Positions 1 through 64,000 of a stretch of 64,000 nt of DNA are shown piece after piece. The stretch lies in the NCBI GenBank assembly GCA_024613925.1, contig GCA_024613925.1_4713.1; one strand, 5' to 3'. Below the pieces are notes generated by a model. It ran no database searches and was not told where the DNA came from. It saw only the letters and a list, made by a program, of their open reading frames with translations. The position numbers were made by a program, and so were the translations under genes. This DNA comes from a phage. Within the stretch, counting starts at the first letter, position 1; every line of letters begins with the position of its first letter.

Positions 1-889
1 TCACGAGCGCGCAGGCCTTAATGGTATCTTTCTCAGCCAAAAGAGCGTCAAGACCTTTAACAACATATCGTTTCCCACCGCTTTCTGGTATTTTGAGTCC
101 TTTTAACGCAGGCTTGATAGCGTAAATATAATCGTCCAGAATATCGGCAAGTGTCGTCAAATCAGTTAGTTTATTAACTTTCTTGTTAATGTCGTCAGTT
201 TGGAGTAGTAAAAAAGCGGATGCTTGTGTGGATGCCGCTAACTGCTCGATATGTTTACGAACCTCCAACGCGTTAACCATTTTTGCGTTAGGGAACATGC
301 TAATCATATTCCCGGTCGGTTTATTTAGTTGTTTGATGTGACGCTCGCCTTTATTTACAGCGGTTGCAACATCGGTAATTTTTTTATACGCTACCGCAAG
401 GTTTTTGAAAAGCAGCTGAATCAGTTTACATAACTGTTCAGCCATGTTCGCAATGATTACCCAAACTGCGTATAACGCTTGTGCTGCGCGTTCTTTAAAG
501 CCTTCCAGTACAATAGCCTGTCCTTCCACCAAACGATCGTCAGCTTGGAACATGTCTTCATCGGACATCCCCAGGTTTGCTGCTGACGTCGAAGCAATCT
601 GACGGATAAGGGCGATGTCGCTCGCACGTGCTTCCGGGATCGTAGGCGCGATCATGTACGCGGTATCTTCCAGCGTTGCTGAGGTACGCACTGCAATTTC
701 AGCCAGTTCGCTGGATTCATCGATCGTCTCGTCGGTGCGTCGAATCACCAACTCAACTTCGTCCTCTTCGATTTCTGCGTTGGGATCATTTTGCTCCGCT
801 GGAATTGTCGCAAGAAGATCTTCGGCGCTCAGCAAAGCGAGTTCGAATGCGTTTTTATTGACGTTATCAAAAAGAGAGATGCGGGCCAT
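1..889 (-). CDS. Acidic virion-associated protein, paralog A (partial; C-terminus runs off the left edge)
   Basis: Hand translation of minus strand from ATG at 889-887 (MARISLFDNVNKNAFELALLSAEDLL...) stays open to position 2; AGGAA Shine-Dalgarno upstream; N-terminus resembles the next gene (MVHIPLFATQGDISLEAFEK). Confidence 0.6.
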   Translation of the reverse strand, partial: MARISLFDNVNKNAFELALLSAEDLLATIPAEQNDPNAEIEEDEVELVIRRTDETIDESSELAEIAVRTSATLEDTAYMIAPTIPEARASDIALIRQIASTSAANLGMSDEDMFQADDRLVEGQAIVLEGFKERAAQALYAVWVIIANMAEQLCKLIQLLFKNLAVAYKKITDVATAVNKGERHIKQLNKPTGNMISMFPNAKMVNALEVRKHIEQLAASTQASAFLLLQTDDINKKVNKLTDLTTLADILDDYIYAIKPALKGLKIPESGGKRYVVKGLDALLAEKDTIKACALV

Positions 890-898
890 GTTAGTTCC

Positions 899-2215
899 TT
901 AACCTTTGGTATAAGCTTTAACGAGAGTGTTGATAAATGAGGTCAATGCACGAAGATACTGGTAAGCGAACTGGTTTTGAATACGGTTCTCTTTACCGCA
1001 AAGCAGAATCGCGCGCTTAACGAGTTTAGGATAGATCTCGACGTATGGCTGGTAGCTTGCATCAAAATTCTGCTCGTTGAAGCGTTTCATGGTGATTTCC
1101 TGGATGCGCTCCATGGTGCGAATTTTATTGCGAGAGAACATCTCAGAGAAAGCACGTCCGCGTTTTGTTACCATCAACAGATCTTTCGCGAACGTCAGTT
1201 GTCGAACGCTACGCAAATCGTCAGGTGTCGGTAGGACGTACGTTTCCGGATCGCTATCCCATTCAACATCTTCAACGACAATATCCAAGTCGAGGTAACG
1301 TTTAACCGCATCGATGATATTGTCTTTTGACGCATCGAATTCTTTCAAGAAGACTGCACCGTTGATGTAACGGATACGTTTCCCGGAAACCGTTGGAGTG
1401 ATAACGTCAGTACCTTCCACGGAACCGCGATTTTCCAGTGTCGATTTGACAGCGTGCAAGAAAGACAGATAATCAACGGGAAGTTTTTCGACCTTATCTA
1501 AATGGAAGTCGATGATGTTTAATCCTAACCCATCAATAACCGAATAACCATCCGATTTAAGGAACATCTGATTGAAGGTATCGATGTTGCTTTTCAGCGT
1601 GTCTACACCACCAACGCTGTTACGGTTAGGGAAAAGCGTCCGCCACTCCGCTTTAAACGCAACTTCTTTATTTTCCTCGTATTTGCCTTTAGGCATTTGT
1701 TCGAGGGCTGCAACGGCTTTTTGAAAATTGCGCGTCTCGTCGTAAACAAGACGGGTAAGCTTCTCGAAGGCTGCTGCCAAGGTCAGGGCAATATCAACAA
1801 TGATATCCCAGATCTTTTTCATGGCTTTTACAACGGTGTCCTTAAACCCTTCAACAACCAAAGCTTCTCCAACCTCAACACGATCGGTTGGCGTCAGCAA
1901 TGCTTCGGAGGGTAGACCCAGAGCAATCGATGCGGATTCTTGCACGTTACGAACTAATGCAACGTCACTGTAGTTAGCCGATTCGATAGTCGGAGCAACA
2001 TCAAAACTGATTTCCCGTAATGCGGCAACAGCAGGGAAAGCACGATCAAGTGCATCTTCATGTTCGTCGATTGTCGCTAAACGTAATTCAACGCCATCGG
2101 CATCGATAACTTCAGCGGTAGGCTCCACAGCAAGCGCCTCAGCAACAATAGGATCTTTTTCAAACGCCTCAAGGCTAATATCGCCTTGGGTCGCAAATAA
2201 CGGTATGTGTACCAT
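899..2215 (-). CDS. Acidic virion-associated protein, paralog B
   Basis: Track ORF 899..2239; start moved to ATG at 2215 (MVHIPLF) because GGAGA sits 6 nt upstream and the 2239 start overlaps it; paralogous to 1..889. Confidence 0.6.
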   Translation of the reverse strand: MVHIPLFATQGDISLEAFEKDPIVAEALAVEPTAEVIDADGVELRLATIDEHEDALDRAFPAVAALREISFDVAPTIESANYSDVALVRNVQESASIALGLPSEALLTPTDRVEVGEALVVEGFKDTVVKAMKKIWDIIVDIALTLAAAFEKLTRLVYDETRNFQKAVAALEQMPKGKYEENKEVAFKAEWRTLFPNRNSVGGVDTLKSNIDTFNQMFLKSDGYSVIDGLGLNIIDFHLDKVEKLPVDYLSFLHAVKSTLENRGSVEGTDVITPTVSGKRIRYINGAVFLKEFDASKDNIIDAVKRYLDLDIVVEDVEWDSDPETYVLPTPDDLRSVRQLTFAKDLLMVTKRGRAFSEMFSRNKIRTMERIQEITMKRFNEQNFDASYQPYVEIYPKLVKRAILLCGKENRIQNQFAYQYLRALTSFINTLVKAYTKG

Positions 2216-2263
2216 GTGTTGTCTCCAGTAATGATTCAAAAGATAAACCTGAGCGGCATAGAA

Positions 2264-2295
2264 CCCTCTCCCTTCCCTTACGGGTTGGGAGAGGG
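2264..2295 (-). terminator. GC-rich hairpin CCCTCTCCC..GGGAGAGGG downstream of gene 2318..3655
   Basis: 9-bp stem plus 3-bp extension, loop TTAC; weak U tract; member of repeated hairpin family. Confidence 0.4.
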
Positions 2296-2317
2296 GATAT
2301 ATCAGTTTATTAACTGA

Positions 2318-3655
2318 TTACTGCTGTGCTTTCTTTGCTTCCAGAGCTTCCTTTTTCGCGTAGTATTTCGACTGGATGTGCCCTTTCAGCATTTTAGCAA
2401 CGCCGTCCAGAACAGCGTTACCTGCCTGAACACCGTATTTCATCAGACCGACCTGCGGGTTCACGTAGCAGGAACGTGCGTCTTTCAGTGCAGACAGTAC
2501 AGCTTGAACACGCTGTTTTTCCTGAGCGGAAACATCGCCTTTCTTAGACAGATCGGCTTCCATATCGTCACCGAATTTAACAGCGTCTTTGAAGCCCTGG
2601 GATTTCTTACCGATGGTGCCTTTCAGTGCAATCAGTTTATCAGCCAGTACATCAACGCTGTGAACCGCAGCAGTCAGTTGATTCTGAGACAGAACAGGCG
2701 CTTCAACTTCTTTCGCTTCGCCGGAACGTTCCCAGGTTACTTTACCGTCGTTGGTTTTGAAACCCCAACCAGCCGGGCCAGTAACATCTGCGATCGCCGG
2801 TGCGTTCAGTTTATCAGTGTATTCGGTGTGGGACTTAGATTTGACTAACCCAACGAATTTATCAGCACGATCGTCAGCAGCCTTCATTGCTTTCTCGAAG
2901 GTGTCAGCGATTTTAGTCGCTGCGGTAACCAGATCGTCACCACCGATATAGCCAGAAACGCCGCTACCCAGAGTAACTTTGGCATTTTCAGCAACGCCAA
3001 TACTCTTGCCGATCATTTCTTTCAGTTTAGCAGCACGTGCTTTCAGTTTGGTCGCGCCGTCGAAGATGCGATCCATGAACTTCACGAAGGTTTCCCAGGA
3101 AGTTTTCAGGAAGTTCTTGATGGTTGCCCACAGTTTCTGCCACCATTTTTGTTCTTCCAGGAAGATCATGTTGGTCGCATCGTAACGGGAAGCGGAACCA
3201 CCGAAGCTTTCGAAGGACGGCATGGTTTCCGGCATTTTGAAACCGATAGTACCACACAAACGTTTCAGATTACGCATGTGTTCCTGAGCGGTTTGTGCAG
3301 ACATACCGCCGTCTTTCAGGTAGCTTTCGGTTGCAACAACGGTTTCCGTCAGTTCATCCATGGCTTCATCCATGGCTTCTGCGGTTTCGTCGTCTTTTGC
3401 AATTTCGATAACAACAGCATCAACCTGCTCGATATCACCACGAACTTCGATAGCCAGTTCGGTTTCAGCTGCGGTATCTTCAGCGATTTCAGCACGTTCG
3501 GTCAGTTCAGCCACAACGTTTTCATCCGCTGCTGCAGCATCAGCTGCCGGTTCTGCTTCAACGGTTGCCGCTGCATCCGGATCGATCTCAGCAGCCAGTT
3601 GAACCAGCTGTGCGTTAGATGGATTTGCGACAAGACGATCAAAAATAGAAGGCAT
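2318..3655 (-). CDS. Hypothetical protein with strongly acidic Ala/Glu/Asp-rich N-terminal region (scaffold or internal virion protein candidate)
   Basis: 445-aa ORF; AAAGGAAAC ribosome-binding site before ATG; low-complexity acidic N-terminus then helical-looking sequence. Confidence 0.6.
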   Translation of the reverse strand: MPSIFDRLVANPSNAQLVQLAAEIDPDAAATVEAEPAADAAAADENVVAELTERAEIAEDTAAETELAIEVRGDIEQVDAVVIEIAKDDETAEAMDEAMDELTETVVATESYLKDGGMSAQTAQEHMRNLKRLCGTIGFKMPETMPSFESFGGSASRYDATNMIFLEEQKWWQKLWATIKNFLKTSWETFVKFMDRIFDGATKLKARAAKLKEMIGKSIGVAENAKVTLGSGVSGYIGGDDLVTAATKIADTFEKAMKAADDRADKFVGLVKSKSHTEYTDKLNAPAIADVTGPAGWGFKTNDGKVTWERSGEAKEVEAPVLSQNQLTAAVHSVDVLADKLIALKGTIGKKSQGFKDAVKFGDDMEADLSKKGDVSAQEKQRVQAVLSALKDARSCYVNPQVGLMKYGVQAGNAVLDGVAKMLKGHIQSKYYAKKEALEAKKAQQ

Positions 3656-3719
3656 AATTTGTTTCCTTTACAATAAATTACACATTAGCTAATGCGGCTT
3701 AAGTGAACCGTCAGCTCAC

Positions 3720-4250
3720 TTAAAAGCCCTTAAAACCCGGTGCCATAGGTTGCCCAAACACCGCATTCAAAGTACATATGATGTCCTGGATGCCATTGTC
3801 CCAATGGAGCCAAGTACGCACCATCTCTTCGTCTGACAACGTGATATAACTCATAAGTTTACCGCTGCTTTCCAGACGTTGGTGCGAACTTAACGACTGA
3901 CGATCCGACCAGTTATCAATCAATTGACCCGCAATCTGAACGTTCGTGTCTCGTCTACCCGTGTGAATGAACCGTAGTGTATCACGGATAAACTCCAGAC
4001 TGGTGAAGTTCAGATTTGGGTTATGGCTGTTCATTTCCACCCAATCGGTGATAGGGTACATCAAACGATAAAGGGTAGAAAGAACCTGACGTTCATATTT
4101 CCAGTCATCGAGAGGAGTACCGTCGACCAGACGCTGATACAAACTAACAACGTCGCGATCGTAGTTCTCCTGGCGTTTTACACCGTTAACCGGAAATCCA
4201 AAGAACCCGGTACCGTATAACGTTAAAGGGACGTCACGAAGTGCATTCAT
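3720..4250 (-). CDS. Hypothetical protein
   Basis: 176-aa ORF; 4-bp overlap (ATGA-type coupling) with upstream gene. Confidence 0.5.
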   Translation of the reverse strand: MNALRDVPLTLYGTGFFGFPVNGVKRQENYDRDVVSLYQRLVDGTPLDDWKYERQVLSTLYRLMYPITDWVEMNSHNPNLNFTSLEFIRDTLRFIHTGRRDTNVQIAGQLIDNWSDRQSLSSHQRLESSGKLMSYITLSDEEMVRTWLHWDNGIQDIICTLNAVFGQPMAPGFKGF

Positions 4251-5149
4251 ACAGCTGCCTCTTCTTTTCGTTTAATATCATAACGAAGTTTCTTCAGTCG
4301 CTCTTCGTGATATTCGATCTGCTGCTGGATTTTTGGATCGTTGCCTGCATTCTGTTGCTTTTGCTTCAGTGACAAAATCCAATACTCCAACGCTTGGGCT
4401 TCTTCTTTGGCTGCTTGTAACGACGCTTCTTCACGTTCGCTGCGCCAGATGCGATAACGGTAAATAAGCGTGTTGGTCATTTGAGTGTCGGACCATGAAC
4501 CCATACGCATCGGGTCAGTATTACCTGCGTTGTACAATCCATTACCAACACCGTCTTCATCAGAAACCACAACATCCGGGATTTTATCCAACCCAGCAAG
4601 GATCTGTTGTTTCTGTCCACACAGCACCTCGGTGGCGATGGCGAAACCGTACATGTTGGCGGTCAGGTAAGCAATCTCGTTTTTGGTGAAGAACTCACCA
4701 AGTGCTTTATCACCACCTGGCATGCTTTCGCAGATGACCGTCGCACGAAGCAGCGTACGAGCGTAGCTAACGTAGAAGCCCAGGGACTCAACAAGACGTA
4801 CCAGAGCGGCTTCTTTGAAACTTAGGCCGTCAGCAGCAACATCGATTTCCAGGTTTTTGTTAACACGTTTAACAATTTCTGGAATCAGGTCAACAGCATT
4901 ACGTAGCGCTAAGTGAACGTTTTCTACCCAGCTTCCAGAGCGAACGCGGGTTAAACGCTGGTGAAGATCCTTATCGGCAAGTTTCCATAAGGCGCTTTCA
5001 CCCTTTTGGAGAAGCGAAGCGGATGTCTCGTAGTAAGGAATCGCGGTGTTGTTGATTTCGTCACGGATTGATTCAAGTGCGTCAGCAACACCGGTGCGTT
5101 TAAAAAGCGGCTTCAAACCGCGAATGAATTCTTTAAAATCGATTGCCAT
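4247..5149 (-). CDS. Hypothetical protein, Lys/Glu-rich coiled-coil-like C-terminus
   Basis: 300-aa ORF in minus-strand operon. Confidence 0.55.
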   Translation of the reverse strand: MAIDFKEFIRGLKPLFKRTGVADALESIRDEINNTAIPYYETSASLLQKGESALWKLADKDLHQRLTRVRSGSWVENVHLALRNAVDLIPEIVKRVNKNLEIDVAADGLSFKEAALVRLVESLGFYVSYARTLLRATVICESMPGGDKALGEFFTKNEIAYLTANMYGFAIATEVLCGQKQQILAGLDKIPDVVVSDEDGVGNGLYNAGNTDPMRMGSWSDTQMTNTLIYRYRIWRSEREEASLQAAKEEAQALEYWILSLKQKQQNAGNDPKIQQQIEYHEERLKKLRYDIKRKEEAAV

Positions 5150-5188
5150 GAGTGAGCACCTATGCTATTTCGAAACAGGTTGCGTGTA

Positions 5189-6295
5189 TTAACGAATCTG
5201 TGGGACGTTTCCGGTACGGAGCGCCTGGAGGATCGTCAGAAGATCGGAACCCGAGGTTGACGAACTGTTGGATTTTTCCAGTTGCTTGAAGCTTACGGTG
5301 GTCCCTTGATCCAAGCTGTGGAAATAGAAGGTCACCATCTCTTCAGCTTCGTCGATGATGATCAACTGCATTGCGAGGGCTTCAGCCATGACTTTCTGAC
5401 GTGTGGTATAGTCAGATAAACGACGTCCGATCTTACGCTCGATGGCTTCCTGGTTAGCCTTAGAGATGATATAGGTGGAGGCGATGGCTCCAGAAGAAGG
5501 GATCTTTGTGCTCGCTGCAGCTTTTGCGGCATTGATGCGCGCAGCATTAACAGCCTTACGGATACCCTCTTTATCCATGCGTGAGATTCGTTTGTGTTCA
5601 CGAACCAGATCGCTAAGCAGGATCATATCGCTCCAGAAAGACAGCTCACCGGCCATCATGCGATGCCAACGTGCTCGCCAGGTGTTCTGTGGACCGCCGA
5701 TCGCTAAAATCGACGCAAGCACTTCCGCTGGTGAACTTGCGATACGCATGCTGATATTCAGCGGCATTTTCATCGTTGCCTGACCATCGGTCAGCGTCAC
5801 GGTTAAGAACTTCCCGGTGACCGCATTCGCATCTTTGTTCAGCAATTCGATCGCCGCGTCGCTGGCTCCAACATCGAGGCTATTTTTTTGTTTCCCCTGC
5901 AGGTTGAATCCTTTGCCGTCAAGGAAAACAAGGCTTTTGCTATCCGCACTTTCCAGCGCTAATTTAATAGCCTTATCCGTCAGGTTAGCGTTACGGTTTG
6001 GATTCACGCGACCCAGCGTTTTATCGACACTGATATTACCCACCTGCATGATGGTGTTCAACGCCAGTAAATAGAACCCGGTATACATGTTTTCAGCGGT
6101 GCGCATGCAGTTGCCTAACGCATTGCGTGCGTCGCTATAATACAACTCACGTTCAAAGATCAGCGGTGCGATAACGCGTGAAGGTTGTGAGAGTTCAACC
6201 AGCGAACCTGGCTGGATAAGTTTATTAACTTCGTAGACTTTAGCGATACCGGACGCAACAACGTTAACAGCGTCGGCAATTTCTGATGCTACCAT
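5189..6295 (-). CDS. Hypothetical structural protein (capsid-related candidate, unverified)
   Basis: 368-aa ORF with AAGGA ribosome-binding site; no diagnostic motif recognised. Confidence 0.5.
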   Translation of the reverse strand: MVASEIADAVNVVASGIAKVYEVNKLIQPGSLVELSQPSRVIAPLIFERELYYSDARNALGNCMRTAENMYTGFYLLALNTIMQVGNISVDKTLGRVNPNRNANLTDKAIKLALESADSKSLVFLDGKGFNLQGKQKNSLDVGASDAAIELLNKDANAVTGKFLTVTLTDGQATMKMPLNISMRIASSPAEVLASILAIGGPQNTWRARWHRMMAGELSFWSDMILLSDLVREHKRISRMDKEGIRKAVNAARINAAKAAASTKIPSSGAIASTYIISKANQEAIERKIGRRLSDYTTRQKVMAEALAMQLIIIDEAEEMVTFYFHSLDQGTTVSFKQLEKSNSSSTSGSDLLTILQALRTGNVPQIR

Positions 6296-6329
6296 ATTGA
6301 AATCCTTATTTACAAATAAAGGAAAGAAA

Positions 6330-7535
6330 ATGTCTAATTACTACGACCAAGCTATTCAAACCATTCAGGAGAATAATGCGTCGTTAACACCCGAAGCTGT
6401 GGAGGCAGCGGGCAATGCGGTGTTATTCACTGATTCGGATTGGGCAATAGCGCGGAAGAATATTCGTACCAGTGTCGGTCAAGGGACATACGAGGACAGT
6501 ATCGCCAGACGGTATCGGAATGTTTCACCTATTCCAGGGAACAGCCCGATTCCGATTAACCGCGATCATGCCGGTATTACCTTCTTCACACGACCTAATT
6601 TACATCTTACCGACGCGAACTTAAAACGAGATCGACGTTTGTGGTCGTTACGCACGGATAACCCTAACAGTATTCAGGCTGTTGTCCGCGACTACTTGGA
6701 CCCTGTGGGTGCCAGAAAGCGGAACCATCGAGGACGTGCCATCGTCGATGAGCGCAATCCATTCATAAGTATACTGACGGACAACCTGACGGATATCAGC
6801 GGTTTCAATGACATGGAAATGCAGGTCTATCAGGGCAAACCGGGATTACGCCAAGAAACCGTTGTGATGGCTGACGGTTCAGTGGATATGTTTCAACCCT
6901 ATAACCTGAACGCGACGTTCAAGAACATCATGGGTAACCCCATCATGTTCCTTCATTATATTTGGTTGATTTACATCGCTGGTGTGCATAATGGCGAACT
7001 GACGCCAAGCCCTCAGGCCATCATCGATAACGAAATGGATTACTGGACAAGATGTTATCGTATCATCTTGGATCCGACTGGGATGTATGTTCGTTATATC
7101 TTCGCACCGACCGCGATGTTTCCTGTCGGGTTACCGATCGGTAATATGGCTAACTACAGCATCGATAAACCCTTCACGCAGGATAACGAACGTATCACTA
7201 TCCCATACCAAGCGGTTGGTAATAACGCATTCGATGAAATTCTGAAGGATGAATTCAATCGACTTGTCTTGATGTTCTATTACGGTGAGAACGATACCCG
7301 TACGTTCCTTGAAGATGAGGAGTTGGTACCTATCTCACCCTACGAACGTCGAATCATGTCGTATCGTGTCGATATGTATCCATTTATTCATCCGTTGACC
7401 TCAGAGCTTCTTTGGTTCGTACCCGCTGATGATTACAACGAATTCTATCTGGATCTTGAGCCGTCGGCGTTACCACCGGATACGTTCAGTCGCGATCTTG
7501 TCCGAACCACCATTCCGCAAAATTACGAGGGATAA
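6330..7535 (+). CDS. Hypothetical protein
   Basis: Track ORF 6297..7535 begins with TTG; ATG at 6330 preceded by AAGGAAAGAAA is the better start. Confidence 0.6.
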   Translation: MSNYYDQAIQTIQENNASLTPEAVEAAGNAVLFTDSDWAIARKNIRTSVGQGTYEDSIARRYRNVSPIPGNSPIPINRDHAGITFFTRPNLHLTDANLKRDRRLWSLRTDNPNSIQAVVRDYLDPVGARKRNHRGRAIVDERNPFISILTDNLTDISGFNDMEMQVYQGKPGLRQETVVMADGSVDMFQPYNLNATFKNIMGNPIMFLHYIWLIYIAGVHNGELTPSPQAIIDNEMDYWTRCYRIILDPTGMYVRYIFAPTAMFPVGLPIGNMANYSIDKPFTQDNERITIPYQAVGNNAFDEILKDEFNRLVLMFYYGENDTRTFLEDEELVPISPYERRIMSYRVDMYPFIHPLTSELLWFVPADDYNEFYLDLEPSALPPDTFSRDLVRTTIPQNYEG

Positions 7536-7538
7536 TAA

Positions 7539-10532
7539 ATGAGCGTAACCAACAAAGATCTTGCTGAACAGCTCAATCGCTATATGCTTTCACCTATTGA
7601 AATGCAGGCTGTTGCAAGCGATATGATTCGTTTGGCCTCTGATGGCGAGTTAACCCTGGTTGACCCCAGCTGTCCGTTTGTTTATCTGCTGGAGGTTGCA
7701 ACAGCAACGGCGGCGAACCAGAACGCACGAGATGAGTCCCGTGTTCGCGAACTGTATCCGAAGCTTGCAACCAACTGGAGCCAGCTCTATCGTTGGATGT
7801 ATGACGAGTCGTACGTCGGACGTTTCGCAATGCCGGGTAAAACGGAAATCATTTATTCGTTAGGGTATCAGGAAATCCTCGACCGGGCTGTAGAGATTCC
7901 CAACACCATCGCCTCCGATGATTTAAGCCGTTCTTACAGCCGTAAGTTAGTGATACCACGTACGACGGCGTTTACGGTAGCCGGAATGGATTTCGGGTTG
8001 CATTATCCCATCGAAATCCAAGTACAGGCGCACGATCAGATACGCGTTGTTTATAACACCGATAACATCAGCCCGTTGCAAACCTTGGAGAGTAACCAAG
8101 TTGAGTACGGGGTTGTTCGCGTAAAAGCGGGTAAAGTGTTGGTGATGCGTATCCCGCTGTTCCAGTTTAAAACGCTGGTAAAAGATGTGCCGTTTAACAG
8201 CGTTCACGGGATGAACAGCAGCATTACCTTCGAAGATCAGTTTTACCATTGTCGTGCGTACATGTCGTCGGACAACGATACCTGGACGGAGATAGCGACA
8301 ACACACAGCCAGCAGATCTACGATCCGTTAACACCAACCATCGCGTTACAAGTAGAAGGGAACAAACTGAACTGGCGTGTTCCTGAAATTTATTTGTCTC
8401 AAGGTACGATGGATAAAAGCACCATTCGACTTGAGGTGTTGACGACGAAAGGGAAAATCAGCGTCGACCCGTCTGATTACGACGTGACCGATTGGAAAGA
8501 TAACTACATCGATTTGTCGCCAAAAGCCGAACAGAAATACAGTGCGCCGCTAAGTGCGTTCAATATTAAAGGGATTTATAGTGAAGGGGCATTGTCGGGT
8601 GGACGATCTGCGTTAACGTTCGAGGAACAACGTGAACGCGTTATGGCGGGCGTGAACAAAACCAAGGTGCCGATCACAGGAACGCAGGTAGAGCTGGTGC
8701 TTCAAGATGCGGGTTATGGGATGGTGACCACCATCGATAACGTAACCAATCGTTCGTTCCTGGCAACCCGAGATTTACCGCAATTGAGCGACAGCGTGCC
8801 GCAAGCCGGTTCGTTGATGGGGTCTTTCTATACGTCAGCCGCAGCATTGGTGAAAAGTAAGTTTGTCGCTGATAACGGCGATCGTATTACGATTAAACCG
8901 GATTGCTTGTATCGTGACAGTAACGGAAGTATCGCGCTGTTGTCGGACGATGAAATTGACCGTATTAATGCAGGCAACTCCGATGCGAAGTTGAACGCGG
9001 TAAACAACACCATGTTGTTTTACAGTCCGTTTCATTACGTATTAGACGCAACAAGCGATTTCGACATCCATGCTTATTACCTGGATGCCCCTAAGATCGG
9101 CACACAAGCATTCCTCGACGCGAACGAGACAATCCCGTTAACCGCTATGGTGACCGGATACCGTCTGGATCGTATCGCTGAAGGATATCGTCTAAGCCTC
9201 ATTGTAGAAGGTAACGACGCATGGAAGGCGCTCGACGATAAAAACGTGCACATCCAGCTGGGGTTCAATCCGCGGGGTGAGGGCGATTATGCGACGATGT
9301 TGGCGTCACCGACAACCGATGAACAAGGTCGTCGTTTGTTCACCTTCGATATCACCACGAATTATGATTTTACGCGGATCCTGGCCGATGATTCCACGGC
9401 GTATGAACCGTATATCGCACTGACTTCGTTCTCGATGTATGAATCAACACCGCGGGATTATTGGGCATCACTGCAGCAGTATTTGGAAATCTTCCATGTG
9501 GTGACGGATTACGCACCGGAAGATGTCGACGGTATTTTACACAGTGCTTCCGATAATTACCTGGTTAAGAAACTTACGCTTCAAAATGGGTATTGTTTCT
9601 ACCGTGAACGTCTCACCGCAACCTTTGGTTATGATCTGGATGGCCTTTGGATGCGTTCTCGTACGGTGGCCTCGGAGATCACGTATAAACGTTACACCGA
9701 GAACATCCCGTGGGTGTATGACGAAGACATTCCAGCGACGGATGAGACCGGTTCGGTTATCATCGAGCAAGGTGATGATGGTACGTTGTCGGTTAAATAT
9801 CTGCATCGTAAAGGTGACCCGAAATTAAACAGTGATGGAAGCCAAGCCTATCGTTATCTGAAAGGCGACATCATGAAAGATAATTACGGTAATCCGATCC
9901 CTGTCGATGAACGTGAGGTTCTGCGTAACCTGGACATGTTCTTTATCGATGCGTCGTATCTGCTCGCGAACGATACGGACGTGATTGACTATCGTAACAC
10001 GATTCCTACACAGCTTATTGAGTGGATTCAGAACGATATCAGCACGTTCAGGAATTTCTGTTATGAGGAAACAGCGATTTCACTGTATCCTAAGCAATCG
10101 CTGGGGTATGTGGATGTTATTGTGGAAAACGGATTGGAAACAACGCTTCCTGCTGCCTTATCGTTCAACGTGACGCTTTACTTACCGGCTAAGCAATACG
10201 CAGACTTGGATCTACGTCAAGTCCTTCAAGCGATGGTATCGAAAGTCATCAATGAATGTTTAACATCCCGTACGGTGGCTAAAGCAGAAATGATCGCGAT
10301 GATTCGTGAAGAGGGTGGTGACGACATCCTGAACGTTGAAATCGATGATTTTGGACCAGGTAAGAACCTCAGTGTTTATACCGCGAAGAACGATGGTGTT
10401 CGTTGTGCGGTGAAGAAAGAGCTTTATGTGAAAGCGGATGGTATCTTGTCCGTACGCGAAGCGATTGATGTGAATTTTGTGAAACACGCACAAAGCAACA
10501 GTTCAGCGCTAGCGCAAGGCCTTCGTGTCTAA
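7539..10532 (+). CDS. Large hypothetical protein (997 aa)
   Basis: Long ORF, GAGGGA ribosome-binding site, immediately follows 6330..7535. Confidence 0.6.
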   Translation: MSVTNKDLAEQLNRYMLSPIEMQAVASDMIRLASDGELTLVDPSCPFVYLLEVATATAANQNARDESRVRELYPKLATNWSQLYRWMYDESYVGRFAMPGKTEIIYSLGYQEILDRAVEIPNTIASDDLSRSYSRKLVIPRTTAFTVAGMDFGLHYPIEIQVQAHDQIRVVYNTDNISPLQTLESNQVEYGVVRVKAGKVLVMRIPLFQFKTLVKDVPFNSVHGMNSSITFEDQFYHCRAYMSSDNDTWTEIATTHSQQIYDPLTPTIALQVEGNKLNWRVPEIYLSQGTMDKSTIRLEVLTTKGKISVDPSDYDVTDWKDNYIDLSPKAEQKYSAPLSAFNIKGIYSEGALSGGRSALTFEEQRERVMAGVNKTKVPITGTQVELVLQDAGYGMVTTIDNVTNRSFLATRDLPQLSDSVPQAGSLMGSFYTSAAALVKSKFVADNGDRITIKPDCLYRDSNGSIALLSDDEIDRINAGNSDAKLNAVNNTMLFYSPFHYVLDATSDFDIHAYYLDAPKIGTQAFLDANETIPLTAMVTGYRLDRIAEGYRLSLIVEGNDAWKALDDKNVHIQLGFNPRGEGDYATMLASPTTDEQGRRLFTFDITTNYDFTRILADDSTAYEPYIALTSFSMYESTPRDYWASLQQYLEIFHVVTDYAPEDVDGILHSASDNYLVKKLTLQNGYCFYRERLTATFGYDLDGLWMRSRTVASEITYKRYTENIPWVYDEDIPATDETGSVIIEQGDDGTLSVKYLHRKGDPKLNSDGSQAYRYLKGDIMKDNYGNPIPVDEREVLRNLDMFFIDASYLLANDTDVIDYRNTIPTQLIEWIQNDISTFRNFCYEETAISLYPKQSLGYVDVIVENGLETTLPAALSFNVTLYLPAKQYADLDLRQVLQAMVSKVINECLTSRTVAKAEMIAMIREEGGDDILNVEIDDFGPGKNLSVYTAKNDGVRCAVKKELYVKADGILSVREAIDVNFVKHAQSNSSALAQGLRV

Positions 10533-10553
10533 AACAAAATAGCATGAGCATAA

Positions 10554-10585
10554 CCCTCCTCCTTCCCTGATGGGAAGGAGGAGGG
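10554..10585. terminator. Bidirectional hairpin between convergent genes
   Basis: Perfect 14-bp stem CCCTCCTCCTTCCC/GGGAAGGAGGAGGG, loop TGAT, flanked by GCATAA/ATATGC. Confidence 0.5.
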
Positions 10586-10594
10586 AATATGCTG

Positions 10595-13500
10595 TTATCT
10601 TACGTTATTGCTATTCTGCTGTTCGCTGAACCAACCGTACACCTTGAGATCGGTACCGTATTTCAATGCGATATACGCATTGAGCGCAGCACAGAACAAA
10701 GACGCGAATGCCCATATCAGCGAAGGATCAACATCTTCCGTTACCACCGGGAGAGTATTATCCGGTTCCCACGATGGAGAACCGTCCATGAACGTCGTGT
10801 ACCATTCCCGCCGTTGTTCTTCGGTGGTAAAGTCGCTATGGGGTTCCAATGCTTCTTTTGCCAAACGTCGATATTCGAACATATGCGTTGCTAAAGCCGA
10901 TGAGTTACCAGATTCGCCTTCATAGTTCGGATCCACCGCATAACAGAGTTCTGTTGAATCTAACAAAGCAACCGCCTGTGTGATGCTGTCGGCAGTGCCT
11001 GCACCATAGAGCTCGATAGACTGCGAAAGCTTCTCACAGAACGCATTTAACGCGGCAGGATTGGACACCTGAAGGTCAAGGCCTAATGTCCACGGATAGT
11101 TACTGAACACACCCGTAAACCGCGGCATGACACCCAACAGATGTTGTCCGATTACGGCACGGTTATAAACAGCCCGGTTATAGACTTGAAACGCAGCCTC
11201 CAAGGCTTGGTTATAATGACGACGAAGTTCGTCACGCGAGTTGCGGAATCTGTTTGCCGCAAGACTCGTGGCTGCGACGCTACAAACATCGTAATTGGTG
11301 GACGAGAGCACAGTTTCGTTAAGATCGAACGATTCCTGTTTCAACGATCCGCTAACCGCTGCTGCTTCGCTGTTTGCTTTATCGACAACTGTACTCAAAG
11401 CGTTGATGTAACGTTTCGCTCGGACTTCCAACCATTGTGCAATGCCGAGAATATCCACCGCAGCTTTAGCAAGATCGCGTGCATTCACGATTTCGTTCTT
11501 CAACGCCCCTAAACCTTTATTCTCAGGCGAAGAGGCTTGTTGACGAATCATGCTGTTCAACATGGTAAGCAGATTATCCAACTCATGTCCACTGACCTTG
11601 TTACGCGCATCGGTAATCGGCCCTTGCAGGAATTTACGGCAACCGTCGTTGTATCGAATCAGTTTATCCACATCGATCGATTCGTTCGTAGATTCCTTGA
11701 ACTGATCCTTCAATTCTTCACGGTAGTCATGGATTTCACTTGCGAGATTATCGATAGTGATACCGTTATGTCCAAGAAGAACTTTATTGAAGCTACCTTT
11801 CTCGAATGCAAGAGCAAGACCTTCACGAATCTTAGCGAGTTTATCCTGATCGAGTTCACGACCGTTCGATAGCTCTTTCACTTCCGAGCTGATTAGTGCC
11901 GCAACGTTACCCAGATTGTCGGTAACCCCTTTGAACGCTCCCGACCAGATCGTTCCTGCTTCAGCATATTTCGCAATGGTCTGAATACCGACGGTGTGCA
12001 GCGACGCTAAACGTTTCTTCGTGCCTTCGGTAAGCAGTGCGTCTTTAGCTCGCGTAAGTTGACTGTTATTAGCTTCCGCCTGCTGAATCGCCGCTTTCGC
12101 ACTTCCATTACGCCAGCTCTTAACCAACCAATCAACCAAACGTTTTAAGATGTTGACGGTGTATTCCATCGTCCGCCGTAACGTTTCCCACGCGCTTTCT
12201 GCGGTATAGATGCCGTACCCTTCCATCTTCAACGCTTTCAAGCTTGTTTGACGTGCCAACCATTCTACCGTTGCAGAACAAACGTTTACTAATGCTTCCA
12301 GGTAGTTGTAATAGACGTCTGTTGCGGCCGTTTCGTTGAGCTTTGAATGCAGATAAAACTGATCGTAAAGTTCGTCGTCATCGCCGAAGGCATCGTAGTT
12401 CCACAGCTCAGTATCGCAGCCTGTGCCGCAGAAGACGTCTGCTGTTGTAAACTCTTTAAGCGCTTTAGCCGCATCATTCGTCAGGAATTTACCTGTTTCA
12501 ACTACATCATCGACGTTAAGCTTGGGGAGTTCATCAGTAACTGGCTCTTGCAACATTAACGTGTTGAAGAATGCGTTGTACTTGTATCCGAGCCATTTTG
12601 GATAACTGCTTTCAGGTATCGTAGACAACGGCTTGATTTTCTTGGCTTCAGCCAGCGTGTCTTTTGCAACCTGATATTGGTTTTCCCCGGCCTTGATACG
12701 ACGTAATGCTTTTTCTTCCAACTGCTGGAGTTTGGCATGCCGTGCTTGTGCGGGAGCTTCAACAAGTTTTTGTACCGACCGCACTGCAGAAATCGCTTCT
12801 TTTAATACGATCATCGGCATACGAACTTTGCCGTCGTCAAAACTAAGAGCCCGAGCGACACGCTTACTTACGACAGGTTTGTCGTGGATATTTCGTTCCA
12901 CCCACGATTTGTTTGCGTAAGTTTGGGTGAGCTGCTGCTGGATATTTTCAAGGTATTTCCAGCTTTTGGACGCTTTGCTATCCAAAAGCGGATTCGGTCC
13001 CTTCTTATCGAAAAGTTTCAGAATCGGATCAAAGAAACCTTCCTGTACGAGATCGATACACGTGTAACCATCAGCCGCTTCGATTTCCTCTTGGGTTTTA
13101 TCCCAGAGTTGTTCACTGTGTACCGCACGAGCTGTTTCTGATACGGACATAATAACTTCAGTGACAACCTCAGCGTAAGACAATACTGCCCGCACCCACT
13201 CTACCAACATACGCTGATAGATAACACGTTGACATTGACAACGTGTGATGATGGCGAGATAACTTACGCTGTCGAGTTGTTCATTCGTACGAACATCCTC
13301 AACTTGTTCAATTAGTTGTTTAACTAACTGTGCTGTCTCTGGGTAATCGTGGACGACGTCGCGAATAACTTGCGAAGCATACACTGCGGTACCAAGGGCG
13401 AGATGGAGTTTGGTTGCATCCCACTCTTTTTCTGCTGTTGCCGGATTGTTCGGTATTAGGTAACCGATATCGTCGAAATATGGCTTAATAACATCGATAT

Positions 13501-14191
13501 TAGTCTTACTCTTAGTCGGTATCAGCGTATCATCAATGTTGCTTTGGTCTGGTGTTAATGCTAGCATACCCTTGAGAATTTGAGTATCAGCAGCGTATAA
13601 CGAAGTTAATGCTTCAGTTACGTCAGCGAGATCGATAATAGGCGACCATACCTTCAAGAGTTTACTTTCGTATTTCTCAATCGCGATTTCGATATCTTCC
13701 TTTACATCGGGATGATCGATAAGACGACCTACCGTCTGTTGTATCTCGGCAAATCGGTTGACATGATTTTGAGTCAATGCGGTAAAATCGTCAACGTACG
13801 ACGCATTGTCTTCAAGACGCGTAAGTTCCTGCTCCAGAAGATCTTTTACTTGCGTGGCGGATGCGTTTCTCAACTGTTCCCCGATAATCGCGATGGCTTT
13901 ATCGACAACACGGCAGGCTTCATTGAAACCGGTTGTTGAAGGTAACTCGGTCCATAATGCCAGCGGCTTACCTTCCATTGCGTCAGGAAGGGAATATGAC
14001 AACATTGCTAGTTGTTGACGTGATACCTGTTTGTCACGATGTAACGTTTCTTTCAACGCCAGAAGCTCATCAAGACCCACACTGCTAGGGATCGTGGGAT
14101 GTGATACGGCGTTGATATTTTCTGTCAATGACTCAAGAACCAATAAACCATTTTCAGCGGAAGATAACCCTGCTTTAAGGTATTTGTTCAT
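10595..14191 (-). CDS. Giant alpha-helical protein (1198 aa), virion or ejection protein candidate
   Basis: Long ORF, helix-rich composition, no catalytic motif recognised. Confidence 0.6.
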   Translation of the reverse strand: MNKYLKAGLSSAENGLLVLESLTENINAVSHPTIPSSVGLDELLALKETLHRDKQVSRQQLAMLSYSLPDAMEGKPLALWTELPSTTGFNEACRVVDKAIAIIGEQLRNASATQVKDLLEQELTRLEDNASYVDDFTALTQNHVNRFAEIQQTVGRLIDHPDVKEDIEIAIEKYESKLLKVWSPIIDLADVTEALTSLYAADTQILKGMLALTPDQSNIDDTLIPTKSKTNIDVIKPYFDDIGYLIPNNPATAEKEWDATKLHLALGTAVYASQVIRDVVHDYPETAQLVKQLIEQVEDVRTNEQLDSVSYLAIITRCQCQRVIYQRMLVEWVRAVLSYAEVVTEVIMSVSETARAVHSEQLWDKTQEEIEAADGYTCIDLVQEGFFDPILKLFDKKGPNPLLDSKASKSWKYLENIQQQLTQTYANKSWVERNIHDKPVVSKRVARALSFDDGKVRMPMIVLKEAISAVRSVQKLVEAPAQARHAKLQQLEEKALRRIKAGENQYQVAKDTLAEAKKIKPLSTIPESSYPKWLGYKYNAFFNTLMLQEPVTDELPKLNVDDVVETGKFLTNDAAKALKEFTTADVFCGTGCDTELWNYDAFGDDDELYDQFYLHSKLNETAATDVYYNYLEALVNVCSATVEWLARQTSLKALKMEGYGIYTAESAWETLRRTMEYTVNILKRLVDWLVKSWRNGSAKAAIQQAEANNSQLTRAKDALLTEGTKKRLASLHTVGIQTIAKYAEAGTIWSGAFKGVTDNLGNVAALISSEVKELSNGRELDQDKLAKIREGLALAFEKGSFNKVLLGHNGITIDNLASEIHDYREELKDQFKESTNESIDVDKLIRYNDGCRKFLQGPITDARNKVSGHELDNLLTMLNSMIRQQASSPENKGLGALKNEIVNARDLAKAAVDILGIAQWLEVRAKRYINALSTVVDKANSEAAAVSGSLKQESFDLNETVLSSTNYDVCSVAATSLAANRFRNSRDELRRHYNQALEAAFQVYNRAVYNRAVIGQHLLGVMPRFTGVFSNYPWTLGLDLQVSNPAALNAFCEKLSQSIELYGAGTADSITQAVALLDSTELCYAVDPNYEGESGNSSALATHMFEYRRLAKEALEPHSDFTTEEQRREWYTTFMDGSPSWEPDNTLPVVTEDVDPSLIWAFASLFCAALNAYIALKYGTDLKVYGWFSEQQNSNNVR

Positions 14192-14207
14192 AAAACACTC
14201 CGTTGAC

Positions 14208-14237
14208 CTAGGTGGAGGCCAATAACCTCCACCTAGG
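14208..14237 (-). terminator. Perfect palindromic hairpin between the two giant genes
   Basis: CCTAGGTGGAGG ccaataa CCTCCACCTAGG, 12-bp stem. Confidence 0.35.
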
Positions 14238-14272
14238 GTTGAACAACGCGTACGGTTATACGGTACGCACGA

Positions 14273-17068
14273 TTACGCTAATTTACCGAAACCGGCTTTC
14301 TGTAGTTTCTCGTTGATCAGTTTTGCTTCCGCGAAAACATAATCACGATACGCAGTAACTAATCCGTCCACCCGTGAGCGCAAGGCTTCTTCGAAGCTAT
14401 ACCACGCAGCGATTTCACGAATCTGTGCGTTGATATAATCAACGGTTGAGTGAAGCTCGGTTGCGTTTTCTTGCGGGATGGCTTTCACCTGGCGAGCAAC
14501 GTCATTTAAACGACGGAACTGTGTTTCGATTTCTTTAAACTTACTGTCGGCAAGTTTGCTGAATTCATCACCGGAACGGGTAAATAACAGATAGCTGTTG
14601 CCGTCAAGTGCGGTCGCTAACTGCTGAAGTACGTTGGTGTCCGGATACACTGGGGTACCGCTTTGCAGTACTTTCTCACCGAATTCCGCGAAGTCCTTCG
14701 GTGGTAAGTGCGCAGACGTTGTCAACTCGTTGAAACGGAAAGTCAGCGAATTATCATACAGCATCCGGTACGCTTCCATACCCTGTTTCATGGTACCAGC
14801 CAGGTTAGCCAGACGCGGAGCAATCTCGCCTTCTTTAGCGCGTTTCTGGTCTTCTAACGCCCCTTCGAGTTCTTTACACTGGTCGTTCAGATACACGATA
14901 CGATCGGGACGCAGACGACGCATCTCACGAAGAATAGTATCCAGCTTACCTTCCTGGAAATAACCTAACGTTAAAGACGTACACGCTTGCTGAAGACGAT
15001 CGAACACCGGTAAGGTTACCATCTCTTTACGGATACCATCAACAATCGCAGAAACAGCCGAAAGTTTCTGTTCGGTAGTTAATGGAACGTCAGAGACCGA
15101 CTTACTCGGCGCACCAACAACGTTACGCATTGCGTCGGTATCCTCGGTTTTATCAACCTCTTTACGAACATGCTCGTCAGGAACATAAACGTTCGCGTTA
15201 CGTTTCGCCTGCTTGATAGCATCGCTGGCCGCTTTTTCGGTGGCAGCTACGCTATCGGTACGTTTCTTCAAGAGTTCGATAATCCAGAGCAACAGACGAC
15301 GAATCGCGGTATAGGCCGTCGTGATGATGACGCCGATAACAGCCATCTTCATGATACCGAACGATTCCATGGTCGGCTCTAACGCCTGGTCTGGCATATA
15401 CCGTTCACGTAGCTCGAGATAGATCTGCTCGTCCGGTTTGCTGATCTCACCACGATGCGATGTCCGATAGATAGCTTCATCAATTTCAACAAGATCTTTG
15501 CGTGCCTGACGGTCTGTTTCGGTCAAATAAGCGCAGCCGGATACGTCGTCTTCAAAACTTTCGAACTTAAAGAAATCGACAACCATCTTGGCAAGCGTCT
15601 CTTTCTTAGCAGGGTCGAATGTCTTCGCATTTTCTTTTATTTCCTTGAATTTCTCTTTATAGTCATTCAAGGGTTTTACCGCCCTTGTCTTCAACGCGTT
15701 ATAGATAGTTTTCCAACTTTCTTCACGTTCTAAGATAAGGAAGTAATTTTTGAGTTCAAAAGCACGATAACGTGCAACGAGCTGCTCCACCTGAATGTGG
15801 GCGAGCTGGATATCCATTAACCAACGCGACATCGCCGAGATCAAACGGCTATAAGCGAACAACGTTTGGTAGGTTAACTTCATGTATGTTTCATACAGCT
15901 CAATATCGCCGCTCTGAATATTGGCCGTTGGATTCATTTCCTTCGTTGCTTTGAAAACTTGCTCTGCTTCTTTCAAGGTCTTCTCGAACTTAACCTCGTT
16001 GAAAGCAGTGAATGGCTCAGCCAACTCGTGCATTTTATCATGAAGCTCGCGTACCCATTCTTCCTTGTTGTTGCGAATACTGATGTCGTCATGAAGCTCG
16101 GTTTGATGTTTTCGTACCCATTCTTCCACGATATCGGCTGCGGAAACAATCGGGACGCGATCTGAAATGAGTGGGACGATCGCGTGAAGCGCCCCGACAC
16201 ATTCTGGTGTGTCCCAGTATTTTTGGAGTTCATCACGGAAACGGTTGATGTTTTCTAAGGTGGTACCTAAATCAAGGAAAGTACCGCCATTATGACTCAT
16301 TTGTGCAACCAGATCGGCAAATACCTTTTGTTTTTCGATGACAAAAGGAACCATCTGCATAAGCCACTCAGCGGTTGCTTTAGCCTTTTCTTTCAGGTTC
16401 TTATCGGCGATTTCTTTGAGGTTAATCGCACTACCGTATCCGGCCAGTTCTTTGTAAATATCACTAAGTGTCATCTCTTTATCCAACATTTCTTTGAAAC
16501 GTGGATAATCCGCACCTAACGCGTCGATGACTTCTTGGATGACGTCGTCTGTGGTAGCGATAAATTTATTTGTGCCGCCGTAATGTTTCCAGATTTTCTG
16601 TAGCATCTTCTTAAAGAATTCGAAGACGAATGTCCAGATACGCTTGATGAGTTCCCAGACTTTCTTCGCGCCATCAACAAACAGTTTAGAGACCTTAGCA
16701 ACGAATCCTTCCTGCACCAACTCAACGCCGTTACGTGACGGGATTTCCGTGAAGAAAGCATCCGGCAGTTGTTTCGGGAACGCGTCACCAAGACGCATAC
16801 GCAGTTCGGGTACATCAGCGCGAGAAATACCGCGTGTCGTTAGTTGCTCGTGAAGACGAACGTTTTCTTCACCAGAGGCTACGAATTCGTTAACATCGAA
16901 GGACACCATTGCTTCCTGATCTTCGGTGGTAACGACGCTTGAACCATCGCTGGTTTGGATGTCTTCGTCAGGGAATGCCATGAGCATACCGTGACGCATT
17001 TCAACCACCCCGTAATCGGTTGCTAAACCGAATTCGTTATGATCGGGGGTAATAACTGGGATACTCAT
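14273..17068 (-). CDS. Giant alpha-helical protein (931 aa)
   Basis: Long ORF; 4-bp overlap with upstream gene 17065..17505. Confidence 0.6.
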   Translation of the reverse strand: MSIPVITPDHNEFGLATDYGVVEMRHGMLMAFPDEDIQTSDGSSVVTTEDQEAMVSFDVNEFVASGEENVRLHEQLTTRGISRADVPELRMRLGDAFPKQLPDAFFTEIPSRNGVELVQEGFVAKVSKLFVDGAKKVWELIKRIWTFVFEFFKKMLQKIWKHYGGTNKFIATTDDVIQEVIDALGADYPRFKEMLDKEMTLSDIYKELAGYGSAINLKEIADKNLKEKAKATAEWLMQMVPFVIEKQKVFADLVAQMSHNGGTFLDLGTTLENINRFRDELQKYWDTPECVGALHAIVPLISDRVPIVSAADIVEEWVRKHQTELHDDISIRNNKEEWVRELHDKMHELAEPFTAFNEVKFEKTLKEAEQVFKATKEMNPTANIQSGDIELYETYMKLTYQTLFAYSRLISAMSRWLMDIQLAHIQVEQLVARYRAFELKNYFLILEREESWKTIYNALKTRAVKPLNDYKEKFKEIKENAKTFDPAKKETLAKMVVDFFKFESFEDDVSGCAYLTETDRQARKDLVEIDEAIYRTSHRGEISKPDEQIYLELRERYMPDQALEPTMESFGIMKMAVIGVIITTAYTAIRRLLLWIIELLKKRTDSVAATEKAASDAIKQAKRNANVYVPDEHVRKEVDKTEDTDAMRNVVGAPSKSVSDVPLTTEQKLSAVSAIVDGIRKEMVTLPVFDRLQQACTSLTLGYFQEGKLDTILREMRRLRPDRIVYLNDQCKELEGALEDQKRAKEGEIAPRLANLAGTMKQGMEAYRMLYDNSLTFRFNELTTSAHLPPKDFAEFGEKVLQSGTPVYPDTNVLQQLATALDGNSYLLFTRSGDEFSKLADSKFKEIETQFRRLNDVARQVKAIPQENATELHSTVDYINAQIREIAAWYSFEEALRSRVDGLVTAYRDYVFAEAKLINEKLQKAGFGKLA

Positions 17069-17505
17069 GCATTCTCTCCTTGCAGTGCGTTAGCGAAAGC
17101 CGTTGCGAGTTGCGCAACCAGCTTAGGATCAACACCTTCGATAACGTCGGGCAGTCCTGCGGTTTCTTGGTCACGAACAGCGGAGGCTAATAACAACATG
17201 GTTTCAGGTGCTGTCGGCTCGTGCACCATGCGGTAACGCAAGCACCAGAAATAGCGAGCGACGTCTAACGCGTCAGCTAACCCGATAACCAGTACCTTGT
17301 TCAGCTTATCCAGCCCTTCACGGATTTTAGGGAGATGTTCACGAACGAAGATGCTATCCGCAGTCAGATCTTCTTTTTCAGCGAATACTGGCATGCTGTA
17401 ACCGGCGATGTAACCTGCGGCAATACTTAATGCACGGGTCTGTTGTTCGGCCGGGAAGTCACGTACCAGGTCTTTCAGCTGAACGGCGAAATCAGAAATA
17501 TTCAT
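17065..17505 (-). CDS. Hypothetical protein
   Basis: 146-aa ORF, translationally coupled to downstream gene. Confidence 0.5.
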   Translation of the reverse strand: MNISDFAVQLKDLVRDFPAEQQTRALSIAAGYIAGYSMPVFAEKEDLTADSIFVREHLPKIREGLDKLNKVLVIGLADALDVARYFWCLRYRMVHEPTAPETMLLLASAVRDQETAGLPDVIEGVDPKLVAQLATAFANALQGENA

Positions 17506-17538
17506 GTTAAATTCCTTTATAGTAGAAGGTGAATTAGG

Positions 17539-18858
17539 TTACGCGACGACAGAGTCGAGTTTCGCTGACACTTTGAACAGATCGTTGTTGATAACCGTAG
17601 ACAGTGTTTTCTGAACCTGCTCCTGCTTCACGGCTTGATGAACGTCAGGACGCAATGCGATGGTAATGAGCTCCATAATGGTACGATTATCGTTGAGAGT
17701 TTTCAAGATCTTGTCGATTTCCTTTATTGCGTCTAATGTCGATACGCGGATATCCTGAGGCAAATCGCGATCTTTAAGACGCCCAACCAACTCTTGTTTT
17801 AATTTCGCAACACGATCCTTATCACTGGTATACGTGGAATAGGTGAAGTCATACTGCGTTATTGTTTTCAGGTTGACGAAAAGAGCCACCGTGCCCATTG
17901 TACCCAGGAATGGGTTAATTAACGATAAACCGGCGATTGCACTAATAACTGACAATGAACATATGGCATATTGCGCCCAAACACTAACGCGATCCCTTAC
18001 TGATATTCTTCCGAAGTGTTTATACATCTTCGCTAGTGTGTCTGCCATTGCAGCCCCACCACCATGACGGGTGACGAATTGATCAGCAGCAAATTCCGCT
18101 GAGGTATCAGAATACCGTCCGGTATGCGTTGCGACACGTGCCTGTTCTTCTTTATTGCTTATATACACGGTATACCAAGTGGCAACATCGCTTGATTCCG
18201 CAATGGCGTTGACATCAACCGTTGTGCCCATCGCATCGTTTAATGATTTCGCGAGAGTGATCTTTTTCTCTTTATCCGTTGTTTGCAGTAGTTCGCGTGC
18301 GACGGTTGCGAGAGAAAAATCGGTCTTAGCGGATTCGGCGATAAATTCCAGGAAAGTAAAAGCATGCCCAACCTCGTGCATGATAAGCGCTGCTTTGTTT
18401 TCTGGAATAAATTCCGTGGTACGAATAAATCCGTCGGTTACTAATACACGGATAGTGATTTTCTCGAATGCGCCTTTCACCCTACCGTTGACAAGATCGA
18501 CCACACCGACGACTTCGTCGATGTTTTTGCTTAACTGTTTAAAGTCGCTGTTTCGGTAGAACTGTTTACGCCATTCCTCAATAAGCACGTTGTTTTTTGT
18601 AATATCCGGAGTAATACAGAAACAGTTAACTTCACTCATGTTCGGTATTACTTCTGTCTGGATAGTCAACCCAGTGTATTTGCGTATTAAATCGGTTAAT
18701 ATTTTACCACCGATATATTTTACCTTTTCCTCATAGCTGGTAAGATTATCCATTGTTTTGAAGAACTCGGTCATTTCCTTGAACATGGAACCATCTTGAA
18801 ACTTGATGGCCTCCATCGTTAATTCGTCATGACCATACACGCGTTGTAGTAATGACAT
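17539..18858 (-). CDS. Putative Zn-metallopeptidase (HEXXH) with hydrophobic C-terminal segment
   Basis: ALIMHEVGHAF contains HEXXH; hydrophobic stretch WAQYAICSLSVISAIAGLSLINPFLGTMGTVALFV. Confidence 0.55.
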   Translation of the reverse strand: MSLLQRVYGHDELTMEAIKFQDGSMFKEMTEFFKTMDNLTSYEEKVKYIGGKILTDLIRKYTGLTIQTEVIPNMSEVNCFCITPDITKNNVLIEEWRKQFYRNSDFKQLSKNIDEVVGVVDLVNGRVKGAFEKITIRVLVTDGFIRTTEFIPENKAALIMHEVGHAFTFLEFIAESAKTDFSLATVARELLQTTDKEKKITLAKSLNDAMGTTVDVNAIAESSDVATWYTVYISNKEEQARVATHTGRYSDTSAEFAADQFVTRHGGGAAMADTLAKMYKHFGRISVRDRVSVWAQYAICSLSVISAIAGLSLINPFLGTMGTVALFVNLKTITQYDFTYSTYTSDKDRVAKLKQELVGRLKDRDLPQDIRVSTLDAIKEIDKILKTLNDNRTIMELITIALRPDVHQAVKQEQVQKTLSTVINNDLFKVSAKLDSVVA

Positions 18859-19080
18859 ATTACACTCTCTAAATTCACGTAAATTTAAGGGTTAATGGAT
18901 CGGCTGGCCGCACCAATCACAATGTGTTCGTTGCTATGCAACGGCATTCATAGAAATACCTTTTGACGGTAACATCACCTTTCACACCCCAAGCGATAAG
19001 AGTGGTCGGTTAAAAACAACAGAACGTGGGGATGATATAGAAAATCACCTTTTTAACACTTATTACGAGTTTATCAAGCC

Positions 19081-20580
19081 ATGAGCGAACAAGAACGAAA
19101 ACCTAAGAAGAAACTGCTCGGTATTCAATGTCGACACATCAGCTATAACGAAGCGAACGATGGCAGCAAGAACGACCTCATGATCGCAAAAGAGATCATG
19201 TTCTTTGATGATAATACGCAAGCGACGAACCTTCGCTTCTTCGAGAATTACAAACGTCCGTTTTGGGTGACGGTAGAGAGTAAACGCAAGAACAAATATA
19301 AAAAGGAAAGCGAGAAGCTATCGCATGTGCGTCGCTACGATGTCCGTCAAAGTGAACTGGTTGAAAAGATCAGTTCGGTGCTTTATAAAAGACGTGCTGA
19401 TGATAACACCCGTTTACAACAGCTTGCACGGAGTCCCTACCTCTATGGCACGGACGTTAGCGCCAGCTGTTATTTAAAAACCCAATACAATACAAAATGG
19501 CCGGAATACGTCGATAAATTACCTGCTTCCATTGCCTGTTTCGATATCGAAACCGACGTTGTCCACGGGCACGGTAAGATCGTCTGTATGTCTATTACAA
19601 TGGGATACAATGCGATACTTTGCTATACCAAGGACTTCGTTGGTCATATTCCGAATGCGATTGAGAAAACCCATGAGAAGATTCGATATTACCTGGCCGA
19701 ACGTCTGAACACCAAAGAAGATCCGCACGCATTTGAAAAATACCAATACGATGTTCGAATCGTAGAAAGTCCAGCACAAGCGGTCATCCAATGCATGCAG
19801 AAGGTTCACGAATGGCAACCGGATTATCTCCTTGGCTGGAATATCGCGTTCGATATTCCGCGTATGCTCCAGGCACTGAACGAGGAAGGGTATCGTCCCG
19901 AGGATGTTTTCTCCGATCCTCGTGTACCACCTAAATACCGTATTGCTCGCTGGGTGCCACCGAAGACCGACAAGGTATCTGCTTCAGGTCGTAAAACCAA
20001 CCTTACCCTTGAGCAAACCTGGCCGATGTTTTATACGATGGCCACGTATCAGGTTATGGATGCGATGTGTGGTTATAAGTTCGTTCGTTTAGGAAGACCG
20101 GATGAGGGACGCTATTCACTCGATGCGGTATTAGAGCGAAATAAATGCCATACGAAATTAAAAGCAATTCCTGGTACAGAAGGGTTCACAGAGCTCGCCT
20201 GGCACGAAGAGATGCAAACGAACCATCAAATCGACTACGGCGTATATAACCTTTGGGATAACCAAGGCATCGAGGCGTTGGACCAGAAAACAAAAGACTA
20301 TTCGATGACCATCCCTATTCGTTTGGCGGCGTCGGATTTGAAAGATTTCAGTTCTAACCCTAAACGTATCTGCGATAAACTTTTCTTCGTTTATCTTAAC
20401 CGTGGGGAAGTCATGGGATGCACCGCCGACGATATGACTCAGGAAGAAGATAAGTGGGTTATCTCACGAACCGGACATATCGTCACATTACCATGCGATC
20501 TCATGGCGGACAACGGCATTCATCTCTTCTGGGATATGCCGAACCTGAGAAGTTATATTCGATTATTTGTTGCGGATTAA
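19081..20580 (+). CDS. Family-B (T4 gp43-like) DNA polymerase N-terminal plus 3'-5' exonuclease fragment
   Basis: Exo I CFDIETD, Exo II GWNIAFDIP (cf. T4 GWNIEGFDVPYI), Exo III block NHQIDYGVYNLWD (cf. T4 NHQRYISYNIIDV); GHIVTLP then FWD at residue 485 resembles the pre-motif-A region; ORF stops before any fingers, motif B/C or thumb. Confidence 0.7.
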   Translation: MSEQERKPKKKLLGIQCRHISYNEANDGSKNDLMIAKEIMFFDDNTQATNLRFFENYKRPFWVTVESKRKNKYKKESEKLSHVRRYDVRQSELVEKISSVLYKRRADDNTRLQQLARSPYLYGTDVSASCYLKTQYNTKWPEYVDKLPASIACFDIETDVVHGHGKIVCMSITMGYNAILCYTKDFVGHIPNAIEKTHEKIRYYLAERLNTKEDPHAFEKYQYDVRIVESPAQAVIQCMQKVHEWQPDYLLGWNIAFDIPRMLQALNEEGYRPEDVFSDPRVPPKYRIARWVPPKTDKVSASGRKTNLTLEQTWPMFYTMATYQVMDAMCGYKFVRLGRPDEGRYSLDAVLERNKCHTKLKAIPGTEGFTELAWHEEMQTNHQIDYGVYNLWDNQGIEALDQKTKDYSMTIPIRLAASDLKDFSSNPKRICDKLFFVYLNRGEVMGCTADDMTQEEDKWVISRTGHIVTLPCDLMADNGIHLFWDMPNLRSYIRLFVAD

Positions 20581-20648
20581 GAAATAAATCGGTTAAGTAT
20601 TACTACTCTGTTCGATGGTTATGGGATAACCAAATGGAGTAGTCATGC

Positions 20649-21755
20649 ATGAATAAATGGTATTTACCAGAGGCACGTTTTAAATACTACGCAACTGACG
20701 ATGGTCTTTTCCATTCAACTGGAGAGGCTGTTCCGGTTACCGTTAAAGATGGTATCTCGTATGTCGAGATCGACTGGTATCGTGGTCTAGGTCTATATGA
20801 CGCCGGACTCGCTGTTATGTGTGCGTTGAGAGCGATAAACATACCAATCTACTTACTTGATCAAGCATATTCTCTTTACATTGACGGGAATCCTGAGAAT
20901 GTAAAACGTGAGAACCTGCTTTACCGTTTCAAAGGCGGTAGGTTGGAAGTACCTGGATGTCCCGGCTATTATTTCATCCCCTTCCATTCTCGTTATGCTA
21001 TTAACGAGGAAGGTTTGGTGATCAATGTCGAGACGGGGTTCGAAAAACGCTGGTCGCAAATGAAACCTAACAAGAAACAAAAGACCCATGGCGGTTACGT
21101 TTACCAACGTACGGTAAATGATAACGGATTCACATCCCAGCTTTATCAGCATCGTGCTATGGGTTACGTGTTTCTTGAATACGGTGCCGACGTTATGGAT
21201 AAGACAATAAACCATAAGAACGGCATCAAATGGGATAATCGTCCATGTAACATTGAGTGGGCAACGTATACGGACAATAATAAGCATGCGGTTGATAGCG
21301 GTCTTCGTACAGAAGGATTGCATCCTGTTAAGGTTAAGGATTACAACACCGGTGAAGTCAGGGTATTCCCTTCAATCGCTGCGTGTTGTGCTGCTTATCC
21401 ATGCTTGGAACGTAAACGTGTTTGGTATTGGATGACGCGTAAAACGAAATTCATGCCAGCCTGCAATCTGTATTTCAAAGAAGTTGACGATGATACCCCA
21501 TGGCCAGATTGGCAGATCGGACAGCCTCGTCGTCTTCAAGAATATACGATGCCTAACCCTATCGCAGCTATCGATAAACAAACTGGTAAACGTTATGTGT
21601 TTGCATCAATTGCTCACGCACAACGAGAGACAGGTGTTTCTAACGTGACTATCATGAAGTACTGTCGTAATAGGCTTACAGAAGGTCGTTCTCCATTCAT
21701 CTTCCGCTATTTTGAAGATGTTAGTTCGATGCCTGTAGGCCTTAACGACGCTTAA
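20649..21755 (+). CDS. HNH homing endonuclease (HNH_3 type)
   Basis: INHKNGIKWDNRPCNIEWATYTDNNKH matches the H-N-(DNR)-N-H signature; C-terminal G.RVFPSIA / GKRYVFASIAHA repeats resemble intron-encoded nuclease DNA-binding modules. Confidence 0.8.
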   Translation: MNKWYLPEARFKYYATDDGLFHSTGEAVPVTVKDGISYVEIDWYRGLGLYDAGLAVMCALRAINIPIYLLDQAYSLYIDGNPENVKRENLLYRFKGGRLEVPGCPGYYFIPFHSRYAINEEGLVINVETGFEKRWSQMKPNKKQKTHGGYVYQRTVNDNGFTSQLYQHRAMGYVFLEYGADVMDKTINHKNGIKWDNRPCNIEWATYTDNNKHAVDSGLRTEGLHPVKVKDYNTGEVRVFPSIAACCAAYPCLERKRVWYWMTRKTKFMPACNLYFKEVDDDTPWPDWQIGQPRRLQEYTMPNPIAAIDKQTGKRYVFASIAHAQRETGVSNVTIMKYCRNRLTEGRSPFIFRYFEDVSSMPVGLNDA

Positions 21756-21789
21756 CCGATTTTAGGTCCCGGTGGGGATAACGCCCCCA

Positions 21790-22114
21790 CCGGATTCCCG
21801 TTAATTGCTGGAACCCCCTAAAGCCTTTCGACCACAGCGGATTCTGAAAAGAAAAACGTCAAGGTTAGAAAACAGAAAGGATGTTCGTAAGGAAACGATA
21901 AATGGGCAATCAGCAGCGAAGCTTCTAAGGGCCTGCATTAGCAATAAGACCTAAGAAGAACGTTCAACGACTATCCGGTCGCGCGGAGTAAGGGACAAGC
22001 GTCCCCAAACACGGGAGGGGTGCGAAAGCATTCCATGATATAGTCTGCTCCTAAGTGAAAGCTTAGGCGGGTGGTACACACCGGCATAAGAGTTGCGTCT
22101 TATGTGGACAATGG
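21790..22114 (+). ncRNA. Group I intron-like ribozyme core
   Basis: Q-like AATCAGCAGC (21908-21917), R-like GTTCAACGACTA (21962-21973) and S-like GATATAGTC (22037-22045) in the canonical order; P7 GACTA/TAGTC pairing; P9-like hairpins CCTAAG..CTTAGG and CATAAGA..TCTTATG. Confidence 0.5.
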
Positions 22115-22369
22115 CTTGACATTTCTTCAAGTTATCCCAACGGGCAGATACTGCTCAATCTATCCAGAGCATGTGTTTTTCGTGAGCTCTCGCGCATTGA
22201 GGGCGTCTCTGACTATCAATTCAGGAAGTTAGGTATCAACTTTATTACCGGAGGTAAAACGAACGCTGTAGACTTCTGTAGAATCGTTTATAAAGCGCCA
22301 TCGATGTTTGAACTCTTAGAACATTTCGATGCGACGCGTCCAAAAGAGGAAGCGCGGACCATCGAATGA
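22115..22369 (+). CDS. Putative 3' exon (start-less ORF) of the interrupted polymerase gene
   Basis: Frame with no stop from 22067 to TGA at 22367-22369 and no start codon; translation ..QWLDISSSYPNGQILLNLSR.. contains a motif-A-like DxxSxYP; a terminator hairpin follows. Confidence 0.3.
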   Translation, partial: LDISSSYPNGQILLNLSRACVFRELSRIEGVSDYQFRKLGINFITGGKTNAVDFCRIVYKAPSMFELLEHFDATRPKEEARTIE

Positions 22370-22417
22370 TTCAAGTAAGTTGATCCTCGTTTAACAAAAA
22401 AGAAAACGCATGCGAAG

Positions 22418-22449
22418 CCCCTCCCCCTGGCGGAAGCCGGAGGGAGGGG
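22418..22449. terminator. GC-rich hairpin between convergent transcription units
   Basis: CCCCTCCC..GGGAGGGG stem followed by TTT; lies between the putative 3' exon and minus gene 22456..22941. Confidence 0.4.
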
Positions 22450-22455
22450 TGGGGT

Positions 22456-22941
22456 TTATGCGTGTTCGTTGCCAACCTTCACTTTGTAATCAGCGTCGGT
22501 TAAGAAAATAGACAGGAATCCATGTTCTTTGCAAATCTGACTAAGGATGTCAGCAATGATTTCGTTGATCATCGGTTTGTTTGCAAGGGCATAGATGTAC
22601 CCGGGTGTAAAAGAAAGTGCATGATTGATCATAGGCTCATGAGAAGCCAAGATAAGGATCACGTGATGCTTCCCATCGTCGGTAACGACCGCTTGCGTAG
22701 ACACGAAGAAATCAGTGAAGCAGCAGCGATCACAGGCTTTAGGTATATACAAATCACCCAGAGCTTCGTCGCGTGCTTTTATGTGTGTTTCAGGGGTGAT
22801 GCTGCTAAGTTGATCTTCAGCGAGATCCAAGACATCCTCAATCGTTTTAAGAATAGCGTTGCGGAAATCCTCGCGGTAGAATGGGATGATATCACGATCG
22901 TTCATGTAATCGCCGGATTCGATAGTAAAGTTGATGTTCAT
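22456..22941 (-). CDS. Small hypothetical protein (array member 1)
   Basis: 161-aa ORF with AGGAG ribosome-binding site. Confidence 0.5.
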   Translation of the reverse strand: MNINFTIESGDYMNDRDIIPFYREDFRNAILKTIEDVLDLAEDQLSSITPETHIKARDEALGDLYIPKACDRCCFTDFFVSTQAVVTDDGKHHVILILASHEPMINHALSFTPGYIYALANKPMINEIIADILSQICKEHGFLSIFLTDADYKVKVGNEHA

Positions 22942-23011
22942 TGAATGCTCCTAGTGGTTATGTCGATTGATTGATGTATTGATTTATGTTTGAAGGTGTT
23001 GTTCACCTTCG

Positions 23012-23479
23012 TTAGATATCATCATCCGTGGTGCCGTAGGACATATGCTGAATTAATTTTCTCGGCTCGATGAAAATACGACATGTGATAAACACATCGG
23101 GATCGTATTGCTCCACGCAACGTCCGAAGGCTTGTTTTGCGGCTTGACGCACCGATGTTATTTCCTGATCGTTCATCGCATTATCGAATTCGATGTTGAT
23201 CGTGATTTTATCGGGAAATAAATAGATAAAGTAATCGCCACTGATACCACCATCATCAAAGTGACGTTCATTGTAACACTGGACGAGCTTACCTTCACGT
23301 TCTTTCTGATACCATCCAAGGATACTATTAAGACCTCTGTCCACGCATTCGAATGCTTGAGTAATAACATCCTCAACGACGGAGGCTGCCGTGGGACCAT
23401 TGAATAGACGATCTAAGCGCTTTTTCATCGATTTGTCGGTTTTCATGTTCATTGTTTCTTTTCCTGTTATAGTCAACAT
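23012..23479 (-). CDS. Small hypothetical protein (array member 2)
   Basis: 155-aa ORF. Confidence 0.5.
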   Translation of the reverse strand: MLTITGKETMNMKTDKSMKKRLDRLFNGPTAASVVEDVITQAFECVDRGLNSILGWYQKEREGKLVQCYNERHFDDGGISGDYFIYLFPDKITINIEFDNAMNDQEITSVRQAAKQAFGRCVEQYDPDVFITCRIFIEPRKLIQHMSYGTTDDDI

Positions 23480-23529
23480 ATAGCCCTTCCCCGGCCTTGA
23501 CGGCTAGGGAAGGGTATGTTTACGTGTAA

Positions 23530-23925
23530 TTACTCTTTGACGTCAGTTGTCGTTTCGACATGCTTCTCACTACTGACGTACCAGAGCAGGTACGTTGGGA
23601 AAAGATTGACCTCTAAGCTAAATGGGATATTGTATTTCTCTTCCATTTTACAGAGATGTTCTTTAAGTAAATTTCTCGCGTCTCTGTCACCACGAACAGA
23701 GTGCCAGTCTAGTTCTTTGTTCTCCTTTACCAGGACCTCTACGATGATACGTTGCTCGTGAACCTCGGTTTTCACAGTGAAAAGTAAATCGCTGCTATCA
23801 AAACGGGTAAAACGAATGTATGAGCCAGGTGTTTTTTCTTGTTTAATAATATCGATCATGGTAGAAATGCGCGGATGATCGATGTTGTCGTTAACAGCTT
23901 TAACGATGGATTCTACAATGCTCAT
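23530..23925 (-). CDS. Small hypothetical protein (array member 3)
   Basis: 131-aa ORF. Confidence 0.5.
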   Translation of the reverse strand: MSIVESIVKAVNDNIDHPRISTMIDIIKQEKTPGSYIRFTRFDSSDLLFTVKTEVHEQRIIVEVLVKENKELDWHSVRGDRDARNLLKEHLCKMEEKYNIPFSLEVNLFPTYLLWYVSSEKHVETTTDVKE

Positions 23926-24084
23926 TTTTTTTATCCTTAATGTTATCGGTTTAGAAATATTACTTAAATATTGTTTTATTTATCGATGGTTGTTACCCAT
24001 GATGGGAAAGCCGGATGGAAACAGAGCGTGAACGTAACCTTCGTATCGTATTTAATCGCTGAACTTTATCTTTGATAGACATGA

Positions 24085-24543
24085 TTACCCCTTAGCTCCT
24101 TCTTCGTCTGGAGAGTATTCCATCGTGTAGAATTCATAACCATCGGAAAACTTGAGTGTTAATGTAATAGGGAAATCGCACGGCATAGCTGATTTCGTAA
24201 ATGCGTTATTAGCAACATCAGCCAACCGACGTATAGCATCAACCCCGCTGACGCTGAATGGTAGTTGTATGTTGATAAGGATACGATGCTTGTAAACATA
24301 GAAAACAACGGTACTGTCGAGATAAACGCTATGGAACGGTATTGTTGGGATGCGTTCCACAATGGTAAAATACGTCCCGTCATTATCGCTATGCCCCATC
24401 GACCAAATATCGGATTTGCGTAGATTTTGTTTGAGGGATTCGATACTTCGAGTGACGGTCTCAGCAACAGGCGTGACGTAAGTGTCTCTATGCGAGTCGA
24501 AAAGTTCGTTGACGTTAGATTCGAATGAATACATTGTTGCCAT
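24085..24543 (-). CDS. Small hypothetical protein (array member 4)
   Basis: 152-aa ORF, GAGG ribosome-binding site. Confidence 0.5.
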   Translation of the reverse strand: MATMYSFESNVNELFDSHRDTYVTPVAETVTRSIESLKQNLRKSDIWSMGHSDNDGTYFTIVERIPTIPFHSVYLDSTVVFYVYKHRILINIQLPFSVSGVDAIRRLADVANNAFTKSAMPCDFPITLTLKFSDGYEFYTMEYSPDEEGAKG

Positions 24544-24609
24544 TTTCTACCTCAATAGTTTAACCGGCACGTGTCCCCACCTAACAAGGGACACGATATC
24601 GTTGATTAA

Positions 24610-25110
24610 TTACTCTTCTGTGTTTTCATTGTCAGGATCGTAGTGGAATTCGAACAGCCCTGAACCGTCGTGTCCGTTGATTGTTAGTATAACGGGCATA
24701 TCGAATCCTCGGACGCGCGAATGAAAACACTGTGCTAATTTGAGTTTGGCGTATGCCACTATTTCATTGACGGCAATGCACGACTCACCTGTTATACTCA
24801 GTATAACGTCGATACTAACAATGTTGTCGTGCAACGCAAAACGCCAACGATCGATACGAGTATTATCTTTAGCGGTTGTCTCGTTTACGAGATAGACTTT
24901 ATCATCAACCGACAAAGCGGGACTCCAGCAACGTTCGTTTATTAAATTCGCCTGGAGTTTTAGTATCGTCTGATCGATAATATCCCAACACGTAACCAGC
25001 GTGACGTCAGGCACTGAGTAGAGAAGGGCGAGCACTTTATCCTTTATTTTAGGTGTCTCTGCAGGACGTCCGCAAATACCATGCATTTCAACTTTCTTAT
25101 TCATATTCAC
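24610..25110 (-). CDS. Small hypothetical protein (array member 5)
   Basis: 166-aa ORF. Confidence 0.5.
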   Translation of the reverse strand: MNMNKKVEMHGICGRPAETPKIKDKVLALLYSVPDVTLVTCWDIIDQTILKLQANLINERCWSPALSVDDKVYLVNETTAKDNTRIDRWRFALHDNIVSIDVILSITGESCIAVNEIVAYAKLKLAQCFHSRVRGFDMPVILTINGHDGSGLFEFHYDPDNENTEE

Positions 25111-25148
25111 TTCTTTCTTAATCTAAATGTTAGTTGGGGATGGGATGC

Positions 25149-25781
25149 TTACATGCTTTCTAGCATATTGACGATCATGGAACCCATACCGAAACTCGGT
25201 CTCTCACCGATATACTCAGCAAGTTGACGGTGTACGTCTTTTGGATTTCCTTCTTCACCATCGGCATCGATGTAGACCGAAAAAGAAACCGAATCGGAAT
25301 CCACGCTGATAACCAGACGACGTTCATTGCGTTCCTTGAGCGTGTCGACGATAGATGCTTTCAGTACCGGGATCGCATTCATCGCGTGCAAGATATCTCC
25401 ATCGGGTTTCGGCAGATCGATCTTTTCTTTCAGGTCGATATTGATGTTGGTTACAATTGGGTTGAGGTCGACCTTGACATAATCGTTGGGATACATGCGA
25501 ATAATCGCACGATCGATATCTGAACCGTAAAAGTCAACACGTAGCTTTAACACTTCTTTGTTTGGATCCATGTTTTCATCCATACCCGCCTGCAAGAAAC
25601 GTTCTACGTTATCCAGTTCACGATAAACTGACGCTTCGATTTCTTTCAGATAGTTGGCTGCGGTTTCATGTTCCTTACGTAGCTCGTCTTTAAGGAGCTG
25701 TACGGTGGTTTCACTGGAACGAATGCTGTTCGCGAATTGGGTAATTGACATATTGAATTCCTTAAATTCTCTTGAGTTCAA
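25149..25781 (-). CDS. Small hypothetical protein (array member 6)
   Basis: 210-aa ORF, AGGAA ribosome-binding site. Confidence 0.5.
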   Translation of the reverse strand: MNSREFKEFNMSITQFANSIRSSETTVQLLKDELRKEHETAANYLKEIEASVYRELDNVERFLQAGMDENMDPNKEVLKLRVDFYGSDIDRAIIRMYPNDYVKVDLNPIVTNINIDLKEKIDLPKPDGDILHAMNAIPVLKASIVDTLKERNERRLVISVDSDSVSFSVYIDADGEEGNPKDVHRQLAEYIGERPSFGMGSMIVNMLESM

Positions 25782-25799
25782 TTAATGATGAAAAGCTGT

Positions 25800-25827
25800 A
25801 AAAAAAAAAGGTGGGGCGAACCCCACC
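25800..25827 (-). terminator. Rho-independent terminator (minus strand)
   Basis: GGTGGGG cgaa CCCCACC hairpin followed on the minus strand by a 10-nt U run; directly after the stop of 25853..26278. Confidence 0.65.
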
Positions 25828-25852
25828 AAAACGTCAGACACACGCAGGAAAA

Positions 25853-26278
25853 TTAATTCAGTGATGCATATAAGGCATAACGACTGTAGATCTCAACCGC
25901 CGGTCCGTTATGGGTTAACAGACCATCCTGGCTGTAATACTGGAAAAATGAATAACGTTTGTCGAAGTGATAAACAAAAGCAATGTCTTTGCCGTCAAAA
26001 CCCATGACGCGCGGCCTGTTTTTATCTAGCAACGCTTTGACTTTTAACAGTGTTGCCGCACGCGCTTTAACATTAGGGATTAATCCATCACAATCGATAT
26101 AAACCGTGTAACCTGTTTCAGATGTTGCGACGGTTGTATTGCGATTGACGCGAAAGATTTTTGTTTTGTACGTATCATCTTCAAGAATTGGGTTTTGTTT
26201 TTCGTATTTTCGTTTACGTAGAAATTCTACAACGGTGATATAGTTAGCGGTAATATGCCCGGTTATAGCTTGTAACAT
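25853..26278 (-). CDS. Small hypothetical protein (array member 7)
   Basis: 141-aa ORF; shares its 5' leader with gene 54730..55047. Confidence 0.5.
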   Translation of the reverse strand: MLQAITGHITANYITVVEFLRKRKYEKQNPILEDDTYKTKIFRVNRNTTVATSETGYTVYIDCDGLIPNVKARAATLLKVKALLDKNRPRVMGFDGKDIAFVYHFDKRYSFFQYYSQDGLLTHNGPAVEIYSRYALYASLN

Positions 26279-26289
26279 CTCGACATCCT

Positions 26290-26317
26290 TTTATATTGGA
26301 TTGATTGCAATTGTCTT
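26290..26317 (-). promoter_or_regulatory. Sigma70-like promoter candidate (AAGACA, 16-nt spacer, TATAAA) with conserved leader
   Basis: About 30 nt including the TATAAA and AAAGGATG ribosome-binding site identical to the leader of gene 54730..55047. Confidence 0.3.
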
Positions 26318-26449
26318 AAATAGATGATAAGATATTTTGCTCTTATCATTAAGGTAACGCTTACGCGTCGCGTTCATGATGTCATGCATCATGAAGGTAA
26401 TGTAGTCGTGAAATAAACTGCGTTAACACGAAATAAAACAGCATAGAAC

Positions 26450-26480
26450 CCTCTCCCAACCCGTAAGGGAAGGGAGAGGG
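26450..26480 (-). terminator. GC-rich hairpin, inverted copy of the 2264..2295 element
   Basis: CCCTCTCCCAACCCGTAAGGGAAGGGAGAGGG preceded by GCATAGAA. Confidence 0.4.
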
Positions 26481-26493
26481 AATATTAAAATTG

Positions 26494-26949
26494 TCACTTT
26501 ATATTGAACGCTTTTCGCAACGCATTAAGAACTAAATTAATTTCTTGCGCTTGTAACTTTAATCCCTGTGCTGAGCCATCAAACCCAAGCCAACGCCATA
26601 CAAGGCATTTTACAGGTTTGTTGTTATCGTCGATACTATATGTGATCTCCAGTGTACTTTGATACGCGTAGTCACCATGTGTTTTCAGCGACTGATTGAA
26701 ATAAATATCAAATGCTTCTTCTATAGCCTGTTTACCGCGATCGTTACAAACAAACGCGATGTATCCGTCGGAATATCCAACTTCCTCTGGATGTCCTTGG
26801 CAGGAGAAAATACTGATGGCGTCTTGCTGAGCAAGATTGAACACCGTGAAGAAATCACCAAATAAAGGATCGAGATTTAATGCGTTGTTATCGATAAGGT
26901 TCCTTACCGCTTTACGGTATTCTCCCAGACTATTGTTCGCTGTAAACAT
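26494..26949 (-). CDS. Small hypothetical protein (array member 8)
   Basis: 151-aa ORF. Confidence 0.5.
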   Translation of the reverse strand: MFTANNSLGEYRKAVRNLIDNNALNLDPLFGDFFTVFNLAQQDAISIFSCQGHPEEVGYSDGYIAFVCNDRGKQAIEEAFDIYFNQSLKTHGDYAYQSTLEITYSIDDNNKPVKCLVWRWLGFDGSAQGLKLQAQEINLVLNALRKAFNIK

Positions 26950-26959
26950 TCTTTTACCT

Positions 26960-27361
26960 TTAAATATCGTGGATAGCGGTGCCGTTTAGCCAACAATACA
27001 ACTTAATGCGACACGGATAGCGATTCGTAGCCAAGAGCAGTTCGTCGCGTAAACGCTGGTAGATTTCATCCTGGTGTTCACGATCAATTGGGTAATCAGC
27101 CCAACATTCGATCATGACGTCACCATTCGTCAGAATCGTCGTACGCATCCTGTCCTGGATACGGCGGTCTTTCCCGGCATTAGGGAAATACATTCCTTCA
27201 GTACGAATAAGGTCGCCGCAGGGCATGACTAACCATTCGTTCGTTTTGCCGGTATTCTTATAATCCATTACGGCTTGCATTGCGGTGTCAACGCTAAAAG
27301 AAACATAATTCCAAACGGATGTCCAACGATAGATTGCGGGTTGTTCGAGTGTTTCGTTCAT
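26960..27361 (-). CDS. Small hypothetical protein (array member 9)
   Basis: 133-aa ORF; possible TTGAAT-17-TAAAAA promoter upstream. Confidence 0.5.
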   Translation of the reverse strand: MNETLEQPAIYRWTSVWNYVSFSVDTAMQAVMDYKNTGKTNEWLVMPCGDLIRTEGMYFPNAGKDRRIQDRMRTTILTNGDVMIECWADYPIDREHQDEIYQRLRDELLLATNRYPCRIKLYCWLNGTAIHDI

Positions 27362-27575
27362 GGAGTGCTTGTCCTATTTTTTATTTTCTGCACAGGATAA
27401 ATTCAACGGCATAAAGCCCTTCCCTGCCCTTATATGGGGCGGGAAGAGTTTATGACCGCAATGAGAATCTCTCACGACAAGCTCACGACGATTATCGCAT
27501 CACCCCGCGAGTGAGGGAGATCAGGATCACCTCCTACGTCGTAACGACAGCAATCCCGTTACGTCGCCTTAGACG

Positions 27576-28202
27576 TTATGCAAAGCGACGCATGTAACCT
27601 GCCAGATAGTTACGCGTATCGAAGTAGGCAATTTCAGGAATTGCGATATTAAGGTCGATAGCGCGGATTTCAACTTGGCGACGGCTTTCATCATAGATCG
27701 CATCCATCAGACGCAGTACTGTCAGGAAAGCCATGCGTGTATGGTAGTCCAGCGGCATGTTATCGATACCGCGATACAGATAACGGTTTGCATTAAATGC
27801 CCCTTCGCTGTTATCTTTCCAGATCTTCAGAATATCAGCAAAGGCGGTGCGGAAAACCTCAGGATTATCCACATCCAGTAACGCACGGAAAGCAGACATT
27901 AAAGACCGCTGATGACGGATCAACGACTGCGGCGTTTGCGGCATGGTCGGACCCATTTCTTCCGCATATTTCTGGAACGGGGCAACCAGGGTTGCGGCAC
28001 GAGAAGCCACGATAGAAACAGCAGGCGATTCTTTCACCGCTGGTTTCGCAGGCTTTTCTTCAACAACGGTTTCCTTCTTCTCAACAGCGACCGTTTCCGG
28101 CTGTGCTACAACATCACCAACCGGAGCATCTGCAATGGTGGTTTCTACCGCAGTAATCTCCTCGTCCATTTTTGCAGAACGTTGGTCTTTATTCTTGCTC
28201 AT
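27576..28202 (-). CDS. Hypothetical protein with Lys/Glu/Val-rich low-complexity N-terminus
   Basis: 208-aa ORF. Confidence 0.5.
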   Translation of the reverse strand: MSKNKDQRSAKMDEEITAVETTIADAPVGDVVAQPETVAVEKKETVVEEKPAKPAVKESPAVSIVASRAATLVAPFQKYAEEMGPTMPQTPQSLIRHQRSLMSAFRALLDVDNPEVFRTAFADILKIWKDNSEGAFNANRYLYRGIDNMPLDYHTRMAFLTVLRLMDAIYDESRRQVEIRAIDLNIAIPEIAYFDTRNYLAGYMRRFA

Positions 28203-28227
28203 GTTTATTTCCTTTCATTTAACAAGG

Positions 28228-29529
28228 TTAACTAATATAAAGTTCAGGATCGTAAGGCGCTAACGATACACTGGCGTTATGCATTGCTTTCATCATAGTG
28301 TTCATGAAAACGTTGTTTACACCGGTGATCTCTGCCCCGATCGCATCTGGGGTTGGAGCCATCGCGTTACCGCAACAGGTAGCACAGTATTCCAATGGGC
28401 CTGCTTTACAACGTTGAGGATCACGTAACTTGATGGTCTGTCCTTCCAAGGAAGCGAGTAATTCAGCATCAATAAGTTTAAGCGCCGCGCCGTCGATCAT
28501 GTAACGGCCGACAAGCAGCTTATCTTTGATGTGGTCGCGGTTTACCGTGAACAGAATATGTTCGTGGGTACCGCAGTCGTCCATCGTGATTTTAAGGTTC
28601 TGTGTCGCACGTTGCGATTCTTTCGCCGTCTGTCCAGCTAAAGCGGTCAACGCACCACGTGAGAACGAACCAGCACGTGCGCTGTTGTTGTACTCCGCCC
28701 AATGGTCGACACGCATCCCTTCAGCCAGGCTGTGTGTGATAACGTTACGTTTACCGGGGTCAACGAAGTCGGCTTCAACCCCCATCATGATGTGCGTTTT
28801 CTTTCGAGTATTACCGAAACTCTTGCCTGGGTTAATATAGAACCCTTCCGATTCATCGCCCTTAAAGGATTCCTTATCCATTTTGGTTAACGTGGCTTCG
28901 AGTTTGATCAGTTCTTCAGGCGTGAACTTACCTTCCTCTTGTAAGCGTGCCAACTCTTTATCACGATAGGCAATAATATCATCATCGACCGTTAACGCCT
29001 TATCGCTCATCGATGGGACAATTAAACGGTTGATGGCGGTTAGCGCACTGATATTGTTGGTGAATTTCTTCACTTCGCTTGCGTACAACGGACCAATTGG
29101 ACGTTCGTTAGGATCGGGTATTCCCTCTTCAGGATCGTCCGCTACGCGTGGCGCAATCAGTGACTCCAGTGTACCGCTGGTTAACCGTCCTGCCTGATAT
29201 TCAATCTGAATACCGAAAGCATCATAAAGGACGTACATATTGAACAGAGCTTCGCCGAAGGTTGTGGTGGTTGTGTTCTTAACCGACGGTAGATCGCCAG
29301 GTGCGAGCTCCAATGGCTCCCAGAAACTCAACAAGGGTTTTGTTGGCTCGGTTTCCCACCGGTGTTCTTCACCGTCGATGGTAACCGTAACGACGTTACC
29401 TTGACGACGTAATTTAGGCTGATACTTCTCAGCGCCACCTTCCGTAAAAGCAAATGCGTCGTTAATCCATTCAAGATAACGGTAGTGCCCTTCACGCATC
29501 GCGTAAAGGAAATATTCACGAGGTGTCAT
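28228..29529 (-). CDS. Hypothetical protein with C-terminal Cys cluster (CKAGPLEYCATCCG)
   Basis: 433-aa ORF; no family assignable by eye. Confidence 0.55.
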   Translation of the reverse strand: MTPREYFLYAMREGHYRYLEWINDAFAFTEGGAEKYQPKLRRQGNVVTVTIDGEEHRWETEPTKPLLSFWEPLELAPGDLPSVKNTTTTTFGEALFNMYVLYDAFGIQIEYQAGRLTSGTLESLIAPRVADDPEEGIPDPNERPIGPLYASEVKKFTNNISALTAINRLIVPSMSDKALTVDDDIIAYRDKELARLQEEGKFTPEELIKLEATLTKMDKESFKGDESEGFYINPGKSFGNTRKKTHIMMGVEADFVDPGKRNVITHSLAEGMRVDHWAEYNNSARAGSFSRGALTALAGQTAKESQRATQNLKITMDDCGTHEHILFTVNRDHIKDKLLVGRYMIDGAALKLIDAELLASLEGQTIKLRDPQRCKAGPLEYCATCCGNAMAPTPDAIGAEITGVNNVFMNTMMKAMHNASVSLAPYDPELYIS

Positions 29530-29542
29530 GTAACAACTCCTT

Positions 29543-30421
29543 TTAAACCCGGGTCAGGTCACCGTGACGTGAAACGAACTCTGATAACGCTCGGGTTGCT
29601 TCTTTGGATTCTTCAGCCATCGGGAAGTTTGCGGTAATAAGTTCTCGTAAGACAGGGACGAGTTCGTTATCTTCGAGATCGGAAGCTAAAGCGAATGCAA
29701 TCAGTTCTTGGGTGTATGCGTACGGTTGCTGACGTAATGCAGCAAGCTGATCCCGACACTGCGCCATCAGCAGGTCCAGTGGAACCGCTATCGTACCCCC
29801 TTCATCAATATACTGGCTGAACACCGGTGGGAACGCATCGCTGATGACACGAATACGTCGACGAATATGATCCGGAATCTGGACGTTTTCCTCGTCGACT
29901 ATGTTCTCGCTGTCTTTCTCCAGCTTCTTGGTCAGTACCTGTTGAATGCGTGGGAGTAAGCTTGAATGTACGAAACCGATTAATGGGGTTACATTCGCAG
30001 CATCAACGCTGTAAATATGATGCACGCATTCCGCCAGCGCTTCAGCTGTGGTGTAGTCTTCATCTTCAACGATAGCAAGTAGAAAAGCGGTATCGTCGTG
30101 TGTTTCCAGGTCTAATAACGTAGACGCTAGCGCATGAAGATATTTCAGGCTATCCAGCGATAGCTGTCCTTCGTTAATTCGGATCCCGAAGGCAAGCAAT
30201 TGTTGTTTATAAAGTTCGATACATCCGTTTGTTAAAATGATGTCTAATTCGTTTAAATCGTATTGTTCCCCAGCACCTGACAACATCGTACTGCAGAACG
30301 TTTCCAGTTGTTCACATTTAAAATCTTGGTATAAACGATGCATGCAGTGCTGTAACAGCGTACGCCTTGTTTCAGGGATCTTACCTTCTAACAAAGCCAA
30401 GACGGAATCAATCATATCCAC
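29543..30421 (-). CDS. Hypothetical protein
   Basis: 292-aa ORF. Confidence 0.55.
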   Translation of the reverse strand: MDMIDSVLALLEGKIPETRRTLLQHCMHRLYQDFKCEQLETFCSTMLSGAGEQYDLNELDIILTNGCIELYKQQLLAFGIRINEGQLSLDSLKYLHALASTLLDLETHDDTAFLLAIVEDEDYTTAEALAECVHHIYSVDAANVTPLIGFVHSSLLPRIQQVLTKKLEKDSENIVDEENVQIPDHIRRRIRVISDAFPPVFSQYIDEGGTIAVPLDLLMAQCRDQLAALRQQPYAYTQELIAFALASDLEDNELVPVLRELITANFPMAEESKEATRALSEFVSRHGDLTRV

Positions 30422-30511
30422 TCCGATGCGGTAAATGTCTACTAGCTCTCATAATCTATTGAAGAAACTACCAGCTTACGCCAACTTAGATTAATCAGGA
30501 GTAACCATCCC

Positions 30512-30985
30512 ATGCCAGTTTCATCCAAACCAAGAAAAAAATCCGTAGGAAACCCTAAAGCTCAGGAAACAACAGCAATTCGTTGGGACGAGTTACGTGA
30601 ACCTATCGAAAACTGCGAATTGTTATTAGGTACCCTGGGTGCGGCTATTTACCAAGCGACGCAACCCTGTCGTTTACGATTAACCCAAAACAAACGTGAT
30701 GAGTTCGTTGCGTTATCAACAAGCACGAATAAAGATCTGACCGAACTTCAAACCGAGTTGACGACGATCAAGAACTCCATTACGCCGATGTACGGTAAAG
30801 AAGTTGATGAACAAAGTATTCTGTTACAGTACAACTACGGGATGTCGTTAATGAACATCCTGGAACGCGCATCCGATATTCTGCGTCCTGACGTTGCACG
30901 CCTGAGCCAACTGCGTGTCGAAGGGATGGAGAACCAGATCCGATTCGCTAACAGTGTTAAATCTCAAGGAGCCACCGAAGCATGA
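30512..30985 (+). CDS. Hypothetical protein
   Basis: 157-aa ORF; AGGAG before ATG; 4-bp overlap with next gene. Confidence 0.5.
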   Translation: MPVSSKPRKKSVGNPKAQETTAIRWDELREPIENCELLLGTLGAAIYQATQPCRLRLTQNKRDEFVALSTSTNKDLTELQTELTTIKNSITPMYGKEVDEQSILLQYNYGMSLMNILERASDILRPDVARLSQLRVEGMENQIRFANSVKSQGATEA

Positions 30986-32667
30986 GCGAACAAGAAAAAG
31001 AAGTCGTGACGAATCAGGAAGCCGTTGAGCGTTCAGAGTCGTCCGCTGAAACAACGATTCCAGCAAGTTCCGATCCTGTTGGTTCCGCACAGCAGGAAAG
31101 TAAAGACGAAGTAAACACTACTAAAGAAGATGTAGTGGCTCCAGAAGCAACCCGTGAAGAAGAACCGTCACATCCGCCGCTGGTCGATTTCTCGAAGGCG
31201 ACGATACGTTTCCAATGCGAAGACATTCGTCCTAAGAGTCCGAAGAAAACAAAACGCCAGCCGCTGGTGTTACCGCTGTATTCTCCACGTGTGCAGACAA
31301 CGTATTACCGGGAATACATCAACGAAGCAATGGATACCGTACAAGCCATTGTCGCTCAACGCGGTAAACCTACAGACGAACAGTTTGATAAATTCAGTAA
31401 AGCGGTGGTACAATCGGTTGCTGATGGACAATACCATCCGCGTGGCCCAGCTCACGATCGCGCGTTGGAACGTAAGGGCAGTCAGTGGACTAACGTACCC
31501 GTAGACTCATCGGGTGTTGGTCGCGTTATTCCTGGCATCCCGCAACCGAACCATATCCCTGATGATGTCGAAGCGCCGCTGACAGGAACCGATGCGATCT
31601 ATTTTGCCATCCGCAATACGAAATCAGGCGCACCTGCGGTAATGCCGTTATGGCATAGCGGTATTAAGCTGCAGTTCAATCCGCCATCAAATGAACGTGT
31701 TGCAATTATGCACGAACGTATTGCACGCGATAAAATCCTGGGTGGACGTGATAGCACCGGTTTCCTGTTTTCGGCAACCTCGATTATCACCATGAAGCAT
31801 GCTATCGAATTAGCGTTAGAATGCTGTTACATGGCCAACGTACCGAACCTGGATATCCAGCGTTTGAAAGACATTATTCCGGTTACCGATGTTCCGGCAT
31901 TGTTGTTGAACGTGCTGGTAACCATGTATCCGTACGGGTATCCTTACGTACAGACCTGCTATCAGAATCCAGAAACCTGCGACTATCGTGTCGAAGACAC
32001 CGTAAGCTTTGCGAAGCTCTATCAAGTTGACAACAGCGCAATTACCAAACGTATGCGACAGATCATGACCGAAGGTCCGGTCATGACCGATGAACTTTTG
32101 CGTGAGTATGCAAACGAACTGGGTGAAACGAACTCCCGCACGTTGGATCTGTCCGACAACGGTTCTGTTATCATTGAGCTTGAAGTGCCGAAGATTTCAC
32201 GACAAATCGCCATGGGTGAACGTTGGTTAAGCGATACCTTGGAAGATCTGCGTGATATTCTATCGCGTCCGTCAATGACCGAAGAAGAGCGTGATCGTGT
32301 TATTCGTGAACGTCAGTTCTATAGCTGGATGCGTCAGTATGATGCATGGATCAAATCGATGCATGTGTCAGTAAACGGTACCATGCGTCGTGTAAGCGAT
32401 GCGGATACGGCAACGGTATTAGCACAGCTGTCTCGTGACAGCGACCTTCGTGAACGCTATATCGATGGGCTGATGCAATTCATCGGTGATTCGACGATTG
32501 CGCTCGCAGCAATGCCTGCCTGGAAATGTCCGAAATGTAATGCCGATATTGCTGACAATCTGCGCGACCAGAAATACTACGATCTGATTGCTTTGGATGT
32601 ACCCCAGCTTTTTTTTACCCTAAACTCCGTCCAATCTCTTCAGGAGGGGATGGACGCGGTATTCTAA
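30982..32667 (+). CDS. Hypothetical protein (561 aa), candidate upstream partner of a -1 frameshift
   Basis: Long ORF ending 51 nt after a T8 run; the -1 frame stays open from 32556 to 33089. Confidence 0.6.
   Translation: MSEQEKEVVTNQEAVERSESSAETTIPASSDPVGSAQQESKDEVNTTKEDVVAPEATREEEPSHPPLVDFSKATIRFQCEDIRPKSPKKTKRQPLVLPLYSPRVQTTYYREYINEAMDTVQAIVAQRGKPTDEQFDKFSKAVVQSVADGQYHPRGPAHDRALERKGSQWTNVPVDSSGVGRVIPGIPQPNHIPDDVEAPLTGTDAIYFAIRNTKSGAPAVMPLWHSGIKLQFNPPSNERVAIMHERIARDKILGGRDSTGFLFSATSIITMKHAIELALECCYMANVPNLDIQRLKDIIPVTDVPALLLNVLVTMYPYGYPYVQTCYQNPETCDYRVEDTVSFAKLYQVDNSAITKRMRQIMTEGPVMTDELLREYANELGETNSRTLDLSDNGSVIIELEVPKISRQIAMGERWLSDTLEDLRDILSRPSMTEEERDRVIRERQFYSWMRQYDAWIKSMHVSVNGTMRRVSDADTATVLAQLSRDSDLRERYIDGLMQFIGDSTIALAAMPAWKCPKCNADIADNLRDQKYYDLIALDVPQLFFTLNSVQSLQEGMDAVF
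32609..32616 (+). other. T8 homopolymer, candidate -1 slippery site (U UUU UUU in the zero frame)
   Basis: Codons CTT TTT TTT in the 30982..32667 frame; a -1 slip gives ..FFYPKLRPISSGGDGRGILIDPRYGLHDGQLV.. Confidence 0.4.
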
Positions 32668-32729
32668 TCGATCCGCGATACGGGTTACATGACGGACAAC
32701 TTGTTCGTAATGATGAAAAAATCTGGGAA

Positions 32730-33089
32730 TTGCTGTTAGCGCGTAAAGGCGACGGCGGCATGAAACTGAACATCGAAATGGGTATTGCGTACGATACCAT
32801 GTTTGGTTTGTACGACCGCGTTAACGAATGGACACCGTTGAAATGGGTGGCTCAGCATCCCGCTGAAGATCCCTGGGACAGATTAGGGATTAAACCCTTA
32901 ATCGAGGATTATGTTCGATTCGGTATTAAAGAGTTCATGACGCTGGATGCGTTTTTAAAAGCACCGTATCCTTACGCGCAAACGGTACTCAAAATCGCAC
33001 AAGACGAACTGCGGAAACGTAGTGCGGTACTGGACGACGATGAGGACAAGTTACGACGAGAAGAAGAACGTTTACGAAACGGAAAATAA
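32730..33089 (+). CDS. Downstream ORF, either a frameshift extension of 30982..32667 or a separate small gene
   Basis: Track start is TTG with no convincing ribosome-binding site; frame is open upstream to 32556. Confidence 0.35.
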   Translation: MLLARKGDGGMKLNIEMGIAYDTMFGLYDRVNEWTPLKWVAQHPAEDPWDRLGIKPLIEDYVRFGIKEFMTLDAFLKAPYPYAQTVLKIAQDELRKRSAVLDDDEDKLRREEERLRNGK

Positions 33090-33090
33090 A

Positions 33091-33600
33091 ATGGCGAGAT
33101 TTACCAGTTTGATTGGGTTGGATATTTGGGAAACACCGGCTGACGTTCGGGTTATTCCTGTCAACACCGTCGGTGTGATGGGACGCGGTCTTGCCAAGCA
33201 GGCGGCCGATCGTGTACCCGGTCTTCTTGAAGCGTACCGTAAGCAATGTCAAGATGGGTTTAAGGTGGGCGAAGTCGTGTCATATCAGCATGGCGAGAAC
33301 GATCAGCTCACCTACGTGTTGTTTCCATCAAAATCGGATTGGCGCGAAAAAACACGACGTGAGTATATCGTTAATGGTTTACTGGCGTTAAAAGCGTGGT
33401 TATTGGAGCTTCAGTTCGAAAGAGACGGCTTCTCATACCACCGTCCGGCTGAACCGTTGATTGTCGCAATTCCTCCGGTTGGTTCTGGTTGCGGTAATAT
33501 CGGTTACGGACAATCCGAAACAATCCAGCCTCAATGGGTACGCGCACAAATCAAACAGTATCTTGCCACCGTGCCAAACGTTCATTTCTACTTGTTCTAA
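33091..33600 (+). CDS. Macro-domain protein (ADP-ribose binding or processing)
   Basis: VIPVNTVGVMGRGLAKQ matches the N-terminal glycine-rich macro-domain motif; start moved to ATG at 33091 (MARFTSL) one nt after the upstream stop. Confidence 0.65.
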   Translation: MARFTSLIGLDIWETPADVRVIPVNTVGVMGRGLAKQAADRVPGLLEAYRKQCQDGFKVGEVVSYQHGENDQLTYVLFPSKSDWREKTRREYIVNGLLALKAWLLELQFERDGFSYHRPAEPLIVAIPPVGSGCGNIGYGQSETIQPQWVRAQIKQYLATVPNVHFYLF

Positions 33601-33611
33601 TGCAACGGTAA

Positions 33612-33653
33612 CATAACCCTCTCCCTTCCCTTACGGGTTGGGAGAGGGCTTAT
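33612..33653. terminator. Bidirectional hairpin between convergent genes
   Basis: CATAACCCTCTCCC...GGGAGAGGGCTTATG extended stem, same core as the 2264 and 26450 elements. Confidence 0.5.
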
Positions 33654-33665
33654 GCTGTTATGTTA

Positions 33666-34040
33666 TTAATGTTCGTTCCAGATGGCATCTTCCGGTGGAA
33701 CAATAGGATCTTTCTTCGGCATTGATGGCACTTCATGACGATGTTTACGGAACTGCCTATCAATAACCTCACGAAGCCGGTACGCGTCAACCCATGTTGA
33801 TTTATTGAACAGCTCCAACGTCACGGTTAATCGTGTTCTTGACATTGAATAGCTTTTCTTTGCAATCAAATTGGGATAATTCAGTTGAGCGAACCACGCA
33901 CGTATCTGTGCTTCGGTAAAAGCGATGCTGTAATAACTAAGTTTACCGTCATTAAAATCGTGCGCGTGGGTGTAGCGTCCAGCGTAACGCCAGACAAGAT
34001 GCACATTCAGATCGATCCATGGTGGGGTGGTATCAGCCAT
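33666..34040 (-). CDS. Hypothetical protein
   Basis: 124-aa ORF. Confidence 0.5.
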   Translation of the reverse strand: MADTTPPWIDLNVHLVWRYAGRYTHAHDFNDGKLSYYSIAFTEAQIRAWFAQLNYPNLIAKKSYSMSRTRLTVTLELFNKSTWVDAYRLREVIDRQFRKHRHEVPSMPKKDPIVPPEDAIWNEH

Positions 34041-34049
34041 GTGTTACCC

Positions 34050-34619
34050 TCAACGATTCTTCATCACTTTACCCAGGCTTTCGATATTATCCCAAAAGCG
34101 ATTTTTACTTGGCGCATCGCCAACGATAACCGACATCAAATCGCGACGTTCACGACTGATGATGCCCTGTGATTTCCAGATCACCATCGTCCAGCAAGCT
34201 GCCAGAACGAACAGATGGTTAATGCTCGGTTTGGTTTGCGCGATGAACGCAAGCCATGCCCAGATACCGGTATATACTAGCGTCACTAAAAAGAGGGAGA
34301 TTGTCGCAATGACAACAACGAAGTTTTGGACAGCGGGTTGATTCGCGTTATCATGAATAGCGGTAAGATCGGGAAGGTTACCTTCAACTGAACTCGTTTC
34401 ATCGATTTCCAATTCTTCGATTTCTTTTCGTGTGTCGGGAGCTAATCCGGCATCATCAAGATGCTTTTTTAACCGCTGTATACTTAATCGTTGACCGACA
34501 GGAATGTTGATGTTGTCGTAACTATTAAGCGCATCAACCAGGGAGCGCCCGTCAACGAGAACCAAGCTCGCAGTACCCATTGTCTGCGGTTTTATTTTGT
34601 AAAGGTCTTTTACTTTCAT
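34050..34619 (-). CDS. Putative membrane protein
   Basis: 189-aa ORF with hydrophobic segments (FVVVIATISLFLVTLVYTGIWAWLAFIA, LFVLAACWTMVIW). Confidence 0.5.
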   Translation of the reverse strand: MKVKDLYKIKPQTMGTASLVLVDGRSLVDALNSYDNINIPVGQRLSIQRLKKHLDDAGLAPDTRKEIEELEIDETSSVEGNLPDLTAIHDNANQPAVQNFVVVIATISLFLVTLVYTGIWAWLAFIAQTKPSINHLFVLAACWTMVIWKSQGIISRERRDLMSVIVGDAPSKNRFWDNIESLGKVMKNR

Positions 34620-34640
34620 GTAGACACCACCTCCAACGTG

Positions 34641-37253
34641 TTAAGCGTCTGGTGTAAAATCAAAAGGAATGTCCGTACGAATGACATCATAGCGTTTTCC
34701 GAGGAAATAAAACTCTTCGGGAACCTGACCGGGAATAATGCTATCGCCGATGAACTGCGGATACGCCCAGATGTACTGAGTGAGTCCTTCGAACATATCC
34801 AGGTTATTTGCGTGGTTGCCCATGATACGTTTCCAGAGTTCGCGTTTATACGGTGTTTTAACATCGAACCCATAAAGCGGTGCAAGATCTTCACCAGGAA
34901 CAAATCCCAGGTAATAGTGAATCTGACTAACCGGGAAACCAAGCGTATCTCGCGGAATGGTGATCGCTTGCTCTGCCTTGGTGACATGCGTCTCAATAAT
35001 CCAGTCGTAACACTCCGAATAGAACCGATCGAATTTCTCTGGATTATACCACGCTTTGGGAAGATTCAGTTTCTCCGTGAACGCGTTCGACATGATCGTC
35101 GGCAAGAACGGAAGAATACCGGTTTTGATCTGCGTGTATTTCGATTTTACCCGGTTAACCAAATTCCAGCAACTGTATCCTAACTGTTCGTTACAAAACT
35201 CAACGTAGAGATCGTAGTCACCGCCGGATAATGGGTTGTTGATGTCACCGATGTCTGCGGCATATTTGTTGGGATATCGGTTATTGAAAGCCAGTTTGGT
35301 CTGGTAGTCGTAGATACACGGTTTGTTGTTCGCTGTATTGATCCACCACCAAGGTTCACCTACCTGCACACAAATGTCCTGGACATGAGGGTAGATGATA
35401 TCAGCGAATGCCGTTAACACATCCCCTAACCACGCCATCGCCTGTTGGTTACATGGAGACAGCAACCAAGATGGTGGCGTATATCCGGTTGCTGCGATGT
35501 TTCCTTCCCAATCCTGCTGCGCCCACTCGAACGGGCATGCGGTACTCATCAATTCGTAACTTAAACTGATGGTGACAGAGAAATGGTGTTTTGCAGCATA
35601 TGCGGCGAAAGCTTCATGCCACGCAATACAGGCCGGATTTAATACATCCGTGGTGTTTACCAGTAACTTACCTGCACTTGGCGTCCAGACAGTATCGTAG
35701 AAATGCGACATGCCAACATAATGCACTAATTCATCTTGATATCCCGCATAAACCAGGTTCTCAAATACGCGCTCCGGCGTGATGTTGTAATGGTCATCAT
35801 AAGCAGTTATCGCACGAAGTTCGTGTGGTGTACAGTGGTGGCGACTAACCGTCATTTCCTGATACACCCCATCGATAGGAAGAATCTCGAGGGTTAAGCC
35901 GAGGTCGATTGGCGTTTCCAGATAGGTCGTTTCAGTCGCACCTTCCTTATAATGTCGAGAACTCATGCTGAACATCAACGACGCTACCGATTCGAGTTCG
36001 ATAGGCTCGTCAGCATAGAACCCCGCCATTGCGTCATTGAAATCGATCGTCACGATTGCGCTTCTACCGTCTTCAGAGACATCGGTCGCATATCGGGTTA
36101 ATGAGATATACTGACGGCTATCGTCTTTGTGTACGACGGTTAAAACCGGCGGGTGTTCGGTATCTGCAAAGTTACGCTGGTCGCCAGTAAACGTGACCTT
36201 CGCTTTAAAGATCAAACCGAGTAACGATGTCATGGGATCATACGCAATACTGCCGTGATCCAGCGTATCCGTTGTCCGCCATTCTATCCCGACCAACCCG
36301 TTAGCGGTATGGCATCGCATATACGCATTAAGTGTCATGTCCTCACTGACAACCGCGAAGTTCTCTGTTGACTGACCGTTGATAATCCAATACATCGGTT
36401 GCCAGAGGTTACGCGTACCTTTTGCGTAGTGGTAGGTTGGTGCGCCTTTGGGATTGCCATTATTAAGATGAAATACAGCAGTACCTTGATAATGGTCGTT
36501 CGTATTAATCGGAACACTGTAAGCATCACCGAGGTCCGTACGTTCGACCTTCGTGACTGTTGCGTTTTCAAACAACCCACGTAACGCCGGTAAACCGATA
36601 TCTTCAGGTGCGTTTTCTCGACGAATCGCATCCGCGATGCGGTGGGCTAAGGCGGGGTAAATGGCATCACCCTGTTGTAGGTTTGCAAGACCTACAAAGC
36701 GATCGGGGTCGATGCCAGCAATCAATAACTCAACATCACCCTTCGTTCTATCGTTGTGAAGATATTTCAGTCCAGTAAGATCGAGGTGCTGAATAAGCGA
36801 CAACAGGTTGTATTTACGGTTTTCAACAGTTAGTACAAGATCGCCTGCCCAAACCAAACTTCCCTCATCCGCTGTTACTTTAACGGATTGTCGGCCTGTG
36901 GTAGACGTTGTTGTCGTTTTATTTAATTGTCCTTGTAGGAAGTCGGTTGCGAGGTCAAAGGCAATGCCGTAACGGTCAGCGACCGCTTGCATGATTTCAC
37001 GTAACTGGGTATCTTCTTCAATGATAATCTTGACAGGTATTCCCAAGAACGCTTTAGCGAGGTCTCGTTTAACCAACGAGACGAATACGGATTTGTAGTA
37101 TCGACTTCCATCTTTCCCTTTAAAAAGAATGGAGGTTGTTTCGGGTGACGATAGAATACGCGCAAATTCAACATCGTCGAAAGTAAGAGAAAGTCCGTTT
37201 TTCTCGTTGACCAATCTTAGTATTTCATTTTGCGCGGTTTCATGTAACTTCAT
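34641..37253 (-). CDS. Tail fibre or tailspike protein with conserved N-terminal anchor domain and aromatic-rich C-terminal domain
   Basis: N-terminal block ..RDLAKAFLGIPVKI..YGIAFDLATDF shared with three other genes; C-terminus rich in W/Y (GEPWWWINTANNKP). Confidence 0.6.
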   Translation of the reverse strand: MKLHETAQNEILRLVNEKNGLSLTFDDVEFARILSSPETTSILFKGKDGSRYYKSVFVSLVKRDLAKAFLGIPVKIIIEEDTQLREIMQAVADRYGIAFDLATDFLQGQLNKTTTTSTTGRQSVKVTADEGSLVWAGDLVLTVENRKYNLLSLIQHLDLTGLKYLHNDRTKGDVELLIAGIDPDRFVGLANLQQGDAIYPALAHRIADAIRRENAPEDIGLPALRGLFENATVTKVERTDLGDAYSVPINTNDHYQGTAVFHLNNGNPKGAPTYHYAKGTRNLWQPMYWIINGQSTENFAVVSEDMTLNAYMRCHTANGLVGIEWRTTDTLDHGSIAYDPMTSLLGLIFKAKVTFTGDQRNFADTEHPPVLTVVHKDDSRQYISLTRYATDVSEDGRSAIVTIDFNDAMAGFYADEPIELESVASLMFSMSSRHYKEGATETTYLETPIDLGLTLEILPIDGVYQEMTVSRHHCTPHELRAITAYDDHYNITPERVFENLVYAGYQDELVHYVGMSHFYDTVWTPSAGKLLVNTTDVLNPACIAWHEAFAAYAAKHHFSVTISLSYELMSTACPFEWAQQDWEGNIAATGYTPPSWLLSPCNQQAMAWLGDVLTAFADIIYPHVQDICVQVGEPWWWINTANNKPCIYDYQTKLAFNNRYPNKYAADIGDINNPLSGGDYDLYVEFCNEQLGYSCWNLVNRVKSKYTQIKTGILPFLPTIMSNAFTEKLNLPKAWYNPEKFDRFYSECYDWIIETHVTKAEQAITIPRDTLGFPVSQIHYYLGFVPGEDLAPLYGFDVKTPYKRELWKRIMGNHANNLDMFEGLTQYIWAYPQFIGDSIIPGQVPEEFYFLGKRYDVIRTDIPFDFTPDA

Positions 37254-37275
37254 TAAAAACCTCAGCCCTTTAGAA

Positions 37276-37917
37276 TTAAATGTACTGCTTACCGCCCACG
37301 AAGGAAGTTAACCAGTTACCCGAAACAAGCTGCGAAGCCCAGCCAGGCACTGCCCTACCATTCTGGCTCATGATGTTACCACACCAACCAGGGAATCCGG
37401 GACGGATGTAATAGAAAGTTAAATTGTAGAGATGGCAATTCCATACCGCAACGTTATGTTTACCAGAAACCGCTTTAAAGACAAACGCAACGGGTAAAGG
37501 CGACGATAACAATTCAGTCACAGGAACAGCTGACCAGTTCGCATTCGCGTTCCACGGCTGCCATGTGTGTTTGCGCGAGTCACAGTTAACGTTACCGTTG
37601 TTACCGCGCCCACCCGCATGCCACCATAGCGACGGACTCATGTTCTTAAGTGAGGTAAATTGCTGCGGTGGAATATTAGGAATGATAACAGGGTTGGTAC
37701 CTTGTCCGTGTTTCTTTTCTTTTGCGTTTACATACCCACTTATCGATTCGAGGTATTTGACACCAGGATAATTGTTCTGGACTTGTGTCGCAATATCACG
37801 AACGTCGAACGTCCAGCAGATCATGGTGTTGTAGTAAGCGTCGGTGTTATCGTGCCATGAGTTACCATCTTGTAAACGTGCGCCGCTATTCGGTGTTTTA
37901 TCTGTACTTATAGCCAT
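37276..37917 (-). CDS. Hypothetical Trp-rich protein in the fibre cluster
   Basis: 213-aa ORF. Confidence 0.5.
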   Translation of the reverse strand: MAISTDKTPNSGARLQDGNSWHDNTDAYYNTMICWTFDVRDIATQVQNNYPGVKYLESISGYVNAKEKKHGQGTNPVIIPNIPPQQFTSLKNMSPSLWWHAGGRGNNGNVNCDSRKHTWQPWNANANWSAVPVTELLSSPLPVAFVFKAVSGKHNVAVWNCHLYNLTFYYIRPGFPGWCGNIMSQNGRAVPGWASQLVSGNWLTSFVGGKQYI

Positions 37918-38055
37918 GGTCTTGTCCTATACGTTGGTGGTTGAAATGGCGGATATCGGATGCATGCTGGACGTGAACCCTATAATTCGCGCTATCGCCA
38001 TTTTCTACCTCGTTTCTATTCTCAAAAAGGAAATTTCATACGATGACGCCATAGC

Positions 38056-38090
38056 AGCTCCTCCTTCCCTGACGGGTTGGAGGAGCATAC
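38056..38090 (-). terminator. GC-rich hairpin downstream of the lipoprotein gene
   Basis: GCTCCTCC ttccctgacgggtt GGAGGAGC with CATAGCA flank. Confidence 0.35.
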
Positions 38091-38094
38091 TTAA

Positions 38095-38601
38095 TTACTT
38101 ACTGATAACCTCAACGGAATCCGGGTCGGCGATCAGCGCACGATCGGTAGAACAATTGAAGAAGACCATACCAACACCATCACCGTTCGAGTTCAGGGTT
38201 GAACTTGCGTAAGACAGGGTTGGTTTATTCATGCGGTAGAAGCGTTCGCTGGTTGTGGTATTGAACCCCAGATCAACGTAGTCTTTCACCGTGGTGTACA
38301 ACTGTGTGGACTCGAAAACGGTTACCGGAGAGTCAACGGTAAACTGACTGCCTTCATCCACAACCAGAACTTTATCGTTCCAGATTTCAGTGGTTGAGAA
38401 CTTCGGTTTCCAATGTTCGAATTCCTGGGTTGCACCCCAGCAAGAATACACAGCGAGATTGCTGTTCTTCTCGACAGGTTTCAACCCCACCAGTTGTGTC
38501 AGGTCTTTATCCAGGTTCGGTAAACCTTCCAGCGTAGCACACCCACCCAGAGAAAGCACCATCAACATACCAAGAACGATCGTGCAAAGTTTCTTCATCA
38601 T
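38095..38601 (-). CDS. Putative lipoprotein (superinfection-exclusion candidate)
   Basis: N-terminus MMKKLCTIVLGMLMVLSLGGCAT: signal peptide with lipobox-like LGGC; sits between fibre genes. Confidence 0.55.
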   Translation of the reverse strand: MMKKLCTIVLGMLMVLSLGGCATLEGLPNLDKDLTQLVGLKPVEKNSNLAVYSCWGATQEFEHWKPKFSTTEIWNDKVLVVDEGSQFTVDSPVTVFESTQLYTTVKDYVDLGFNTTTSERFYRMNKPTLSYASSTLNSNGDGVGMVFFNCSTDRALIADPDSVEVISK

Positions 38602-38641
38602 CGGATTTCCTTATGTGTAACGGGAGTGATCTCCATAGTAA

Positions 38642-39226
38642 TTACACAGTTGTAGGAAATTCCGGCCAATCGATATTTGGTGCTGTTGATGTGTCAACGC
38701 GATGCAGAGCCACCCGATACTTTTTCCATGCCGTCAACATGGACACCTCTTCTTCCGTTGCGATCTCCAGATCCACAGCATCCTGAAGTGGCGTAATATG
38801 ATCATTCGCCGCCTTCATCAGACTGTTTTTTGTTTCTTCCGCCTCCCGGATCCGGAACAGTTTTTCTGCTTCCGTATCCTTCACCCAGGCTGTGCCGTCC
38901 CACTTCTGAAACTCCCCTTCCGGCGATAACCAGGTAACATTTTCCGGTAACGGACCGAGTTCAGAAATAAATAACGCGTCGCCGGAAGCCACGTCATAAA
39001 CCGTTTTACCCCGATGATCTTCAACGAGATGCCACGATTCATTTTCATTGTTAAAAACTGCCACAAAACCAGCAGGAATTTCCGGTGGGGCGATATCTGT
39101 AGAATTAGCTGGCAGACCTGTATGAGGCGGAATATATGCATCACCTTCACCAATAAATTCATTAGTTCCGGCCAGCAGATTATAAATTTTTATGGTCCGT
39201 GGTTGTTCACTCATTCTGAATGCCAT
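38642..39226 (-). CDS. tfa: Tail fibre assembly protein (lambda Tfa family)
   Basis: [39 protein letters not shown]... matches the lambda/E. coli prophage Tfa chaperone as recalled from memory; directly follows the fibre gene with start/stop overlap. Confidence 0.85.
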
Positions 39227-42200
39227 TATGCAAGCCTCACGATGTAGTTAAATGCAATGTTTTTGACGGTGTTTTCCGCGTTACCCGTAGCGTTAACGGT
39301 GATGGTGTGTCCATGTGATCCAATCGCAACCGAGTGCGTATGCGCACCAATACCTACAGTATGTGCATGTGCGCCAGAACTTGCTGCAGTACCAGACAGC
39401 GAGTGGGTATGTGCTCCATCTGATGATGTCTTCCCTGATATACGGGTCATACCTGAGCCACCTTCCAGTGGTACAATTGGTGCTTTGACTGAAACCTGGG
39501 TATAACCGTTAGGAAAGAGTGCACCATTATTAGAATTCGTATATGGTCCAGAACTCCGGTGTTGGTGCCCACCTGCACTATTTGCAGTCCCGCTCACACT
39601 GTGTGTATGTGCCCCGGTGTTATTCGTGGATTTAGTGCCGTAATCAAACGACGATGTGGTTTTCGTCCCCAAATCCGTATTGGATGCGCTGGCGCTATGG
39701 TTGTGCGATTTTATGCCGTCCTGTTCCTGAGACAATACGGCACGACCACTGGCAGGTTTGCCCTTAATCGTCCAGCCACGCATATCAGGAATAACGCCTG
39801 ACGGATAAGCCACTGCAAGTTTCGGGTATACAGATTTGTCAAAAGTCTGCCCTTGCATCAGAGCATAACCAGACGGAACGGTATCTGAAGGCCATGGAAT
39901 AGGCGCGCCAACAGGCAACTCCGGAGGTGCGGTAAACTCACCCAACTCCTTTATTGCCTCAATAAGTAGAGCTATTTGGGCAGAGATAGAGACCGTTAAA
40001 ACGTCCTCACCATTAGCGTCTTTATAAGTAGAAACTGCTTCAGGTAACACTTTTTGTAAGGTTTGTGCTACAACGCCAACCTCACGATGAACATTAGTGG
40101 ATTTAAAGTTCTCCTTTTTGTCGTATATTAAACCTGACAATTTCTTTACCTTCTCCAATGCATTAGTTATTGGAGAGAAATTACTTTTCAGCCGGGCGTC
40201 TGATCGTGTATAAACTTCGTTAAAGTTACCGTTCCCATCACAATCTATATTTCCAGTAACGTTGAGAGGTACATAGCTTTGAACAGCCTCTCTCGTAAAG
40301 CGTAAAACGTGGTCATAATCGGCGTAAACATCTAGAACGCCGTCCCCGTTCTGCTTAAAGCCGGTGTCATCATCCCCTAAAGCTATGGAGTTCTCACCTA
40401 AATGATTCTCGGTTCCAATACCCAGATTATCGCTTAAAATACTATCAATAGCAAATATTGAATGAGAACAATAAAACCCTCGTCCATTGTTAAAATCCAA
40501 AATGGTTTGTGCGTTCGTGCTTTCTGTCGCGGGATTAGTTGCTCCCCACTTATAGGTTGTTTGACCGACGGTATAATTCTTGGTCGGAACACTAACCGAT
40601 AACCCTTCTTCGGCAAAAACTTGAATAGGGAAAGCCCTACCTTCGACGTAAAAAACGCTGCACACATCATCATCTTCCGCACCTGTTACAATGGAATGGA
40701 TTGCGCGCTCATCAGTATCATATATCGAAAAATACCCTGCTGCGTATGAACCACGATCAGTCCAACCGCCCGGCATTACCGTTCCATTGAATTCGCAGTT
40801 ATTCATTGCATAATCACCACTGGCAGATGTGGTTGTAATAACCACTCTGGAAGCCAGTTCGCCAGTGCTACCAGTGGAACGCCGGAAAATAACTGGATAC
40901 CACTTTCCGCCAACGGCTTTAGACGGCGCGTTAAATACGTACTGCCGCATTCCTTTTTTCTTATCCACCTCGTCTTTGCTGTAAACATTAATGTTACTCA
41001 GGAAGCGACCCTTATCAGGAATATCTGCGCCGTTAGAACTGCGTTGCATAGCGCCCGCAGCTTTATCAACAGTGGTTTTCAAACCCAGGAAGTTAATGAT
41101 ATCGGCCGTCGACCCTTTCGCTAACAAATCACGCGCAGTCGAGGTGAAATCCGCTAACCCTACCTGATTACTACCGGTAAAATAAGGGAGTTTATTCGCT
41201 TCTGTTGTTAGGTTAGACCACGCCGTGAGCAGCGCGTTCAAAGGTTGTTTACCCGCCAACGTATTGGTTATTGTCGTTGCGAAATTAGGATCGTTCCCTA
41301 AAGCTTGAGCCAGCTCATTAAGCGTATTTAGCGCTTCTGGAGACGAGTCGATCAGTGATGCGATAGCACGCATCACAAATTCCGTGTTGGCAATCTGTCG
41401 ACTGCTATCGTTCTCTGCAGCCGTAGGCGCTGCCGGGATACCGGTGAACACAGGGCTATTAAGATCTGCCTTGAGAGCGATGAGACGTTTAAGTGCGTCG
41501 ACATCGACTTTCAGGTTTTCCCATCCGATGAGAGAACCACCACTGCTGGCATGGTAACGGTTGTACCAGAAGTCACCGTTAACGCCTAAAAAGAATATTC
41601 CCTTCTCTTCGTTTTGTGGGCCGGAACTATTTCGTGACGAGCTGATGTAATTGATTTCAATGAGGCCGTTAAACGTCACTCCCGGGATGATTTTGTTGTC
41701 TCCAGCCGACTGTGATACCTGGTAAATCCCCGGGGTTGCGGCTTTGACCCATGTTAAGAATTCTGTTACTCCAGCGGTACCGCTGAAATTCTTAACGTCG
41801 GTAAGTATTGCCCCATAACCGAACATACCGGGTAGAGCCACTCGTCCGTTGGTGCGGTCACGAATATCTGTTGCAACAACAGGCAATTGTTTACGAACGG
41901 CATTAACCGCTTTAGGCGTGGCCGATTTTGTCTCGTCGTCGCTATCGGTTTCATTACTTAGAATAGTTAAACCGCGCGTAGCAGTCGTTGCATCAGGAAG
42001 AAATGCGTTATCCAACACCTTAAGCTGTATTGCACTCGTATTACTAACAACGACATGCACCTGACAGTTAAGAACGCTGGTTGCGCCTTCGGTAGGCGTA
42101 GGCTTATATCTTTCTGGCGCACTGCAGACGGCAATCAGAACACCTTGGTCATCATACAAACCGATCTCACGTACCCAGAACCCACCTTGACCAGCAGGAA

Positions 42201-42438
42201 TAATACCCTCAACGATAATCCTGGTTGTGCTGTCACCATCCGCATGGATATTAGAAACTTCCCCACGATAAACTTCGTGAACAAGCGCTGTTTGGCTGGC
42301 GTTCGGGGTTGGGATCGAGCCGTTACCATCACCAACGGCAAAGTGTGTGATTTTTAGTTTCTCACCGTCGGGAAGTAACGCAGCGGTGATACGTTCTGCT
42401 CCTTTATCGGTAACTACCGTTATATATGCTGTACTCAT
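39226..42438 (-). CDS. Tail fibre protein, mosaic: P2 gpH-like N-terminus and lambda Stf-like His-x-His C-terminal tip
   Basis: N-terminus ..[20 protein letters not shown].. and collar motif [26 protein letters not shown]; C-terminus [53 protein letters not shown]. Confidence 0.85.
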
Positions 42439-42444
42439 GGTGTT

Positions 42445-42972
42445 TTATCCTGGATAAATAGTGATGATATCACCAATGACGGTTGTGGCACCGGCGTAAA
42501 GATGAGCCGGGGATACATCGTGTTGGTTTGTCACAGTAAGATCCAATCGACCACGCCAAACCATGGAGGTATTCGCGATGGGGATAGAGATCTTTTTGGA
42601 TATATCGTCACGAAAATCAATAACAGTGGCAAGGGTAACTGCATCAAAATCGACGTCGGGGTCAAAGACGAACCCGTATCGATCTGAAATCGCCCGAATA
42701 ATCGCATGTATAGTTGTTGTCTCAACGGACTCTAAAACGATTTTTACCGGTATTCCTAAAAATGCCTTCGCGATATCGCGTCGAGCGTAAACGATAAAAC
42801 TTTCACCGCACCACTTTGTTCCTTCATTTGCTGTGACGATCACTTTTGCCCTGTTAGCACCAGAACTCCCATCCAATGTTAATGTAAGATCGGAGCTGCT
42901 GAACACGCTACCGTTACGTTGGTTTATCAACGTAATCAGTTCGTCTTTCCATGGCGGGTAAAGTGAACGCAT
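42445..42972 (-). CDS. Small fibre-associated protein with the conserved N-terminal anchor domain
   Basis: Start moved to ATG at 42972 (MRSLYPPWKDEL) with GGAGGAGGG ribosome-binding site; RRDIAKAFLGIPVKI..YGFVFDPDVDF block. Confidence 0.55.
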   Translation of the reverse strand: MRSLYPPWKDELITLINQRNGSVFSSSDLTLTLDGSSGANRAKVIVTANEGTKWCGESFIVYARRDIAKAFLGIPVKIVLESVETTTIHAIIRAISDRYGFVFDPDVDFDAVTLATVIDFRDDISKKISIPIANTSMVWRGRLDLTVTNQHDVSPAHLYAGATTVIGDIITIYPG

Positions 42973-43127
42973 AAGCGCACCCTCCTCCAACAATCAAATT
43001 AAATTGTAAACGCCTCGAGACCGGAGTGCGATTCGAGGTAAACGTAAACAGTCCAGACGACCGCATAAAATTCCGCGCATATTGCCCCTCTATCCCGACA
43101 AAGCGAGATAGAGGGAGGATAATACTT

Positions 43128-44882
43128 TTATGCTGCTACGTATCCCGGCCAACGTTCTCTTGGCCAGTTTGTTGCGCCCTGCCCAACGTTGTCCTTACCA
43201 GAAATTACATTACTTACGTCCCAACCGCTAAGGTCTTGGTTAAATGCGGTGTTATCGCGCATCATGAGATCGATCTCACGTAGTGACTGGGTATTCCAGC
43301 CGGAAATGTCTTGGTTAAATGCTTTATTGGAGGCAAACATGTTAGTCACGTTCTGTAATTTTGATGTGTTCCAACCACCGATATCACTATTGAACGACGT
43401 GTCCGAGAACATGCCTGCGGCGTTAATGAGGCTGTCTGTTTTCCAGTTAATCAGCTTGTCACCATCGAGCGCCCTGCAACCACCGAACATAAAACTCATA
43501 TCGTTAACTTTGGATACATTCCATTTATCTAACCCGTTACCAACGAACGCGTAACAAGACTGGAACATCCAGCTCATATCGGTAACCCGACTCACATTCC
43601 ATTTACTGAAGTCGAGGTTAAGTTTCTGACACCCTAAGAAGGTTTCACACATACTGGTGATACGACTAACATCCCACTCTTGGATGTTGGGGTCGTTAAG
43701 CGTCGTTAAATAGTTGAACAATTTGTCTAACGACGTCCATTTCTCTGGGATACGGTTTGGTACTGTATGAAGCGATGAAAGGTTATTGGTTGATGGAGAG
43801 CGGAACATGCCGTTATCCCAATTTACGATCTCCGTAATTTCGTACCCTCTGATCGTCTGAGTAGCGTAACCATCTTTCACCGTACCTGTAGCGACGATGG
43901 TATATTCACCAGTGTCCGCATAATCGTGGACGTAGGCATTGTTGCTGGCGGTCTCCGTCGTCTTAGTCCCATCACCCCAATCGATATTGACGTTATCCCA
44001 CCCACCTAGTTTGAACTGTACTTTGCCTCCGGTGGCTTTTAGGATGTATTTACCCCCATTGTCTGTATAATAACAGACAACCATTGGACCGTACAGATTA
44101 CCTATCTGCCAATCATCCTTTTGCGTTATTGCGATTTGCGCCGCACCACGCTGTACGAAGAGTACCGTACGATTCTCGGCAGTCTGTAATGTGGTTATTG
44201 CCTGAGCCTTATCGTCCTCGCTAATTTCACCAGACACCACTAAAGCGCTTAACATCCTTTCGAAGTATTCGATCGGTAACTCAGCTCCAACAGACTTATC
44301 AACAGACTGTACAGCAAGATCACCCAATGCTGCAGTGGTAGCCAATGCCAATGAACCCTTGGTCATATCTGTTTCTTGGATGTAATGCAGTCCCGTAAGC
44401 TGGTACGCTTGAATAATAGTAATCAGGTTCAGCGTATCGTTAACGACCTGTACTTGTAAATACCCGGACCACACATAGCTGTCTTCGGCAATTAGTAGAT
44501 CGACTGACTGAATACCTGATGTTTCAAAGGTGATCTTCTCATTAAGATCGGTTTCCAGGAAATCAACCGCGAGGTCGAAATTAATGCCGTACTTTTCAGC
44601 GATGGAATCTACGATATTTCTTAAAGTAACATCTGTGCTTACGATAAAACGTAACGGAATTCCTGTAAACGCTTTAGCAATGTCTCGACGAACATACGTA
44701 AGCGATTGTTCGAAGAAATACGGGCTGTTATCTCCAGGCTTGATGGTTACCTGGCACACTTCAGGATATTCGGCTGGGATGAACGATTCGAATTTAACAT
44801 CGGATTCTTTCAACGAAAGATTGTTATTCCGGTTCACTAACGCCAGAAGATCGGCTTTCCATCCGGGGTAAACTGTAGACAT
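43128..44882 (-). CDS. Tail fibre with N-terminal anchor domain and C-terminal DUF285/BspA-like repeats
   Basis: Start moved to ATG at 44882 (MSTVYPGWKADL, GGAG upstream); C-terminal repeats WDVSRITSMCETF / WNVSRVTDMSWMF / WNVSKVNDMSFMF / WNTSKLQNVTNMF / WNTQSLREIDLMM / WDVSNV. Confidence 0.65.
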   Translation of the reverse strand: MSTVYPGWKADLLALVNRNNNLSLKESDVKFESFIPAEYPEVCQVTIKPGDNSPYFFEQSLTYVRRDIAKAFTGIPLRFIVSTDVTLRNIVDSIAEKYGINFDLAVDFLETDLNEKITFETSGIQSVDLLIAEDSYVWSGYLQVQVVNDTLNLITIIQAYQLTGLHYIQETDMTKGSLALATTAALGDLAVQSVDKSVGAELPIEYFERMLSALVVSGEISEDDKAQAITTLQTAENRTVLFVQRGAAQIAITQKDDWQIGNLYGPMVVCYYTDNGGKYILKATGGKVQFKLGGWDNVNIDWGDGTKTTETASNNAYVHDYADTGEYTIVATGTVKDGYATQTIRGYEITEIVNWDNGMFRSPSTNNLSSLHTVPNRIPEKWTSLDKLFNYLTTLNDPNIQEWDVSRITSMCETFLGCQKLNLDFSKWNVSRVTDMSWMFQSCYAFVGNGLDKWNVSKVNDMSFMFGGCRALDGDKLINWKTDSLINAAGMFSDTSFNSDIGGWNTSKLQNVTNMFASNKAFNQDISGWNTQSLREIDLMMRDNTAFNQDLSGWDVSNVISGKDNVGQGATNWPRERWPGYVAA

Positions 44883-44922
44883 AAGCACTCCAAAGTTCAT
44901 GGGGCGGTAACCGCCCCGTTGG

Positions 44923-47900
44923 TTAAATTGTTGGTTTAATATCGCGTAATAGGGCAATATAATAGCCTAATCCTCGGAGGATCTCTCCACTCCAGAAACC
45001 AAAATACATTCCGTCTCTGCCGAGATTAGCGCTATCTGGTGCAGGACTCCACCCACCATTCATTACGTCATCAACGGTGTAGCGGTTGATGTAGTTCTCA
45101 ACGATTTCGTTATACGCATTAACCGCAACAGAATAGCCTTTATCGTTGGGATGTCCGTACAACATTGCTAACGACGCACCCGCCAACCATAATCCTGCCA
45201 TATGACCAGTAAAATCATTAGGGATAAAAGCAGGGGGTTTATCCATCGGAAAATCCGTAGGAGATTGATAAGCGTTTTCCTGTTGATACGTAAACAAGAA
45301 ATCGATCCAATGGCTGATGTAAGTGGTTAACTTCTCAGGGACGGCTAAACCACGATCGAGCAGTCCAGCATAAAGCCTCACCGCTGAGAAGAAAGCCCTC
45401 GGCTGATAACCAGACCATGCCGTCTGATCGCCGAAGTGGTACATCGTAAAATCATTAACTTTTGATCCGCTTGGCGCATCCCAACGATCCCACACGTACG
45501 CACTTGCCCCTGGCCCTAAAACCCCGAATTTCTGATAATACCACTGCTGCGAGTCATACCAGAAATTCACAACATTCTGAATCATGAGGTCACGTCGTTC
45601 AGCCGATACGTCCATATCCAGGAAGACCCATGGATGTTGGTAGCCGGGATAAGGCTGACCACGCCAACTGTCGAACGTCGGTGCGTTAGGGACATAGTTG
45701 TTCGAGAACGGAATAATACCCGGAGTATAAGGCAATGGATCCAGACGTTGGTTGACAATCGTACAATCGCCAACACGCAGTGTGCCCTCCGCCTCAAAGG
45801 TTGCTTTTAACGTAAACAGCATGGTATATCCGTCATCCGTGGTGTAAGTTGACGGTGGATTGTTGATGGCGTAAAGCTTAAATACCCCTTCAGCGATATC
45901 GCCGTCGTCAGGCAAGAACAGAATTTCAGTTGAACCATCGCCCCACACAGGTGCAGAAGGTTTAGGGTCAGTATCAGCGTGGCCCGGTTGATACCCTGAG
46001 AGCGTCCATCCGTTCGCCGAAAGCGTCAATGTATTTCTTGCTGTGGTGGCCGGTAGCATATACCACCATCGCCAGCCGTTTGTATCTTCTACACGAACGT
46101 TGTAGTCAATCGACGCGAAATAACTGACCTGCCTTACGATCTGTTTTGCGGTCGGATTGAATTCAAATTGCCCGCCTGCCGCAGTAAGCTGCGCTTTTAG
46201 GAACAACCCATCCCAGGAATCTTCCACCGCTTCGCTGAATTCTGTTGTGATGGCGACATCATCTTTCCAGCCGACTTTATCAGCCGATATCAACACAGAA
46301 CCTGTAACAGCATCGCCGGTTGGCGTTGAAGCTTCATCAACCGCATCAGCAGGAATCAACGAGCCTATTTTGAAATCCCATTCTTTCGGCTCGGCACTGG
46401 AAGGTAACACCAGCTTGTACGTTTTGGCTTTCGCTTCGGTTTTGTCCAAAGAAAGCGATAATGAGATCTCAACCGGAATTGCAATACCCGCTGTATCTTT
46501 ACCACCGCAGGTTACACGAAGAATTGAATCACGATTGACGCGGAACGGAATAGCCTGCTGTTCAAGGTAAATTTGTGCTGAGGATGCTTGAATCACGATC
46601 CAGCCGTCAGTATCACGTGTAATTGTGAACGGTGCTTTCGATGGATAGGTATACGTGTAAGCGATACCGTCGGTGTCGTAACGATCGGTTCCTTTTACCT
46701 GACGGAAGAACTTATCGTTGGCGTCGATACGAGTATATTCTTCAATCGTAAACAACGATGCCTTGTACGCTTTCTGATAGCGCTCCTGCTGCGTTAAACT
46801 GTATAAGGTGTAGGCTGCTTCACAAAACCACTGTTCAGCGTCTGACGCGTTTCCCATGTAGTCTCTGGTGACCGGCACCTGGATCGGTCGGTTATGCTGA
46901 CACTCGTTCGTTTTGATGAGGTATCCGCCATATTCAACAGGAACGCGGGGTGCCCACGCAACCAAATAAGAACCGCTGACGGACTTATCTTTGAGTACGA
47001 TGGTGCCCACCTCATCGTCAGTACACGCTTCAAGATCGTCCCCGCCCACACTTACGTATCGTTTTGTGCGTAACGCAACTTTCTCGATAGGGAACACCGT
47101 ACCCTTTGTATCCCAGTCAATCGTCCCATCATCATTGGTTTTGAACACATCGGCGTTCAAATTCTGCCAGCCGAGTTTACCCTCATAGACCTGAACAACA
47201 AGATCCATGTATTCCCCGAACGTTGGTGCCCCATGTGTTATTTTCCCGATACCGTTGGTGAATGTAACCGCGGTGTCATGGAAACCGCCATGTGTCGGGT
47301 AATCGTTTTTTGCAAGAGGATAATGGGCCAACACCGGCTGTTTACCATTAACAATCCAGTTAGCGATCCAGCGTGCCGGTGTATCCGGTGGTTCAAGACC
47401 CGCATAGAACGCTTTTATATACGCATCGAACGATGCCTCCGCTAATGTGAGATAGTGCGCTTTAAGCTTGGTATCATCCGTTGTATGACTGAATATACCC
47501 GCACCCAGAATTAACAACGACTGTCCTTCTGTTGTTGCGTCACCATCCGGTTGTGCTTCTTGTCGTGTTGCTGCAATGAAATGACGGTTGTTTACCATGA
47601 CCCCGCTTTCATTTAACACGTAATGATCGGTTTCTGGATCGGTAAACGTTCCTGTGTTTCGGGTTAAGAATCTTGCATGGCCATAACCAACGAAATTAAC
47701 CGGCGACGCTGTAATCATCCATTTACCGATAAGTTGAGCAACATCATTATAACGCTCGGATGCGGTGATTTGTTTCACGTACCAGTCTTTACGGTTAAAT
47801 GTCCAAAGCAGGAAGTAATAAGTTGTATCGATTTCCATCACTGGGAACGTCGGCGTTAACGGCTCCAGCATTAAGTAGTTGCTCCAGTCAATCTGTCCGC

Positions 47901-48519
47901 CAACAACCGATGGGGTAATCTCTAATAACTGACACCATTCATAACGGTCCGGTACACTACTGGACGTTGTTGGTAAAGGTAACTTGTATACGCCGGTACG
48001 ATTCAGATCGAACGCTTTTCTAGCCGATCCTAAATCAACATAAATACTCGATGATGCGCTTGCACTATACGCTCCCAAAGCACCTAGCGTTGACCGATAC
48101 ATTGAGATGAACAACGTATCTTTCCAGTACGGGTTATCCTTGGTTGGTTCTAAAGCGATTTGTGCGGAGATGCTGTTCTGTGTCCCTAACTGGTATGTTG
48201 CATTTAAAGATTCTTCCGTGAAATAACTTTCTGCAATTGCCAGATGGAACTGCTCGTTCAATAATGCGAGTGCGGCGCGTCCAGTAACATCCTCATTACC
48301 GGTTTCTTTTTTCATGATCGCGCCGAACGGAAACAATGTCGCGAATGACCGTTTTGGTTTATTAACCGTAACCGTCCCTGTGTAATTTCCAACACCATCA
48401 AGTTTTTGACTATCGCCAACAGCAGTGACTGCGATACCATCAGCCGGGATATCTGTTTTATTTAGTATATTGAGTTGGTCAACCAGATCCTGCTTATCGT
48501 CAGGTAAGAATGTCGCCAT
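44923..48519 (-). CDS. Large tailspike or fibre protein (1198 aa)
   Basis: Strong AAGGTGGAG ribosome-binding site; very long ORF next to fibre genes; Gly/Trp/Tyr-rich. Confidence 0.65.
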   Translation of the reverse strand: MATFLPDDKQDLVDQLNILNKTDIPADGIAVTAVGDSQKLDGVGNYTGTVTVNKPKRSFATLFPFGAIMKKETGNEDVTGRAALALLNEQFHLAIAESYFTEESLNATYQLGTQNSISAQIALEPTKDNPYWKDTLFISMYRSTLGALGAYSASASSSIYVDLGSARKAFDLNRTGVYKLPLPTTSSSVPDRYEWCQLLEITPSVVGGQIDWSNYLMLEPLTPTFPVMEIDTTYYFLLWTFNRKDWYVKQITASERYNDVAQLIGKWMITASPVNFVGYGHARFLTRNTGTFTDPETDHYVLNESGVMVNNRHFIAATRQEAQPDGDATTEGQSLLILGAGIFSHTTDDTKLKAHYLTLAEASFDAYIKAFYAGLEPPDTPARWIANWIVNGKQPVLAHYPLAKNDYPTHGGFHDTAVTFTNGIGKITHGAPTFGEYMDLVVQVYEGKLGWQNLNADVFKTNDDGTIDWDTKGTVFPIEKVALRTKRYVSVGGDDLEACTDDEVGTIVLKDKSVSGSYLVAWAPRVPVEYGGYLIKTNECQHNRPIQVPVTRDYMGNASDAEQWFCEAAYTLYSLTQQERYQKAYKASLFTIEEYTRIDANDKFFRQVKGTDRYDTDGIAYTYTYPSKAPFTITRDTDGWIVIQASSAQIYLEQQAIPFRVNRDSILRVTCGGKDTAGIAIPVEISLSLSLDKTEAKAKTYKLVLPSSAEPKEWDFKIGSLIPADAVDEASTPTGDAVTGSVLISADKVGWKDDVAITTEFSEAVEDSWDGLFLKAQLTAAGGQFEFNPTAKQIVRQVSYFASIDYNVRVEDTNGWRWWYMLPATTARNTLTLSANGWTLSGYQPGHADTDPKPSAPVWGDGSTEILFLPDDGDIAEGVFKLYAINNPPSTYTTDDGYTMLFTLKATFEAEGTLRVGDCTIVNQRLDPLPYTPGIIPFSNNYVPNAPTFDSWRGQPYPGYQHPWVFLDMDVSAERRDLMIQNVVNFWYDSQQWYYQKFGVLGPGASAYVWDRWDAPSGSKVNDFTMYHFGDQTAWSGYQPRAFFSAVRLYAGLLDRGLAVPEKLTTYISHWIDFLFTYQQENAYQSPTDFPMDKPPAFIPNDFTGHMAGLWLAGASLAMLYGHPNDKGYSVAVNAYNEIVENYINRYTVDDVMNGGWSPAPDSANLGRDGMYFGFWSGEILRGLGYYIALLRDIKPTI

Positions 48520-48532
48520 TATTTACTCCACC

Positions 48533-49363
48533 TTAATCGTAACTAAAATAAAGTTTGCTGCTGACGCCGCTATCGGAATGAGGTTTTAACACCAGAACAG
48601 AGCTTCCGAACGACGGAAGTATTGGAACATCTAAATCGTTCGCGTCAGCAACTTTTCCATTATAAACGACACTGGCTGTTGTGATGAGTTCCCAAGCTGA
48701 GGTATAACTCATTGAAATCAGCGATGAGGCTAAACGGAATGCGTTGTATCCTTCTGGACTATCTCCAACCGACATCGAACGTATCGCATCTTGCGGCGGT
48801 AAATTTAGCTTGATACCGTAAGTGCTGAATGTGTGGAAATCCCCTTGTTTACTATCTTCTGGATAGTACGAGGTTAGTGGTTCTCGCACCGTAAACAGTT
48901 CGCTAATATCGGTACTTACCGCTTTTCGTGCGAGGAATTGAAACGTACCGTACCACGATGCCGATGCATCAGAACGAACGGGAACAGATATGGTTTTCTC
49001 GCCGCTTTCAAATTTAACCTGTGATGCTAACGCTGAAGAATCAAAGATCGTTAAATCGATCTTCAACCCATACTTCTTAAACAGCTGCGTTAAGCAATCT
49101 GCTATCGTCGTCTTATCAGCAACGACAATAAAAGGTTGGTGTTTGATAAAGAGCTTATTAATGTCTCGACGTTGAAGATAAACCTGTACGGGGTCTTCGA
49201 CGTAGTAAACCGATTGTGGTGCGGGGGCTATAGAAAGGCGTAACCGACCCGATGCACCATACCAGGCTGGCGTTAACGTAATGTCTGACAGGGATAACGG
49301 ATGCTGGAGATAGGTGTTTATTTTAGATAACACTTCCTCCTGCCATGATGCTTCAGGATACAT
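48533..49363 (-). CDS. Fibre-associated protein with the conserved N-terminal anchor domain
   Basis: ..YLQRRDINKLFIKHQPFIVV..YGLKIDLTIFD resembles the anchor block; GAGG ribosome-binding site. Confidence 0.55.
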   Translation of the reverse strand: MYPEASWQEEVLSKINTYLQHPLSLSDITLTPAWYGASGRLRLSIAPAPQSVYYVEDPVQVYLQRRDINKLFIKHQPFIVVADKTTIADCLTQLFKKYGLKIDLTIFDSSALASQVKFESGEKTISVPVRSDASASWYGTFQFLARKAVSTDISELFTVREPLTSYYPEDSKQGDFHTFSTYGIKLNLPPQDAIRSMSVGDSPEGYNAFRLASSLISMSYTSAWELITTASVVYNGKVADANDLDVPILPSFGSSVLVLKPHSDSGVSSKLYFSYD

Positions 49364-49420
49364 GCTGACCTCATAGATGATCGTTGATAGGAAAGAGACC
49401 TAATTCATACCATGGGAACC

Positions 49421-49476
49421 TTAAAAAAAAGAAAAATAGGAAAACGGTGTTCATCCTTTTAGGGATGAACACCGTG
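49421..49476 (-). terminator. Rho-independent terminator (minus strand)
   Basis: 13-bp stem ACGGTGTTCATCC/GGGATGAACACCGT followed on the minus strand by a long U-rich run. Confidence 0.65.
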
Positions 49477-49494
49477 TACCGTTATATCGAACGA

Positions 49495-50070
49495 TTAATG
49501 AGGAATCAGATCGTTAAGCTTTTCTTCTTCAATGACAAAGAAGTTGTTCTGGTCGTCTAAATCTGTTAACAGGACTTGCCCAACAGTAAAGCAAGTTCCG
49601 CCTTTCTTAGGCACCCATACAGGCTCGTTCGTTACCTTATCGGGATACCATTTGAAACGATTGGTATCTAAGAAGAACGCTGCTTTGTTCGCTTTATCGG
49701 TTGAACGATAGCTAACTAGCGCAGGCCACTCAATCCAGGTGTTTGTGCACGGCACATGTAAAGGATACCATGCGCGCCAGCGTTTGCCTGGCCTGTTAGG
49801 ATCAACCCAATACTCGGCAGTCAATACAGCATCTTTATAATGTTTCTGCATTAACATTTCGAGCACAAGCTCATTGCCTTTTGATGCGTCTAAAGTCACT
49901 TCCGTCATATAAAGAGATTTAGGTAATTCAGACTGTTTTGCGGGTGTTACAACACCGGTAACCAACGGTCTGCTCGGTTTACGTTTCTGTTCTTTCCGAC
50001 GTGTGTAAAAGAATAGTCCGATAGATACAGCAACAAGTATAATAAACAACACTACCTTAATCCAACTCAT
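49495..50070 (-). CDS. Hypothetical protein with N-terminal transmembrane helix
   Basis: MSWIKVVLFIILVAVSIGLFFYTRRK..; 4-bp overlap with upstream gene. Confidence 0.5.
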   Translation of the reverse strand: MSWIKVVLFIILVAVSIGLFFYTRRKEQKRKPSRPLVTGVVTPAKQSELPKSLYMTEVTLDASKGNELVLEMLMQKHYKDAVLTAEYWVDPNRPGKRWRAWYPLHVPCTNTWIEWPALVSYRSTDKANKAAFFLDTNRFKWYPDKVTNEPVWVPKKGGTCFTVGQVLLTDLDDQNNFFVIEEEKLNDLIPH

Positions 50071-50855
50071 TCGTCAATATCTCCTTCCACAAACAGAGTC
50101 AATTTGATTTCAGGGTCATAGAACATGGTAATCACATCATCTTGCTCTACTGAACGCTGTGCTGTCCATATTAACTGTTCATCCCGAATATCAAATTTAT
50201 GTCGTTCGTCACTCACCACAGCTTCCGCATCAACGTAGTGGTAAACATCACCGAGAGGATTCTCAATCCAGCCGCGTACCATCAAACGTTCTTTTTGTTT
50301 ACGTGTAAAGAAGCGATAAGGATCTTCGCACGTGCGCCACACGTCCCCGTTCTCGTTAACCAACTCATCATAAACTTTAGAGAGTTCGTCGGGTACCGGA
50401 ATCAAAATGTTATCTTGATAGTTCGACCAGAAACAACGTACATCTTGGATCAACTCATCGCCTGGGAGTTTAGTCGCTATGTTACTATAATCGATTTCAA
50501 CAGTATCGATATCAGGACGGGTAAACGGAAGAGCGTCTAGGTTTCCCACCATGACCTCGATACTATCATGATGAACACGAATCCATCCATCGAACCATCT
50601 GTACCCATCAGCTTGATATAACGTTGTGTGATAAGTGACGACGTTAATATCCTCGAACGATTCTAATAAGGCTTTAGCGGCTAAAAGCGGCGAAAAGTTC
50701 TTTGATTGTCCTGGTTTACGTATTTCTTCTTTGATGAACAATTTACCAAGCGCCGGGTGTTCGATAACAAAACCACAGGAGAGCATGATGCTTCCTTGAT
50801 AACGTGCTTCTTGCATTTTCCATTCCTTAAACAAAGTGTGTCTTTTACGCGACAT
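50067..50855 (-). CDS. Hypothetical protein
   Basis: 262-aa ORF. Confidence 0.5.
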   Translation of the reverse strand: MSRKRHTLFKEWKMQEARYQGSIMLSCGFVIEHPALGKLFIKEEIRKPGQSKNFSPLLAAKALLESFEDINVVTYHTTLYQADGYRWFDGWIRVHHDSIEVMVGNLDALPFTRPDIDTVEIDYSNIATKLPGDELIQDVRCFWSNYQDNILIPVPDELSKVYDELVNENGDVWRTCEDPYRFFTRKQKERLMVRGWIENPLGDVYHYVDAEAVVSDERHKFDIRDEQLIWTAQRSVEQDDVITMFYDPEIKLTLFVEGDIDE

Positions 50856-50892
50856 GATTACTAGTACACAGGTTACTGAATTTCTGTAAAAG

Positions 50893-51393
50893 TTAATGTT
50901 TGTTCTTTACGAACTCTATCGCCTCCAGAATACCAGCGTTTAATCGTTGACCGCGTTCCTCCATTGTCCCGCCATCGCGATGTTTGAAATTAACCGAGTG
51001 GATATCCCAAGCCCAGTAATGTGTCTCCGGCGTGTCGTCTTCTTTGGTGGGATCGCTCAATCTGTTAACCCCAATTCGCCAAATATAATCAGCGGGTTGT
51101 CGTCGTAAGCATTCACCTATAGCGTCTATATAAGACAACCCTTCGGTCGTCACAGCGACGACAACGTGTGGGTGTTTTTTGACTTCTTTGGTTGTTTGTT
51201 TGCCGTCCAATGTCACGCTGATCTTTTGAATTTCGTGTCCTTCGCACGACCATATCGGTGCAATACCTGGCGCATCTAACAACGCCTGGCATGCGGGTAA
51301 TATACCAGGTTCAATGACTCCTTCCTTGATAGCCATCCGTGCGCGTTCTTTGAATATCGCTAATTGTTCTTCGGTGACAACAAAAGAAAACAT
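50893..51393 (-). CDS. Hypothetical protein
   Basis: Start moved to ATG at 51393 (MFSFVV) with AAGGAG 6 nt upstream. Confidence 0.5.
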   Translation of the reverse strand: MFSFVVTEEQLAIFKERARMAIKEGVIEPGILPACQALLDAPGIAPIWSCEGHEIQKISVTLDGKQTTKEVKKHPHVVVAVTTEGLSYIDAIGECLRRQPADYIWRIGVNRLSDPTKEDDTPETHYWAWDIHSVNFKHRDGGTMEERGQRLNAGILEAIEFVKNKH

Positions 51394-51465
51394 AATTACT
51401 CCTTTCTGGTTCTTCCCCTCCACAGCTTCAGGAAGAGAAGAACCGTTTGTTACGTTGCTAAGTAA

Positions 51466-51723
51466 TTAAAAGGCGTTGATTGGATTGTTCAATGCTTTAT
51501 CGCGGATTTGAATTGCTGCTCGCATTGCTTTCTGATACGAATCGTAAGCATCAACAGAAACCGTCATATCAACCAATTTCTCTAATACGGATTCAGCCGC
51601 TTTTACGCGGATGCGGAACTTGGTGATGGCGTTATCTTTGTTACGATAAACCGTGATATGGTGCAGCGGTTGAACGTTAGTTTTATTTGTTTTAACGGAT
51701 TTAGTTGCTTTGATCGTTTTCAT
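51466..51723 (-). CDS. Small basic hypothetical protein
   Basis: 85-aa ORF. Confidence 0.45.
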   Translation of the reverse strand: MKTIKATKSVKTNKTNVQPLHHITVYRNKDNAITKFRIRVKAAESVLEKLVDMTVSVDAYDSYQKAMRAAIQIRDKALNNPINAF

Positions 51724-51777
51724 GATGATTTCCTTCTTTATTAGGATAATTACGTTTTAGTCAGTTTAACAGCATAA

Positions 51778-51803
51778 ACCCTTCCTGCGTAAGGCAGGAA
51801 GGG
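51778..51803 (-). terminator. GC-rich hairpin with AGCATAAA flank
   Basis: CCCTTCCTGC gtaa GCAGGAAGGG, perfect 10-bp stem. Confidence 0.4.
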
Positions 51804-51817
51804 CATACGGATTTGTT

Positions 51818-52315
51818 TTACGTGTGTCGTCGTTTACCAAAGAAAATGTGGCTGTCTACCACGGTGATATTGGTAGCATGTTTTCTGAAATGTTTAGGGC
51901 GAAGATGTTTCGTGTTAAAGAATACGGCTCCTCGTGTTGGGTCGGCTTTATGGTAAGCCGCAATGTCAGTATAACGTAATGTTGCGACCTCTCGTGCTAT
52001 TGCTCTTGCTCGCTCAAAAGCAGCATGATCGCGTATGATAATACGCCTTTGTTTTGTCCAGGGGAATTGACCTCTTTGCAGTACGACGTCTTTGACGTTC
52101 GTAGGGAATCGGTAGTCCATAGATCGATTATGTATTAAAAACGCCACGGAGTATTGCCCTTTTACAGATTCGCCTCTGGCTTCCATATACACGGCGCATG
52201 CGACGATCTCTTTCCGGCAATCGATTCTAGGTCCTGCGTTCACTGATGCTTGACTGAACGGTGTGATAAGCAACATAACAAGCCCTAAAATCAACGTGTG
52301 TAAAATACCTTGCAT
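51818..52315 (-). CDS. Putative endolysin, SleB/CwlJ-type cell-wall hydrolase with N-terminal signal or signal-anchor sequence
   Basis: CAVYMEARGESVKGQYSVAFLIHNRSMDYRFPTNVKDVVLQRGQFPW matches the YxEARGE...NR...FP...QF signature of Hydrolase_2; hydrophobic N-terminus MQGILHTLILGLVMLLITPFSQA. Confidence 0.6.
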   Translation of the reverse strand: MQGILHTLILGLVMLLITPFSQASVNAGPRIDCRKEIVACAVYMEARGESVKGQYSVAFLIHNRSMDYRFPTNVKDVVLQRGQFPWTKQRRIIIRDHAAFERARAIAREVATLRYTDIAAYHKADPTRGAVFFNTKHLRPKHFRKHATNITVVDSHIFFGKRRHT

Positions 52316-52567
52316 CTTAATAACCTCACGATAAGGTGCTGTCCACTGGCGTCTTGATAACGCATCCCGTCATCGGGTTGTTCTATTCAGCGGGCAGCAG
52401 GTTAGCGTCAGATGTTTGCCCGACATCCACGACAGAAATAAACGGTACTGAAAATACGGTCTCCTCTGGTTTGGCAATAAACATAACGTTGGATAACAGA
52501 ACCCATTTCCCGCATCCAACGCGGTAAAGGTGTACATCGTTTGAATTCATATAGTTTCTCAAAGATG

Positions 52568-52879
52568 TTAACCTCTACCGTCGAGCCATAGGTTGTATTT
52601 ATCCCGAACATACGGATCGCGATAAATACGTCGATAGACTTGATGTGGTATAAACTCGCAATGTACGAGTTCGTCGCTTAATTTATGACGTCGTTCCATA
52701 ACGTTGTGAATACGACGTATCTCCCGGATATTAAAGGTTGTTTTATTCAAGAGAATAGACATAATGGCGGATCGATGATCCAGATTAAAGATCGCCATCA
52801 CGCTTCGTATCTCGCGTAAAACAACTTCCCTATCGACAAGGATGCGATTAGTTAACTTAAGATTCTCCGTGATACCCAT
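52568..52879 (-). CDS. Hypothetical protein (uncertain)
   Basis: Track ORF 52568..53050 trimmed to ATG at 52879 because its N-terminal part overlaps the better-supported membrane-protein gene. Confidence 0.3.
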   Translation of the reverse strand: MGITENLKLTNRILVDREVVLREIRSVMAIFNLDHRSAIMSILLNKTTFNIREIRRIHNVMERRHKLSDELVHCEFIPHQVYRRIYRDPYVRDKYNLWLDGRG

Positions 52880-53249
52880 AACCTTCATCCTCGACACGTC
52901 GACACCTCGGTAAAAATAAACACCAGCTTGTTGCACTGAGGATCGCCGTTGCGATGATACTTGCGATATCACCCAGTCGAGCATCGACCTGCCACATAAC
53001 AAGCATAAAAAGCCACATAACAAGCATAAAAAGAACGTACGCGAACCCATACACGATAAACCGTTTGATGTTGCGCGTCGACCCCGTACAAATATACAAA
53101 AGGGGAAGCTGCCCTATAACACAAACGATGGTTCGGATAACGTAATAAACGCGTTCCGTCGTTGTTTCAAAATCGATATTCGTTGCAGAAATCCCGATCA
53201 TTATAAAAGTGAAAAAGAAATAGATTTTTGCGTATGTCTTTAAACTCAT
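52857..53249 (-). CDS. Multi-pass membrane protein (lysis-associated candidate)
   Basis: 130 aa with about four hydrophobic segments; contains the in-frame duplication FMLVMWL FMLVMWQ. Confidence 0.5.
   Translation of the reverse strand: MSLKTYAKIYFFFTFIMIGISATNIDFETTTERVYYVIRTIVCVIGQLPLLYICTGSTRNIKRFIVYGFAYVLFMLVMWLFMLVMWQVDARLGDIASIIATAILSATSWCLFLPRCRRVEDEGYGYHGES
52991..53032. repeat. Perfect 21-bp tandem direct repeat, two copies
   Basis: GCCACATAACAAGCATAAAAA twice, read directly from the sequence. Confidence 0.9.
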
Positions 53250-53265
53250 GGCTTTTCCCGATCGT

Positions 53266-53460
53266 TTATTTGTGTTTTCCTACATTCCTCAACAAGGTAA
53301 CGATAACGAATACCGCTATCATCAAGAAGACGAACCATAACCCTACGTTAATTCGAGCAGCAGGTTCATCGACCATGAAGAACATCATCCCACAAAACCC
53401 AATGACCATCCATGCTAGAACCATCCCCGTTAATCCCCGTAGTAGCATATGTCCCATCAT
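53266..53460 (-). CDS. Small two-helix membrane protein (holin-like candidate)
   Basis: Start moved to ATG at 53460 (MMGHMLLRGL) with AGAAGGAG ribosome-binding site; two hydrophobic stretches. Confidence 0.45.
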   Translation of the reverse strand: MMGHMLLRGLTGMVLAWMVIGFCGMMFFMVDEPAARINVGLWFVFLMIAVFVIVTLLRNVGKHK

Positions 53461-53861
53461 GAACTCCTTCTTACTTTTTCTGATAAAGCGATGATTCAAA
53501 TTTTAGAAACATCCCTAATGCGAATGCGAGTAATATCGCACGTACCCACATACCTCCTTGACAACTGTTGTACAACATAAAGACCAGAGCGATGCCGCCC
53601 ATATGCAGGCGGCACTTATCGAACAGTGTTGGTTTATACATAAGAGATCAATCGTTGAATGATTTTTACTTTGCCTTTACCTGGACCTTTCTTGCGGCGA
53701 TTCAACAGACGGATACTGTTTCCAGTTACGGTGTCGCCATCATAATCAGCCTGGAACTGTGATAAAAAAGCAGGCTGTATCGGATCGACACCAGGATTGC
53801 TATAGAAAGGATTGAGACTTAAAAGAGGATTAGCTGGAATCATCGTATTGTCCTTACTCAA

Positions 53862-54212
53862 TTATTTACCCAGATAGAGGTATTCACCACCCTGAACAAC
53901 CCCGGTTGCTGGATCAACAAGTATACGAACCCGCGCGTAGGTCTTGAAAGAGGGGTTGAAAACTTCGAAGTCTGCCACTTTCAATTTCACGCTGGGGTTG
54001 GTAGGGTTCTTAACTCCGGGAAGTTCTTTCGGGGTACCAAAATCAACACCACATTCTTCAAGGTCTGCTGGTGTCATGCTCTCCATGGCCATGTAGATTG
54101 CTTTTGCTTTATCGTAAACTTCTGGGCTATCCAGCAACCCAGCCTGTGCTGAACCGACAACACTACCGAACAGAATAGCAATAGCAACAAACAATTTAGT
54201 TAACGTTTTCAT
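53862..54212 (-). CDS. Secreted or periplasmic protein with signal peptide
   Basis: MKTLTKLFVAIAILFGSVVGSAQA then mature region; GAGGA ribosome-binding site. Confidence 0.55.
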   Translation of the reverse strand: MKTLTKLFVAIAILFGSVVGSAQAGLLDSPEVYDKAKAIYMAMESMTPADLEECGVDFGTPKELPGVKNPTNPSVKLKVADFEVFNPSFKTYARVRILVDPATGVVQGGEYLYLGK

Positions 54213-54248
54213 GATATTTTCCTCGAAAGTAAAATGTTACAATACCTA

Positions 54249-54671
54249 TTAACGTACGGCCGCTACGCTGTTAGCGCATGCCTGAATATCATCGGTATTT
54301 ACGATGATGGTTTCGTTAAACGCACGAATACGCGCACGACGTGCTTCTTTAAGGCTGGCGATTGCGCTAGCAGCTTGATCTGTATTCGCAAGGCTAATAA
54401 CCGGGATCAAACGCATGTCAGGACTGCAGATATTCAATGCTTGGTATACACGCCCATTGATTCCTACGGTATCAGACATCGGATAGTGCGCGCTGCATTG
54501 AAATTGACCCATGACAACAAGCGAACGATCGGAGATACCAATCTGATAACGCCCGTCTTCGCTGTAGGCGTAGCAGTTATTCCCACGAGCCATCCAGTTA
54601 GCCTGTGCTTGCGTGCTAACAAAAGCCAGAGTGGTAACGATAGCGAATACGATATTTTTGAGCAGTTTCAT
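54249..54671 (-). CDS. Secreted protein with signal peptide
   Basis: Start moved to ATG at 54671 (MKLLKNIVFAIVTTLAFVSTQAQA) with GAGGA ribosome-binding site; four Cys in the mature part. Confidence 0.55.
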   Translation of the reverse strand: MKLLKNIVFAIVTTLAFVSTQAQANWMARGNNCYAYSEDGRYQIGISDRSLVVMGQFQCSAHYPMSDTVGINGRVYQALNICSPDMRLIPVISLANTDQAASAIASLKEARRARIRAFNETIIVNTDDIQACANSVAAVR

Positions 54672-54729
54672 GATAAAGATCCTCGTTGAAATAAAATCGG
54701 TATAAAGGCCCCCATTTAGGGGGACCTGA

Positions 54730-55047
54730 TTAGTTTGCACGTAAGAAATGACCCAGAACCGTTACGATTGGAAACAGTCCTGTAACAGTACCATCGCCCG
54801 AAAACATCATCATTGTTCCGTTAACGGTGATGAAACGGATGTCGGTTGCGGACCCATCGATAGCGACAAAACGCATCGAGTTCGGTGGAAGGTCCTCAAC
54901 CACTTCCACGAGATACTCGCGATTATCAAAGGCTTCTTTAACACGACGCATGAAACGAATCAATGTTCCTTCAGCGTCGGCTTCCAAATGGCCTAAGATA
55001 TCGCGATTATTACGAACAGCGAATACAGCCATTTTAAACATACACAT
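54730..55047 (-). CDS. Small hypothetical protein
   Basis: 105-aa ORF; shares promoter and leader with gene 25853..26278. Confidence 0.45.
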   Translation of the reverse strand: MCMFKMAVFAVRNNRDILGHLEADAEGTLIRFMRRVKEAFDNREYLVEVVEDLPPNSMRFVAIDGSATDIRFITVNGTMMMFSGDGTVTGLFPIVTVLGHFLRAN

Positions 55048-55058
55048 CTTGACATCCT

Positions 55059-55088
55059 TTTATATTGGATTGATTGCTAATAATTCAA
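55059..55088 (-). promoter_or_regulatory. Sigma70-like promoter candidate (TTGAAT, 18-nt spacer, TATAAA) with conserved leader
   Basis: Leader GCAATCAATCCAATATAAAAGGATGTC repeated at 26280-26306; preceded by hairpin GGTGAAGC..GCTTCACC. Confidence 0.3.
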
Positions 55089-55155
55089 GGTGAAGCTGAT
55101 TACTGCATTGCTTCACCTAAGTAATATAGCCGTGAAAATTAATGTATTAACCCAT

Positions 55156-56112
55156 TCACGCTTTTGCTAAGTAGGGTTGGATCTCATTAATCCGTTTAAC
55201 CACAACCTCAGGGAAAAGTTTGAGTATTTCATCAGGTGGTATCGCACCTTCTGTCCAACGATAGCGTTCAACCATCTCGATGCGTGGACTCCCTCCGACG
55301 TCAGCGATACGAAAGATGCAGGCGATGCCTAAATCGAAACATACGCTGTATATATCTTCCGTGCCTCCTTTATCAGCAAGTATTTTCGCAAAATGCTCGT
55401 TATCGGGAAGAATGGCTAAATTACGGATACACCAAACATTATTCCCCATTTCTTCAAGTTTTGGGTAGGTTAAAGTGTGCCCGTATTGTGTCAACCATCG
55501 ATGATTTTCGAGGTAGAAGTCCTTATCCCCTGGCCGATAACCCAGTATCACTCCCGTGTAGAAGAGATTGGGCATATCGAGCAGTTCTTGAATCGTTGGA
55601 CCCGTATGCTCCCAAAGACAGATTTGTTTACGGTCTATATCGTAATCTGTGACGTTACTCACCTCCCAACTTATCGTAAGTTCGTCGACAACGTGCCAAC
55701 CTAAAGCATGTTCGCCACCAAGCAGATTAACAATGGCTGATATTTCATACTTGTCAAATACGCCTAAATTACGCGGTGGTTGCATCGTACGTAATGGCTC
55801 CCACAGCACACTGTAATCATAGAGCAAATGGCGACATAAACTTTTTGTTAGCGGTGTCTGTTCGGTGAACAGCGGAAGAATTACCGTATCTAACAGTGGA
55901 CGTAATGGATGGTTGTCAGGTGGTAGAGGAGAAACCAGACGACCTCCTTCTTTGGGGTAATCGAGACCAAACCCGTAACGCTCCGAAATGAGCGCAATCA
56001 ACACTTTTGCTACGCGGTTACGTAGCATGCGATGGATATCATCACTGTAACTGAATTTCGGTTTATTACCGCAAACGAAGGTGAAGTATCTGGGCGTTAG
56101 CACAGCCATCAT
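55156..56112 (-). CDS. Hypothetical protein
   Basis: 318-aa ORF. Confidence 0.55.
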   Translation of the reverse strand: MMAVLTPRYFTFVCGNKPKFSYSDDIHRMLRNRVAKVLIALISERYGFGLDYPKEGGRLVSPLPPDNHPLRPLLDTVILPLFTEQTPLTKSLCRHLLYDYSVLWEPLRTMQPPRNLGVFDKYEISAIVNLLGGEHALGWHVVDELTISWEVSNVTDYDIDRKQICLWEHTGPTIQELLDMPNLFYTGVILGYRPGDKDFYLENHRWLTQYGHTLTYPKLEEMGNNVWCIRNLAILPDNEHFAKILADKGGTEDIYSVCFDLGIACIFRIADVGGSPRIEMVERYRWTEGAIPPDEILKLFPEVVVKRINEIQPYLAKA

Positions 56113-56119
56113 CTTTCCC

Positions 56120-56566
56120 TCAATCTAAATAGTACGTGATGGATAGGTCTTTTCCATCGAATACGATATCCGTGCAATCGTGGATCGTCGGTAATACCAT
56201 TTTTGCCGCTATTGGGACGTACGCCTGCAGCTCCACGAAGTTATTCATGCGGAACGCACGACGTACCATCAGCGGTGTTAGTGTAAACGTTACGCTAACG
56301 TTACCGCTTGGGAGCAGGTGCATTATCGCATGCCCGTGATCGCACCAGCAATGGTTTTCGATCCATCCGGTGTAAATCAGAATGTCTTTATCTTCGTCGT
56401 AATAAGCAATGCCGGTCTGCTTTAAGTGGCTGGTAAATCGAGAGGCTTGCTCGTAGCCTGCACGCAACATTCGAGCAACCAGTCGAGTATTGTTAGCGAT
56501 TCGATTCTGTTCGTTGGTTTTTGTGGTTTTGAAAATTTCGATACGTTCTGCTTTTGTAATTTGCAT
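56120..56566 (-). CDS. Hypothetical protein with His/Cys cluster (NHCWCDHGHAIMH)
   Basis: 148-aa ORF. Confidence 0.5.
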   Translation of the reverse strand: MQITKAERIEIFKTTKTNEQNRIANNTRLVARMLRAGYEQASRFTSHLKQTGIAYYDEDKDILIYTGWIENHCWCDHGHAIMHLLPSGNVSVTFTLTPLMVRRAFRMNNFVELQAYVPIAAKMVLPTIHDCTDIVFDGKDLSITYYLD

Positions 56567-56571
56567 GATTA

Positions 56572-56985
56572 CTAACCTAATGAATTGCGTTTAAATAATT
56601 GGATGTATGGGGTACCAAATAAAGGGCTATATGAATGTATTCGGTTCTCCTCCGATTCGTAATACTCGATAGGCCACGATATTGGTTTAGGTAGACGATC
56701 TAATGCTTGCAACACAGCAAGTTTAACATCATTACTTTCGATCGGATACGGAAGTACCGTCGACGAACAGAACACACGTGTTCGATGTAAATAAATGAGA
56801 TGCTGCTGTAGCTTAGACAAACGCCTACGTTTGATTAAGAAACCGATTACGCGGCAATCGGGGTGATCGTAGTGATAACGTGCGCTATCGAAATAAACCT
56901 GTTCTCCTCTAACAATGAGGTACTTTATTGCACGTATGAAAGAGTAACGGCGTAATTCTCCATTAGCCAACATAACACGAATCAT
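56572..56985 (-). CDS. Hypothetical protein
   Basis: 137-aa ORF. Confidence 0.5.
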   Translation of the reverse strand: MIRVMLANGELRRYSFIRAIKYLIVRGEQVYFDSARYHYDHPDCRVIGFLIKRRRLSKLQQHLIYLHRTRVFCSSTVLPYPIESNDVKLAVLQALDRLPKPISWPIEYYESEENRIHSYSPLFGTPYIQLFKRNSLG

Positions 56986-57584
56986 TACTTAGGTTCCAGT
57001 GTTGGTCCAAACAACCAGAATGTCAGGCGCTGATAGACCTGCTCAACGACTGCGGCTTCTGTTTGCTCTTCCAGTGCTTTCCCTTTCTTATGTTGTATTT
57101 CTGGCGGGATGTCTCCGCTGTAAACATACTCTGTTGAGAAGTCCCACGCCAACCGTTTACCGAAAGTGGGTAAGAACACCTCTTCGAATCGGAACGCTTT
57201 CGAATTCCAATGAAGTAGCTGATCGGATTCAACATGTAAAGCTTTATTACGTTTGCTTGGCACGTTTCCGAAGTACTGAACGATAGCTGATTTCATAACC
57301 CGATCTGCGAAGTCTTTGGCTTCGGCCTCATCGAGGGGAGGCAGACGATGCGACAGATTCAGCTTGCGTTGTTCAACATCGATCTTACGCATCGCTTTAA
57401 TCAAATCACCAGGAACGATTTTACCTTTATGTCCTTCCTGTCGATGTACGAAACACCCCTGGAATAACACGCAAAGCTCTTGAGGCGCGCTGCTTTCCAT
57501 TCGTCCGTAAGCAACGATCACCGATCGACGACGATCGATAACTTCGCGGATAAACCGCGGCTCAGTAATACTCACCACTGTCAT
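56985..57584 (-). CDS. Hypothetical protein
   Basis: 199-aa ORF with GAGGG ribosome-binding site. Confidence 0.5.
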   Translation of the reverse strand: MTVVSITEPRFIREVIDRRRSVIVAYGRMESSAPQELCVLFQGCFVHRQEGHKGKIVPGDLIKAMRKIDVEQRKLNLSHRLPPLDEAEAKDFADRVMKSAIVQYFGNVPSKRNKALHVESDQLLHWNSKAFRFEEVFLPTFGKRLAWDFSTEYVYSGDIPPEIQHKKGKALEEQTEAAVVEQVYQRLTFWLFGPTLEPK

Positions 57585-57629
57585 TTAAAGCCCTCTTTAT
57601 CTTTTTTCCATTTCTCTTTACATAACCAC

Positions 57630-58301
57630 TTAAGACGTTGCCATCTTATCTTCCAGAGACTTCTTCGGTAAACCATGGATAACTCCTTCCGGGGTTAAGA
57701 ACACGCAGTCTGGATTCTGCGTTCGTGAACGGTCGTCTGGACTGTTCAACGAAAACAACAACGCAGAAATACCTTTTGTCCGGTTTAACGTCGCTACGAT
57801 CACGTCAAGCTGCCGTAGCGCATCCGATACGGTTCGATGCGGAACGATTCGTGACTGTTTGAAGCTGGCTAACCGCCAAGTCTCGAACAAACAACGCAGT
57901 TTAAACACGTCGGACGGAATAGCTGTAGATCCCTGTTCGATAACCTCAACCCGATCCGCTTCAGGATAACCTACAGCAACCGCACTAAAGTGTCTTACCC
58001 CATTATGAAAATCATCGATAGACGCTTCAGCGTATTTACATACCGTACCAGAAACGACCATCACTTTTGCTAAACCGCGATAATTGATCGTTAACGGAAT
58101 ACGAAATACGCGTAAAGCATGTTCCGGATTTAATGAGACGTCATTCACTTTCGCAGATACCAGCGCACCTCGTTCATATCGAGCTTTGAACGGCAGTCCA
58201 TTATAAACGGGATTGATCACAACGCCCCCTGGGGAGGCGTTAGCGTTAAGATGAATGTTAAGCCAATCGGATACTTCCTGTCTGCTGGTTACGATTAACA
58301 T
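57630..58301 (-). CDS. Hypothetical protein
   Basis: Start moved to ATG at 58301 (MLIVTSRQ) with GGAGGA ribosome-binding site. Confidence 0.5.
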   Translation of the reverse strand: MLIVTSRQEVSDWLNIHLNANASPGGVVINPVYNGLPFKARYERGALVSAKVNDVSLNPEHALRVFRIPLTINYRGLAKVMVVSGTVCKYAEASIDDFHNGVRHFSAVAVGYPEADRVEVIEQGSTAIPSDVFKLRCLFETWRLASFKQSRIVPHRTVSDALRQLDVIVATLNRTKGISALLFSLNSPDDRSRTQNPDCVFLTPEGVIHGLPKKSLEDKMATS

Positions 58302-58326
58302 AAAACGGTCCTCCATTTCTTTTCCT

Positions 58327-58977
58327 TCATTCATGGCGCATATCTTCCAAATCATCCTTTTGTTTTGTAAATTCTGATTGCTTGCGATAAACCGTCCATG
58401 AGTCGTATATACCGTAAAAGTTCAAATGACGTGCATTTAAGTTCACAGTAAATTCTTCCACAGAGGCAAAATCAGAACGAAGCATCGAATGGAAGGTGTC
58501 GTCTCCGGTACAGCCTCCGTATCCTTCACCCTGATAGACCAAAAGCTGGTGAGGTTGGATACGTGCGGTAACCAATGCCGCTTGTGGTTTGTCGTAAGGC
58601 GGCCACGACAGTAAAATAACGTCGTACTGTGAAAGATCGATGTTTGTATAGTCGGCTTGCTGGATATCATCGATAAACGGATGGGGATGTACTGTAACAT
58701 CGTACGCGGTAATATCCTCCACGCCGAGTTTGCGTAACACGTATGTCAGGTAACCTGTCCCACAACCCAAGTCAGCGACACGTCGTCCGTAACAGATGTT
58801 CGCCAACTGGAGCGCGGTATCCATGGTTAACAACGACCATCCGACATGCTGAGTATATTCTTCACGCACAATCCATTGTTGATGGTGCGTCATCGGTTCT
58901 AAGATAGCAGCAAGCTGCTGGTACGGCAACGGCATTTTGGTTTCGCCTTGCGTGAGTAATGCGATAACATCGTTCAT
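58327..58977 (-). CDS. SAM-dependent methyltransferase with PPY-type motif (amino-methyltransferase candidate)
   Basis: Motif I VADLGCGTGYLT; LLSWPPY about 50 aa downstream; start moved to ATG at 58977 (MNDVIALL) with AAGGAA ribosome-binding site. Confidence 0.6.
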   Translation of the reverse strand: MNDVIALLTQGETKMPLPYQQLAAILEPMTHHQQWIVREEYTQHVGWSLLTMDTALQLANICYGRRVADLGCGTGYLTYVLRKLGVEDITAYDVTVHPHPFIDDIQQADYTNIDLSQYDVILLSWPPYDKPQAALVTARIQPHQLLVYQGEGYGGCTGDDTFHSMLRSDFASVEEFTVNLNARHLNFYGIYDSWTVYRKQSEFTKQKDDLEDMRHE

Positions 58978-59118
58978 TCTGTTTCCTTTTATCGGCATAA
59001 GCCCTCCCGGCATGGGAGGGTACAATTATTCATTTATGTGGGTAAAGGTGTGGATCGGCGGCCGTTGAGGCGATAACGCAATAGAACGGCCGTTCATTAA
59101 TAACTACGGTTTTGATGT

Positions 59119-59625
59119 TCATGCTAAAATTCCTTCATTACCTAACAGTCGATTACGATGACGTCGGTACATTTGACAAAGTGTTGTGATTTGATAATGT
59201 TTGTTGTAACGTACCTCGATACGTTTTTGCACCTCTTTCCATGGAAGTTTATCGTATTGCCGATAACGATGGATTTCATTTAACATACGAAGACGAGTAG
59301 GATCGGTGTTCTTTATCGTCGTGAGCTTCACGCGTTGATATCCACGCTGTAGTCCCGATTCGGAATACGTGACGTCAAACTCATCCTGAATGATGGTGAT
59401 GATCTCCCGCCACCGACGGTTCTCGCCGTCACGTAAATGGACAACCCGCGATAAGATATCGTTCCGATTACGATGACTCAGTTTGATGTTAAGCATTGAA
59501 GCAATCGCGCTAATTGCTCTCTGACTCCGTCCTAACGCTTCACCGATTTCTTTCGATGTCATGACGCCCGCGTTTCGGCGTATGAATGCGATTTCGGTTG
59601 TTGTGTATTCTTTACCTGCTGCCAT
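59119..59625 (-). CDS. Myb/SANT-like helix-turn-helix protein, array paralog 1
   Basis: Repeat YTTTEIAFIRRNAGVMTSKEIGEALGRSQRAISAI plus C-terminal W/Y-rich domain shared with neighbours. Confidence 0.5.
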   Translation of the reverse strand: MAAGKEYTTTEIAFIRRNAGVMTSKEIGEALGRSQRAISAIASMLNIKLSHRNRNDILSRVVHLRDGENRRWREIITIIQDEFDVTYSESGLQRGYQRVKLTTIKNTDPTRLRMLNEIHRYRQYDKLPWKEVQKRIEVRYNKHYQITTLCQMYRRHRNRLLGNEGILA

Positions 59626-60089
59626 TTCTTACCACGTGTGTTATAATAGTAACGCTGACAAAGATGTGTGTGACGATACTCCCGTTTGAACTCGACGCTG
59701 ATAATGCGAGCAACTTCTCTCCAGTTAACCCCTTCACGTCGAAGTGCTGTAATACGGTCTGAAATTCTGCACCATTCATCCGGGTCGTATCGTCGTAGCT
59801 TGAGTCGTCGTATTACGGAGGCGACACTCGCTCTCGATCGGCCAAGATGATTTGACAGCTGTTTAACCGAGTATCTGTGGATATTGTCACGAATATAGGA
59901 AATCTCGTTGTCCGTATATGCCTCATTGGTTCTCGACGAAGGGAACAGCATATACAGCTTATTCTTAATCGCGCTTTCTGTGCGTTGAAATACAGCAGCC
60001 AGCTCACTAACCGGTGGTCTGGGTATCCGGTCCGCGTAATCCTCGAGGCGTGAGAGTTCCTCATCTGTCCAGCGATGGTACTTGCGCAT
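59559..60089 (-). CDS. Myb/SANT-like helix-turn-helix protein, array paralog 2
   Basis: Start moved to ATG at 60089 (MRKYHRWTDEELSRLEDY) with AGGAG 6 nt upstream; two repeats. Confidence 0.5.
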   Translation of the reverse strand: MRKYHRWTDEELSRLEDYADRIPRPPVSELAAVFQRTESAIKNKLYMLFPSSRTNEAYTDNEISYIRDNIHRYSVKQLSNHLGRSRASVASVIRRLKLRRYDPDEWCRISDRITALRREGVNWREVARIISVEFKREYRHTHLCQRYYYNTRGKKWQQVKNTQQPKSHSYAETRAS

Positions 60090-60564
60090 GGGCAACTCCT
60101 TTGTTTTTCGTGTAGTAACACCAACGTTGATACAACGCATGTTTATTCGTTGTAATCCCAAATTTAACAACAACGTCGTAGGTAATAACATCCCAATTTT
60201 GGGTGACGTTAAGTCGTTCCGCGATAAACGCGATAATCGCTTCCCGTTCTTGCTTGGTTAGCGCACGACGAATTCCGTTAAGCCGTATAAACTGACGAAC
60301 CGAGTCATACGAACGGTTTAAATCGTACGCAATCTCCCGCAGCGATTTTTGTCTGATTACCGACTTGATGTATGTGCGTTCTTCTTCCGTATACGGCCGA
60401 TGCTTTTGACGTTGACGTATTCCCAAACGCCCCAGACGCGCGTCGACGCTGGCGCGTGTTCGCCCTGTCCGTTGCGCGATTTCATCAATCGTCATCGATG
60501 TGTTCAAATACAGATGCGTAACATCTTTCAGCTCGTCGTCACGCCACGGTCGAGATCGTCCCAT
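60061..60564 (-). CDS. Myb/SANT-like helix-turn-helix protein, array paralog 3
   Basis: RPWRDDELKDVTHLYLNTSMTIDEIAQRTGRTRASV and YTEEERTYIKSVIRQKSLREIAYDLNRSYDSVRQFI. Confidence 0.55.
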   Translation of the reverse strand: MGRSRPWRDDELKDVTHLYLNTSMTIDEIAQRTGRTRASVDARLGRLGIRQRQKHRPYTEEERTYIKSVIRQKSLREIAYDLNRSYDSVRQFIRLNGIRRALTKQEREAIIAFIAERLNVTQNWDVITYDVVVKFGITTNKHALYQRWCYYTKNKGVAHAQVPSLDR

Positions 60565-61042
60565 CTTGTATCCCTCTTTTCTTTCTATGATGCCACCAAC
60601 GCTGATAGACAGCTTGCTTCGTACGTGTTATACCGAAATGCGCATTAACCCGTTCAGCAATGTGGTGCCAATCCTGCGTTTCTTCCAACAATGTATCAAC
60701 GAAGGCTATGAAGATCTTAGTATCAGCCTCGCTTAACCGCTTGAAACCATGACGATGTGCTATCGTTCTGATACTGTTTGGATCCCTGTTTAAATCGCGT
60801 GCGAGTTGTTTGTAACTTTTGTGTTTGCAGTGTGCTCTGATATATTCCAACTCATCGACGCTGAAACGTTTATGTGGTTTACGACGTTCAACATTTAAGT
60901 ATACCAACCTCGATTTAATTGCACCGTACGTTGTTTCCATGATTTCTGCGATTTCACGGATTTTTAATTTCGGGTGACGATAGTACAATTCCAGCAACTG
61001 TTCATCATCCTTACGATTCCATCGTCGTACTGGAGGTTTCAC
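60539..61042 (-). CDS. Myb/SANT-like helix-turn-helix protein, array paralog 4
   Basis: RRWNRKDDEQLLELYYRHPKLKIREIAEIMETTYGAIKSR and FSVDELEYIRAHCKHKSYKQLARDLNRDPNSIRTI. Confidence 0.55.
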   Translation of the reverse strand: MKPPVRRWNRKDDEQLLELYYRHPKLKIREIAEIMETTYGAIKSRLVYLNVERRKPHKRFSVDELEYIRAHCKHKSYKQLARDLNRDPNSIRTIAHRHGFKRLSEADTKIFIAFVDTLLEETQDWHHIAERVNAHFGITRTKQAVYQRWWHHRKKRGIQDGTISTVA

Positions 61043-61055
61043 AACGAGATTTCTC

Positions 61056-61523
61056 CTATTCTACGCGTTTTAATGCTTGAGTGTAGTAGAGGCTATGAAC
61101 ACCGCTTAACGTGTAATGGGTGTTAAATTCGTTATTGATGATATTCCGTATTCTCTCCCAGGTGTTATTCTCTTTTCTAAGGGTGTGTATTCGATAATAA
61201 ATCATCTCTCGACGTTGCGCTTTGCATGCAACAATGCCATAACGGTAGCAGAGTTTAGCGATTGCGTCCACGCTACGATTGAACATCGCTGCAGCTTCTT
61301 TTACGCTATGCGTCTTAAGATAATCAGCTAACATCACACGTTCTTCGAAACAGCAATAGCGGTGACGCGACATGAGTTTCCAGCGCTTGCGATTGCGGTT
61401 AATTCGACCTTGAACAGAGCCTTCTGTTCGGTCAAGCCGTGCCGCAATCTCTTGCATCGGGATACCGTTTCGGTACAGGGTAATCAATATCGCGTCTTCT
61501 TCGGGTGTCCAGTCCTTGACCAT
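61056..61523 (-). CDS. Myb/SANT-like helix-turn-helix protein, array paralog 5
   Basis: KDWTPEEDAILITLYRNGIPMQEIAARLDRTEGSVQGR and second repeat; C-terminal ..W..I..F.....Y..Q.Y block. Confidence 0.55.
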   Translation of the reverse strand: MVKDWTPEEDAILITLYRNGIPMQEIAARLDRTEGSVQGRINRNRKRWKLMSRHRYCCFEERVMLADYLKTHSVKEAAAMFNRSVDAIAKLCYRYGIVACKAQRREMIYYRIHTLRKENNTWERIRNIINNEFNTHYTLSGVHSLYYTQALKRVE

Positions 61524-61535
61524 AGCGCCACCCCA

Positions 61536-64000
<2,465 letters not shown>

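Follow-up and report, generated by a model that had tools for sequence, protein, structure and literature searches.

Small, acidic, orphan, variable, and fast-evolving proteins are typical of the early accessory genes of many phages. The internal proteins of phage T4 are small, variable, and non-essential and are encoded in a variable locus; some are packaged in the head and then injected, and an anti-restriction function belongs to at least one of them. T4-type phages also carry hyperplastic regions, runs of small orphan genes between conserved core blocks that are gained, lost, and replaced between close relatives, with breakpoints at repeated stem-loop regulatory motifs in the spacers, the PeSLs, in which a stem-loop is joined to a sigma-70 early promoter (PMC2839356, PMC4122927). 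Clusters of lineage-specific paralogs are represented by the PF12699 inner-body proteins (gp53-58 in Goslar, gp92-97 in phiKZ) and by the chimallivirus DUF7941 virion filament proteins (Pfam PF25613), which are encoded among virion genes and some of which are found in virions (bioRxiv 10.64898/2026.04.21.720040).

The accessory-gene island

The analyzed window, a 64,000-nt stretch of phage DNA, shows ∼92% nucleotide identity to the jumbo phage Goslar, which forms a nucleus. The region in question is an island of variable accessory genes in a Goslar-like chimallivirus, one of the nucleus-forming jumbo phages, with E. coli as its host. On one side, downstream, it is flanked by a DNA polymerase gene split by a group I intron; on the other, directly upstream and on the same strand as the array, lies the operon for the capsid decorator (gp77 in Goslar) and a virion RNA polymerase (RNAP) subunit (gp78). 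Both of these, as well as gp65 and gp66, are virion proteins neighboring the array. In some relatives, DUF7941 genes adjoin the array. The center of the island is occupied by a tandem array of a single lineage-restricted family of ∼150-aa proteins, comprising o24610, o24085, o23012, probably o23530, and one deletion remnant, and the remaining five ORFs (o26960, o26494, o25853, o25149, and o22456) belong to the island but are different genes. As in the T4-type hyperplastic regions, a run of small orphan genes is placed between conserved core blocks and is subject to gene gain, loss, and replacement between close relatives. The island is a real yet fairly ordinary feature for a large phage genome.

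The original prediction listed nine consecutive minus-strand ORFs of 131 to 210 aa, and all of them were confirmed where it had placed them. They are real genes, given that dN/dS is below 1 in all nine and that peptides of all seven Goslar array orthologs have been detected by mass spectrometry (Table S4 in bioRxiv 10.64898/2026.04.21.720040); o23530 and o26494 have no ortholog in Goslar. The array proteins are small and mostly acidic. One copy of the family has been destroyed by a deletion, another is split in the relative L003, and the copy number is highly variable, as might be expected of decaying or non-functional filler without a selected role. However, dN/dS is well below 1 for each ORF and the reading frames are intact in many genomes; the selection and peptide data already largely refute this reading, which is barely credible.

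The five genes outside the family are diverse. The first array gene, o26960 (27361 to 26960, minus strand; 133 aa; ortholog of Goslar gp76), is present in every examined relative that covers this position and has a dN/dS of 0.08 to 0.14. It is followed by o26494 (26494..26949, minus strand; 151 aa), which sits on a segment of ∼500 nt that Goslar lacks and only some of the relatives have. Its homologs form just four clusters, all within Goslar-like arrays, and its weak matches in PHROGs are to entries of unknown function. The basic protein o25853 (25853..26278, minus strand; 141 aa; pI 9.4; gp75 ortholog) is nearly invariant in its C-terminal two-thirds. The strongly acidic o25149 (25149..25751, minus strand; gp74 ortholog) most likely consists of 200 aa counted from Met11 at 25751, rather than starting at the listed start; the ORF extends upstream to a TTG at 25781, but an AAGGA ribosome-binding site precedes Met11 and the resulting length matches that of the 200-aa gp74. 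The last array gene, o22456 (22456..22941, minus strand; 161 aa), encodes another strongly acidic protein, which is 97.5% identical to its ortholog gp70.

A lineage-restricted paralog family

Membership in the family was judged by a co-linear profile match over the full length of ∼150 aa that takes in the conserved positions L41, W47, I88/I90, F115, D-x-P, and Y143. Such a match was found for o24610 (24610..25110, minus strand; 164 to 166 aa, with a start at GTG 25110 or ATG 25104; gp73 ortholog), o24085 (24085..24543, minus strand; 152 aa; gp72 ortholog), the protein chosen for structure modeling, and o23012 (23012..23452, minus strand; 146 aa; gp71 ortholog). The o24085 and o24610 proteins share 21% identity over 140 aa (BLASTP E value of 3e-5) and align in hhalign with 91.8% probability over 142 columns. 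In the case of o23012, the hhalign match to a family profile from which its own cluster was left out had 93% probability (E value of 3e-7) over 128 co-linear columns, with a score of 47.4 versus 12.5 ± 2.3 for the column-shuffled null. This gene most likely starts at Met10 (23452) and not at the listed ATG at 23479, since the latter belongs to a CTATATG motif abutting a hairpin and the database genes begin at Met10.

A probable divergent member that was not among the examples in the original prediction is o23530 (23530..23925, minus strand; 131 aa). It matches the family hidden Markov model with an E value of 0.002. Compared with the full family profile, it reaches a score of 24.1, the null being 11.5 ± 1.9 (z = 6.5); a reduced profile gives only z = 2.9. 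This gene is present in two copies in the relative L002, and gene sizes suggest a second copy in L012. At 23989..24082 (minus strand) lies what a deletion has left of a 254-aa family gene: its first 31 nt, encoding MSIKDKVQRL, are joined out of frame to its final ∼70 nt. The junction falls at a TTAA microhomology, and ∼640 nt have been lost relative to L005 and L009. Together with this remnant, the four family genes form a single contiguous block.

The conserved columns of the family include L41, W47, I88/I90, F115, a D-x-P motif, and Y143, as well as the N-terminal motif S-(I/M)-K-x-x-V-x-x-L. With all clusters weighted equally, Ser is found in 87% and Lys in 97% of sequences, and the Val position is always aliphatic. 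In o24085 the motif begins S-F-E, and in o23530 it is partial (MSIVESIV); the remnant still retains it.

Profile comparison gave similarity beyond chance in this subset only. The remaining proteins did not differ from column-shuffled nulls when compared with the family profile in hhalign (z = 0.1 for o25853, z = 0.2 for o26960, and z of at most 1.8 for o26494, o25149, and o22456). A reading of all nine ORFs as distant paralogs overreaches, because four or five of them have no detectable relationship to the family. It holds for o24610, o24085, and o23012, three of the four examples originally named, and probably for o23530; the fourth example, o25853, shows structural hints but no sequence signal.

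The model of o24085 and the BFVD model of Goslar gp73 (E value of 1.4e-10, TM score of 0.71 between the two) share a predicted α/β fold with the element order α-α-β4-α-β2. The loose core noted in the original prediction (I.I.I.L, A..A..AF, and P.I.LTL) maps onto strand β4, helix α3, and strand β5 of this fold. No confident structural match was found for the family, the nearest solved structure being the T3S4 substrate-specificity-switch domain (PscP; PDB 5cuk), and sequence searches with the array proteins found no solved relative. The AlphaFold2 model of o25853 (pLDDT of 84.8) has the order α-(α)-β4-α-β3-α, which is similar to that of the family model, and its top match among the predicted viral structures of BFVD is gp73 (E value of 1.7e-3, probability of 0.91 over 138 columns). 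However, the TM score is only 0.32, the next-ranked BFVD matches have similar E values, and two of the five models are poor. As its predicted structure suggests, o25853 may be a very remote family member.

These data bear on the idea that all or most of the nine ORFs descend from one ancestral gene, with the outer members having diverged past sequence recognition. A strand-helix-strand-strand pattern, which can be picked out by eye in o26960, o25149, o22456, and o26494, would agree with it, as would the element order in o25853. Nevertheless, β-α-β units are very common, the profile scores of all five proteins do not stand out from column-shuffled nulls, and the evolutionary regimes differ, o25853 being strongly conserved. 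A common origin of the entire array is rather doubtful.

Variation, spacers, and breakpoints

A search of 1.84 billion representative sequences with the family profile returned 18 matches, and every genuine one was an array gene of a Goslar-like phage; the 131 family matches in a database of 5.8 billion proteins were likewise all Goslar-like. In these databases, the family is confined to Goslar-like phages and is not chimallivirus-wide. The suggested comparison with related phages revealed striking presence/absence variation: the array ranges from 7 to ∼14 genes and the family from 3 to 9 copies. The family changes through duplication, internal deletion, and gain or loss of cassettes, and the breakpoints fall in spacers that bear hairpins. 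The dN/dS values of the family are 0.14 to 0.80 (0.14 to 0.37 for o24610, 0.37 to 0.80 for o24085, and 0.21 to 0.38 for o23012), compared with 0.06 to 0.24 for the other array genes and 0.01 to 0.07 for the best-conserved flanking genes. Compared with the products of adjacent core genes, those of the family evolve faster by a factor of several to tens. Positive selection is not demonstrated, because dN/dS is below 1 throughout, and relaxed constraint would give the same picture.

The spacers within the array are 10 to 215 nt long, and the observation that they often contain hairpins proved correct: GC-rich hairpins are found in five of the eight internal spacers and immediately beyond both ends of the array. 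The upstream element (27410..27448, minus strand), ∼50 nt ahead of o26960, combines a hairpin at 27417-27448 with CTTTATG and reads alike on both strands because it is palindromic (CATAAA…TTTATG). Between o26494 and o25853 (26442..26480, minus strand), the 32-nt hairpin CCCTCTCCCTTCCCTTACGGGTTGGGAGAGGG is followed by TTCTATG; identical copies of this hairpin at 2264-2295 and 33617-33648 bring their number in the window to three. The only canonical intrinsic terminator among the array hairpins (25800..25827, minus strand; GGTGGGG-TTCG-CCCCACC and then T10) follows o25853 and is annotated in Goslar as well. Further hairpins follow o24610 (24571..24594, minus strand; GC-rich) and o23012 (22992..23010, minus strand), and a GC-rich one at 23484-23514, within an element with CTATATG (23477..23514, minus strand), lies ∼25 nt upstream of the Met10 start of o23012. 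The GC-rich hairpin at 22418..22449, between the convergent o22456 (minus strand) and DNA polymerase exon 2 (plus strand), is likely a bidirectional terminator.

As with the PeSLs, breakpoints coincide with these repeated stem-loops. The o26494 indel relative to Goslar has its breakpoint (26457) inside the CCCTCTCCCTTCCCTTACGGGTTGGGAGAGGG hairpin, indels recur with a breakpoint at 23514, relatives carry one or two additional family genes at the 22992..23010 hairpin (breakpoints 22999-23035), and an extra family copy (cluster 27) of relatives is inserted ∼12 nt downstream of the 24571..24594 hairpin (24553/24559). These positions suggest that recombination takes place at the array hairpins. Stem-loops are thus found at the boundaries of variable genes, but not in combination with a sigma-70 early promoter: unlike in the PeSL-bearing phages, sigma-70-like sites are not enriched (11 found versus 14.1 ± 3.3 expected), the phage uses RNA polymerases of its own, and the hairpins are accompanied by TATG, the core of the phiKZ late promoter. 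The TATG motifs may simply be part of the palindromic hairpins.

Virion association and possible functions

In agreement with the original prediction, comparison with Pfam, PHROGs, NCBIfam, and PADLOC gave no signature of an enzyme or of a known family; the PADLOC search for defense proteins returned only noise. None of the nine ORFs matched PF12699 (at E ≤ 1) or DUF7941.

The original prediction favored host-takeover or anti-defense proteins; classical early genes of this kind would be transcribed by the injected virion RNAP right after infection. The small, mostly acidic, orphan, variable, and fast-evolving products are of the kind expected for such genes. However, the array belongs to a block of virion genes and shares the strand of gp77 and gp78, several of its products are found in virions, and the hairpin-TATG elements at the junctions resemble the phiKZ late promoter motif and not the extended early consensus. 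By the preprint's threshold of at least 5 copies in purified virions, two array orthologs are virion-associated: gp70 (o22456), which is fairly abundant at ∼166 copies per virion (Table S4 in bioRxiv 10.64898/2026.04.21.720040), and gp74 (o25149), which is present at ∼8 copies, similarly to the virion RNAP subunits (bioRxiv 10.64898/2026.04.21.720040). With this gene neighborhood and these copy numbers, classical early takeover does not fit and is an unlikely explanation of the array.

The same data raise the possibility, which may be considered somewhat improbable, that the array encodes virion-packaged and perhaps injected accessory proteins acting at the very start of infection, by analogy with the T4 internal proteins or the PF12699 paralog cluster. 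Like the former, the array proteins are small and variable and come from a variable locus, and the neighboring virion genes and the packaged gp53-58 cluster of Goslar itself provide context and precedent. Below the threshold are gp71 (o23012) and gp76 (o26960), at ∼3.7 and ∼2.6 copies per virion, and also gp72 (o24085), gp75 (o25853), and gp73 (o24610), at 0.54, 0.48, and 0.40 copies (bioRxiv 10.64898/2026.04.21.720040). The last three are trace values comparable to those of contaminating non-virion RNAP subunits and indicate only that the proteins are made. In the array proteins, neither a capsid-targeting sequence nor a protease site was identified, which sets them apart from the T4 internal proteins; packaging in Goslar is shown only for the ortholog of o22456, which is unrelated to the family, and at low level for a few others. 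Similarly, the family shares clustering, lineage specificity, and a place among virion genes with the PF12699 and DUF7941 paralogs but differs from them in having no sequence match, in its restriction to Goslar-like phages, and in its trace presence in virions, as opposed to tens to thousands of copies. Packaging is a far better fit for o22456, and perhaps for o25149, than for the paralog family.

Somewhat more likely than not, the members of the lineage-restricted tandem family are non-enzymatic binding proteins for host adaptation, whose copies would be gained, lost, and swapped as hosts change. This role is proposed from the way the family evolves and from its lack of catalytic motifs. Small acidic proteins that evolve fast and vary in copy number would be compatible with a conflict role. 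Conservation in the family is limited to core hydrophobic residues and the short N-terminal helix with the S-(I/M)-K-x-x-V-x-x-L motif, and the rest diverges freely. The helix can be speculated, from its conservation, to touch a phage partner or targeting route shared by the copies, and the variable body might engage host factors that vary from strain to strain, for instance defense or host-range determinants. Because of the virion-gene neighborhood and the TATG motifs, expression is probably middle or late rather than early.

A bolder version, which is unlikely, would make the family a set of diversifying host-targeting binders that carry the S-I-K helix as an address tag and are shuffled by hairpin-TATG cassettes. 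If it were true, the targets could be variable defense or surface-associated factors of E. coli or Salmonella, with the binders serving as inhibitors or decoys, and the S-I-K helix would address a route peculiar to chimalliviruses, for example packaging into virions, the early infection vesicle, or import into the phage nucleus. The hairpin-TATG palindromes would then be combined recombination and regulatory cassettes, a jumbo-phage counterpart of the T4 PeSLs.

Membership of the paralogous family

All nine small minus-strand ORFs described at positions 22456 to 27361 (named here by their lower coordinates) are present, each with a pairwise dN/dS value below 1 against orthologs from six related genomes. 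LC-MS/MS peptides have been detected for all seven Goslar orthologs of the array genes (bioRxiv 10.64898/2026.04.21.720040). The listed starts of two ORFs are probably too far upstream; translation of o23012 is better placed at Met10 (position 23452) and that of o25149 at Met11 (position 25751).

The original prediction saw hints of distant paralogy across the array. In direct BLASTP comparisons, the only meaningful pair is o24085 and o24610 (21% identity over 140 residues, E value of 3e-5). Intermediate sequences were obtained by clustering the genes of ten related array loci. An iterated HMM search seeded with o24085 and o24610 recruited o23012 and several genes found only in the relatives, and it reached o23530 at an E value of 0.002. 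Profile-profile comparisons linked gene clusters 0, 1, 27, 17 (N-terminal half), and 29/32/106 at probabilities of 88 to 99.8%. Against a family profile that left out its own cluster and the nearest one, the o23012 cluster gave a probability of 93% and an E value of 3e-7 over 128 co-linear columns, with a score of 47.4 versus 12.5±2.3 for the column-shuffled null. For o23530, the score was 24.1 versus a null of 11.5±1.9 with the full family profile, and z was 2.9 with the reduced profile; judging from its sequence, this ORF is a probable member. One shuffled null alignment, which scored ∼133 with every query, was excluded as an artefact. The remaining ORFs (o25853, o26960, o25149, o22456, and o26494) scored the same as the null in this comparison, with z values of 0.1 to 1.8. 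Thus, the family as defined by sequence is a single contiguous block, o24610-o24085-o23530-o23012, and the predicted paralogy, which is real, was partly right: it holds for o24610, o24085, and o23012, and probably for o23530, but has no sequence support in the other five.

The AlphaFold2 model of o24085, built on an alignment of 40 family sequences (pLDDT 83, pTM 0.77), has an α-α-β4-α-β2 arrangement, and the loose sequence core noticed originally maps to its β4-α3-β5 segment. In a Foldseek search of the BFVD viral models, its sole match was Goslar gp73 (E value of 1.4e-10, TM score of 0.71). The alignment available for o25853 is shallow (15 sequences, 55 to 93% identity); its best model, α-(α)-β4-α-β3-α, has a pLDDT of 84.8, and two of the five models are near 53. 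The best BFVD match of this model was also gp73 (probability of 0.91 over 138 aligned columns), with an E value of just 1.7e-3, a TM score of 0.32, and unrelated matches at similar E values. Chance is a poor explanation for a top match, out of all of BFVD, that belongs to the very same 5-kb array; the modeled link of o25853 to the family is nonetheless no more than suggestive. The conserved positions of the family comprise core hydrophobic residues, a D-x-P motif ahead of β5, and an N-terminal S-(I/M)-K-x-x-V-x-x-L motif. Nothing among them is akin to a catalytic set, in agreement with the absence of enzymatic motifs reported initially.

Variation and distribution of the array

The window belongs to a Goslar-like phage. 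Its 22000-27800 segment is 91.8% identical to the genome of Escherichia phage vB_EcoM_Goslar across 78% of its length, the remainder being indel differences; the Goslar counterpart of the array consists of seven genes, gp70 to gp76, annotated as hypothetical. Comparison with the relatives, proposed earlier as a check for presence/absence variation, revealed just such variation: there are 3 family copies in Goslar, 4 plus a deletion scar in the window, and 7 to 9 in the other relatives, and the total number of genes in the array varies between 7 and about 14. The scar is the 159-nt "spacer" at 23926-24084 inside the family block. It marks a fifth member: of a 254-aa family gene that relatives carry at this position, it retains 31 nt from the start (encoding MSIKDKVQRL) and ∼70 nt from the end, fused out of frame through a TTAA microhomology. 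Indel breakpoints recur in the array spacers, three of them at hairpins.

One related locus, L010, is a mosaic. Its o22456-type gene matches the copy in locus L008 at 100% identity, whereas its o25853-type, o24610-type, and cluster-37 genes are just 47 to 58% identical to any other copy, which indicates recent exchange of single-gene cassettes. The dN/dS values are 0.14 to 0.80 in the family and 0.06 to 0.24 in the other array genes, compared to 0.01 to 0.07 in the best-conserved flanking genes, such as that of the virion RNA polymerase (RNAP) subunit. Protein identity to the relatives falls to 41 to 76% in the family versus 98 to 99% for this subunit.

When 1.84 billion representative proteins were searched by profile, 18 matches were obtained, among them four long matches to repeat-rich proteins; all genuine ones belong to array clusters of Goslar-like phages. 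In a search of 5.8 billion proteins, all 131 matches came from Goslar-like contigs (E. coli or Salmonella assemblies or metagenomes). Among 50,697 phage records, tblastn with o24085 detected Goslar alone; a scan of viral contigs found three close relatives, and megablast gave no match in complete E. coli genomes.

Hairpins and genomic surroundings

The array ORFs are separated by 10 to 215 nt. Hairpins, which had been said to be frequent in these spacers, are indeed found (in GC-rich form) in five of the eight internal spacers and at both array ends, and only one array hairpin qualifies as a canonical terminator, having a T-run. Three identical copies of a 32-nt hairpin lie at 2264-2295, 26449-26480, and 33617-33648; GC-rich palindromic hairpins are also at 10549/10591, 23477/23518, 27410/27454, 33612/33654, and 43078/43132. 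Such hairpins are dispersed at gene boundaries, many as CATA-stem-loop-TATG. A (C/T)TNTATG sequence directly follows three array hairpins, and the window has 7 occurrences of GGGNTHTATG, compared to 0.9 expected. The phiKZ late promoter core is TATG, with transcription starting from the G (PMC4666361). A promoter role for the hairpin-TATG elements, suggested by their sequence, is no more than possible: the paper on the phiKZ nvRNAP promoter structure mentions no DNA hairpin, and many of these elements are palindromic, with TATG pairing with the upstream CATA, and read the same on both strands, so that TATG may be just the base of the stem. A scan for sigma-70 promoters showed no enrichment, and Rfam (positions 20400-27700) detected no RNA family within the array. 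The hairpin arrangement resembles the PeSL cassettes of T4-type hyperplastic regions (PMC2839356, PMC4122927) but lacks their sigma-70 promoter component.

On one side, the array borders the DNA polymerase exonuclease-domain gene, after which comes an HNH/NUMOD endonuclease, and on the other it borders the counterparts of gp77, gp78, and gp79. In work on the Goslar virion posted as a preprint in 2026, gp77 (window gene at 27576-28202, minus strand; ∼430 copies by mass spectrometry) was identified as a capsid decorator, gp78 (window gene at 28228-29529, minus strand) as a virion RNAP subunit, and gp65/gp66 as the vertex-binding complex (bioRxiv 10.64898/2026.04.21.720040). The array is thus placed amid virion genes and on the same strand. 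In GenBank, gp77 and gp78 are labeled hypothetical, the sole remark being a weak similarity of gp78 to the RNAP beta subunit. The N-terminal ∼70 residues of the gp77-like protein are rich in A, E, K, P, and V, and its gene has a dN/dS of 0.13 to 0.23, above other core neighbors.

The 439-aa minus-strand gene at 17539-18858 resembles that of Goslar gp67 ("weakly similar to putative virion structural protein"). Its product is 47 to 49% identical to the counterparts in Goslar, L003, L007, and L009 and 87.5% identical to that in L005, and the neighbors on both sides are 98 to 99% identical; these identities suggest that an allele has been swapped in what may be a host-recognition gene. On the plus strand, the polymerase gene (20581-22366) is interrupted by a group I intron (Rfam Intron_gpI at 21742-22067, 73.4 bits, E value of 1e-17) that carries the endonuclease ORF (20649-21755). 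Exon 2 (22115-22366, 84 aa) matches the C terminus of the intact 583-aa gene of L009 at 100% identity; the intron is absent from L005 and L009. In L005 (13839-16121) and L006 (6072-8147), a 760-aa DUF7941 gene of the chimallivirus virion filament family directly follows the array, where the window has exon 2 and the intron, so the island boundary is variable too.

Functional assignments and significance

Searches of Pfam, PHROGs, NCBIfam, and PADLOC with all nine ORFs returned only sub-threshold noise, and the family has no entry in Pfam or PHROGs. Pfam matched neither the 254-aa relative nor other family members taken from the related loci, which therefore offer no fused-domain clue. Family profiles and single ORFs had no match among PDB chains by sequence. 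The same was true of a neighboring virion-like control gene, which is outside the 28 modeled virion proteins; the control is therefore uninformative, and the PDB negatives carry no information on virion membership. No library or structure match assigned a function to any array gene, and no paper discussing Goslar gp70 to gp76 was found.

Published virion mass spectrometry provides estimates of copies per virion, which indicate that the array is functionally heterogeneous. The ortholog of o22456, gp70, is present at ∼166 copies; gp74 (o25149) at ∼8, similar to virion RNAP subunits; gp71 (o23012) at ∼3.7; and gp76 (o26960) at ∼2.6. The values for gp72 (o24085; 0.54), gp75 (o25853; 0.48), and gp73 (o24610; 0.40) are comparable to those of non-virion RNAP subunits and are read as carry-over. 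Table S4 of the preprint lists gp70 with 4 peptides, 37 spectra, and 36.7% coverage; its main text, focused on proteins above 200 copies, is silent on gp70 to gp76 (bioRxiv 10.64898/2026.04.21.720040). The uncharacterized gp70, ortholog of the gene at 22456-22941, is a strongly acidic, virion-associated protein of 161 aa. Accordingly, o22456 most likely encodes a virion-associated protein, whereas the paralogous family is produced during infection without being a stoichiometric virion component. Host takeover or anti-defence had been presumed for the array; classical early takeover is the less likely role, and the evolutionary pattern alone points to non-enzymatic binding in host adaptation as the most likely role of the family.

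The working picture of the array is thereby corrected: it is non-uniform, its paralogs form the central block only (three members and one probable), and the Goslar ortholog of its last gene is a virion protein that was detected in the published virion study but not discussed there. The family is genuine, undescribed, lineage-restricted, and tandem, set amid unrelated small genes in a variable island, and features of this type are familiar from large phages. For nucleus-forming jumbo phages of E. coli, Goslar serves as the model, and phages like it persist across numerous isolates of both E. coli and Salmonella. The interest of the array is moderate and stems mainly from the use of this phage as an experimental model, in which the block, being small enough, can be deleted or swapped. 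Because its copy number differs even among near-identical genomes, the block is a natural target in a search for determinants of host range or anti-defence.

Follow-up and report, generated by a model that had tools for sequence, protein, structure and literature searches.

A leader element repeated before two unrelated genes of a Goslar-like jumbo phage: a probable ribosome-binding module of mosaic early cassettes

What is the role of a short sequence that stands almost unchanged before two unrelated genes in distant parts of a jumbo phage genome? In the 64,000-nt stretch of DNA analysed here (the window), which is ~95% identical to the Escherichia coli jumbo phage Goslar (Chimalliviridae), the 27-mer GACATCCTTTTATATTGGATTGATTGC occurs exactly twice, at 26282–26308 and 55051–55077, with 28.8 kb between the copies, both of which are also found at the orthologous places in Goslar. 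The first-pass annotation had the second copy in its exact position but placed the first one 2 nt off, at 26280–26306. As it also reported, both copies adjoin minus-strand start codons directly upstream (Table 1). The repeat pair extends to 34 nt, running through the ATG and one further base, with 33 of the 34 positions identical (97%). Its earlier description as a regulatory rather than a coding unit holds; it carries a ribosome-binding site, AAGGA, located 7 nt before the ATG.

No further matches to the 27-mer were found in the window at up to three mismatches, and none in 100 shuffles. A search of both the window and the whole Goslar genome with the 27-mer and three of its sub-patterns, at up to eight mismatches, yielded no additional copies save one weak look-alike, which lies upstream of Goslar gp97 (window ORF 51466..51723), is ~67% identical, and was judged not significant. 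Of 81 exact repeats that measure 18 nt or more, the element is the sole two-member regulatory repeat; the remaining ones are almost all terminators, early promoters, tail-fibre and other coding repeats, or the terminal overlap of the record. Complementary (antisense) matches to the element elsewhere span only 11–12 nt, and their number is that expected by chance according to our own estimate.

The proteins encoded downstream of the two copies are indeed dissimilar, as had been stated, and hidden homology between them was ruled out by BLASTP, which gave no alignment at E ≤ 100, and by profile–profile comparison with hhalign (probability 0.3%). Neither protein has a match in Pfam or PHROGs. The AF2 model of gp75 (pLDDT 76) showed no significant match in PDB or BFVD save one other Goslar protein (TM 0.5), and the model of gp105 (pLDDT 57) was too poor for a structure search. 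The terminator that directly follows the stop codon of gene 1 indicates that this promoter–gene–terminator unit is monocistronic. The terminator-like hairpin on the other side of the locus 1 cassette belongs to a family with six copies in the window, and its motif is similar to the terminator consensus of phiKZ given in PMC10914365. An extra ORF (26494–26949) adjoins this cassette.

The notion that the element itself represents a phage-specific promoter class does not survive a genome-wide search, which over the full 237 kb of Goslar found only two copies of the 27-mer and, with up to seven mismatches allowed, no variant. Judging from sequence comparison, the real phage-specific promoter class appears to sit 40–80 nt upstream of each copy, in the form of a ~40-nt motif, TTTCACGRCTAYATTACYTnnnTGA. 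In Goslar it is found 13 times, without exception on the minus strand; the window contains exactly two sites, each located upstream of a different copy of the element. The PWM scores are 46–54 bits at 12 of the Goslar sites and 30 bits at the 13th, compared with 19.8 bits for the next best match, and a scan of the window at a 12-bit threshold returned only the two upstream sites, with equal scores (Table 1). In the same scan, the repeated 27-mer gave no early-promoter match, and it contains no TAYATTAC.

The upstream motif has a conserved AT-rich core with a T/A-rich upstream element, namely TAYATTAC following TTTCACGRC and an A/T-rich tract. In phiKZ, this motif (TATATTAC-N5-TGA, again with upstream sequence rich in A/T) is present seven times within the first 50 kb of the genome, all on the gene strand. 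The transcription starts of phiKZ P001, P012 and P028 determined by ONT-cappable-seq fall on the G/A of this TGA (supplement of 10.1101/2023.10.13.562163), and the TGA is invariant also in the Goslar and window motifs. By homology to these mapped early promoters, transcription is predicted to start at the corresponding positions of both loci, which would place the exact 27-mer at +37..+63 (locus 2) and +82..+108 (locus 1) of the early 5'UTRs. The Goslar sites thus share with the phiKZ early promoters, which are those of the virion RNA polymerase, the TATATTAC core, the A/T-rich upstream part, the TGA, the strand bias and the intergenic position. They differ in having the additional conserved TTTCACGRC block, in tolerating TACATTAC, and in that the Goslar starts are predicted only; the repeated 27-mer lies outside the motif, 37–108 nt downstream. 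All 13 Goslar sites are upstream of minus-strand genes and 12 of them lie in annotated intergenic DNA, with the site at 49732 falling inside the annotated 62-aa Goslar_00047. One site is located 80 nt before Goslar_00189, a homologue of PHIKZ054 (E = 8e-18), which would put a promoter before the nuclear shell gene; the chimallin genes of Goslar and phiKZ carry nearly identical versions of the motif.

Table 1. Features of the two cassettes in the window (positions are those of the whole stretch)
Feature	Position	Strand	Remarks
Intrinsic terminator (GGTGGGGTTCGCCCCACC + T10)	25800..25827	-	Right after gene 1 stop
Gene 1	25853..26278	-	141 aa; homologue of Goslar_00075; ORFan restricted to Goslar-like phages
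Copy 1 of the putative leader/translation-initiation module (GCAATCAATCCAATATAAAAGGATGTCGAGATGT)	26275..26308	-	SD AAGGA 26286-26290; ATG 26276-26278
Leader hairpin B, locus 1 (ATGATAAGA-GCAAAATA-TCTTATCAT)	26324..26349	-	
43-nt leader insertion	26351..26393	-	Absent from Goslar; flanked by TTACCTT repeats
phiKZ-type early promoter motif, locus 1	26385..26429	-	Core TACATTAC 26397-26404; predicted TSS G/A of TGA, 26390/26389; PWM 49.5 bits; phiKZ homology
Terminator-like hairpin, conserved tail (CCCTCTCCC...GGGAGAGGG TTCTATGCTGT)	26431..26480	-	Directly upstream of early promoter 1
Gene 2	54730..55047	-	105 aa; homologue of Goslar_00105; ORFan restricted to Goslar-like phages
Copy 2 of the putative module (GCAATCAATCCAATATAAAAGGATGTCAAGATGT)	55044..55077	-	SD 55055-55059; ATG 55045-55047
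Leader hairpin, locus 2 (GGTGAAGC-13 nt loop-GCTTCACC)	55089..55117	-	Stem invariant, loop variable among relatives
phiKZ-type early promoter motif, locus 2	55109..55153	-	Core TATATTAC 55121-55128; predicted TSS 55114/55113; PWM 49.5 bits; phiKZ homology

On balance, we consider it moderately likely that the repeat is not a promoter but the ribosome-binding 3' end of two mRNA leaders in mosaic early cassettes. From 5' to 3', each cassette would comprise (terminator), phiKZ-type early promoter, 5' stem-loop(s), spacer, 33-nt translation-initiation module and AUG. Transcription, presumably by the injected virion RNA polymerase, would start at the conserved TGA, 7–8 nt after TAYATTAC, so that the repeat would be transcribed as the final ~30 nt of the 5'UTR. 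The module, with its G-poor, A/U/C-rich tract (CAAUCAAUCCAAUAUAAAA) and the subsequent SD (AAGGA or GAGGA) 7 nt before the AUG, would then be the place at which ribosomes load onto the mRNAs of two unrelated early ORFan genes. The identity of the copies may go back to recombination that copied the module between cassettes, and purifying selection, possibly aided by occasional copy-to-copy conversion, may have kept it almost unchanged since. Most likely, the element, although well conserved, is shuffled regulatory DNA of a rather ordinary kind.

Only the 33 nt are common to the two loci. The subtypes of promoter and hairpin differ, with locus 1 being similar to Goslar gp46/gp21 and locus 2 to gp4/gp182, and the other 11 Goslar early leaders are unrelated to the element. 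The leader hairpins have no U-tracts, and Rfam 15 contains no family that matches either locus at the gathering score. In relatives, the stem of hairpin B is retained and its loop is replaced, with the stem base varying between G.U, A-U and G-C. The 43-nt insertion carries a second hairpin (TTCATGATG-catga-CATCATGAA, 26373–26395), and the same insertion module follows a different Goslar early promoter (at ~226,690 in Goslar) and is found in the relatives L022 and L028, while L014 contains different inserted hairpins. Recombination breakpoints appear to be located at both edges of the element. In L027, the element is kept and the upstream DNA is entirely different, with the switch exactly at GCAATC and no recognisable early promoter; in L026, the leader is kept up to GGATG before a protein that is only 55% identical. 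The arrangement in L027 would also be compatible with promoter activity of the element or with read-through transcription.

At least 15 Goslar-like genomes have the element in conserved form, with the reservation that a part of the comparative set was retrieved using the element itself as the query and is biased, so that only the protein-ascertained loci are unbiased. Every Goslar-like genome sampled has the pair, even where gp75 is only 73–79% or 55% identical, which indicates that the pair is old. In comparisons with the divergent gp75 homologues, the element is 91–94% identical, as opposed to 77–78% for the CDS nucleotides and 60–64% for third codon positions; it is far better conserved than the latter and than the adjacent spacer. 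In the diverged leaders, the TATAAA hexamer is destroyed (CACAAG in L032 and L033, TGTAAA in L031) and AATCAATCC and GGATG persist. The two copies agree in the A/G state of the SD (AAAAGG versus AAGAGG) in five of the six genomes that have both loci, and disagree in ERZ1643250. In three further assemblies, a break lies exactly 30 nt ahead of the first base that differs, from which it follows that their copies agree over 30 nt or more. Clean concerted evolution of the copies was considered as well, but this view is weakened by the discordant ERZ1643250 and by homoplasy at the A/G site.

The 20 nt before the SD are more nearly identical than a generic ribosome-binding site requires and, given that the other early leaders are unrelated, selection may act on something more specific. 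The targets of T4 RegA are translational operators that overlap the SD. It is possible, although rather unlikely, that the module is likewise a sequence-specific post-transcriptional operator, through which a trans-acting RNA-binding factor, encoded by the phage or by the host (e.g. CsrA), co-regulates translation or stability of both early mRNAs via the SD-overlapping sequence. Such an operator would account for an identity that reaches 20 nt beyond the SD on its upstream side and that both copies have retained throughout the clade despite the divergence of near-neutral sites, as well as for the matching A/G states and the inferred identity over at least 30 nt; the discordance in ERZ1643250 argues against it, and no candidate factor was identified. 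The 11/12 fit of ATAAAAGGATGT to the CsrA SELEX consensus RUACARGGAUGU (PMC4347634) and the conserved overlap with the SD of more than one mRNA are reminiscent of E. coli CsrA sites. However, we rejected a CsrA binding site: the ACA of the consensus, reported to be 100% conserved, reads AAA in the element; there is one GGA per leader instead of paired sites, and it is predicted to lie in a weak 4-bp stem (AUCC/GGAU) or to be unpaired, not in a hairpin loop; and Goslar has three matches at 11/12 or better against 2.4 expected, that is, no genome-wide excess. The narrower version, in which the 33-nt module is a dedicated cis-acting operator, with CAAUCAAUCC...RGGAUG bound by a phage- or host-encoded RNA-binding factor on exactly two early mRNAs of nucleus-forming phages so that their translation is coupled, appears unlikely. 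If true, it would bear, for example, on the timing or balance of two ORFan proteins whose synthesis takes place before the genome has left the early vesicle, and the parallel A/G tuning of both copies would reflect co-evolution with the factor. If the element did turn out to be a specific translational operator, it would offer an initial way into the post-transcriptional control of these phages; the data at hand do not call for such a role.

It also seems improbable that the identity of the copies is merely historical, resulting from recent duplication or short-patch gene conversion, with a generic Shine-Dalgarno as the only function. The cassettes are visibly mosaic, as seen in the 43-nt insertion, the inserted hairpins of L014 and the L026/L027 breakpoints, and phiKZ has a comparable duplicated leader, but the age of the pair and the conservation of the element far beyond that of third codon positions and adjacent spacer speak against this explanation.

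Very improbable is the proposal that the element is or contains a second promoter, either of the host sigma-70 type or a middle or late promoter of the non-virion RNA polymerase, for expression continued past the early phase: the TATAAA hexamer, the retention of the element in L027 without an upstream early promoter, the presence of early and late promoters before continuously expressed AR9 genes (PMC7598289) and the finding that most Goslar genes detected at 5 min remain detectable later (PMC10541120) would fit it, but there are only two copies per genome, TATAAA is lost in L031–L033, scanning the minus strand for the sigma-70 consensus gives no call for the element at either of the loci, and phiKZ-like phages transcribe independently of host RNAP. 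Furthermore, a sigma-70 promoter should have -35 and -10 hexamers 16–18 nt apart and a start that keeps the ribosome-binding site in the transcript. TATAAA directly adjoins the SD (AGGA), and a start 6–8 nt past it would leave the SD out of the transcript, so the -10 and ribosome-binding readings are mutually exclusive. The phiKZ late promoter is characterised by a TATG that overlaps the start site and of which every base is required (PMC7598289); the shared 34 nt contain no TATG, although this motif is that of phiKZ and may not be that of the Goslar non-virion RNA polymerase. The -10/-35 assignment of the first-pass annotation is therefore abandoned as a misreading in which an AT-rich hexamer beside a ribosome-binding site was taken for a promoter.

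A close parallel to the module comes from phiKZ, in which PHIKZ006 and PHIKZ010.1, two unrelated early proteins, are preceded by an identical regulatory block of ~65 nt that ends at the SD. In that pair, the whole promoter and leader are common and the copies are 1.85 kb apart, whereas the Goslar-like pair has only the last 33 nt in common, with different promoter subtypes and 28.8 kb between the copies. Another parallel is provided by the promoter-early stem-loop cassettes (PeSLs) of T4-type phages (PMC2839356). These are composite intergenic cassettes of ~100 nt that combine an early promoter with a stem-loop and end in SD and start codon; they are repeated before unrelated ORFans, tied to insertions, deletions and replacements, and have crossovers between promoter and SD. 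Mini-circles are a further product of recombination between PeSLs. The PeSL promoters are sigma-70-like and served by the host RNAP, whereas those of the Goslar-like cassettes seem to be of the phage-RNAP type; the PeSL stem-loops are terminators, whereas the Goslar-like hairpins are at the 5' end of the transcript, with separate phiKZ-like terminators upstream; and only two of the Goslar-like cassettes share the SD-proximal module.

The early promoters of a Goslar-like chimallivirus can thus be located, with starts predicted to the nucleotide from phiKZ data, and the early regions of nucleus-forming jumbo phages would consist of exchangeable modules (terminator, promoter, 5' hairpin and ribosome-binding leader), much like the T4-type PeSLs. 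For Goslar engineering, the module and the promoter set would be ready-made parts; in evolutionary terms, the module would be a marked recombination joint. Both loci carry a PeSL-like unit, that is, an early promoter, a stem-loop and SD/ATG in conserved intergenic DNA before ORFans, and the edge breakpoints in L026 and L027, the 43-nt leader insertion and the extra ORF would fit recombination between such cassettes.

The window shares ~95% identity with Escherichia phage vB_EcoM_Goslar, a jumbo phage of the Chimalliviridae that forms a nucleus, and the two genes preceded by the repeat are orthologues of Goslar_00075 (gene 1, gp75) and Goslar_00105 (gene 2, gp105). The 27-mer GACATCCTTTTATATTGGATTGATTGC is present in two exact copies, one at each start; allowing up to 3 mismatches adds no further match in the window, and 100 shuffles gave none. 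Both copies read GCAATCAATCCAATATAAAAGGATGTC-R-AGATGT on the minus strand, and the extended pair, which ends one base beyond the start codons, is identical at 33 of 34 positions. The first-pass annotation had reported the same sequence before these two genes and is borne out, with correct coordinates for the second copy, but the first copy was placed 2 nt too low. Its statement that the two proteins are dissimilar also holds, as BLASTP detects no similarity and profile-profile comparison of the families gives a probability of 0.3%. Neither product has a Pfam or PHROG match. Fold searches with the gp75 structure model (pLDDT 76) gave nothing significant, its top structural hit in BFVD being another Goslar protein of 163 aa (TM 0.5); the model of gp105 is unreliable. 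The repeat includes a Shine-Dalgarno sequence (SD), AAGGA, 7 nt ahead of the AUG. The 20 nt preceding it are free of G and mostly unpaired in structure prediction, save for a marginal 4-bp AUCC/GGAU stem. No Rfam family matches this module.

In Goslar, the element is found at both orthologous places, where the gp105 copy differs by a single T>C change, and nowhere else in the 237-kb genome; no other variants were detected there at up to 7 mismatches. A motif search that returns only two copies speaks against the phage-specific promoter class that had been proposed. Goslar has 81 pairs of exact repeats that are 18 nt or longer. The element is the sole two-member regulatory repeat among them; nearly all of the others are terminator hairpins, early promoters, coding repeats (tail-fibre or otherwise) or the terminal overlap of the record. 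A terminator-hairpin family with a YTTATGCTGT-type tail dominates these exact repeats. Elsewhere in the window, at 51724-51756 (minus strand), upstream of the ORF 51466..51723 and after a terminator hairpin, GTAATTATCCTAATAAAGAAGGAAATCATCATG is ~67% identical to the module with SD and ATG aligned; this could be a third, degenerate relative or merely a similar ribosome-binding context.

When the two loci are aligned, they prove similar in a further stretch, 40-80 nt upstream of the element. Goslar has 22 occurrences of the octamer TAYATTAC on its minus strand and a single one on the plus strand, and 13 of these sites have a common ~40-nt motif, roughly TAA..A....TTTCACGRCTAYATTACYTnnnTGA. In a weight matrix built from the 13 sites, 12 of them reach 46-54 bits and the remaining one 30 bits; the best match elsewhere in the genome has 19.8 bits. 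Just two matrix sites fall in the window, each upstream of one element copy. The 19.8-bit variant lies just upstream of the RNA polymerase beta-like gene Goslar_00165, and the site at 49732 falls within Goslar_00047, annotated as a 62-aa gene, perhaps wrongly. Genes downstream of the motif include Goslar_00189, homologous to the phiKZ nuclear shell protein PHIKZ054 (E=8e-18); the chimallin promoter reads aatgaaaaaaatttgagattTATATTACtaaattgaatc in phiKZ versus attgaaaaaaatttcagggtTATATTACctaggtgaatg in Goslar. The first 50 kb of phiKZ contain 7 copies of TATATTAC, all on the gene strand and in the same context. These sites are early promoters mapped experimentally by ONT-cappable-seq (10.1101/2023.10.13.562163, supplementary table), and the starts P001 (2176), P012 (23599) and P028 (45583) correspond to the G/A of TGA, 7-8 nt past TATATTAC (10.1101/2023.10.13.562163). 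Such motifs are described in reviews as early promoters of the virion RNA polymerase, detectable bioinformatically in every RNAP-encoding jumbo phage (PMC7598289), and the geometry in AR9 is alike, AAATATATATTAT-(6N)-G+1 (PMC5312081). The transcription starts predicted by homology would give 5'UTRs of 66 nt at locus 2 and 111 nt at locus 1, with the 27-mer at +37..+63 and +82..+108, respectively.

Coordinates of the repeat, its genes and associated signals (window unless stated otherwise)
Feature	Position	Strand	Remarks
27-mer	26282-26308; 55051-55077		copies 1 and 2
Extended pair	26275-26308; 55044-55077
Gene 1 ORF	25853..26278	-	141 aa, start codon at copy 1
Gene 2 ORF	54730..55047	-	105 aa, start codon at copy 2
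Matrix sites	26385-26429; 55109-55153		loci 1 and 2
Predicted start, locus 1	26390/26389		Goslar counterpart 86,691/86,690
Predicted start, locus 2	55114/55113		Goslar counterpart 113,783/113,782
phiKZ-like terminator, locus 1	26431-26480	-	CCCTCTCCC...GGGAGAGGG TTCTATGCTGT; from six-copy family
Strong intrinsic terminator after gene 1	25800-25827	-
Leader hairpin, locus 2	55089-55117	-
Six-copy terminator-like family	2256-2300, 10546-10590, 23476-23520, 26441-26485, 33609-33653, 38048-38092
13 motifs, Goslar MK327938	226695, 201944, 187639, 172978, 166069, 160791, 142800, 113797, 86705, 49732, 43266, 15067, 2567	-	T of TAYATTAC
Weak site, Goslar MK327938	151634	-
Duplicated cassettes, phiKZ (L040)	2625-2708; 4476-4559		diverge ~10 nt before start codons

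Locus 1 is a self-contained monocistronic unit. On the minus strand a phiKZ-like terminator comes first, followed by the early promoter, a pair of hairpins, a spacer and the module, and after the gene there is a strong intrinsic terminator. At locus 2, the promoter directly follows the stop codon of the upstream gene and is succeeded by one hairpin, a spacer and the module. Most of the 13 Goslar early leaders have a hairpin that starts beside the conserved TGA, though a few show it only weakly or unclearly; beyond this, the leaders are unrelated save for the 33 nt common to gp75 and gp105. The promoter and hairpin of gp75 resemble those of gp46 and gp21, and those of gp105 resemble gp4 and gp182; because the subtypes differ, the shared piece is a module joined to different upstream parts and not the remnant of one duplicated cassette. 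The six-copy terminator-like family, G/C-rich palindromic hairpins with a conserved YTTATGCTGT-type tail, resembles the conserved phiKZ terminator motif (PMC10914365).

Homologues of both proteins were found in Goslar-like phages only, with identities of at least 84% for gp105 and down to 55% for gp75. In all of the genomes or contigs examined, at least 15, the element stands before both genes; this set was retrieved in part with the element as query, and is to that extent biased, and otherwise through the proteins, which is unbiased. It is 91-94% identical where gp75 homologues share 73-77% of amino acids, 77-78% of coding nucleotides and 60-64% of third codon positions, and the adjoining spacer is far more variable. 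In the diverged copies AATCAATCCAACACAAGAGGATGCTAGGATG (relatives L032 and L033) and AATCAATCCATTGTAAAGGGATG (ERZ28623650), TATAAA is gone and AATCAATCC and GGATG are kept; complete genomes with diverged copies are ERZ28623650 scaffold_5, with CCATTGTAAAGGGATG at gp75, and the ERR4405639 phage, with CCAACACAAGAGGATGCTAGG at gp105. In one relative (L027), the element precedes the gene but the upstream DNA, from GCAATC onwards, is wholly different and has no early promoter; in another (L026), promoter, hairpin and element through GGATG are retained and the protein behind them is only 55% identical. Leader 1 of the window carries a 43-nt insertion (26351-26393) that Goslar lacks at this locus but has behind another early promoter, and that is found in other relatives; L014, a further relative, has a different hairpin inserted in its leader. 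The leader hairpins retain their stems and swap their loops, the base of the gp75 stem being G.U, A-U or G-C. The ORF 26494..26949 (151 aa; region 26490-26959), between the gp76 orthologue and the terminator and early promoter of gp75, has no Goslar counterpart; its end recurs in ERZ28623650, and this is an insertion/deletion polymorphism adjoining the cassette.

At the SD-proximal A/G position (AAAAGG or AAGAGG), the two copies agree in five of the six genomes where both loci were seen and disagree in ERZ1643250. Logan contigs from three samples (L035, L037 and L039) start exactly 27 nt upstream of the gp105 ATG; these assemblies break 30 nt (k-1) before the first differing base, so the copies would be identical there too over at least 30 nt. 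Both observations are suggestive of conversion or parallel selection but not conclusive, since one shared change would arise by chance with a roughly estimated probability of ~0.05.

On the best-supported reading, the repeat would be the translation-initiation end of two early mRNA leaders, a module of mosaic regulatory cassettes that are probably reshuffled by recombination, and it appears to be held by purifying selection. It would belong to a known kind, shuffled early regulatory cassettes, and be neither a promoter nor a promoter class. The closest described analogue is the promoter-early stem-loop cassette (PeSL) of T4-type phages, an early promoter and stem-loop that ends in SD and ATG, is repeated before ORFans and mediates the shuffling of modules, crossovers falling between -10 and SD (PMC2839356). 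The cassettes here differ from PeSLs in having separate terminators and a promoter of the phage-RNAP type. In phiKZ, two early cassettes (PHIKZ006 and PHIKZ010.1) have an identical ~65-nt promoter and leader through the SD, and their proteins are unrelated.

A more specific role of the module as a translational operator is compatible with this evidence. ATAAAAGGATGT fits the CsrA SELEX consensus at 11 of 12 positions, but the invariant ACA is absent, the single GGA lies outside any hairpin loop, and matches to the consensus are not enriched in the genome. A second promoter within the element is unlikely, even though L027 has no early promoter upstream and most early Goslar genes remain expressed later in infection (PMC10541120): there are two copies per genome only, a sigma-70 scan gives no call on the element, and the shared part is without TATG, which the phiKZ late polymerase requires (PMC7598289). 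Moreover, the -10 and ribosome-binding site assigned by the first-pass annotation are mutually exclusive, because TATAAA abuts AGGA and a start 6-8 nt past the -10 would drop the ribosome-binding site from the mRNA. Of the original interpretation, a repeated regulatory unit with a ribosome-binding site stands and the promoter does not.

Several other features of the window deserve mention. An Rfam group I intron (21742-22067, plus strand, 73 bits) starts at the 3' end of the ORF 20649..21755, within a segment (20581-22113) without alignment to Goslar; the DNA-polymerase-like gene 19081..20580 lies upstream of it. A full-length Rfam IS009 match (163 bits; 38685-38883, minus strand) in the tail-fibre and tail-fibre-assembly region is probably sequence common with E. 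coli prophage tail-fibre genes, rather than a phage sRNA. Collinear Goslar matches are missing at 12231-13892, 17806-18755, 38684-41173 and 43140-44885, and 43882-44712 matches Goslar at ~145.3-146.1 kb on the opposite strand (68-76% identity); these non-collinear stretches suggest that modules have been exchanged in the tail-fibre and structural region. Downstream of gene 1 is a run of small ORFan genes (22456-25781, minus strand), with faint paralogy between 24085..24543 and 24610..25110 (E=4e-5).

What the first reader, a model, noticed from the sequence alone, without database searches (positions are those of the whole stretch)
30512..33600. Plus-strand island encoding a macro-domain protein: candidate ADP-ribose-directed anti-defence or NAD-salvage function
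A three- to four-gene plus-strand cassette sits between minus-strand blocks, bounded by a divergent promoter region (30422-30511) and a strong bidirectional hairpin (33612-33653). Its last gene has the macro-domain glycine-rich loop VNTVGVMGRGLAKQ. Macro domains bind or hydrolyse ADP-ribose and its derivatives; in a phage this is compatible with reversing host ADP-ribosylation or processing NAD-derived defence products. The two upstream genes, including the frameshift pair, have no recognisable function and may act with it.
Basis: partly seen in the sequence, partly recalled or inferred. Interest (0 to 1): 0.65.

Follow-up and report, generated by a model that had tools for sequence, protein, structure and literature searches.

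The report
Known phage anti-DarT macrodomain gene (AdfM)
The macro-domain gene is real and matches AdfM, a jumbo-phage enzyme published in 2026 that strips ADP-ribose from phage DNA to defeat the bacterial DarTG2 defence, so it is already explained; the gene just upstream appears to carry an unreported, family-wide programmed -1 frameshift.

Summary
The window comes from a close relative (95.9% nt identity) of Escherichia phage Goslar, a nucleus-forming jumbo phage. The + strand island 30512-33600 corresponds to Goslar gp080-gp083.

The last gene (33091-33600, 169 aa) is a genuine macrodomain of the DarG/TARG1 type. Its best sequence and fold matches are the DarG macrodomains of Thermus aquaticus and Mycobacterium tuberculosis. 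The catalytic Asn and Lys are kept (N25, K81). It is 31% identical over its full length to phiKZ gp104.

Morgan et al. (Cell Rep 2026) showed that phiKZ gp104, named AdfM, removes DarT2-made ADP-ribose from DNA inside the phage nucleus. They list Goslar gp83 as an AdfM. The anti-defence reading is therefore right but already published. NAD salvage is not supported.

The upstream genes are a phiKZ gp78-like gene and core gene cg18 (phiKZ gp77), both of unknown function. AdfM works alone in vitro and in E. coli, so it does not need them.

The "frameshift pair" is the new part. An in-phase T_TTT_TTT site at 32610-32616 joins cg18 to a ~157-codon -1 ORF that has no start codon upstream of its conserved N-terminal region. 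All 35 related loci examined have this layout, including phiKZ-like phages and a Bacillus phage. I found no report of it.

The parts
30422..30511 (.). Intergenic gap between divergent genes (Goslar gp079 on the - strand, gp080 on the + strand). A phage promoter region is presumed but not shown.
   Evidence: ORF map. No sigma-70-like site in this gap. AGGAG lies 11 nt before ATG 30512 (sequence).
30512..30985 (+). Goslar gp080 homologue (157 aa), phiKZ gp78-like, function unknown. Its stop overlaps the next gene's start (ATGA).
   Evidence: 201phi2-1 gp137, at the equivalent position just upstream of the cg18 homologue, is annotated 'similar to phiKZ gp78'. No Pfam, NCBIfam or PADLOC hit.
30982..32667 (+). 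Chimallivirus core gene cg18 (Goslar gp081 = phiKZ gp77 = RAY gp267), 561 aa, function unknown. Four cysteines invariant across the family (C326, C333, C516, C519) suggest a Zn site.
   Evidence: PHROG 4585, E 3e-67. 158 phage records by tblastn. Core genome Table S3. 1223 cluster representatives. Invariant Cys in alignments A5 and A8. The structure model failed (pLDDT 34).
32610..32616 (+). In-phase slippery heptamer T_TTT_TTT (T8 run 32609-32616) at the conserved FF of motif QLFFTLNS. Candidate programmed -1 frameshift site.
   Evidence: Sequence. Same run and phase in 7 of 7 Goslar-like sequences with 53-99% protein identity. T_TTT_TTY/A or G_TTT_TTY at the same motif in all other loci.
32616..33089 (+). 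-1-frame extension ORF (157 codons, phrog_12109). Goslar gp082 is annotated only from the ATG at window 32760. Predicted to be made as a ~703-aa cg18 fusion.
   Evidence: The frame is open with no start codon before 32730. Between 32667 and 32759, 19 of 26 variable sites are third positions of this frame and 16 of 21 variable codons are synonymous-only. Homologous -1 ORFs of 150-180 codons occur in all 35 loci.
33091..33600 (+). adfM orthologue: single-domain DarG2-like macrodomain (169 aa), with catalytic N25 and K81 and the glycine-rich loop at 28-35. ATG 33091 lies 1 nt after the stop of the -1 ORF.
   Evidence: Literature.
33612..33653 (.). Strong hairpin between convergent genes. Bidirectional terminator-like element that closes the island.
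   Evidence: dG -33.9 kcal/mol, z = -6.2, 0 of 200 shuffles as stable. Annotated terminator in Goslar.

Best explanation
The island is the 3' part of a conserved chimallivirus gene block, with an accessory anti-defence gene at its end.

The macro gene:
- The last gene encodes AdfM, an orphan DarG2-like macrodomain.
- By homology, it is imported into the phage nucleus. There it hydrolyses the ADP-ribose that the host toxin DarT2 puts on thymines of single-stranded phage DNA, using the conserved Asn25/Lys81 active site. This restores replication and packaging on hosts carrying DarTG2.

Shown here:
- The macro fold.
- Its closest relationship to DarG macrodomains.
- Conservation of the catalytic residues.
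- The single-domain architecture.
- Full-length similarity to phiKZ gp104, which hits only this ORF in the window.

Shown elsewhere, for phiKZ and PhiPA3:
- The enzymology, the nuclear localisation and the DarTG2 phenotype.

Inferred:
- That this phage's protein does the same in E. coli or Salmonella hosts.

The upstream genes:
- gp078-like, cg18 and its -1 extension are replication-block genes of unknown function.
- They are probably co-transcribed with adfM, but AdfM activity does not require them.
For: Context:
- The window is 95.9% identical to Goslar across the island. The gene equals Goslar gp083.

Sequence family:
- Pfam Macro E 9e-6, above the gathering score.
- Best PDB sequence hits: T. 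aquaticus DarG macrodomain 5M31/5M3E (E 4.8e-15) and M. tuberculosis DarG 5M3I (E 1.8e-11).
- NCBIfam antitoxin_DarG 3e-23, covering profile positions 7-146 of 338.
- PADLOC DarG 1.7e-22.

Fold:
- AF2 model pLDDT 87.9.
- Foldseek top hits are DarG macrodomains (TM 0.86-0.88 normalised by target, E about 1e-14), then TARG1.

Catalytic residues:
- N25 and K81 align with Taq DarG N22/K80 and phiKZ N23/K78.
- Both are invariant in 13 homologues.

Relationship to AdfM:
- 31% identity to phiKZ gp104 from residue 1 (E 3e-24).
- It is the only hit of phiKZ gp104 in the window.

Literature:
- PMC13309987 shows phiKZ gp104 = AdfM removes DarT2 ADP-ribose from DNA. N23A weakens the activity.
- Deletion costs 3-6 logs of titre on DarTG2 hosts.
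- The protein is nuclear, and Goslar gp83 is listed as an AdfM.
- DarTG2 restricts coliphages in E. coli.
Against: - No experiment exists for the Goslar-type protein itself. The AdfM paper used Goslar gp83 only in an alignment.
- Identity to phiKZ AdfM is only 31%, and to Taq DarG about 29%.
- An insertion around residues 110-145 has lower model confidence (pLDDT about 60).
- Nuclear import signals are phage-specific and cannot be read from sequence.
- DarG-type and TARG1-type macrodomains share one active site, so a protein- or RNA-linked ADP-ribose substrate cannot be excluded from sequence alone.
Confidence: 0.85

Rival explanations
1. The macrodomain is a Poa1p/YmdB/MacroD-type metabolite hydrolase (ADP-ribose-1''-phosphate phosphatase or O-acetyl-ADP-ribose deacetylase). 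It would serve NAD or tRNA-splicing by-product metabolism, or degrade NAD-derived defence signals.
For: - The Goslar record cites cd02901 Macro_Poa1p_like.
- PHROG 335 is labelled 'phosphatase'.
- Two metagenome homologues are named O-acetyl-ADP-ribose deacetylase by their source.
- Poa1p appears among the fold matches (rank 13, TM about 0.7).
Against: - DarG profiles score about 20 orders of magnitude better than the YmdB-like NCBIfam model (3e-23 against 0.08).
- Poa1p shares only 16-17% identity and superposes with rmsd above 5 A.
- The protein has the DarG/TARG1 catalytic Lys (K81 in FPSKSDW), not the MacroD Asp after the glycine loop.
- The experimentally characterised orthologue acts on DNA.
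Confidence: 0.05
2. The four genes form one functional module. cg18, made in short and frameshift-extended forms, works with AdfM, for example by recognising or processing ADP-ribosylated or otherwise damaged DNA in the phage nucleus.
For: - The order cg18, -1 ORF, macro, with 0-15 nt gaps, is kept in all Goslar-like genomes and in 8 divergent IMG/VR lineages where cg18 is only 24-31% identical.
- The macro ATG lies 1 nt after the stop of the -1 ORF.
- cg18 sits in a replication and transcription block.
- It has four invariant cysteines.
Against: - cg18 is a core gene of all chimalliviruses, whereas AdfM occurs in about half.
- In phiKZ the two genes are far apart (gp77 against gp104), and about 25 loci have cg18 with no adjacent macro.
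- PhiKZ AdfM acts alone in vitro and in E. coli.
- Gene order is generally conserved in chimallivirus core blocks, so synteny alone is weak evidence.
Confidence: 0.08
3. The macrodomain reverses ADP-ribosylation of protein or RNA rather than DNA. Targets could be marks made by host ADP-ribosyltransferase defences (for example mRNA ADP-ribosylation by CmdTAC-like systems) or by the phage's own enzymes.
For: - TARG1, the next-best structural relative, acts on protein-linked ADP-ribose.
- mRNA-targeting ADP-ribosyltransferase defences exist (PMC11618068, listed).
Against: - The closest relatives by sequence and structure are DarG macrodomains, which act on DNA (PMC13309987).
- The orthologue localises to the phage nucleus, where the DNA is.
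Confidence: 0.05

Closest known systems
AdfM (anti-DarT factor macro): phiKZ gp104, PhiPA3 gp108, Asesino gp217, Goslar gp83 (Morgan et al., Cell Rep 2026, PMC13309987)
   Same: - Single-domain macro protein of about 160-170 aa encoded by a chimallivirus.
- 31% identical to phiKZ gp104 over the full length, with the catalytic Asn and Lys conserved.
- About 96% identical at the DNA level to the Goslar gene that the paper lists as an AdfM.
   Different: - Genomic position: directly after cg18 here and in Goslar, but about 25 genes away in phiKZ.
- It has a 25-30 residue insertion (about 110-145) relative to phiKZ gp104.
- Neither this protein nor Goslar gp83 has been tested experimentally.
DarG2 antitoxin macrodomain (T. 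aquaticus 5M31/5M3E, M. tuberculosis 5M3I)
   Same: - Same fold (TM 0.86-0.88).
- Same ADP-ribose-binding loop.
- Same catalytic residues (N22/K80 against N25/K81).
   Different: - It lacks the C-terminal DarT-binding domain (only profile positions 7-146 of 338 are matched).
- There is no adjacent darT gene.
- It is phage-encoded, so it neutralises by enzymatic reversal only.
AdfN (phage NADAR anti-DarTG1 factors of T4-like phages; PMC11825919)
   Same: The same strategy: an orphan, antitoxin-like ADP-ribosylglycohydrolase carried by a phage to erase DarT marks on its DNA.
   Different: - A different fold (NADAR, not macro).
- A different substrate (ADP-ribosyl-guanine from DarT1, not thymine from DarT2).
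Programmed -1 frameshifts of phage genes (lambda G/GT tail chaperone, T7 10A/10B, E. coli dnaX)
   Same: For the cg18/extension pair: an in-phase X_XXY_YYZ heptamer near the 3' end of the upstream ORF, and a downstream -1 ORF that lacks its own start. The predicted result is a short product and a C-terminally extended product.
   Different: - The gene family (phiKZ gp77/cg18) is unrelated to tail chaperones, capsid proteins or clamp loaders by every search run here.
- No conserved stimulatory RNA structure was found.
- No protein evidence exists yet.

Membership tests
AdfM (chimallivirus anti-DarT macrodomain) | Macro fold | tested here: met
   Pfam Macro above the gathering score. AF2 model pLDDT 87.9, with more than 200 macro structures matched at E <= 1e-3.
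AdfM (chimallivirus anti-DarT macrodomain) | Closest relatives are DarG2 macrodomains, with the catalytic Asn and Lys conserved | tested here: met
   DarG is the top hit by sequence and by fold. N25 and K81 align with Taq N22/K80 and phiKZ N23/K78 and are invariant in alignment A2.
AdfM (chimallivirus anti-DarT macrodomain) | Homology to phiKZ gp104 in a chimallivirus genome | tested here: met
   Full-length alignment, 31% identity, E 3e-24. It is the sole hit of gp104 in the window. The window is 95.9% identical to Goslar, and Goslar gp83 is listed as an AdfM in PMC13309987.
AdfM (chimallivirus anti-DarT macrodomain) | Removes DarT2-made ADP-ribose from thymine in ssDNA and protects the phage from DarTG2 | not testable with these tools
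   Shown only for phiKZ and PhiPA3 proteins.
AdfM (chimallivirus anti-DarT macrodomain) | Imported into the phage nucleus (PicA-dependent) | not testable with these tools
   Shown for the phiKZ, PhiPA3 and Asesino proteins. The import determinants are not a recognisable linear motif.
DarG type II antitoxin (full length) | C-terminal DarT-binding domain and an adjacent darT toxin gene | tested here: not met
   The protein is 169 aa. The NCBIfam DarG match covers only 7-146 of 338 positions and scores 82.6 bits against a cutoff of 250. The neighbouring genes are phage core genes.
MacroD/YmdB/Poa1p-type metabolite hydrolases | Best match to those families and their catalytic motif | tested here: not met
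   YmdB-like NCBIfam E 0.08. Poa1p shares 16-17% identity with rmsd above 5 A. The catalytic Lys is of the DarG/TARG1 type.
Programmed -1 ribosomal frameshift (cg18 + extension) | In-phase slippery heptamer conserved across divergent relatives | tested here: met
   T_TTT_TTT is in the same phase in 7 of 7 Goslar-like sequences. At least 26 of the 35 loci carry T_TTT_TTT/C/A and the rest G_TTT_TTY, always at the FF motif.
Programmed -1 ribosomal frameshift (cg18 + extension) | Downstream -1 ORF that is conserved, under purifying selection, and lacks its own start codon | tested here: met
   -1 ORFs span 150-180 codons in 35 of 35 loci, against a median of 1 codon in the +1 frame. All 24 aligned products match phrog_12109. 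19 of 26 variable sites upstream of the annotated ATG fall on third positions. Most loci have no ATG/GTG/TTG near the ORF start.
Programmed -1 ribosomal frameshift (cg18 + extension) | Stimulatory RNA element downstream of the site | tested here: inconclusive
   A 7-bp hairpin starts 9 nt after the run, but z is only -1.2 and there is no covariation support.
Programmed -1 ribosomal frameshift (cg18 + extension) | Trans-frame protein detected | not testable with these tools
   This needs mass spectrometry or western blotting. The predicted junction peptide is YYDLIALDVPQLFFYPK.

The most novel reading that the evidence does not exclude
Core gene cg18 (the phiKZ gp77 family) may be expressed in two forms throughout the Chimalliviridae, and in a related Bacillus jumbo phage. 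The mechanism would be a previously unreported programmed -1 frameshift, or transcriptional slippage, at the T-run that encodes its conserved C-terminal FF motif. This would append a ~150-170-aa phrog_12109 domain. Current annotations miss that domain or truncate it (Goslar gp082, SL2 gp276, AgentSmith gene 12).

In the Goslar lineage and in 8 other lineages, adfM starts 0-15 nt after this trans-frame ORF. The anti-defence gene would then be the tail of the same expression unit.
Probability: 0.7. Interest if true: 0.55.

Novelty: already known. Interest (0 to 1): 0.3.

Why it matters
For the macro gene, little is new. It confirms that a Goslar-like coliphage carries the published AdfM counter-defence. 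This predicts sensitivity of adfM mutants on DarTG2-bearing E. coli or Salmonella, which is useful for host-range reasoning in phage therapy.

The frameshift matters more. cg18 is one of the 72 core genes of nucleus-forming phages and has no known function. A family-wide recoding site would mean two things:
- Its true products have been mis-annotated in every genome.
- There would be a precise handle for studying it: a synonymous slip-site mutant and a junction peptide.

Tried and rejected
- Structure of cg18: AlphaFold2 on a 5-sequence alignment gave pLDDT 34, which is unusable. Only close relatives came back from the word-indexed homologue search, even when queried with a profile, so no deeper alignment could be submitted.
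- Function of cg18 and of the extension: Pfam, NCBIfam, PADLOC and PDB-sequence searches with single sequences and with profiles of 7, 24 and 66 members found nothing significant.
- Link to baseplate hub proteins: the Bacillus phage annotation 'baseplate hub assembly protein' and one weak Pfam T4_baseplate hit (1 of 66 members, E 0.014) were tested against T4 gp26, gp51 and their neighbours. Only a shared CPxC motif aligned, scoring 1-2 bits. Rejected.
- Stimulatory RNA structure after the slip site: not significant and no covariation.
- Independent initiation of the extension ORF: an AGGAGGGG motif (32642-32649) followed by in-frame ATT 32661 was considered. It is rejected as the main route because the motif is absent from L007 and L011, and because an Asp and a Gly that align across the three sequences lie upstream of that ATT.
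- Sequencing error at the homopolymer: rejected, because 35 independent assemblies all need the same -1 shift.
- Literature on phiKZ gp77/gp78 or on frameshifting in chimalliviruses: nothing found in the held library.
- Sigma-70 promoter scan of the divergent region: no site, and uninformative for this phage.
Full report
**Identity of the window.** The island and its flanks are 95.9% identical at the DNA level to Escherichia phage vB_EcoM_Goslar, over 100% of the query. Goslar is a nucleus-forming jumbo phage of the Chimalliviridae. The + strand ORFs at 30512-30985, 30982-32667, 32760-33089 and 33091-33600 correspond to Goslar gp080, gp081, gp082 and gp083. The - strand neighbours are gp079 and the virion RNA polymerase subunit gp078 on one side. 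On the other side are gp084-gp086.

**Check of the observation.**
- A four-ORF + strand block lies between - strand genes.
- A 90-nt divergent gap precedes it (30422-30511).
- A very stable hairpin follows the last gene (dG -33.9 kcal/mol, z = -6.2). Goslar's annotators also called it a terminator.
- The motif VNTVGVMGRGLAKQ is residues 24-37 of the last ORF.
- No sigma-70-type promoter lies in the gap. That says little, because these phages transcribe with their own polymerases.

**The macro gene: sequence and fold.**
- Pfam Macro is matched above its gathering score.
- The best solved-structure relatives by sequence are the DarG macrodomains of Thermus aquaticus (5M31/5M3E, E 4.8e-15) and Mycobacterium tuberculosis (5M3I, E 1.8e-11).
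- NCBIfam's DarG antitoxin model matches at 3e-23, but only over its macro part (positions 7-146 of 338; 82.6 bits against a cutoff of 250).
- PADLOC's DarG model matches at 1.7e-22.
- An AlphaFold2 model built on 13 homologues is confident (pLDDT 87.9, pTM 0.86).
- Its best fold matches are the same DarG macrodomains (TM 0.86-0.88 normalised by target, E about 1e-14). TARG1 follows, and Poa1p and the viral macrodomains fall far behind.

**The macro gene: active site and start codon.**
- Asn25 and Lys81 align with T. aquaticus DarG N22/K80 and with phiKZ gp104 N23/K78.
- Both residues are invariant among the homologues.
- The homologues begin MA.F..., and phiKZ gp104 aligns from residue 1 at 33091.
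- ATG 33091 is therefore the likely start, not the upstream start annotated in Goslar (186 aa, overlapping gp082).

**What is already known.** Morgan et al. [quoted passage not shown]
- The purified protein removes DarT2-made ADP-ribose from a TNTC oligonucleotide, and N23A weakens this activity.
- It neutralises DarT2 toxicity in E. coli on its own.
- It localises to the phage nucleus.
- phiKZ and PhiPA3 mutants lose up to 3-6 logs of titre on hosts carrying DarTG2, and their DNA becomes ADP-ribosylated.
- Their Figure 1 lists Goslar gp83 as an AdfM.

The window's protein is 31% identical to phiKZ gp104 over its full length (E 3e-24). It is the orthologue of Goslar gp83. DarTG2 is active against coliphages in E. 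coli (PMC11825919), so the target exists in this phage's host range.

The NAD-salvage alternative has no support. The gene is not a full DarG antitoxin: it has no DarT-binding domain and no adjacent darT. It is an orphan, enzymatic antitoxin mimic.

**The upstream genes.**
- The 561-aa ORF is core gene cg18 of the Chimalliviridae (Goslar gp081 = phiKZ gp77 = RAY gp267; Prichard et al. 2023 Table S3).
- It has homologues in 158 phage records and 1223 cluster representatives in the large protein library.
- The 157-aa ORF before it occupies the position that 201phi2-1 gp137, annotated 'similar to phiKZ gp78', holds just upstream of that phage's cg18 homologue.
- Neither gene has a known function, and every family, PDB and literature search came back empty.
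- Four invariant cysteines suggest a zinc site.
- The structure prediction for cg18 failed for lack of alignment depth.

**Do the upstream genes act with AdfM?** PhiKZ AdfM works alone in vitro and in E. coli. cg18 is universal whereas AdfM occurs in about half of chimalliviruses. In phiKZ-like phages, 201phi2-1 and Noxifer there is no macro gene next to cg18. So AdfM does not need them.

However, a macro gene directly follows the cg18 unit in all Goslar-like sequences. It also does so in eight divergent metagenomic lineages (L017, L018, L022, L023, L025, L026, L038, L039). That position is old or recurrent, and co-expression is likely.

**The frameshift pair in this window.** This is the part that is not in the literature I could search.
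- In the window the cg18 frame ends at 32667.
- The next annotated gene starts at ATG 32760 in the -1 frame.
- That frame is open from 32553 and contains no ATG, GTG or TTG before 32730.
- An in-phase slippery heptamer T_TTT_TTT (32610-32616) encodes the FF of the conserved C-terminal motif QLFFTLNS.

**The frameshift pair in close relatives.**
- Seven Goslar-like sequences with cg18 identity from 53% to 99% keep the T8 run in the same phase, followed by ACCCTAAACTCC.
- In two of them the -1 frame opens only four codons before the run.
- Among six close genomes I examined the 31 codons between the cg18 stop and the annotated ATG.
- There, 19 of 26 variable sites are third positions of the -1 frame, and 16 of 21 variable codons are synonymous-only.
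- The annotated gene itself shows the same pattern.

**The frameshift pair across the family.**
- In 35 of 35 loci examined, a 150-180-codon -1 ORF starts at the FF site. The +1 frame runs a median of one codon.
- The loci include phiKZ-like SL2, 201phi2-1, Noxifer, the Bacillus phage AgentSmith and about 27 IMG/VR contigs.
- At least 26 of the 35 loci have a perfect T_TTT_TTT/C/A heptamer. The rest have G_TTT_TTY.
- In most loci no canonical start codon exists between the upstream stop in the -1 frame and the conserved domain.
- The -1 products align as one family (A7). All 24 tested match phrog_12109.
- Annotations either miss this ORF, keep only its tail (SL2 gp276, AgentSmith gene 12), or start it at an arbitrary TTG or ATG (201phi2-1 gp135, Noxifer gp072, Goslar gp082).
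- In Noxifer and SL2 the conserved peptide VVND.RYSRL spans the stop codon of cg18.

**Reading of the frameshift evidence.** The simplest reading is a programmed -1 ribosomal frameshift that yields a ~700-aa cg18-extension fusion alongside the ~560-aa product. Transcriptional slippage on the T-run would give the same protein. I found no convincing stimulatory RNA structure and there is no protein evidence. No paper in the held library combines chimalliviruses with ribosomal frameshifting.

**Verdict.** The finding is real and its main interpretation is right. But the macro gene is an already published anti-defence factor, so it scores low on novelty. Recoding is a well-known kind of mechanism, and the function of cg18 remains unknown. 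Even so, the recoding site in cg18 is the piece of this region that deserves follow-up.

Noticed in passing
window 32609-33089 (slip site 32610-32616); also L003 6494-6997, L004 3646-4137, L005 5053-5553, L007 7516-7998, L011 1794-2288, and L016-L045: Family-wide candidate programmed -1 frameshift in core gene cg18 (phiKZ gp77). A T-rich heptamer sits at the conserved FF motif, followed by a 150-180-codon -1 ORF (phrog_12109) that lacks its own start in most genomes. Current annotations truncate or miss this ORF.
   Followed up: yes
L017, L018, L022, L023, L025, L026, L038, L039 (IMG/VR loci), just 3' of the -1 ORF: A DarG-like macro gene directly follows the cg18 unit in eight divergent metagenomic chimallivirus-like lineages. 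It does not in phiKZ-like phages, 201phi2-1 or Noxifer. The adfM position next to cg18 is therefore old or recurrent.
   Followed up: partly
window 33040-33091 (Goslar gp083 annotated start against ATG 33091): The Goslar record starts gp083 17 codons upstream, overlapping gp082. The N termini of homologues and the phiKZ gp104 alignment support ATG 33091, which lies 1 nt after the stop of the -1 ORF (TAAAATG).
   Followed up: yes
P0001 and P0017 (L012: NCBI GCA_007261085.1, 180-kb contig): Near-identical Goslar-like phage genes occur in Salmonella enterica assemblies (serovars Muenchen and Panama). This suggests that Goslar-like phages are carried in, or contaminate, Salmonella isolates, and that Salmonella may be a host.
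   Followed up: no
window 32642-32649: A strong Shine-Dalgarno-like AGGAGGGG lies inside the 3' end of cg18, 26 nt after the slip site. Close relatives keep it as GGGAGGGG, but L007 and L011 lack it. Its role is unknown; it could cause a ribosome pause or support weak internal initiation.
   Followed up: partly
window 34641-37253 (- strand): An 870-aa protein equal to Goslar gp086, a DUF7941-module protein with predicted carbohydrate-binding or glycosidase domains. The Goslar virion preprint proposes a role in host recognition. It is unrelated to the island.
   Followed up: no

Follow-up and report, generated by a model that had tools for sequence, protein, structure and literature searches.

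A conserved -1 slip site probably joins chimallivirus core gene cg18 and the small reading frame behind it into one recoded gene

Introduction

When a gene ends shortly after a homopolymeric tract and an overlapping frame stays open beyond its stop codon, the question is whether the tract serves as a recoding site or hides an error. We addressed this question for a 64,000-nucleotide stretch of phage DNA (the window), in which a run of eight T residues links the end of gene 30982..32667 to a second ORF in the -1 frame. The window derives from a Goslar-like nucleus-forming jumbo phage and shares 95% nucleotide identity with Goslar. The zero-frame gene (30982..32667, plus strand) is an ORF of 561 aa with 95% nucleotide identity to Goslar gp081, and its product would represent the short isoform of the pair. 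It corresponds to chimallivirus core gene cg18, that is, Goslar gp081, phiKZ gp77 (gp077) and RAY gp267, and matches phrog_4585 with an E-value of 3e-67. The small -1 ORF corresponds to Goslar gp082 and phiKZ 076.4 and matches phrog_12109 (E 1e-8).

Gene order in the window is the same as in Goslar gp078-gp083. The neighbours of cg18 include the gene for a virion RNA polymerase beta subunit, a homologue of a head structural gene and a macro-domain gene, and a helicase gene is found near cg18 in phiKZ and Noxifer. Roughly 70 genes are common to all nucleus-forming jumbo phages and cg18 is one of them, listed as hypothetical. The published core-genome table carries it as a "hypothetical protein", represents the gene by the large ORF only and mentions neither a frameshift nor the small ORF as a C-terminal domain (Prichard et al, 2023, supplement; bioRxiv 10.1101/2023.02.24.529968). 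Full-text searching of one literature library retrieved no description of this frameshift and no report of detection of the long isoform. In the main text of the Goslar virion structure preprint, gp81 and gp82 are not listed.

Comparison of the sequences leads us to propose, with a probability of roughly 85%, that gene 30982..32667 forms a single recoded gene with the small ORF downstream of it. Because the conserved slip site would yield both products, the pair annotated separately in about 160 phage genomes would be one gene.

Results

Organisation of the slip site and the two reading frames

The T8 slip site, TTTTTTTT, occupies positions 32609..32616 of the plus strand. The zero-frame codons across this region read CAG CTT TTT TTT ACC, with the run contained in CTT TTT TTT and encoding a conserved Phe-Phe. 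Because of this reading frame, the segment U_UUU_UUU (32610-32616) constitutes a canonical X_XXY_YYZ heptamer. The initial annotation had located the run, its U UUU UUU register in the gene frame and the gene stop (32665-32667) correctly. Past the slip site, the zero frame continues for 16 codons (TLNSVQSLQEGMDAVF) before this stop (32617..32667, plus strand), and this tail would form the C-terminus of the short isoform.

The -1 frame contains a stop at 32553-32555 and is then open from 32556 to a stop at 33087-33089, which confirmed in sequence the earlier claim of an open frame over 32556-33089. The part of this frame that lies beyond the slip site (the -1 extension, 32616..33089, plus strand) comprises 157 codons and a stop, would be reached by the slip alone and would constitute the C-terminal domain of the long isoform. 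The existence of this extension had been anticipated, and its exact length is 157 residues instead of the approximately 158 originally given. A slip after the second Phe would produce the junction ...PQLFF/YPKLRP..., add these 157 residues and result in a 702-aa product. Goslar gp082 as annotated covers the 3' two-thirds of the -1 extension. As had also been noted, TTG is the first available start of the downstream ORF: the first ATG, GTG or TTG codon in the -1 frame is the TTG at 32730 and the first ATG is located at 32760.

Based on this arrangement, most ribosomes would read through the T8 and terminate 16 codons further on, giving the 561-aa protein. A fraction would slip back by one base on U_UUU_UUU, with both Phe-tRNAs re-pairing on UUU codons; these ribosomes would then translate the 157 codons of the -1 frame and complete, at 33089, a protein of 702 aa. 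Both isoforms would contain the same 545 residues, and their ratio would be set by the efficiency of the slip. The predicted marker of the long form is the junction peptide YYDLIALDVPQLFFYPK and that of the short form is the zero-frame C-terminal peptide YYDLIALDVPQLFFTLNSVQSLQEGMDAVF.

Conservation of the two-frame arrangement

We compared 30 loci: those of the window and Goslar, those on four contigs that encode database relatives (three from Logan and one associated with Salmonella) and those of 24 further named phages. The survey of genera drew on annotated phage records, and the hosts of the 24 named phages span Pseudomonas, Erwinia, Klebsiella, Serratia, Vibrio, Ralstonia, Burkholderia, Xanthomonas, Salmonella, Cronobacter, Proteus and Bacillus. 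It is always the -1 frame, and never the +1 or 0 frame, that carries the small ORF (30/30), and the ORF overlaps the large gene at its end in each case; the -1 frame is open back over that end for 55-259 nt. A run of T5-T8 is placed on the same conserved Phe-Phe codons in every case (30/30), reaching T7-T8 at 21 of the 30. The X_XXY_YYZ register (U_UUU_UUU/A/G/C) is present at 25 loci out of 30. In Noxifer, PS119XW, PhiPA3, Phabio and FLC9 the run is restricted to T5-T6 and reads G/A_UUU_UUY, so that one tRNA can re-pair. The two-frame arrangement is retained down to approximately 20% protein identity. The constancy of the -1 relation, the overlap and the Phe-Phe T-run strongly supports the first of two alternatives in the initial annotation, in which a -1 slip, given there as either ribosomal or transcriptional, makes two C-terminal isoforms.

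Conserved coding in the -1 frame begins right at the run, 5' of any start codon. In the window, no NTG codon is present in this frame between 32556 and 32729, and relatives of 51-56% overall identity show conservation of the first 38 residues of the extension (32616-32729). The extension measures 152-175 aa at all 30 loci, and the first NTG start falls 8-88 codons past the slip site at 26 of them. In phiKZ and AgentSmith this first start comes only after 85-88 codons of the extension, within or beyond its conserved AYxxxFGIxDH...P-L..V..HP.ED motif. The zero-frame tail is also conserved across genera as a FFTLxS...(K)IL-type sequence of 8-37 aa. Conservation of the zero-frame tail and that of start-less -1 coding also support the two-isoform reading. 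When modelled alone with AF2, the extension is helical and features a long C-terminal helix, at medium confidence.

Codon usage at the site indicates that the T run is under selection. Across 27 homologous genes (44.4 kb), we identified no other run of T6 or longer and just five T5 runs. Away from the site, these genes prefer TTC for Phe and use TTT at 33% of Phe codons. In phage FLC6, the site carries a T8, yet TTT is used at none of the 17 other Phe codons. The window contains seven homopolymers of at least 7 bases in total, and its other runs of at least 8 are intergenic or located in a ribosome-binding-site spacer. Since both frames read Phe-Phe across the run, protein constraint accounts for part of its conservation.

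Predicted RNA structure downstream of the run

The earlier note had proposed a check for a stem-loop or pseudoknot within 5-9 nt of the run. Two adjacent RNA hairpins are predicted in the window at 32626-32654 and 32655-32677 (plus strand), starting 9 nt past the run, and the 60 nt downstream of the run rank among the most stable 1% of windows in the gene. Within the Goslar clade, these hairpins are weakly supported by covariation, which amounts to one compensatory pair. The hairpins at 32626-32677 are a possible local frameshift stimulator in the predicted structure of this locus, but we found no conserved downstream hairpin or pseudoknot across the family (Wilcoxon p 0.7-0.8). On the sequences compared, any stimulator is lineage-specific or absent.

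Alternative explanations

In principle, a single gene of about 700 aa could have been split by an indel introduced in sequencing or assembly, by a tract subject to phase variation or by a recent frameshift that turned the gene into a pseudogene, since homopolymers are error-prone in some sequencing chemistries and the two frames joined together would encode a plausible protein of 702 aa. However, the identical T8 is shared by the window, Goslar, two further IMG/VR contigs, one Salmonella-associated contig and three Logan contigs; its presence in at least eight separately deposited sequences therefore excludes a sequencing error. The frameshifted arrangement also persists among phages with as little as about 20% protein identity, with protein-level conservation retained in both frames, and searches of two very large protein libraries recovered no in-frame version. 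A search with a trimmed 28-sequence core alignment of the large part recovered 41 relatives of 484-614 aa, none of them fused, and the 13 phmmer matches to the extension among 1.84 billion representatives were all 107-158 aa long, again with no fusion. Two word-indexed searches, one using the fused protein as query and one using an alignment, returned just five close relatives and no fusion. Proteins of 686-720 aa from CR5 and, in BFVD, from phiEaH2 were considered as candidate fusions and apparently carry N-terminal extensions instead, which was verified for CR5 only. Single uninterrupted ORFs had been suggested as what homologues might show, and among those examined there was none; with the T8 recurring independently, we reject the indel explanation, to which we assign a negligible probability. 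A pair of independent genes, with the downstream ORF translated from TTG 32730 or ATG 32760, in line with the annotation of Goslar gp082, and the overlap and T-run incidental, is improbable, if less so. It agrees with the annotation of two genes in all 25 deposited records read and with the presence of the ATG at 32760, and separate initiation could coexist with frameshifting. Yet it leaves unexplained why residues encoded by 32616-32729 are conserved where 32556-32729 offers no NTG, why the first start in phiKZ and AgentSmith lies so deep in the extension, why the ORF is always -1 and always overlapping (30/30), and why the T-run goes against local codon usage.

The main rival to ribosomal slippage is transcriptional slippage, in which the phage or host RNA polymerase would stutter on the T8 and add one U to some transcripts, generating the same two isoforms. 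Chimalliviruses transcribe with their own multisubunit polymerases, and this explanation is also favoured by the length of the run (T8 here, T7-T8 at 21/30 loci) and by our failure to find a conserved downstream RNA stimulator. Against it, efficient slippage by bacterial RNA polymerases is typically seen on A/T homopolymers of 8-9 or more, whereas a slippage-prone run length is not kept in relatives: runs vary from T5 to T8 across the family, relatives with only T5-T6 maintain the same two-frame arrangement, and the 43 T4-like cyanophage loci discussed below have an invariant T6 (U_UUU_UUC in 43/43). Furthermore, the register is kept as X_XXY_YYZ at 25/30 loci, which matters for tRNA re-pairing and not for a polymerase. 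We consider transcriptional slippage unlikely, while giving it more weight than either of the preceding explanations. The comparative data demonstrate the recoding itself. The X_XXY_YYZ register of the run fits ribosomal slippage, and we regard the ribosome as the more probable agent of the recoding, with a fair measure of confidence.

A possible link to T4 baseplate-hub assembly proteins

The AF2 model of the product of gene 30982..32667 had a pLDDT of 80 and a pTM of 0.79. Searches of Pfam, PHROGs and PDB sequences revealed nothing informative on function, and no PDB structure resembled the model. In a Foldseek comparison of the model against BFVD, we identified matches named "Baseplate hub assembly protein, bacteriophage T4-like" and "Baseplate protein", with E-values of 1e-4 to 9e-4, a probability of 1.0 and TM-scores of 0.47-0.55 on the target. 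T4 gp26 and gp51 both belong to PF12322 (T4_baseplate; 9e-64 and 4e-52, respectively). The C-terminus of T4 gp26 is CPECGKTHAHVIRGLKEFFELL, directly followed by its stop, and in gp51 the reading frame runs on into a C-terminal module. In phage OLIVR5 and at every distinct T4-like cyanophage locus (43/43), the gene resembling gp26 terminates in ...FF on xxT TTT TTC, and the -1 frame after this ...FF encodes a gp51-type module.

A CPKC motif (Cys516 and Cys519; 32527..32538, plus strand) is located 25 residues upstream of the slip site in cg18. Together with Cys326 and Cys333 (31957-31980), these cysteines are invariant in an alignment of eight genera, and their pattern indicates that the four likely form a Cys4 zinc site. 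T4 gp26 and OLIVR5 gp160c feature a CxxC at the equivalent C-terminal position before FF. In hhalign comparisons using small alignments, the end of the extension (MTLDAFLKAPYPYAQTVLKIAQ) paired with the gp51-type module, a suggestive but weak match (P 0.004-0.009, probability 4-8%; reversed-sequence control 0.85). A single-sequence comparison of the extension with the T4 gp51 C-terminus was negative. Profile-profile comparison (hhalign) with the gp26/gp51 family reached a probability of at most 30%, confined to the CPxC region, and none of 41 family members matched PF12322, even at E-values up to 1. The position of cg18, which adjoins RNA polymerase and helicase genes and not tail genes, argues against a baseplate role.

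Because of the fold comparison, the shared CxxC...FF and the identical slip site in cyanophages and OLIVR5, the two isoforms may correspond to the T4 gp26/gp51 pair. On balance we lean towards cg18 encoding an enlarged relative of these baseplate-hub assembly proteins, with the short form resembling gp26 and the frameshifted form resembling gp51, and the gene pair would then probably be involved in tail baseplate assembly. The pattern at all 43 cyanophage loci suggests that marine T4-like phages, too, make their "gp51" by frameshifting.

Discussion

If the frameshift is real, a domain of approximately 160 residues exists only within a protein of about 700 aa. The gene cg18 is present in 158 phage records. 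The annotation of 25 of them was read, and each lists two separate genes; given the frameshift, all 25 would split one gene or assign the second ORF an arbitrary start. The pairs gp77/076.4 of phiKZ and gp081/082 of Goslar would accordingly have to be treated as a single gene for knock-outs, CRISPRi or Tn-seq essentiality, tagging and interaction studies. The link to T4 gp26/gp51 provides cg18 with a testable function in baseplate hub assembly.

The proposed recoding can be compared with three known systems. In E. coli dnaX, a -1 frameshift produces the tau and gamma proteins; the shifted product is the shorter one, and a Shine-Dalgarno-like element and a strong hairpin flank the site. As in dnaX, cg18 carries a homopolymeric X_XXY_YYZ inside a long gene, from which two isoforms with a large common N-terminal part would arise. 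In cg18, by contrast, the shifted product would be the longer one, the site has no upstream Shine-Dalgarno-like element, and the hairpin is local to the Goslar clade.

A closer parallel in layout is the frameshift of tail assembly chaperones of the lambda gpG/gpGT type, reportedly described by Xu, Hendrix and Duda in 2004. In both systems, a slippery heptamer is located at the 3' end of a phage gene of the morphogenesis type; normal termination would give the short product, and slipping by -1 into a start-less overlapping ORF would give the long one. The arrangement also outlasts sequence conservation in both, and a fixed isoform ratio is implied. The upstream part of cg18, at 545 aa, is unlike the roughly 100-150 aa of the chaperones, and the gene lies beside a virion RNA polymerase subunit gene and not between tube and tape-measure genes. 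Foldseek matches of the cg18 model that are named tail assembly chaperone were not significant (E 0.4-1.8, probability at most 0.23), and cg18 matched no chaperone family in Pfam or PHROG. cg18 is an analogue and not a member of the tail assembly chaperone G/GT group.

The third system is the T4 gp26/gp51 pair itself. The T4 proteins and cg18 have two Cys pairs in common, and a CxxC precedes the C-terminal (D/E)xFF by 10-25 residues; the PF12322 members of cyanophages and OLIVR5 share with cg18 the same -1 slip on an FF-encoding T-run. Differences are evident in size, the chimallivirus protein being about 2.5 times larger with an extension of about 160 aa against 46-70 aa, and in gene organisation, as T4 has two separate paralogous genes (gp26 and gp51) without a frameshift, unlike cg18. 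We tentatively raise the idea, to which we give somewhat less than even odds, of an ancient recoding of myovirus baseplate-hub assembly genes: one ancestral gene would have produced a gp26-like short form and a gp51-like long form through a -1 slip on a Phe-Phe T-run. This gene would survive as the enlarged cg18, in T4-like cyanophages and in OLIVR5-like phages, and T4 would have swapped in two paralogous genes. If this idea is correct, cg18 gains a function, the stoichiometry of the hub assembly factors would be a ratio set by frameshifting, and the tiny "gp51" ORF of cyanophages would have no independent existence. The same protein pair would then offer a natural case of recoding in one lineage versus gene duplication in another.

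Reading frames at the 3' end of cg18

On our reading of the sequences, the T8 run at 32609–32616 would, with a probability of about 0.85, mark a real and strongly conserved programmed -1 frameshift in cg18, the gene at 30982..32667 (+ strand). The run lies in the codons ...CAG CTT TTT TTT ACC CTA... of this gene, and the heptamer U_UUU_UUU at 32610–32616 has the X_XXY_YYZ form in the zero frame, which stops 16 codons past the run (32665–32667). After a stop at 32553–32555, the -1 frame is open from 32556 to the stop at 33087–33089; the run and the open frame recorded in the initial annotation were thus confirmed in the window sequence. A slip after the second Phe would give ...PQLFF/YPKLRP... 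and a product of 702 aa. Within this open frame, no NTG codon precedes TTG 32730 and no ATG precedes 32760.

Seven homopolymers of at least 7 bases occur in the whole window. The other runs of at least 8 are an A10 at 25800 and an A8 at 49423, both intergenic, and a T8 at 23925–23932. The latter reads as A8 on the minus strand and is a non-coding spacer between AAGGA, which resembles a ribosome-binding site, and the ATG of a minus-strand ORF lying inside the open frame 23530..23979. The A10 is followed by GGTGGGGCGAACCCC (25800–25824), and because the minus strand reads as a GC hairpin and then T10, this element, situated between two minus-strand ORFs, looks like an intrinsic terminator. A T7 run at 5883–5889 (A7 on the minus strand) falls within a 382-codon minus-strand open frame (5189..6337).

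Identity and neighbours of the locus

The region shares 95.3% DNA identity with the nucleus-forming jumbo phage Goslar of Escherichia, in which both ORFs are present as gp081 (554 aa) and gp082 (109 aa, with its annotated start at the ATG equivalent to 32760). The large ORF matched phrog_4585 (E 3e-67) and the small ORF phrog_12109; neither had a match in Pfam. Using tblastn, the large protein was found in 158 phage records, including phiKZ gp77. cg18 is already known as a Chimalliviridae core gene of unassigned function, listed as a "hypothetical protein" (Goslar gp081 = phiKZ gp077 = RAY gp267; supplement, Prichard et al. 2023, 10.1101/2023.02.24.529968).

The upstream gene (30512..30985; Goslar gp080, phiKZ gp78 position) overlaps the start of cg18 by ATGA at 30982–30985, which suggests translational coupling of the two, and the pair is syntenic in all phages examined. 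Close to its 5' end, this upstream gene carries an A7 run (30535–30541; AAG AAA AAA TCC). The next gene downstream (33091–33600; Goslar gp083, phiKZ ORF104-like) codes for a protein with a macro domain (PF01661, E 9e-6); its longest ORF, from GTG 33022, overlaps the -1 extension at its 3' end.

Conservation of the proposed recoding signal

We compared the junction in 30 loci: the window, Goslar, four contigs encoding database relatives (three Logan assemblies and a Salmonella-associated contig) and 24 other named phages. These were phiKZ, Noxifer, Eowyn, Bacillus phage AgentSmith, Erwinia SNUABM_54, Erwinia Deimos-Minion, Ralstonia RP31, Burkholderia FLC9 and FLC6, Proteus phage 10, Phabio, PhiPA3, 201phi2-1, PS119XW, Vibrio sm033, pir03, BONAISHI, Yong MS32, Klebsiella FBKp24 and LPKP23, Salmonella SA002, Cronobacter CR5, Serratia 2050HW and Xanthomonas LucasX. 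All 30 carry the small ORF in the -1 frame, have that frame open back over the end of the large gene (overlap 55–259 nt), and place a T-run over the conserved Phe-Phe pair in (D)xxxxFF(T)L. This supports the proposal of a programmed -1 slip yielding two C-terminal isoforms, and recoding of one kind or the other, ribosomal or transcriptional, is very probable. The run is T8 in ten loci, T7 in 11, T6 in seven and T5 in two, and 25/30 can be read as X_XXY_YYZ (U_UUU_UUU, _UUA, _UUG or _UUC). Elsewhere in 27 non-redundant large genes (44.4 kb), T runs of 6 or more are absent and T5 occurs just five times, and TTT makes up 33% of Phe codons. FLC6 uses TTT at 0/17 other Phe codons, yet has T8 at the slip site. 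By these counts, the T-run is not a by-product of base composition.

Both frames appear to be kept as protein past the run. The zero-frame tail (8–37 aa) is retained as FFTLxS...KIL-like even between Bacillus and Pseudomonas phages. The -1 extension measures 152–175 aa across all 30 loci and is alignable from the slip site, running from FFYP... through a Gly-His/FG region and AYxxxFGIxDH...P-L..V..HP.ED to a charged helix.

Alternative explanations and mechanism

The initial annotation had also considered an indel hiding one gene of roughly 700 aa, and this did not hold up. The window and Goslar are identical across the T8 and its flanks of 112 nt upstream and 82 nt downstream; the T8 recurs in two more IMG/VR contigs at 96% protein identity (the third IMG/VR locus being the Goslar genome itself), in the Salmonella-associated contig (87%) and in the three Logan contigs (85%, 56% and 51%). 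In the two most distant Logan contigs, TTTTTTTTACCCTAAACTCC is unchanged despite half-diverged proteins. The presence of T8 in all these sequences rules out a sequencing artefact. A phmmer search with the 157-aa extension against 1.84 billion representative proteins returned 13 relatives, all of 107–158 aa, and a profile of the large protein's conserved core retrieved 41, all of 484–614 aa; these searches thus yielded no single-ORF homologue. Separate initiation fares no better as the main route to the extension domain. In 26/30 loci the -1 frame lacks ATG, GTG and TTG until 8–88 codons past the slip, and in phiKZ and AgentSmith the earliest possible start, at a distance of 85–88 codons, falls within the conserved core motif or past it. 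The window has 38 conserved codons (32616–32729) out of reach of any initiation event, and independent translation is therefore excluded as the main route.

As for how the programmed shift would occur, slippage by the ribosome is probable, in the simplest reading by two Phe-tRNAs slipping -1 in tandem on U_UUU_UUU. Transcriptional slippage is a serious rival for runs of T7–T8, but we consider it unlikely: the two-frame arrangement is kept even with T5–T6, the register of the run relative to codons is preserved, and T6 is invariant in T4-like cyanophages. For a downstream stimulator, such as the stem-loop that the initial annotation had suggested looking for, the signs are mixed. Two hairpins are predicted in the window (32626–32654 and 32655–32677, + strand), starting 9 nt past the run, and the 60 nt downstream of the run exceed in stability 99% of the gene's windows of equal length; covariation of the hairpins within the Goslar clade is minimal. 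No family-wide stimulator emerged, the downstream segment being no stabler than background over 26 loci (p 0.7–0.8).

A putative slip site in gp26-type genes

T4 gp51 and gp26 can be aligned as far as ...DVFKLL, after which gp51 continues for 46 in-frame residues, a module named "baseplate hub assembly catalyst" in PHROGs. In Agrobacterium phage OLIVR5 (gp160c/gp159c, L037:1480-2360), the gp26-like gene gp160c ("baseplate hub subunit") ends GAT TTT TTC TCC TCC TGA, and the -1 frame is open across the T6 into gp159c, a 46-aa ORF annotated "baseplate hub assembly catalyst". The arrangement is the same in cyanophages. The gp26-like gene of S-WAM1 ends TCT TTT TTC GCG TAG, and its -1 frame encodes FFRVALMHDSLMNYYKTNFALMQHHKYSLSELEDMMPWERDVYVNLL..., plainly homologous to the gp51 module. 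Among 80 related IMG/VR loci (L038–L117; 42–100% identity), 43 are distinct, and in 43/43 of these T4-like cyanophage loci (also at L036:2139-2366) the gp26-like gene ends in xxT TTT TTC plus one codon and a stop (...EGLxSFF). A -1 ORF of 64–70 aa homologous to the T4 gp51 C-terminal module follows in 40/40 loci with sufficient contig, and in many it is conserved upstream of its first Met, suggesting that the "gp51" of cyanophages is made by frameshifting. Neither this run nor the ORF is present in T4 gene 26 or in the gp26-like gene of Aeromonas phage avDM7-IJDJ; in both phages the gp26-type gene is accompanied by a full-length gp51-type gene. Given this contrast, the family would reach its short and long forms by two routes, a -1 slip at FF codons or two paralogous genes.

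Relationship of cg18 to gp26/gp51

A BFVD search matched the protein's own family first and then several entries named "Baseplate hub assembly protein, bacteriophage T4-like" or "Baseplate protein" (E 1e-4 to 9e-4, probability 1.0); the AgentSmith orthologue was given the same baseplate hub assembly name by its depositors. PF12322 includes both T4 gp26 (208 aa) and T4 gp51 (249 aa); no chimallivirus member gave a sequence match to it. Profile–profile comparison of cg18 with this family reached a probability of at most 30%, centred on the CPxC motif. The C-termini of T4 gp26 (...AVPIKCPECGKTHAHVIRGLKEFFELL) and OLIVR5 gp160c (...KFKCIECGEDNEVVVKDLKDFFSS) and the corresponding segment of the window protein (...AMPAWKCPKCNADIADNLRDQKYYDLIALDVPQLFFTLNS...) are alike. 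Cys 326, 333, 516 and 519 (codons within 31957–31980 and 32527–32538) are invariant in an eight-genus alignment, which suggests a structural zinc site that would link the central part of the protein with the stretch immediately preceding the slip site. In hhalign, the chimallivirus extension aligned through its C-terminal part (MTLDAFLKAPYPYAQTVLKIAQDELRK) to the gp51-type module with P 0.004–0.009, at a calibrated probability of only 4–8%; the reversed control gave 0.85. Overall, we lean slightly towards homology of cg18 with gp26/gp51.

Comparison with known systems

We found no description of cg18 recoding or of a link to baseplate hub assembly in the literature searched. The frameshift would be of a known kind and appears so far unrecognised in cg18; it would affect annotation throughout the nucleus-forming jumbo phage family, and probably that of T4-like cyanophage "gp51" too. 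The arrangement follows the same logic as that of the tail assembly chaperones gpG/gpGT, reportedly described by Xu, Hendrix and Duda in 2004, but cg18 is no member of that family, as its size, genomic position and fold do not fit. Unlike in dnaX, the shifted product of cg18 would be the longer one.
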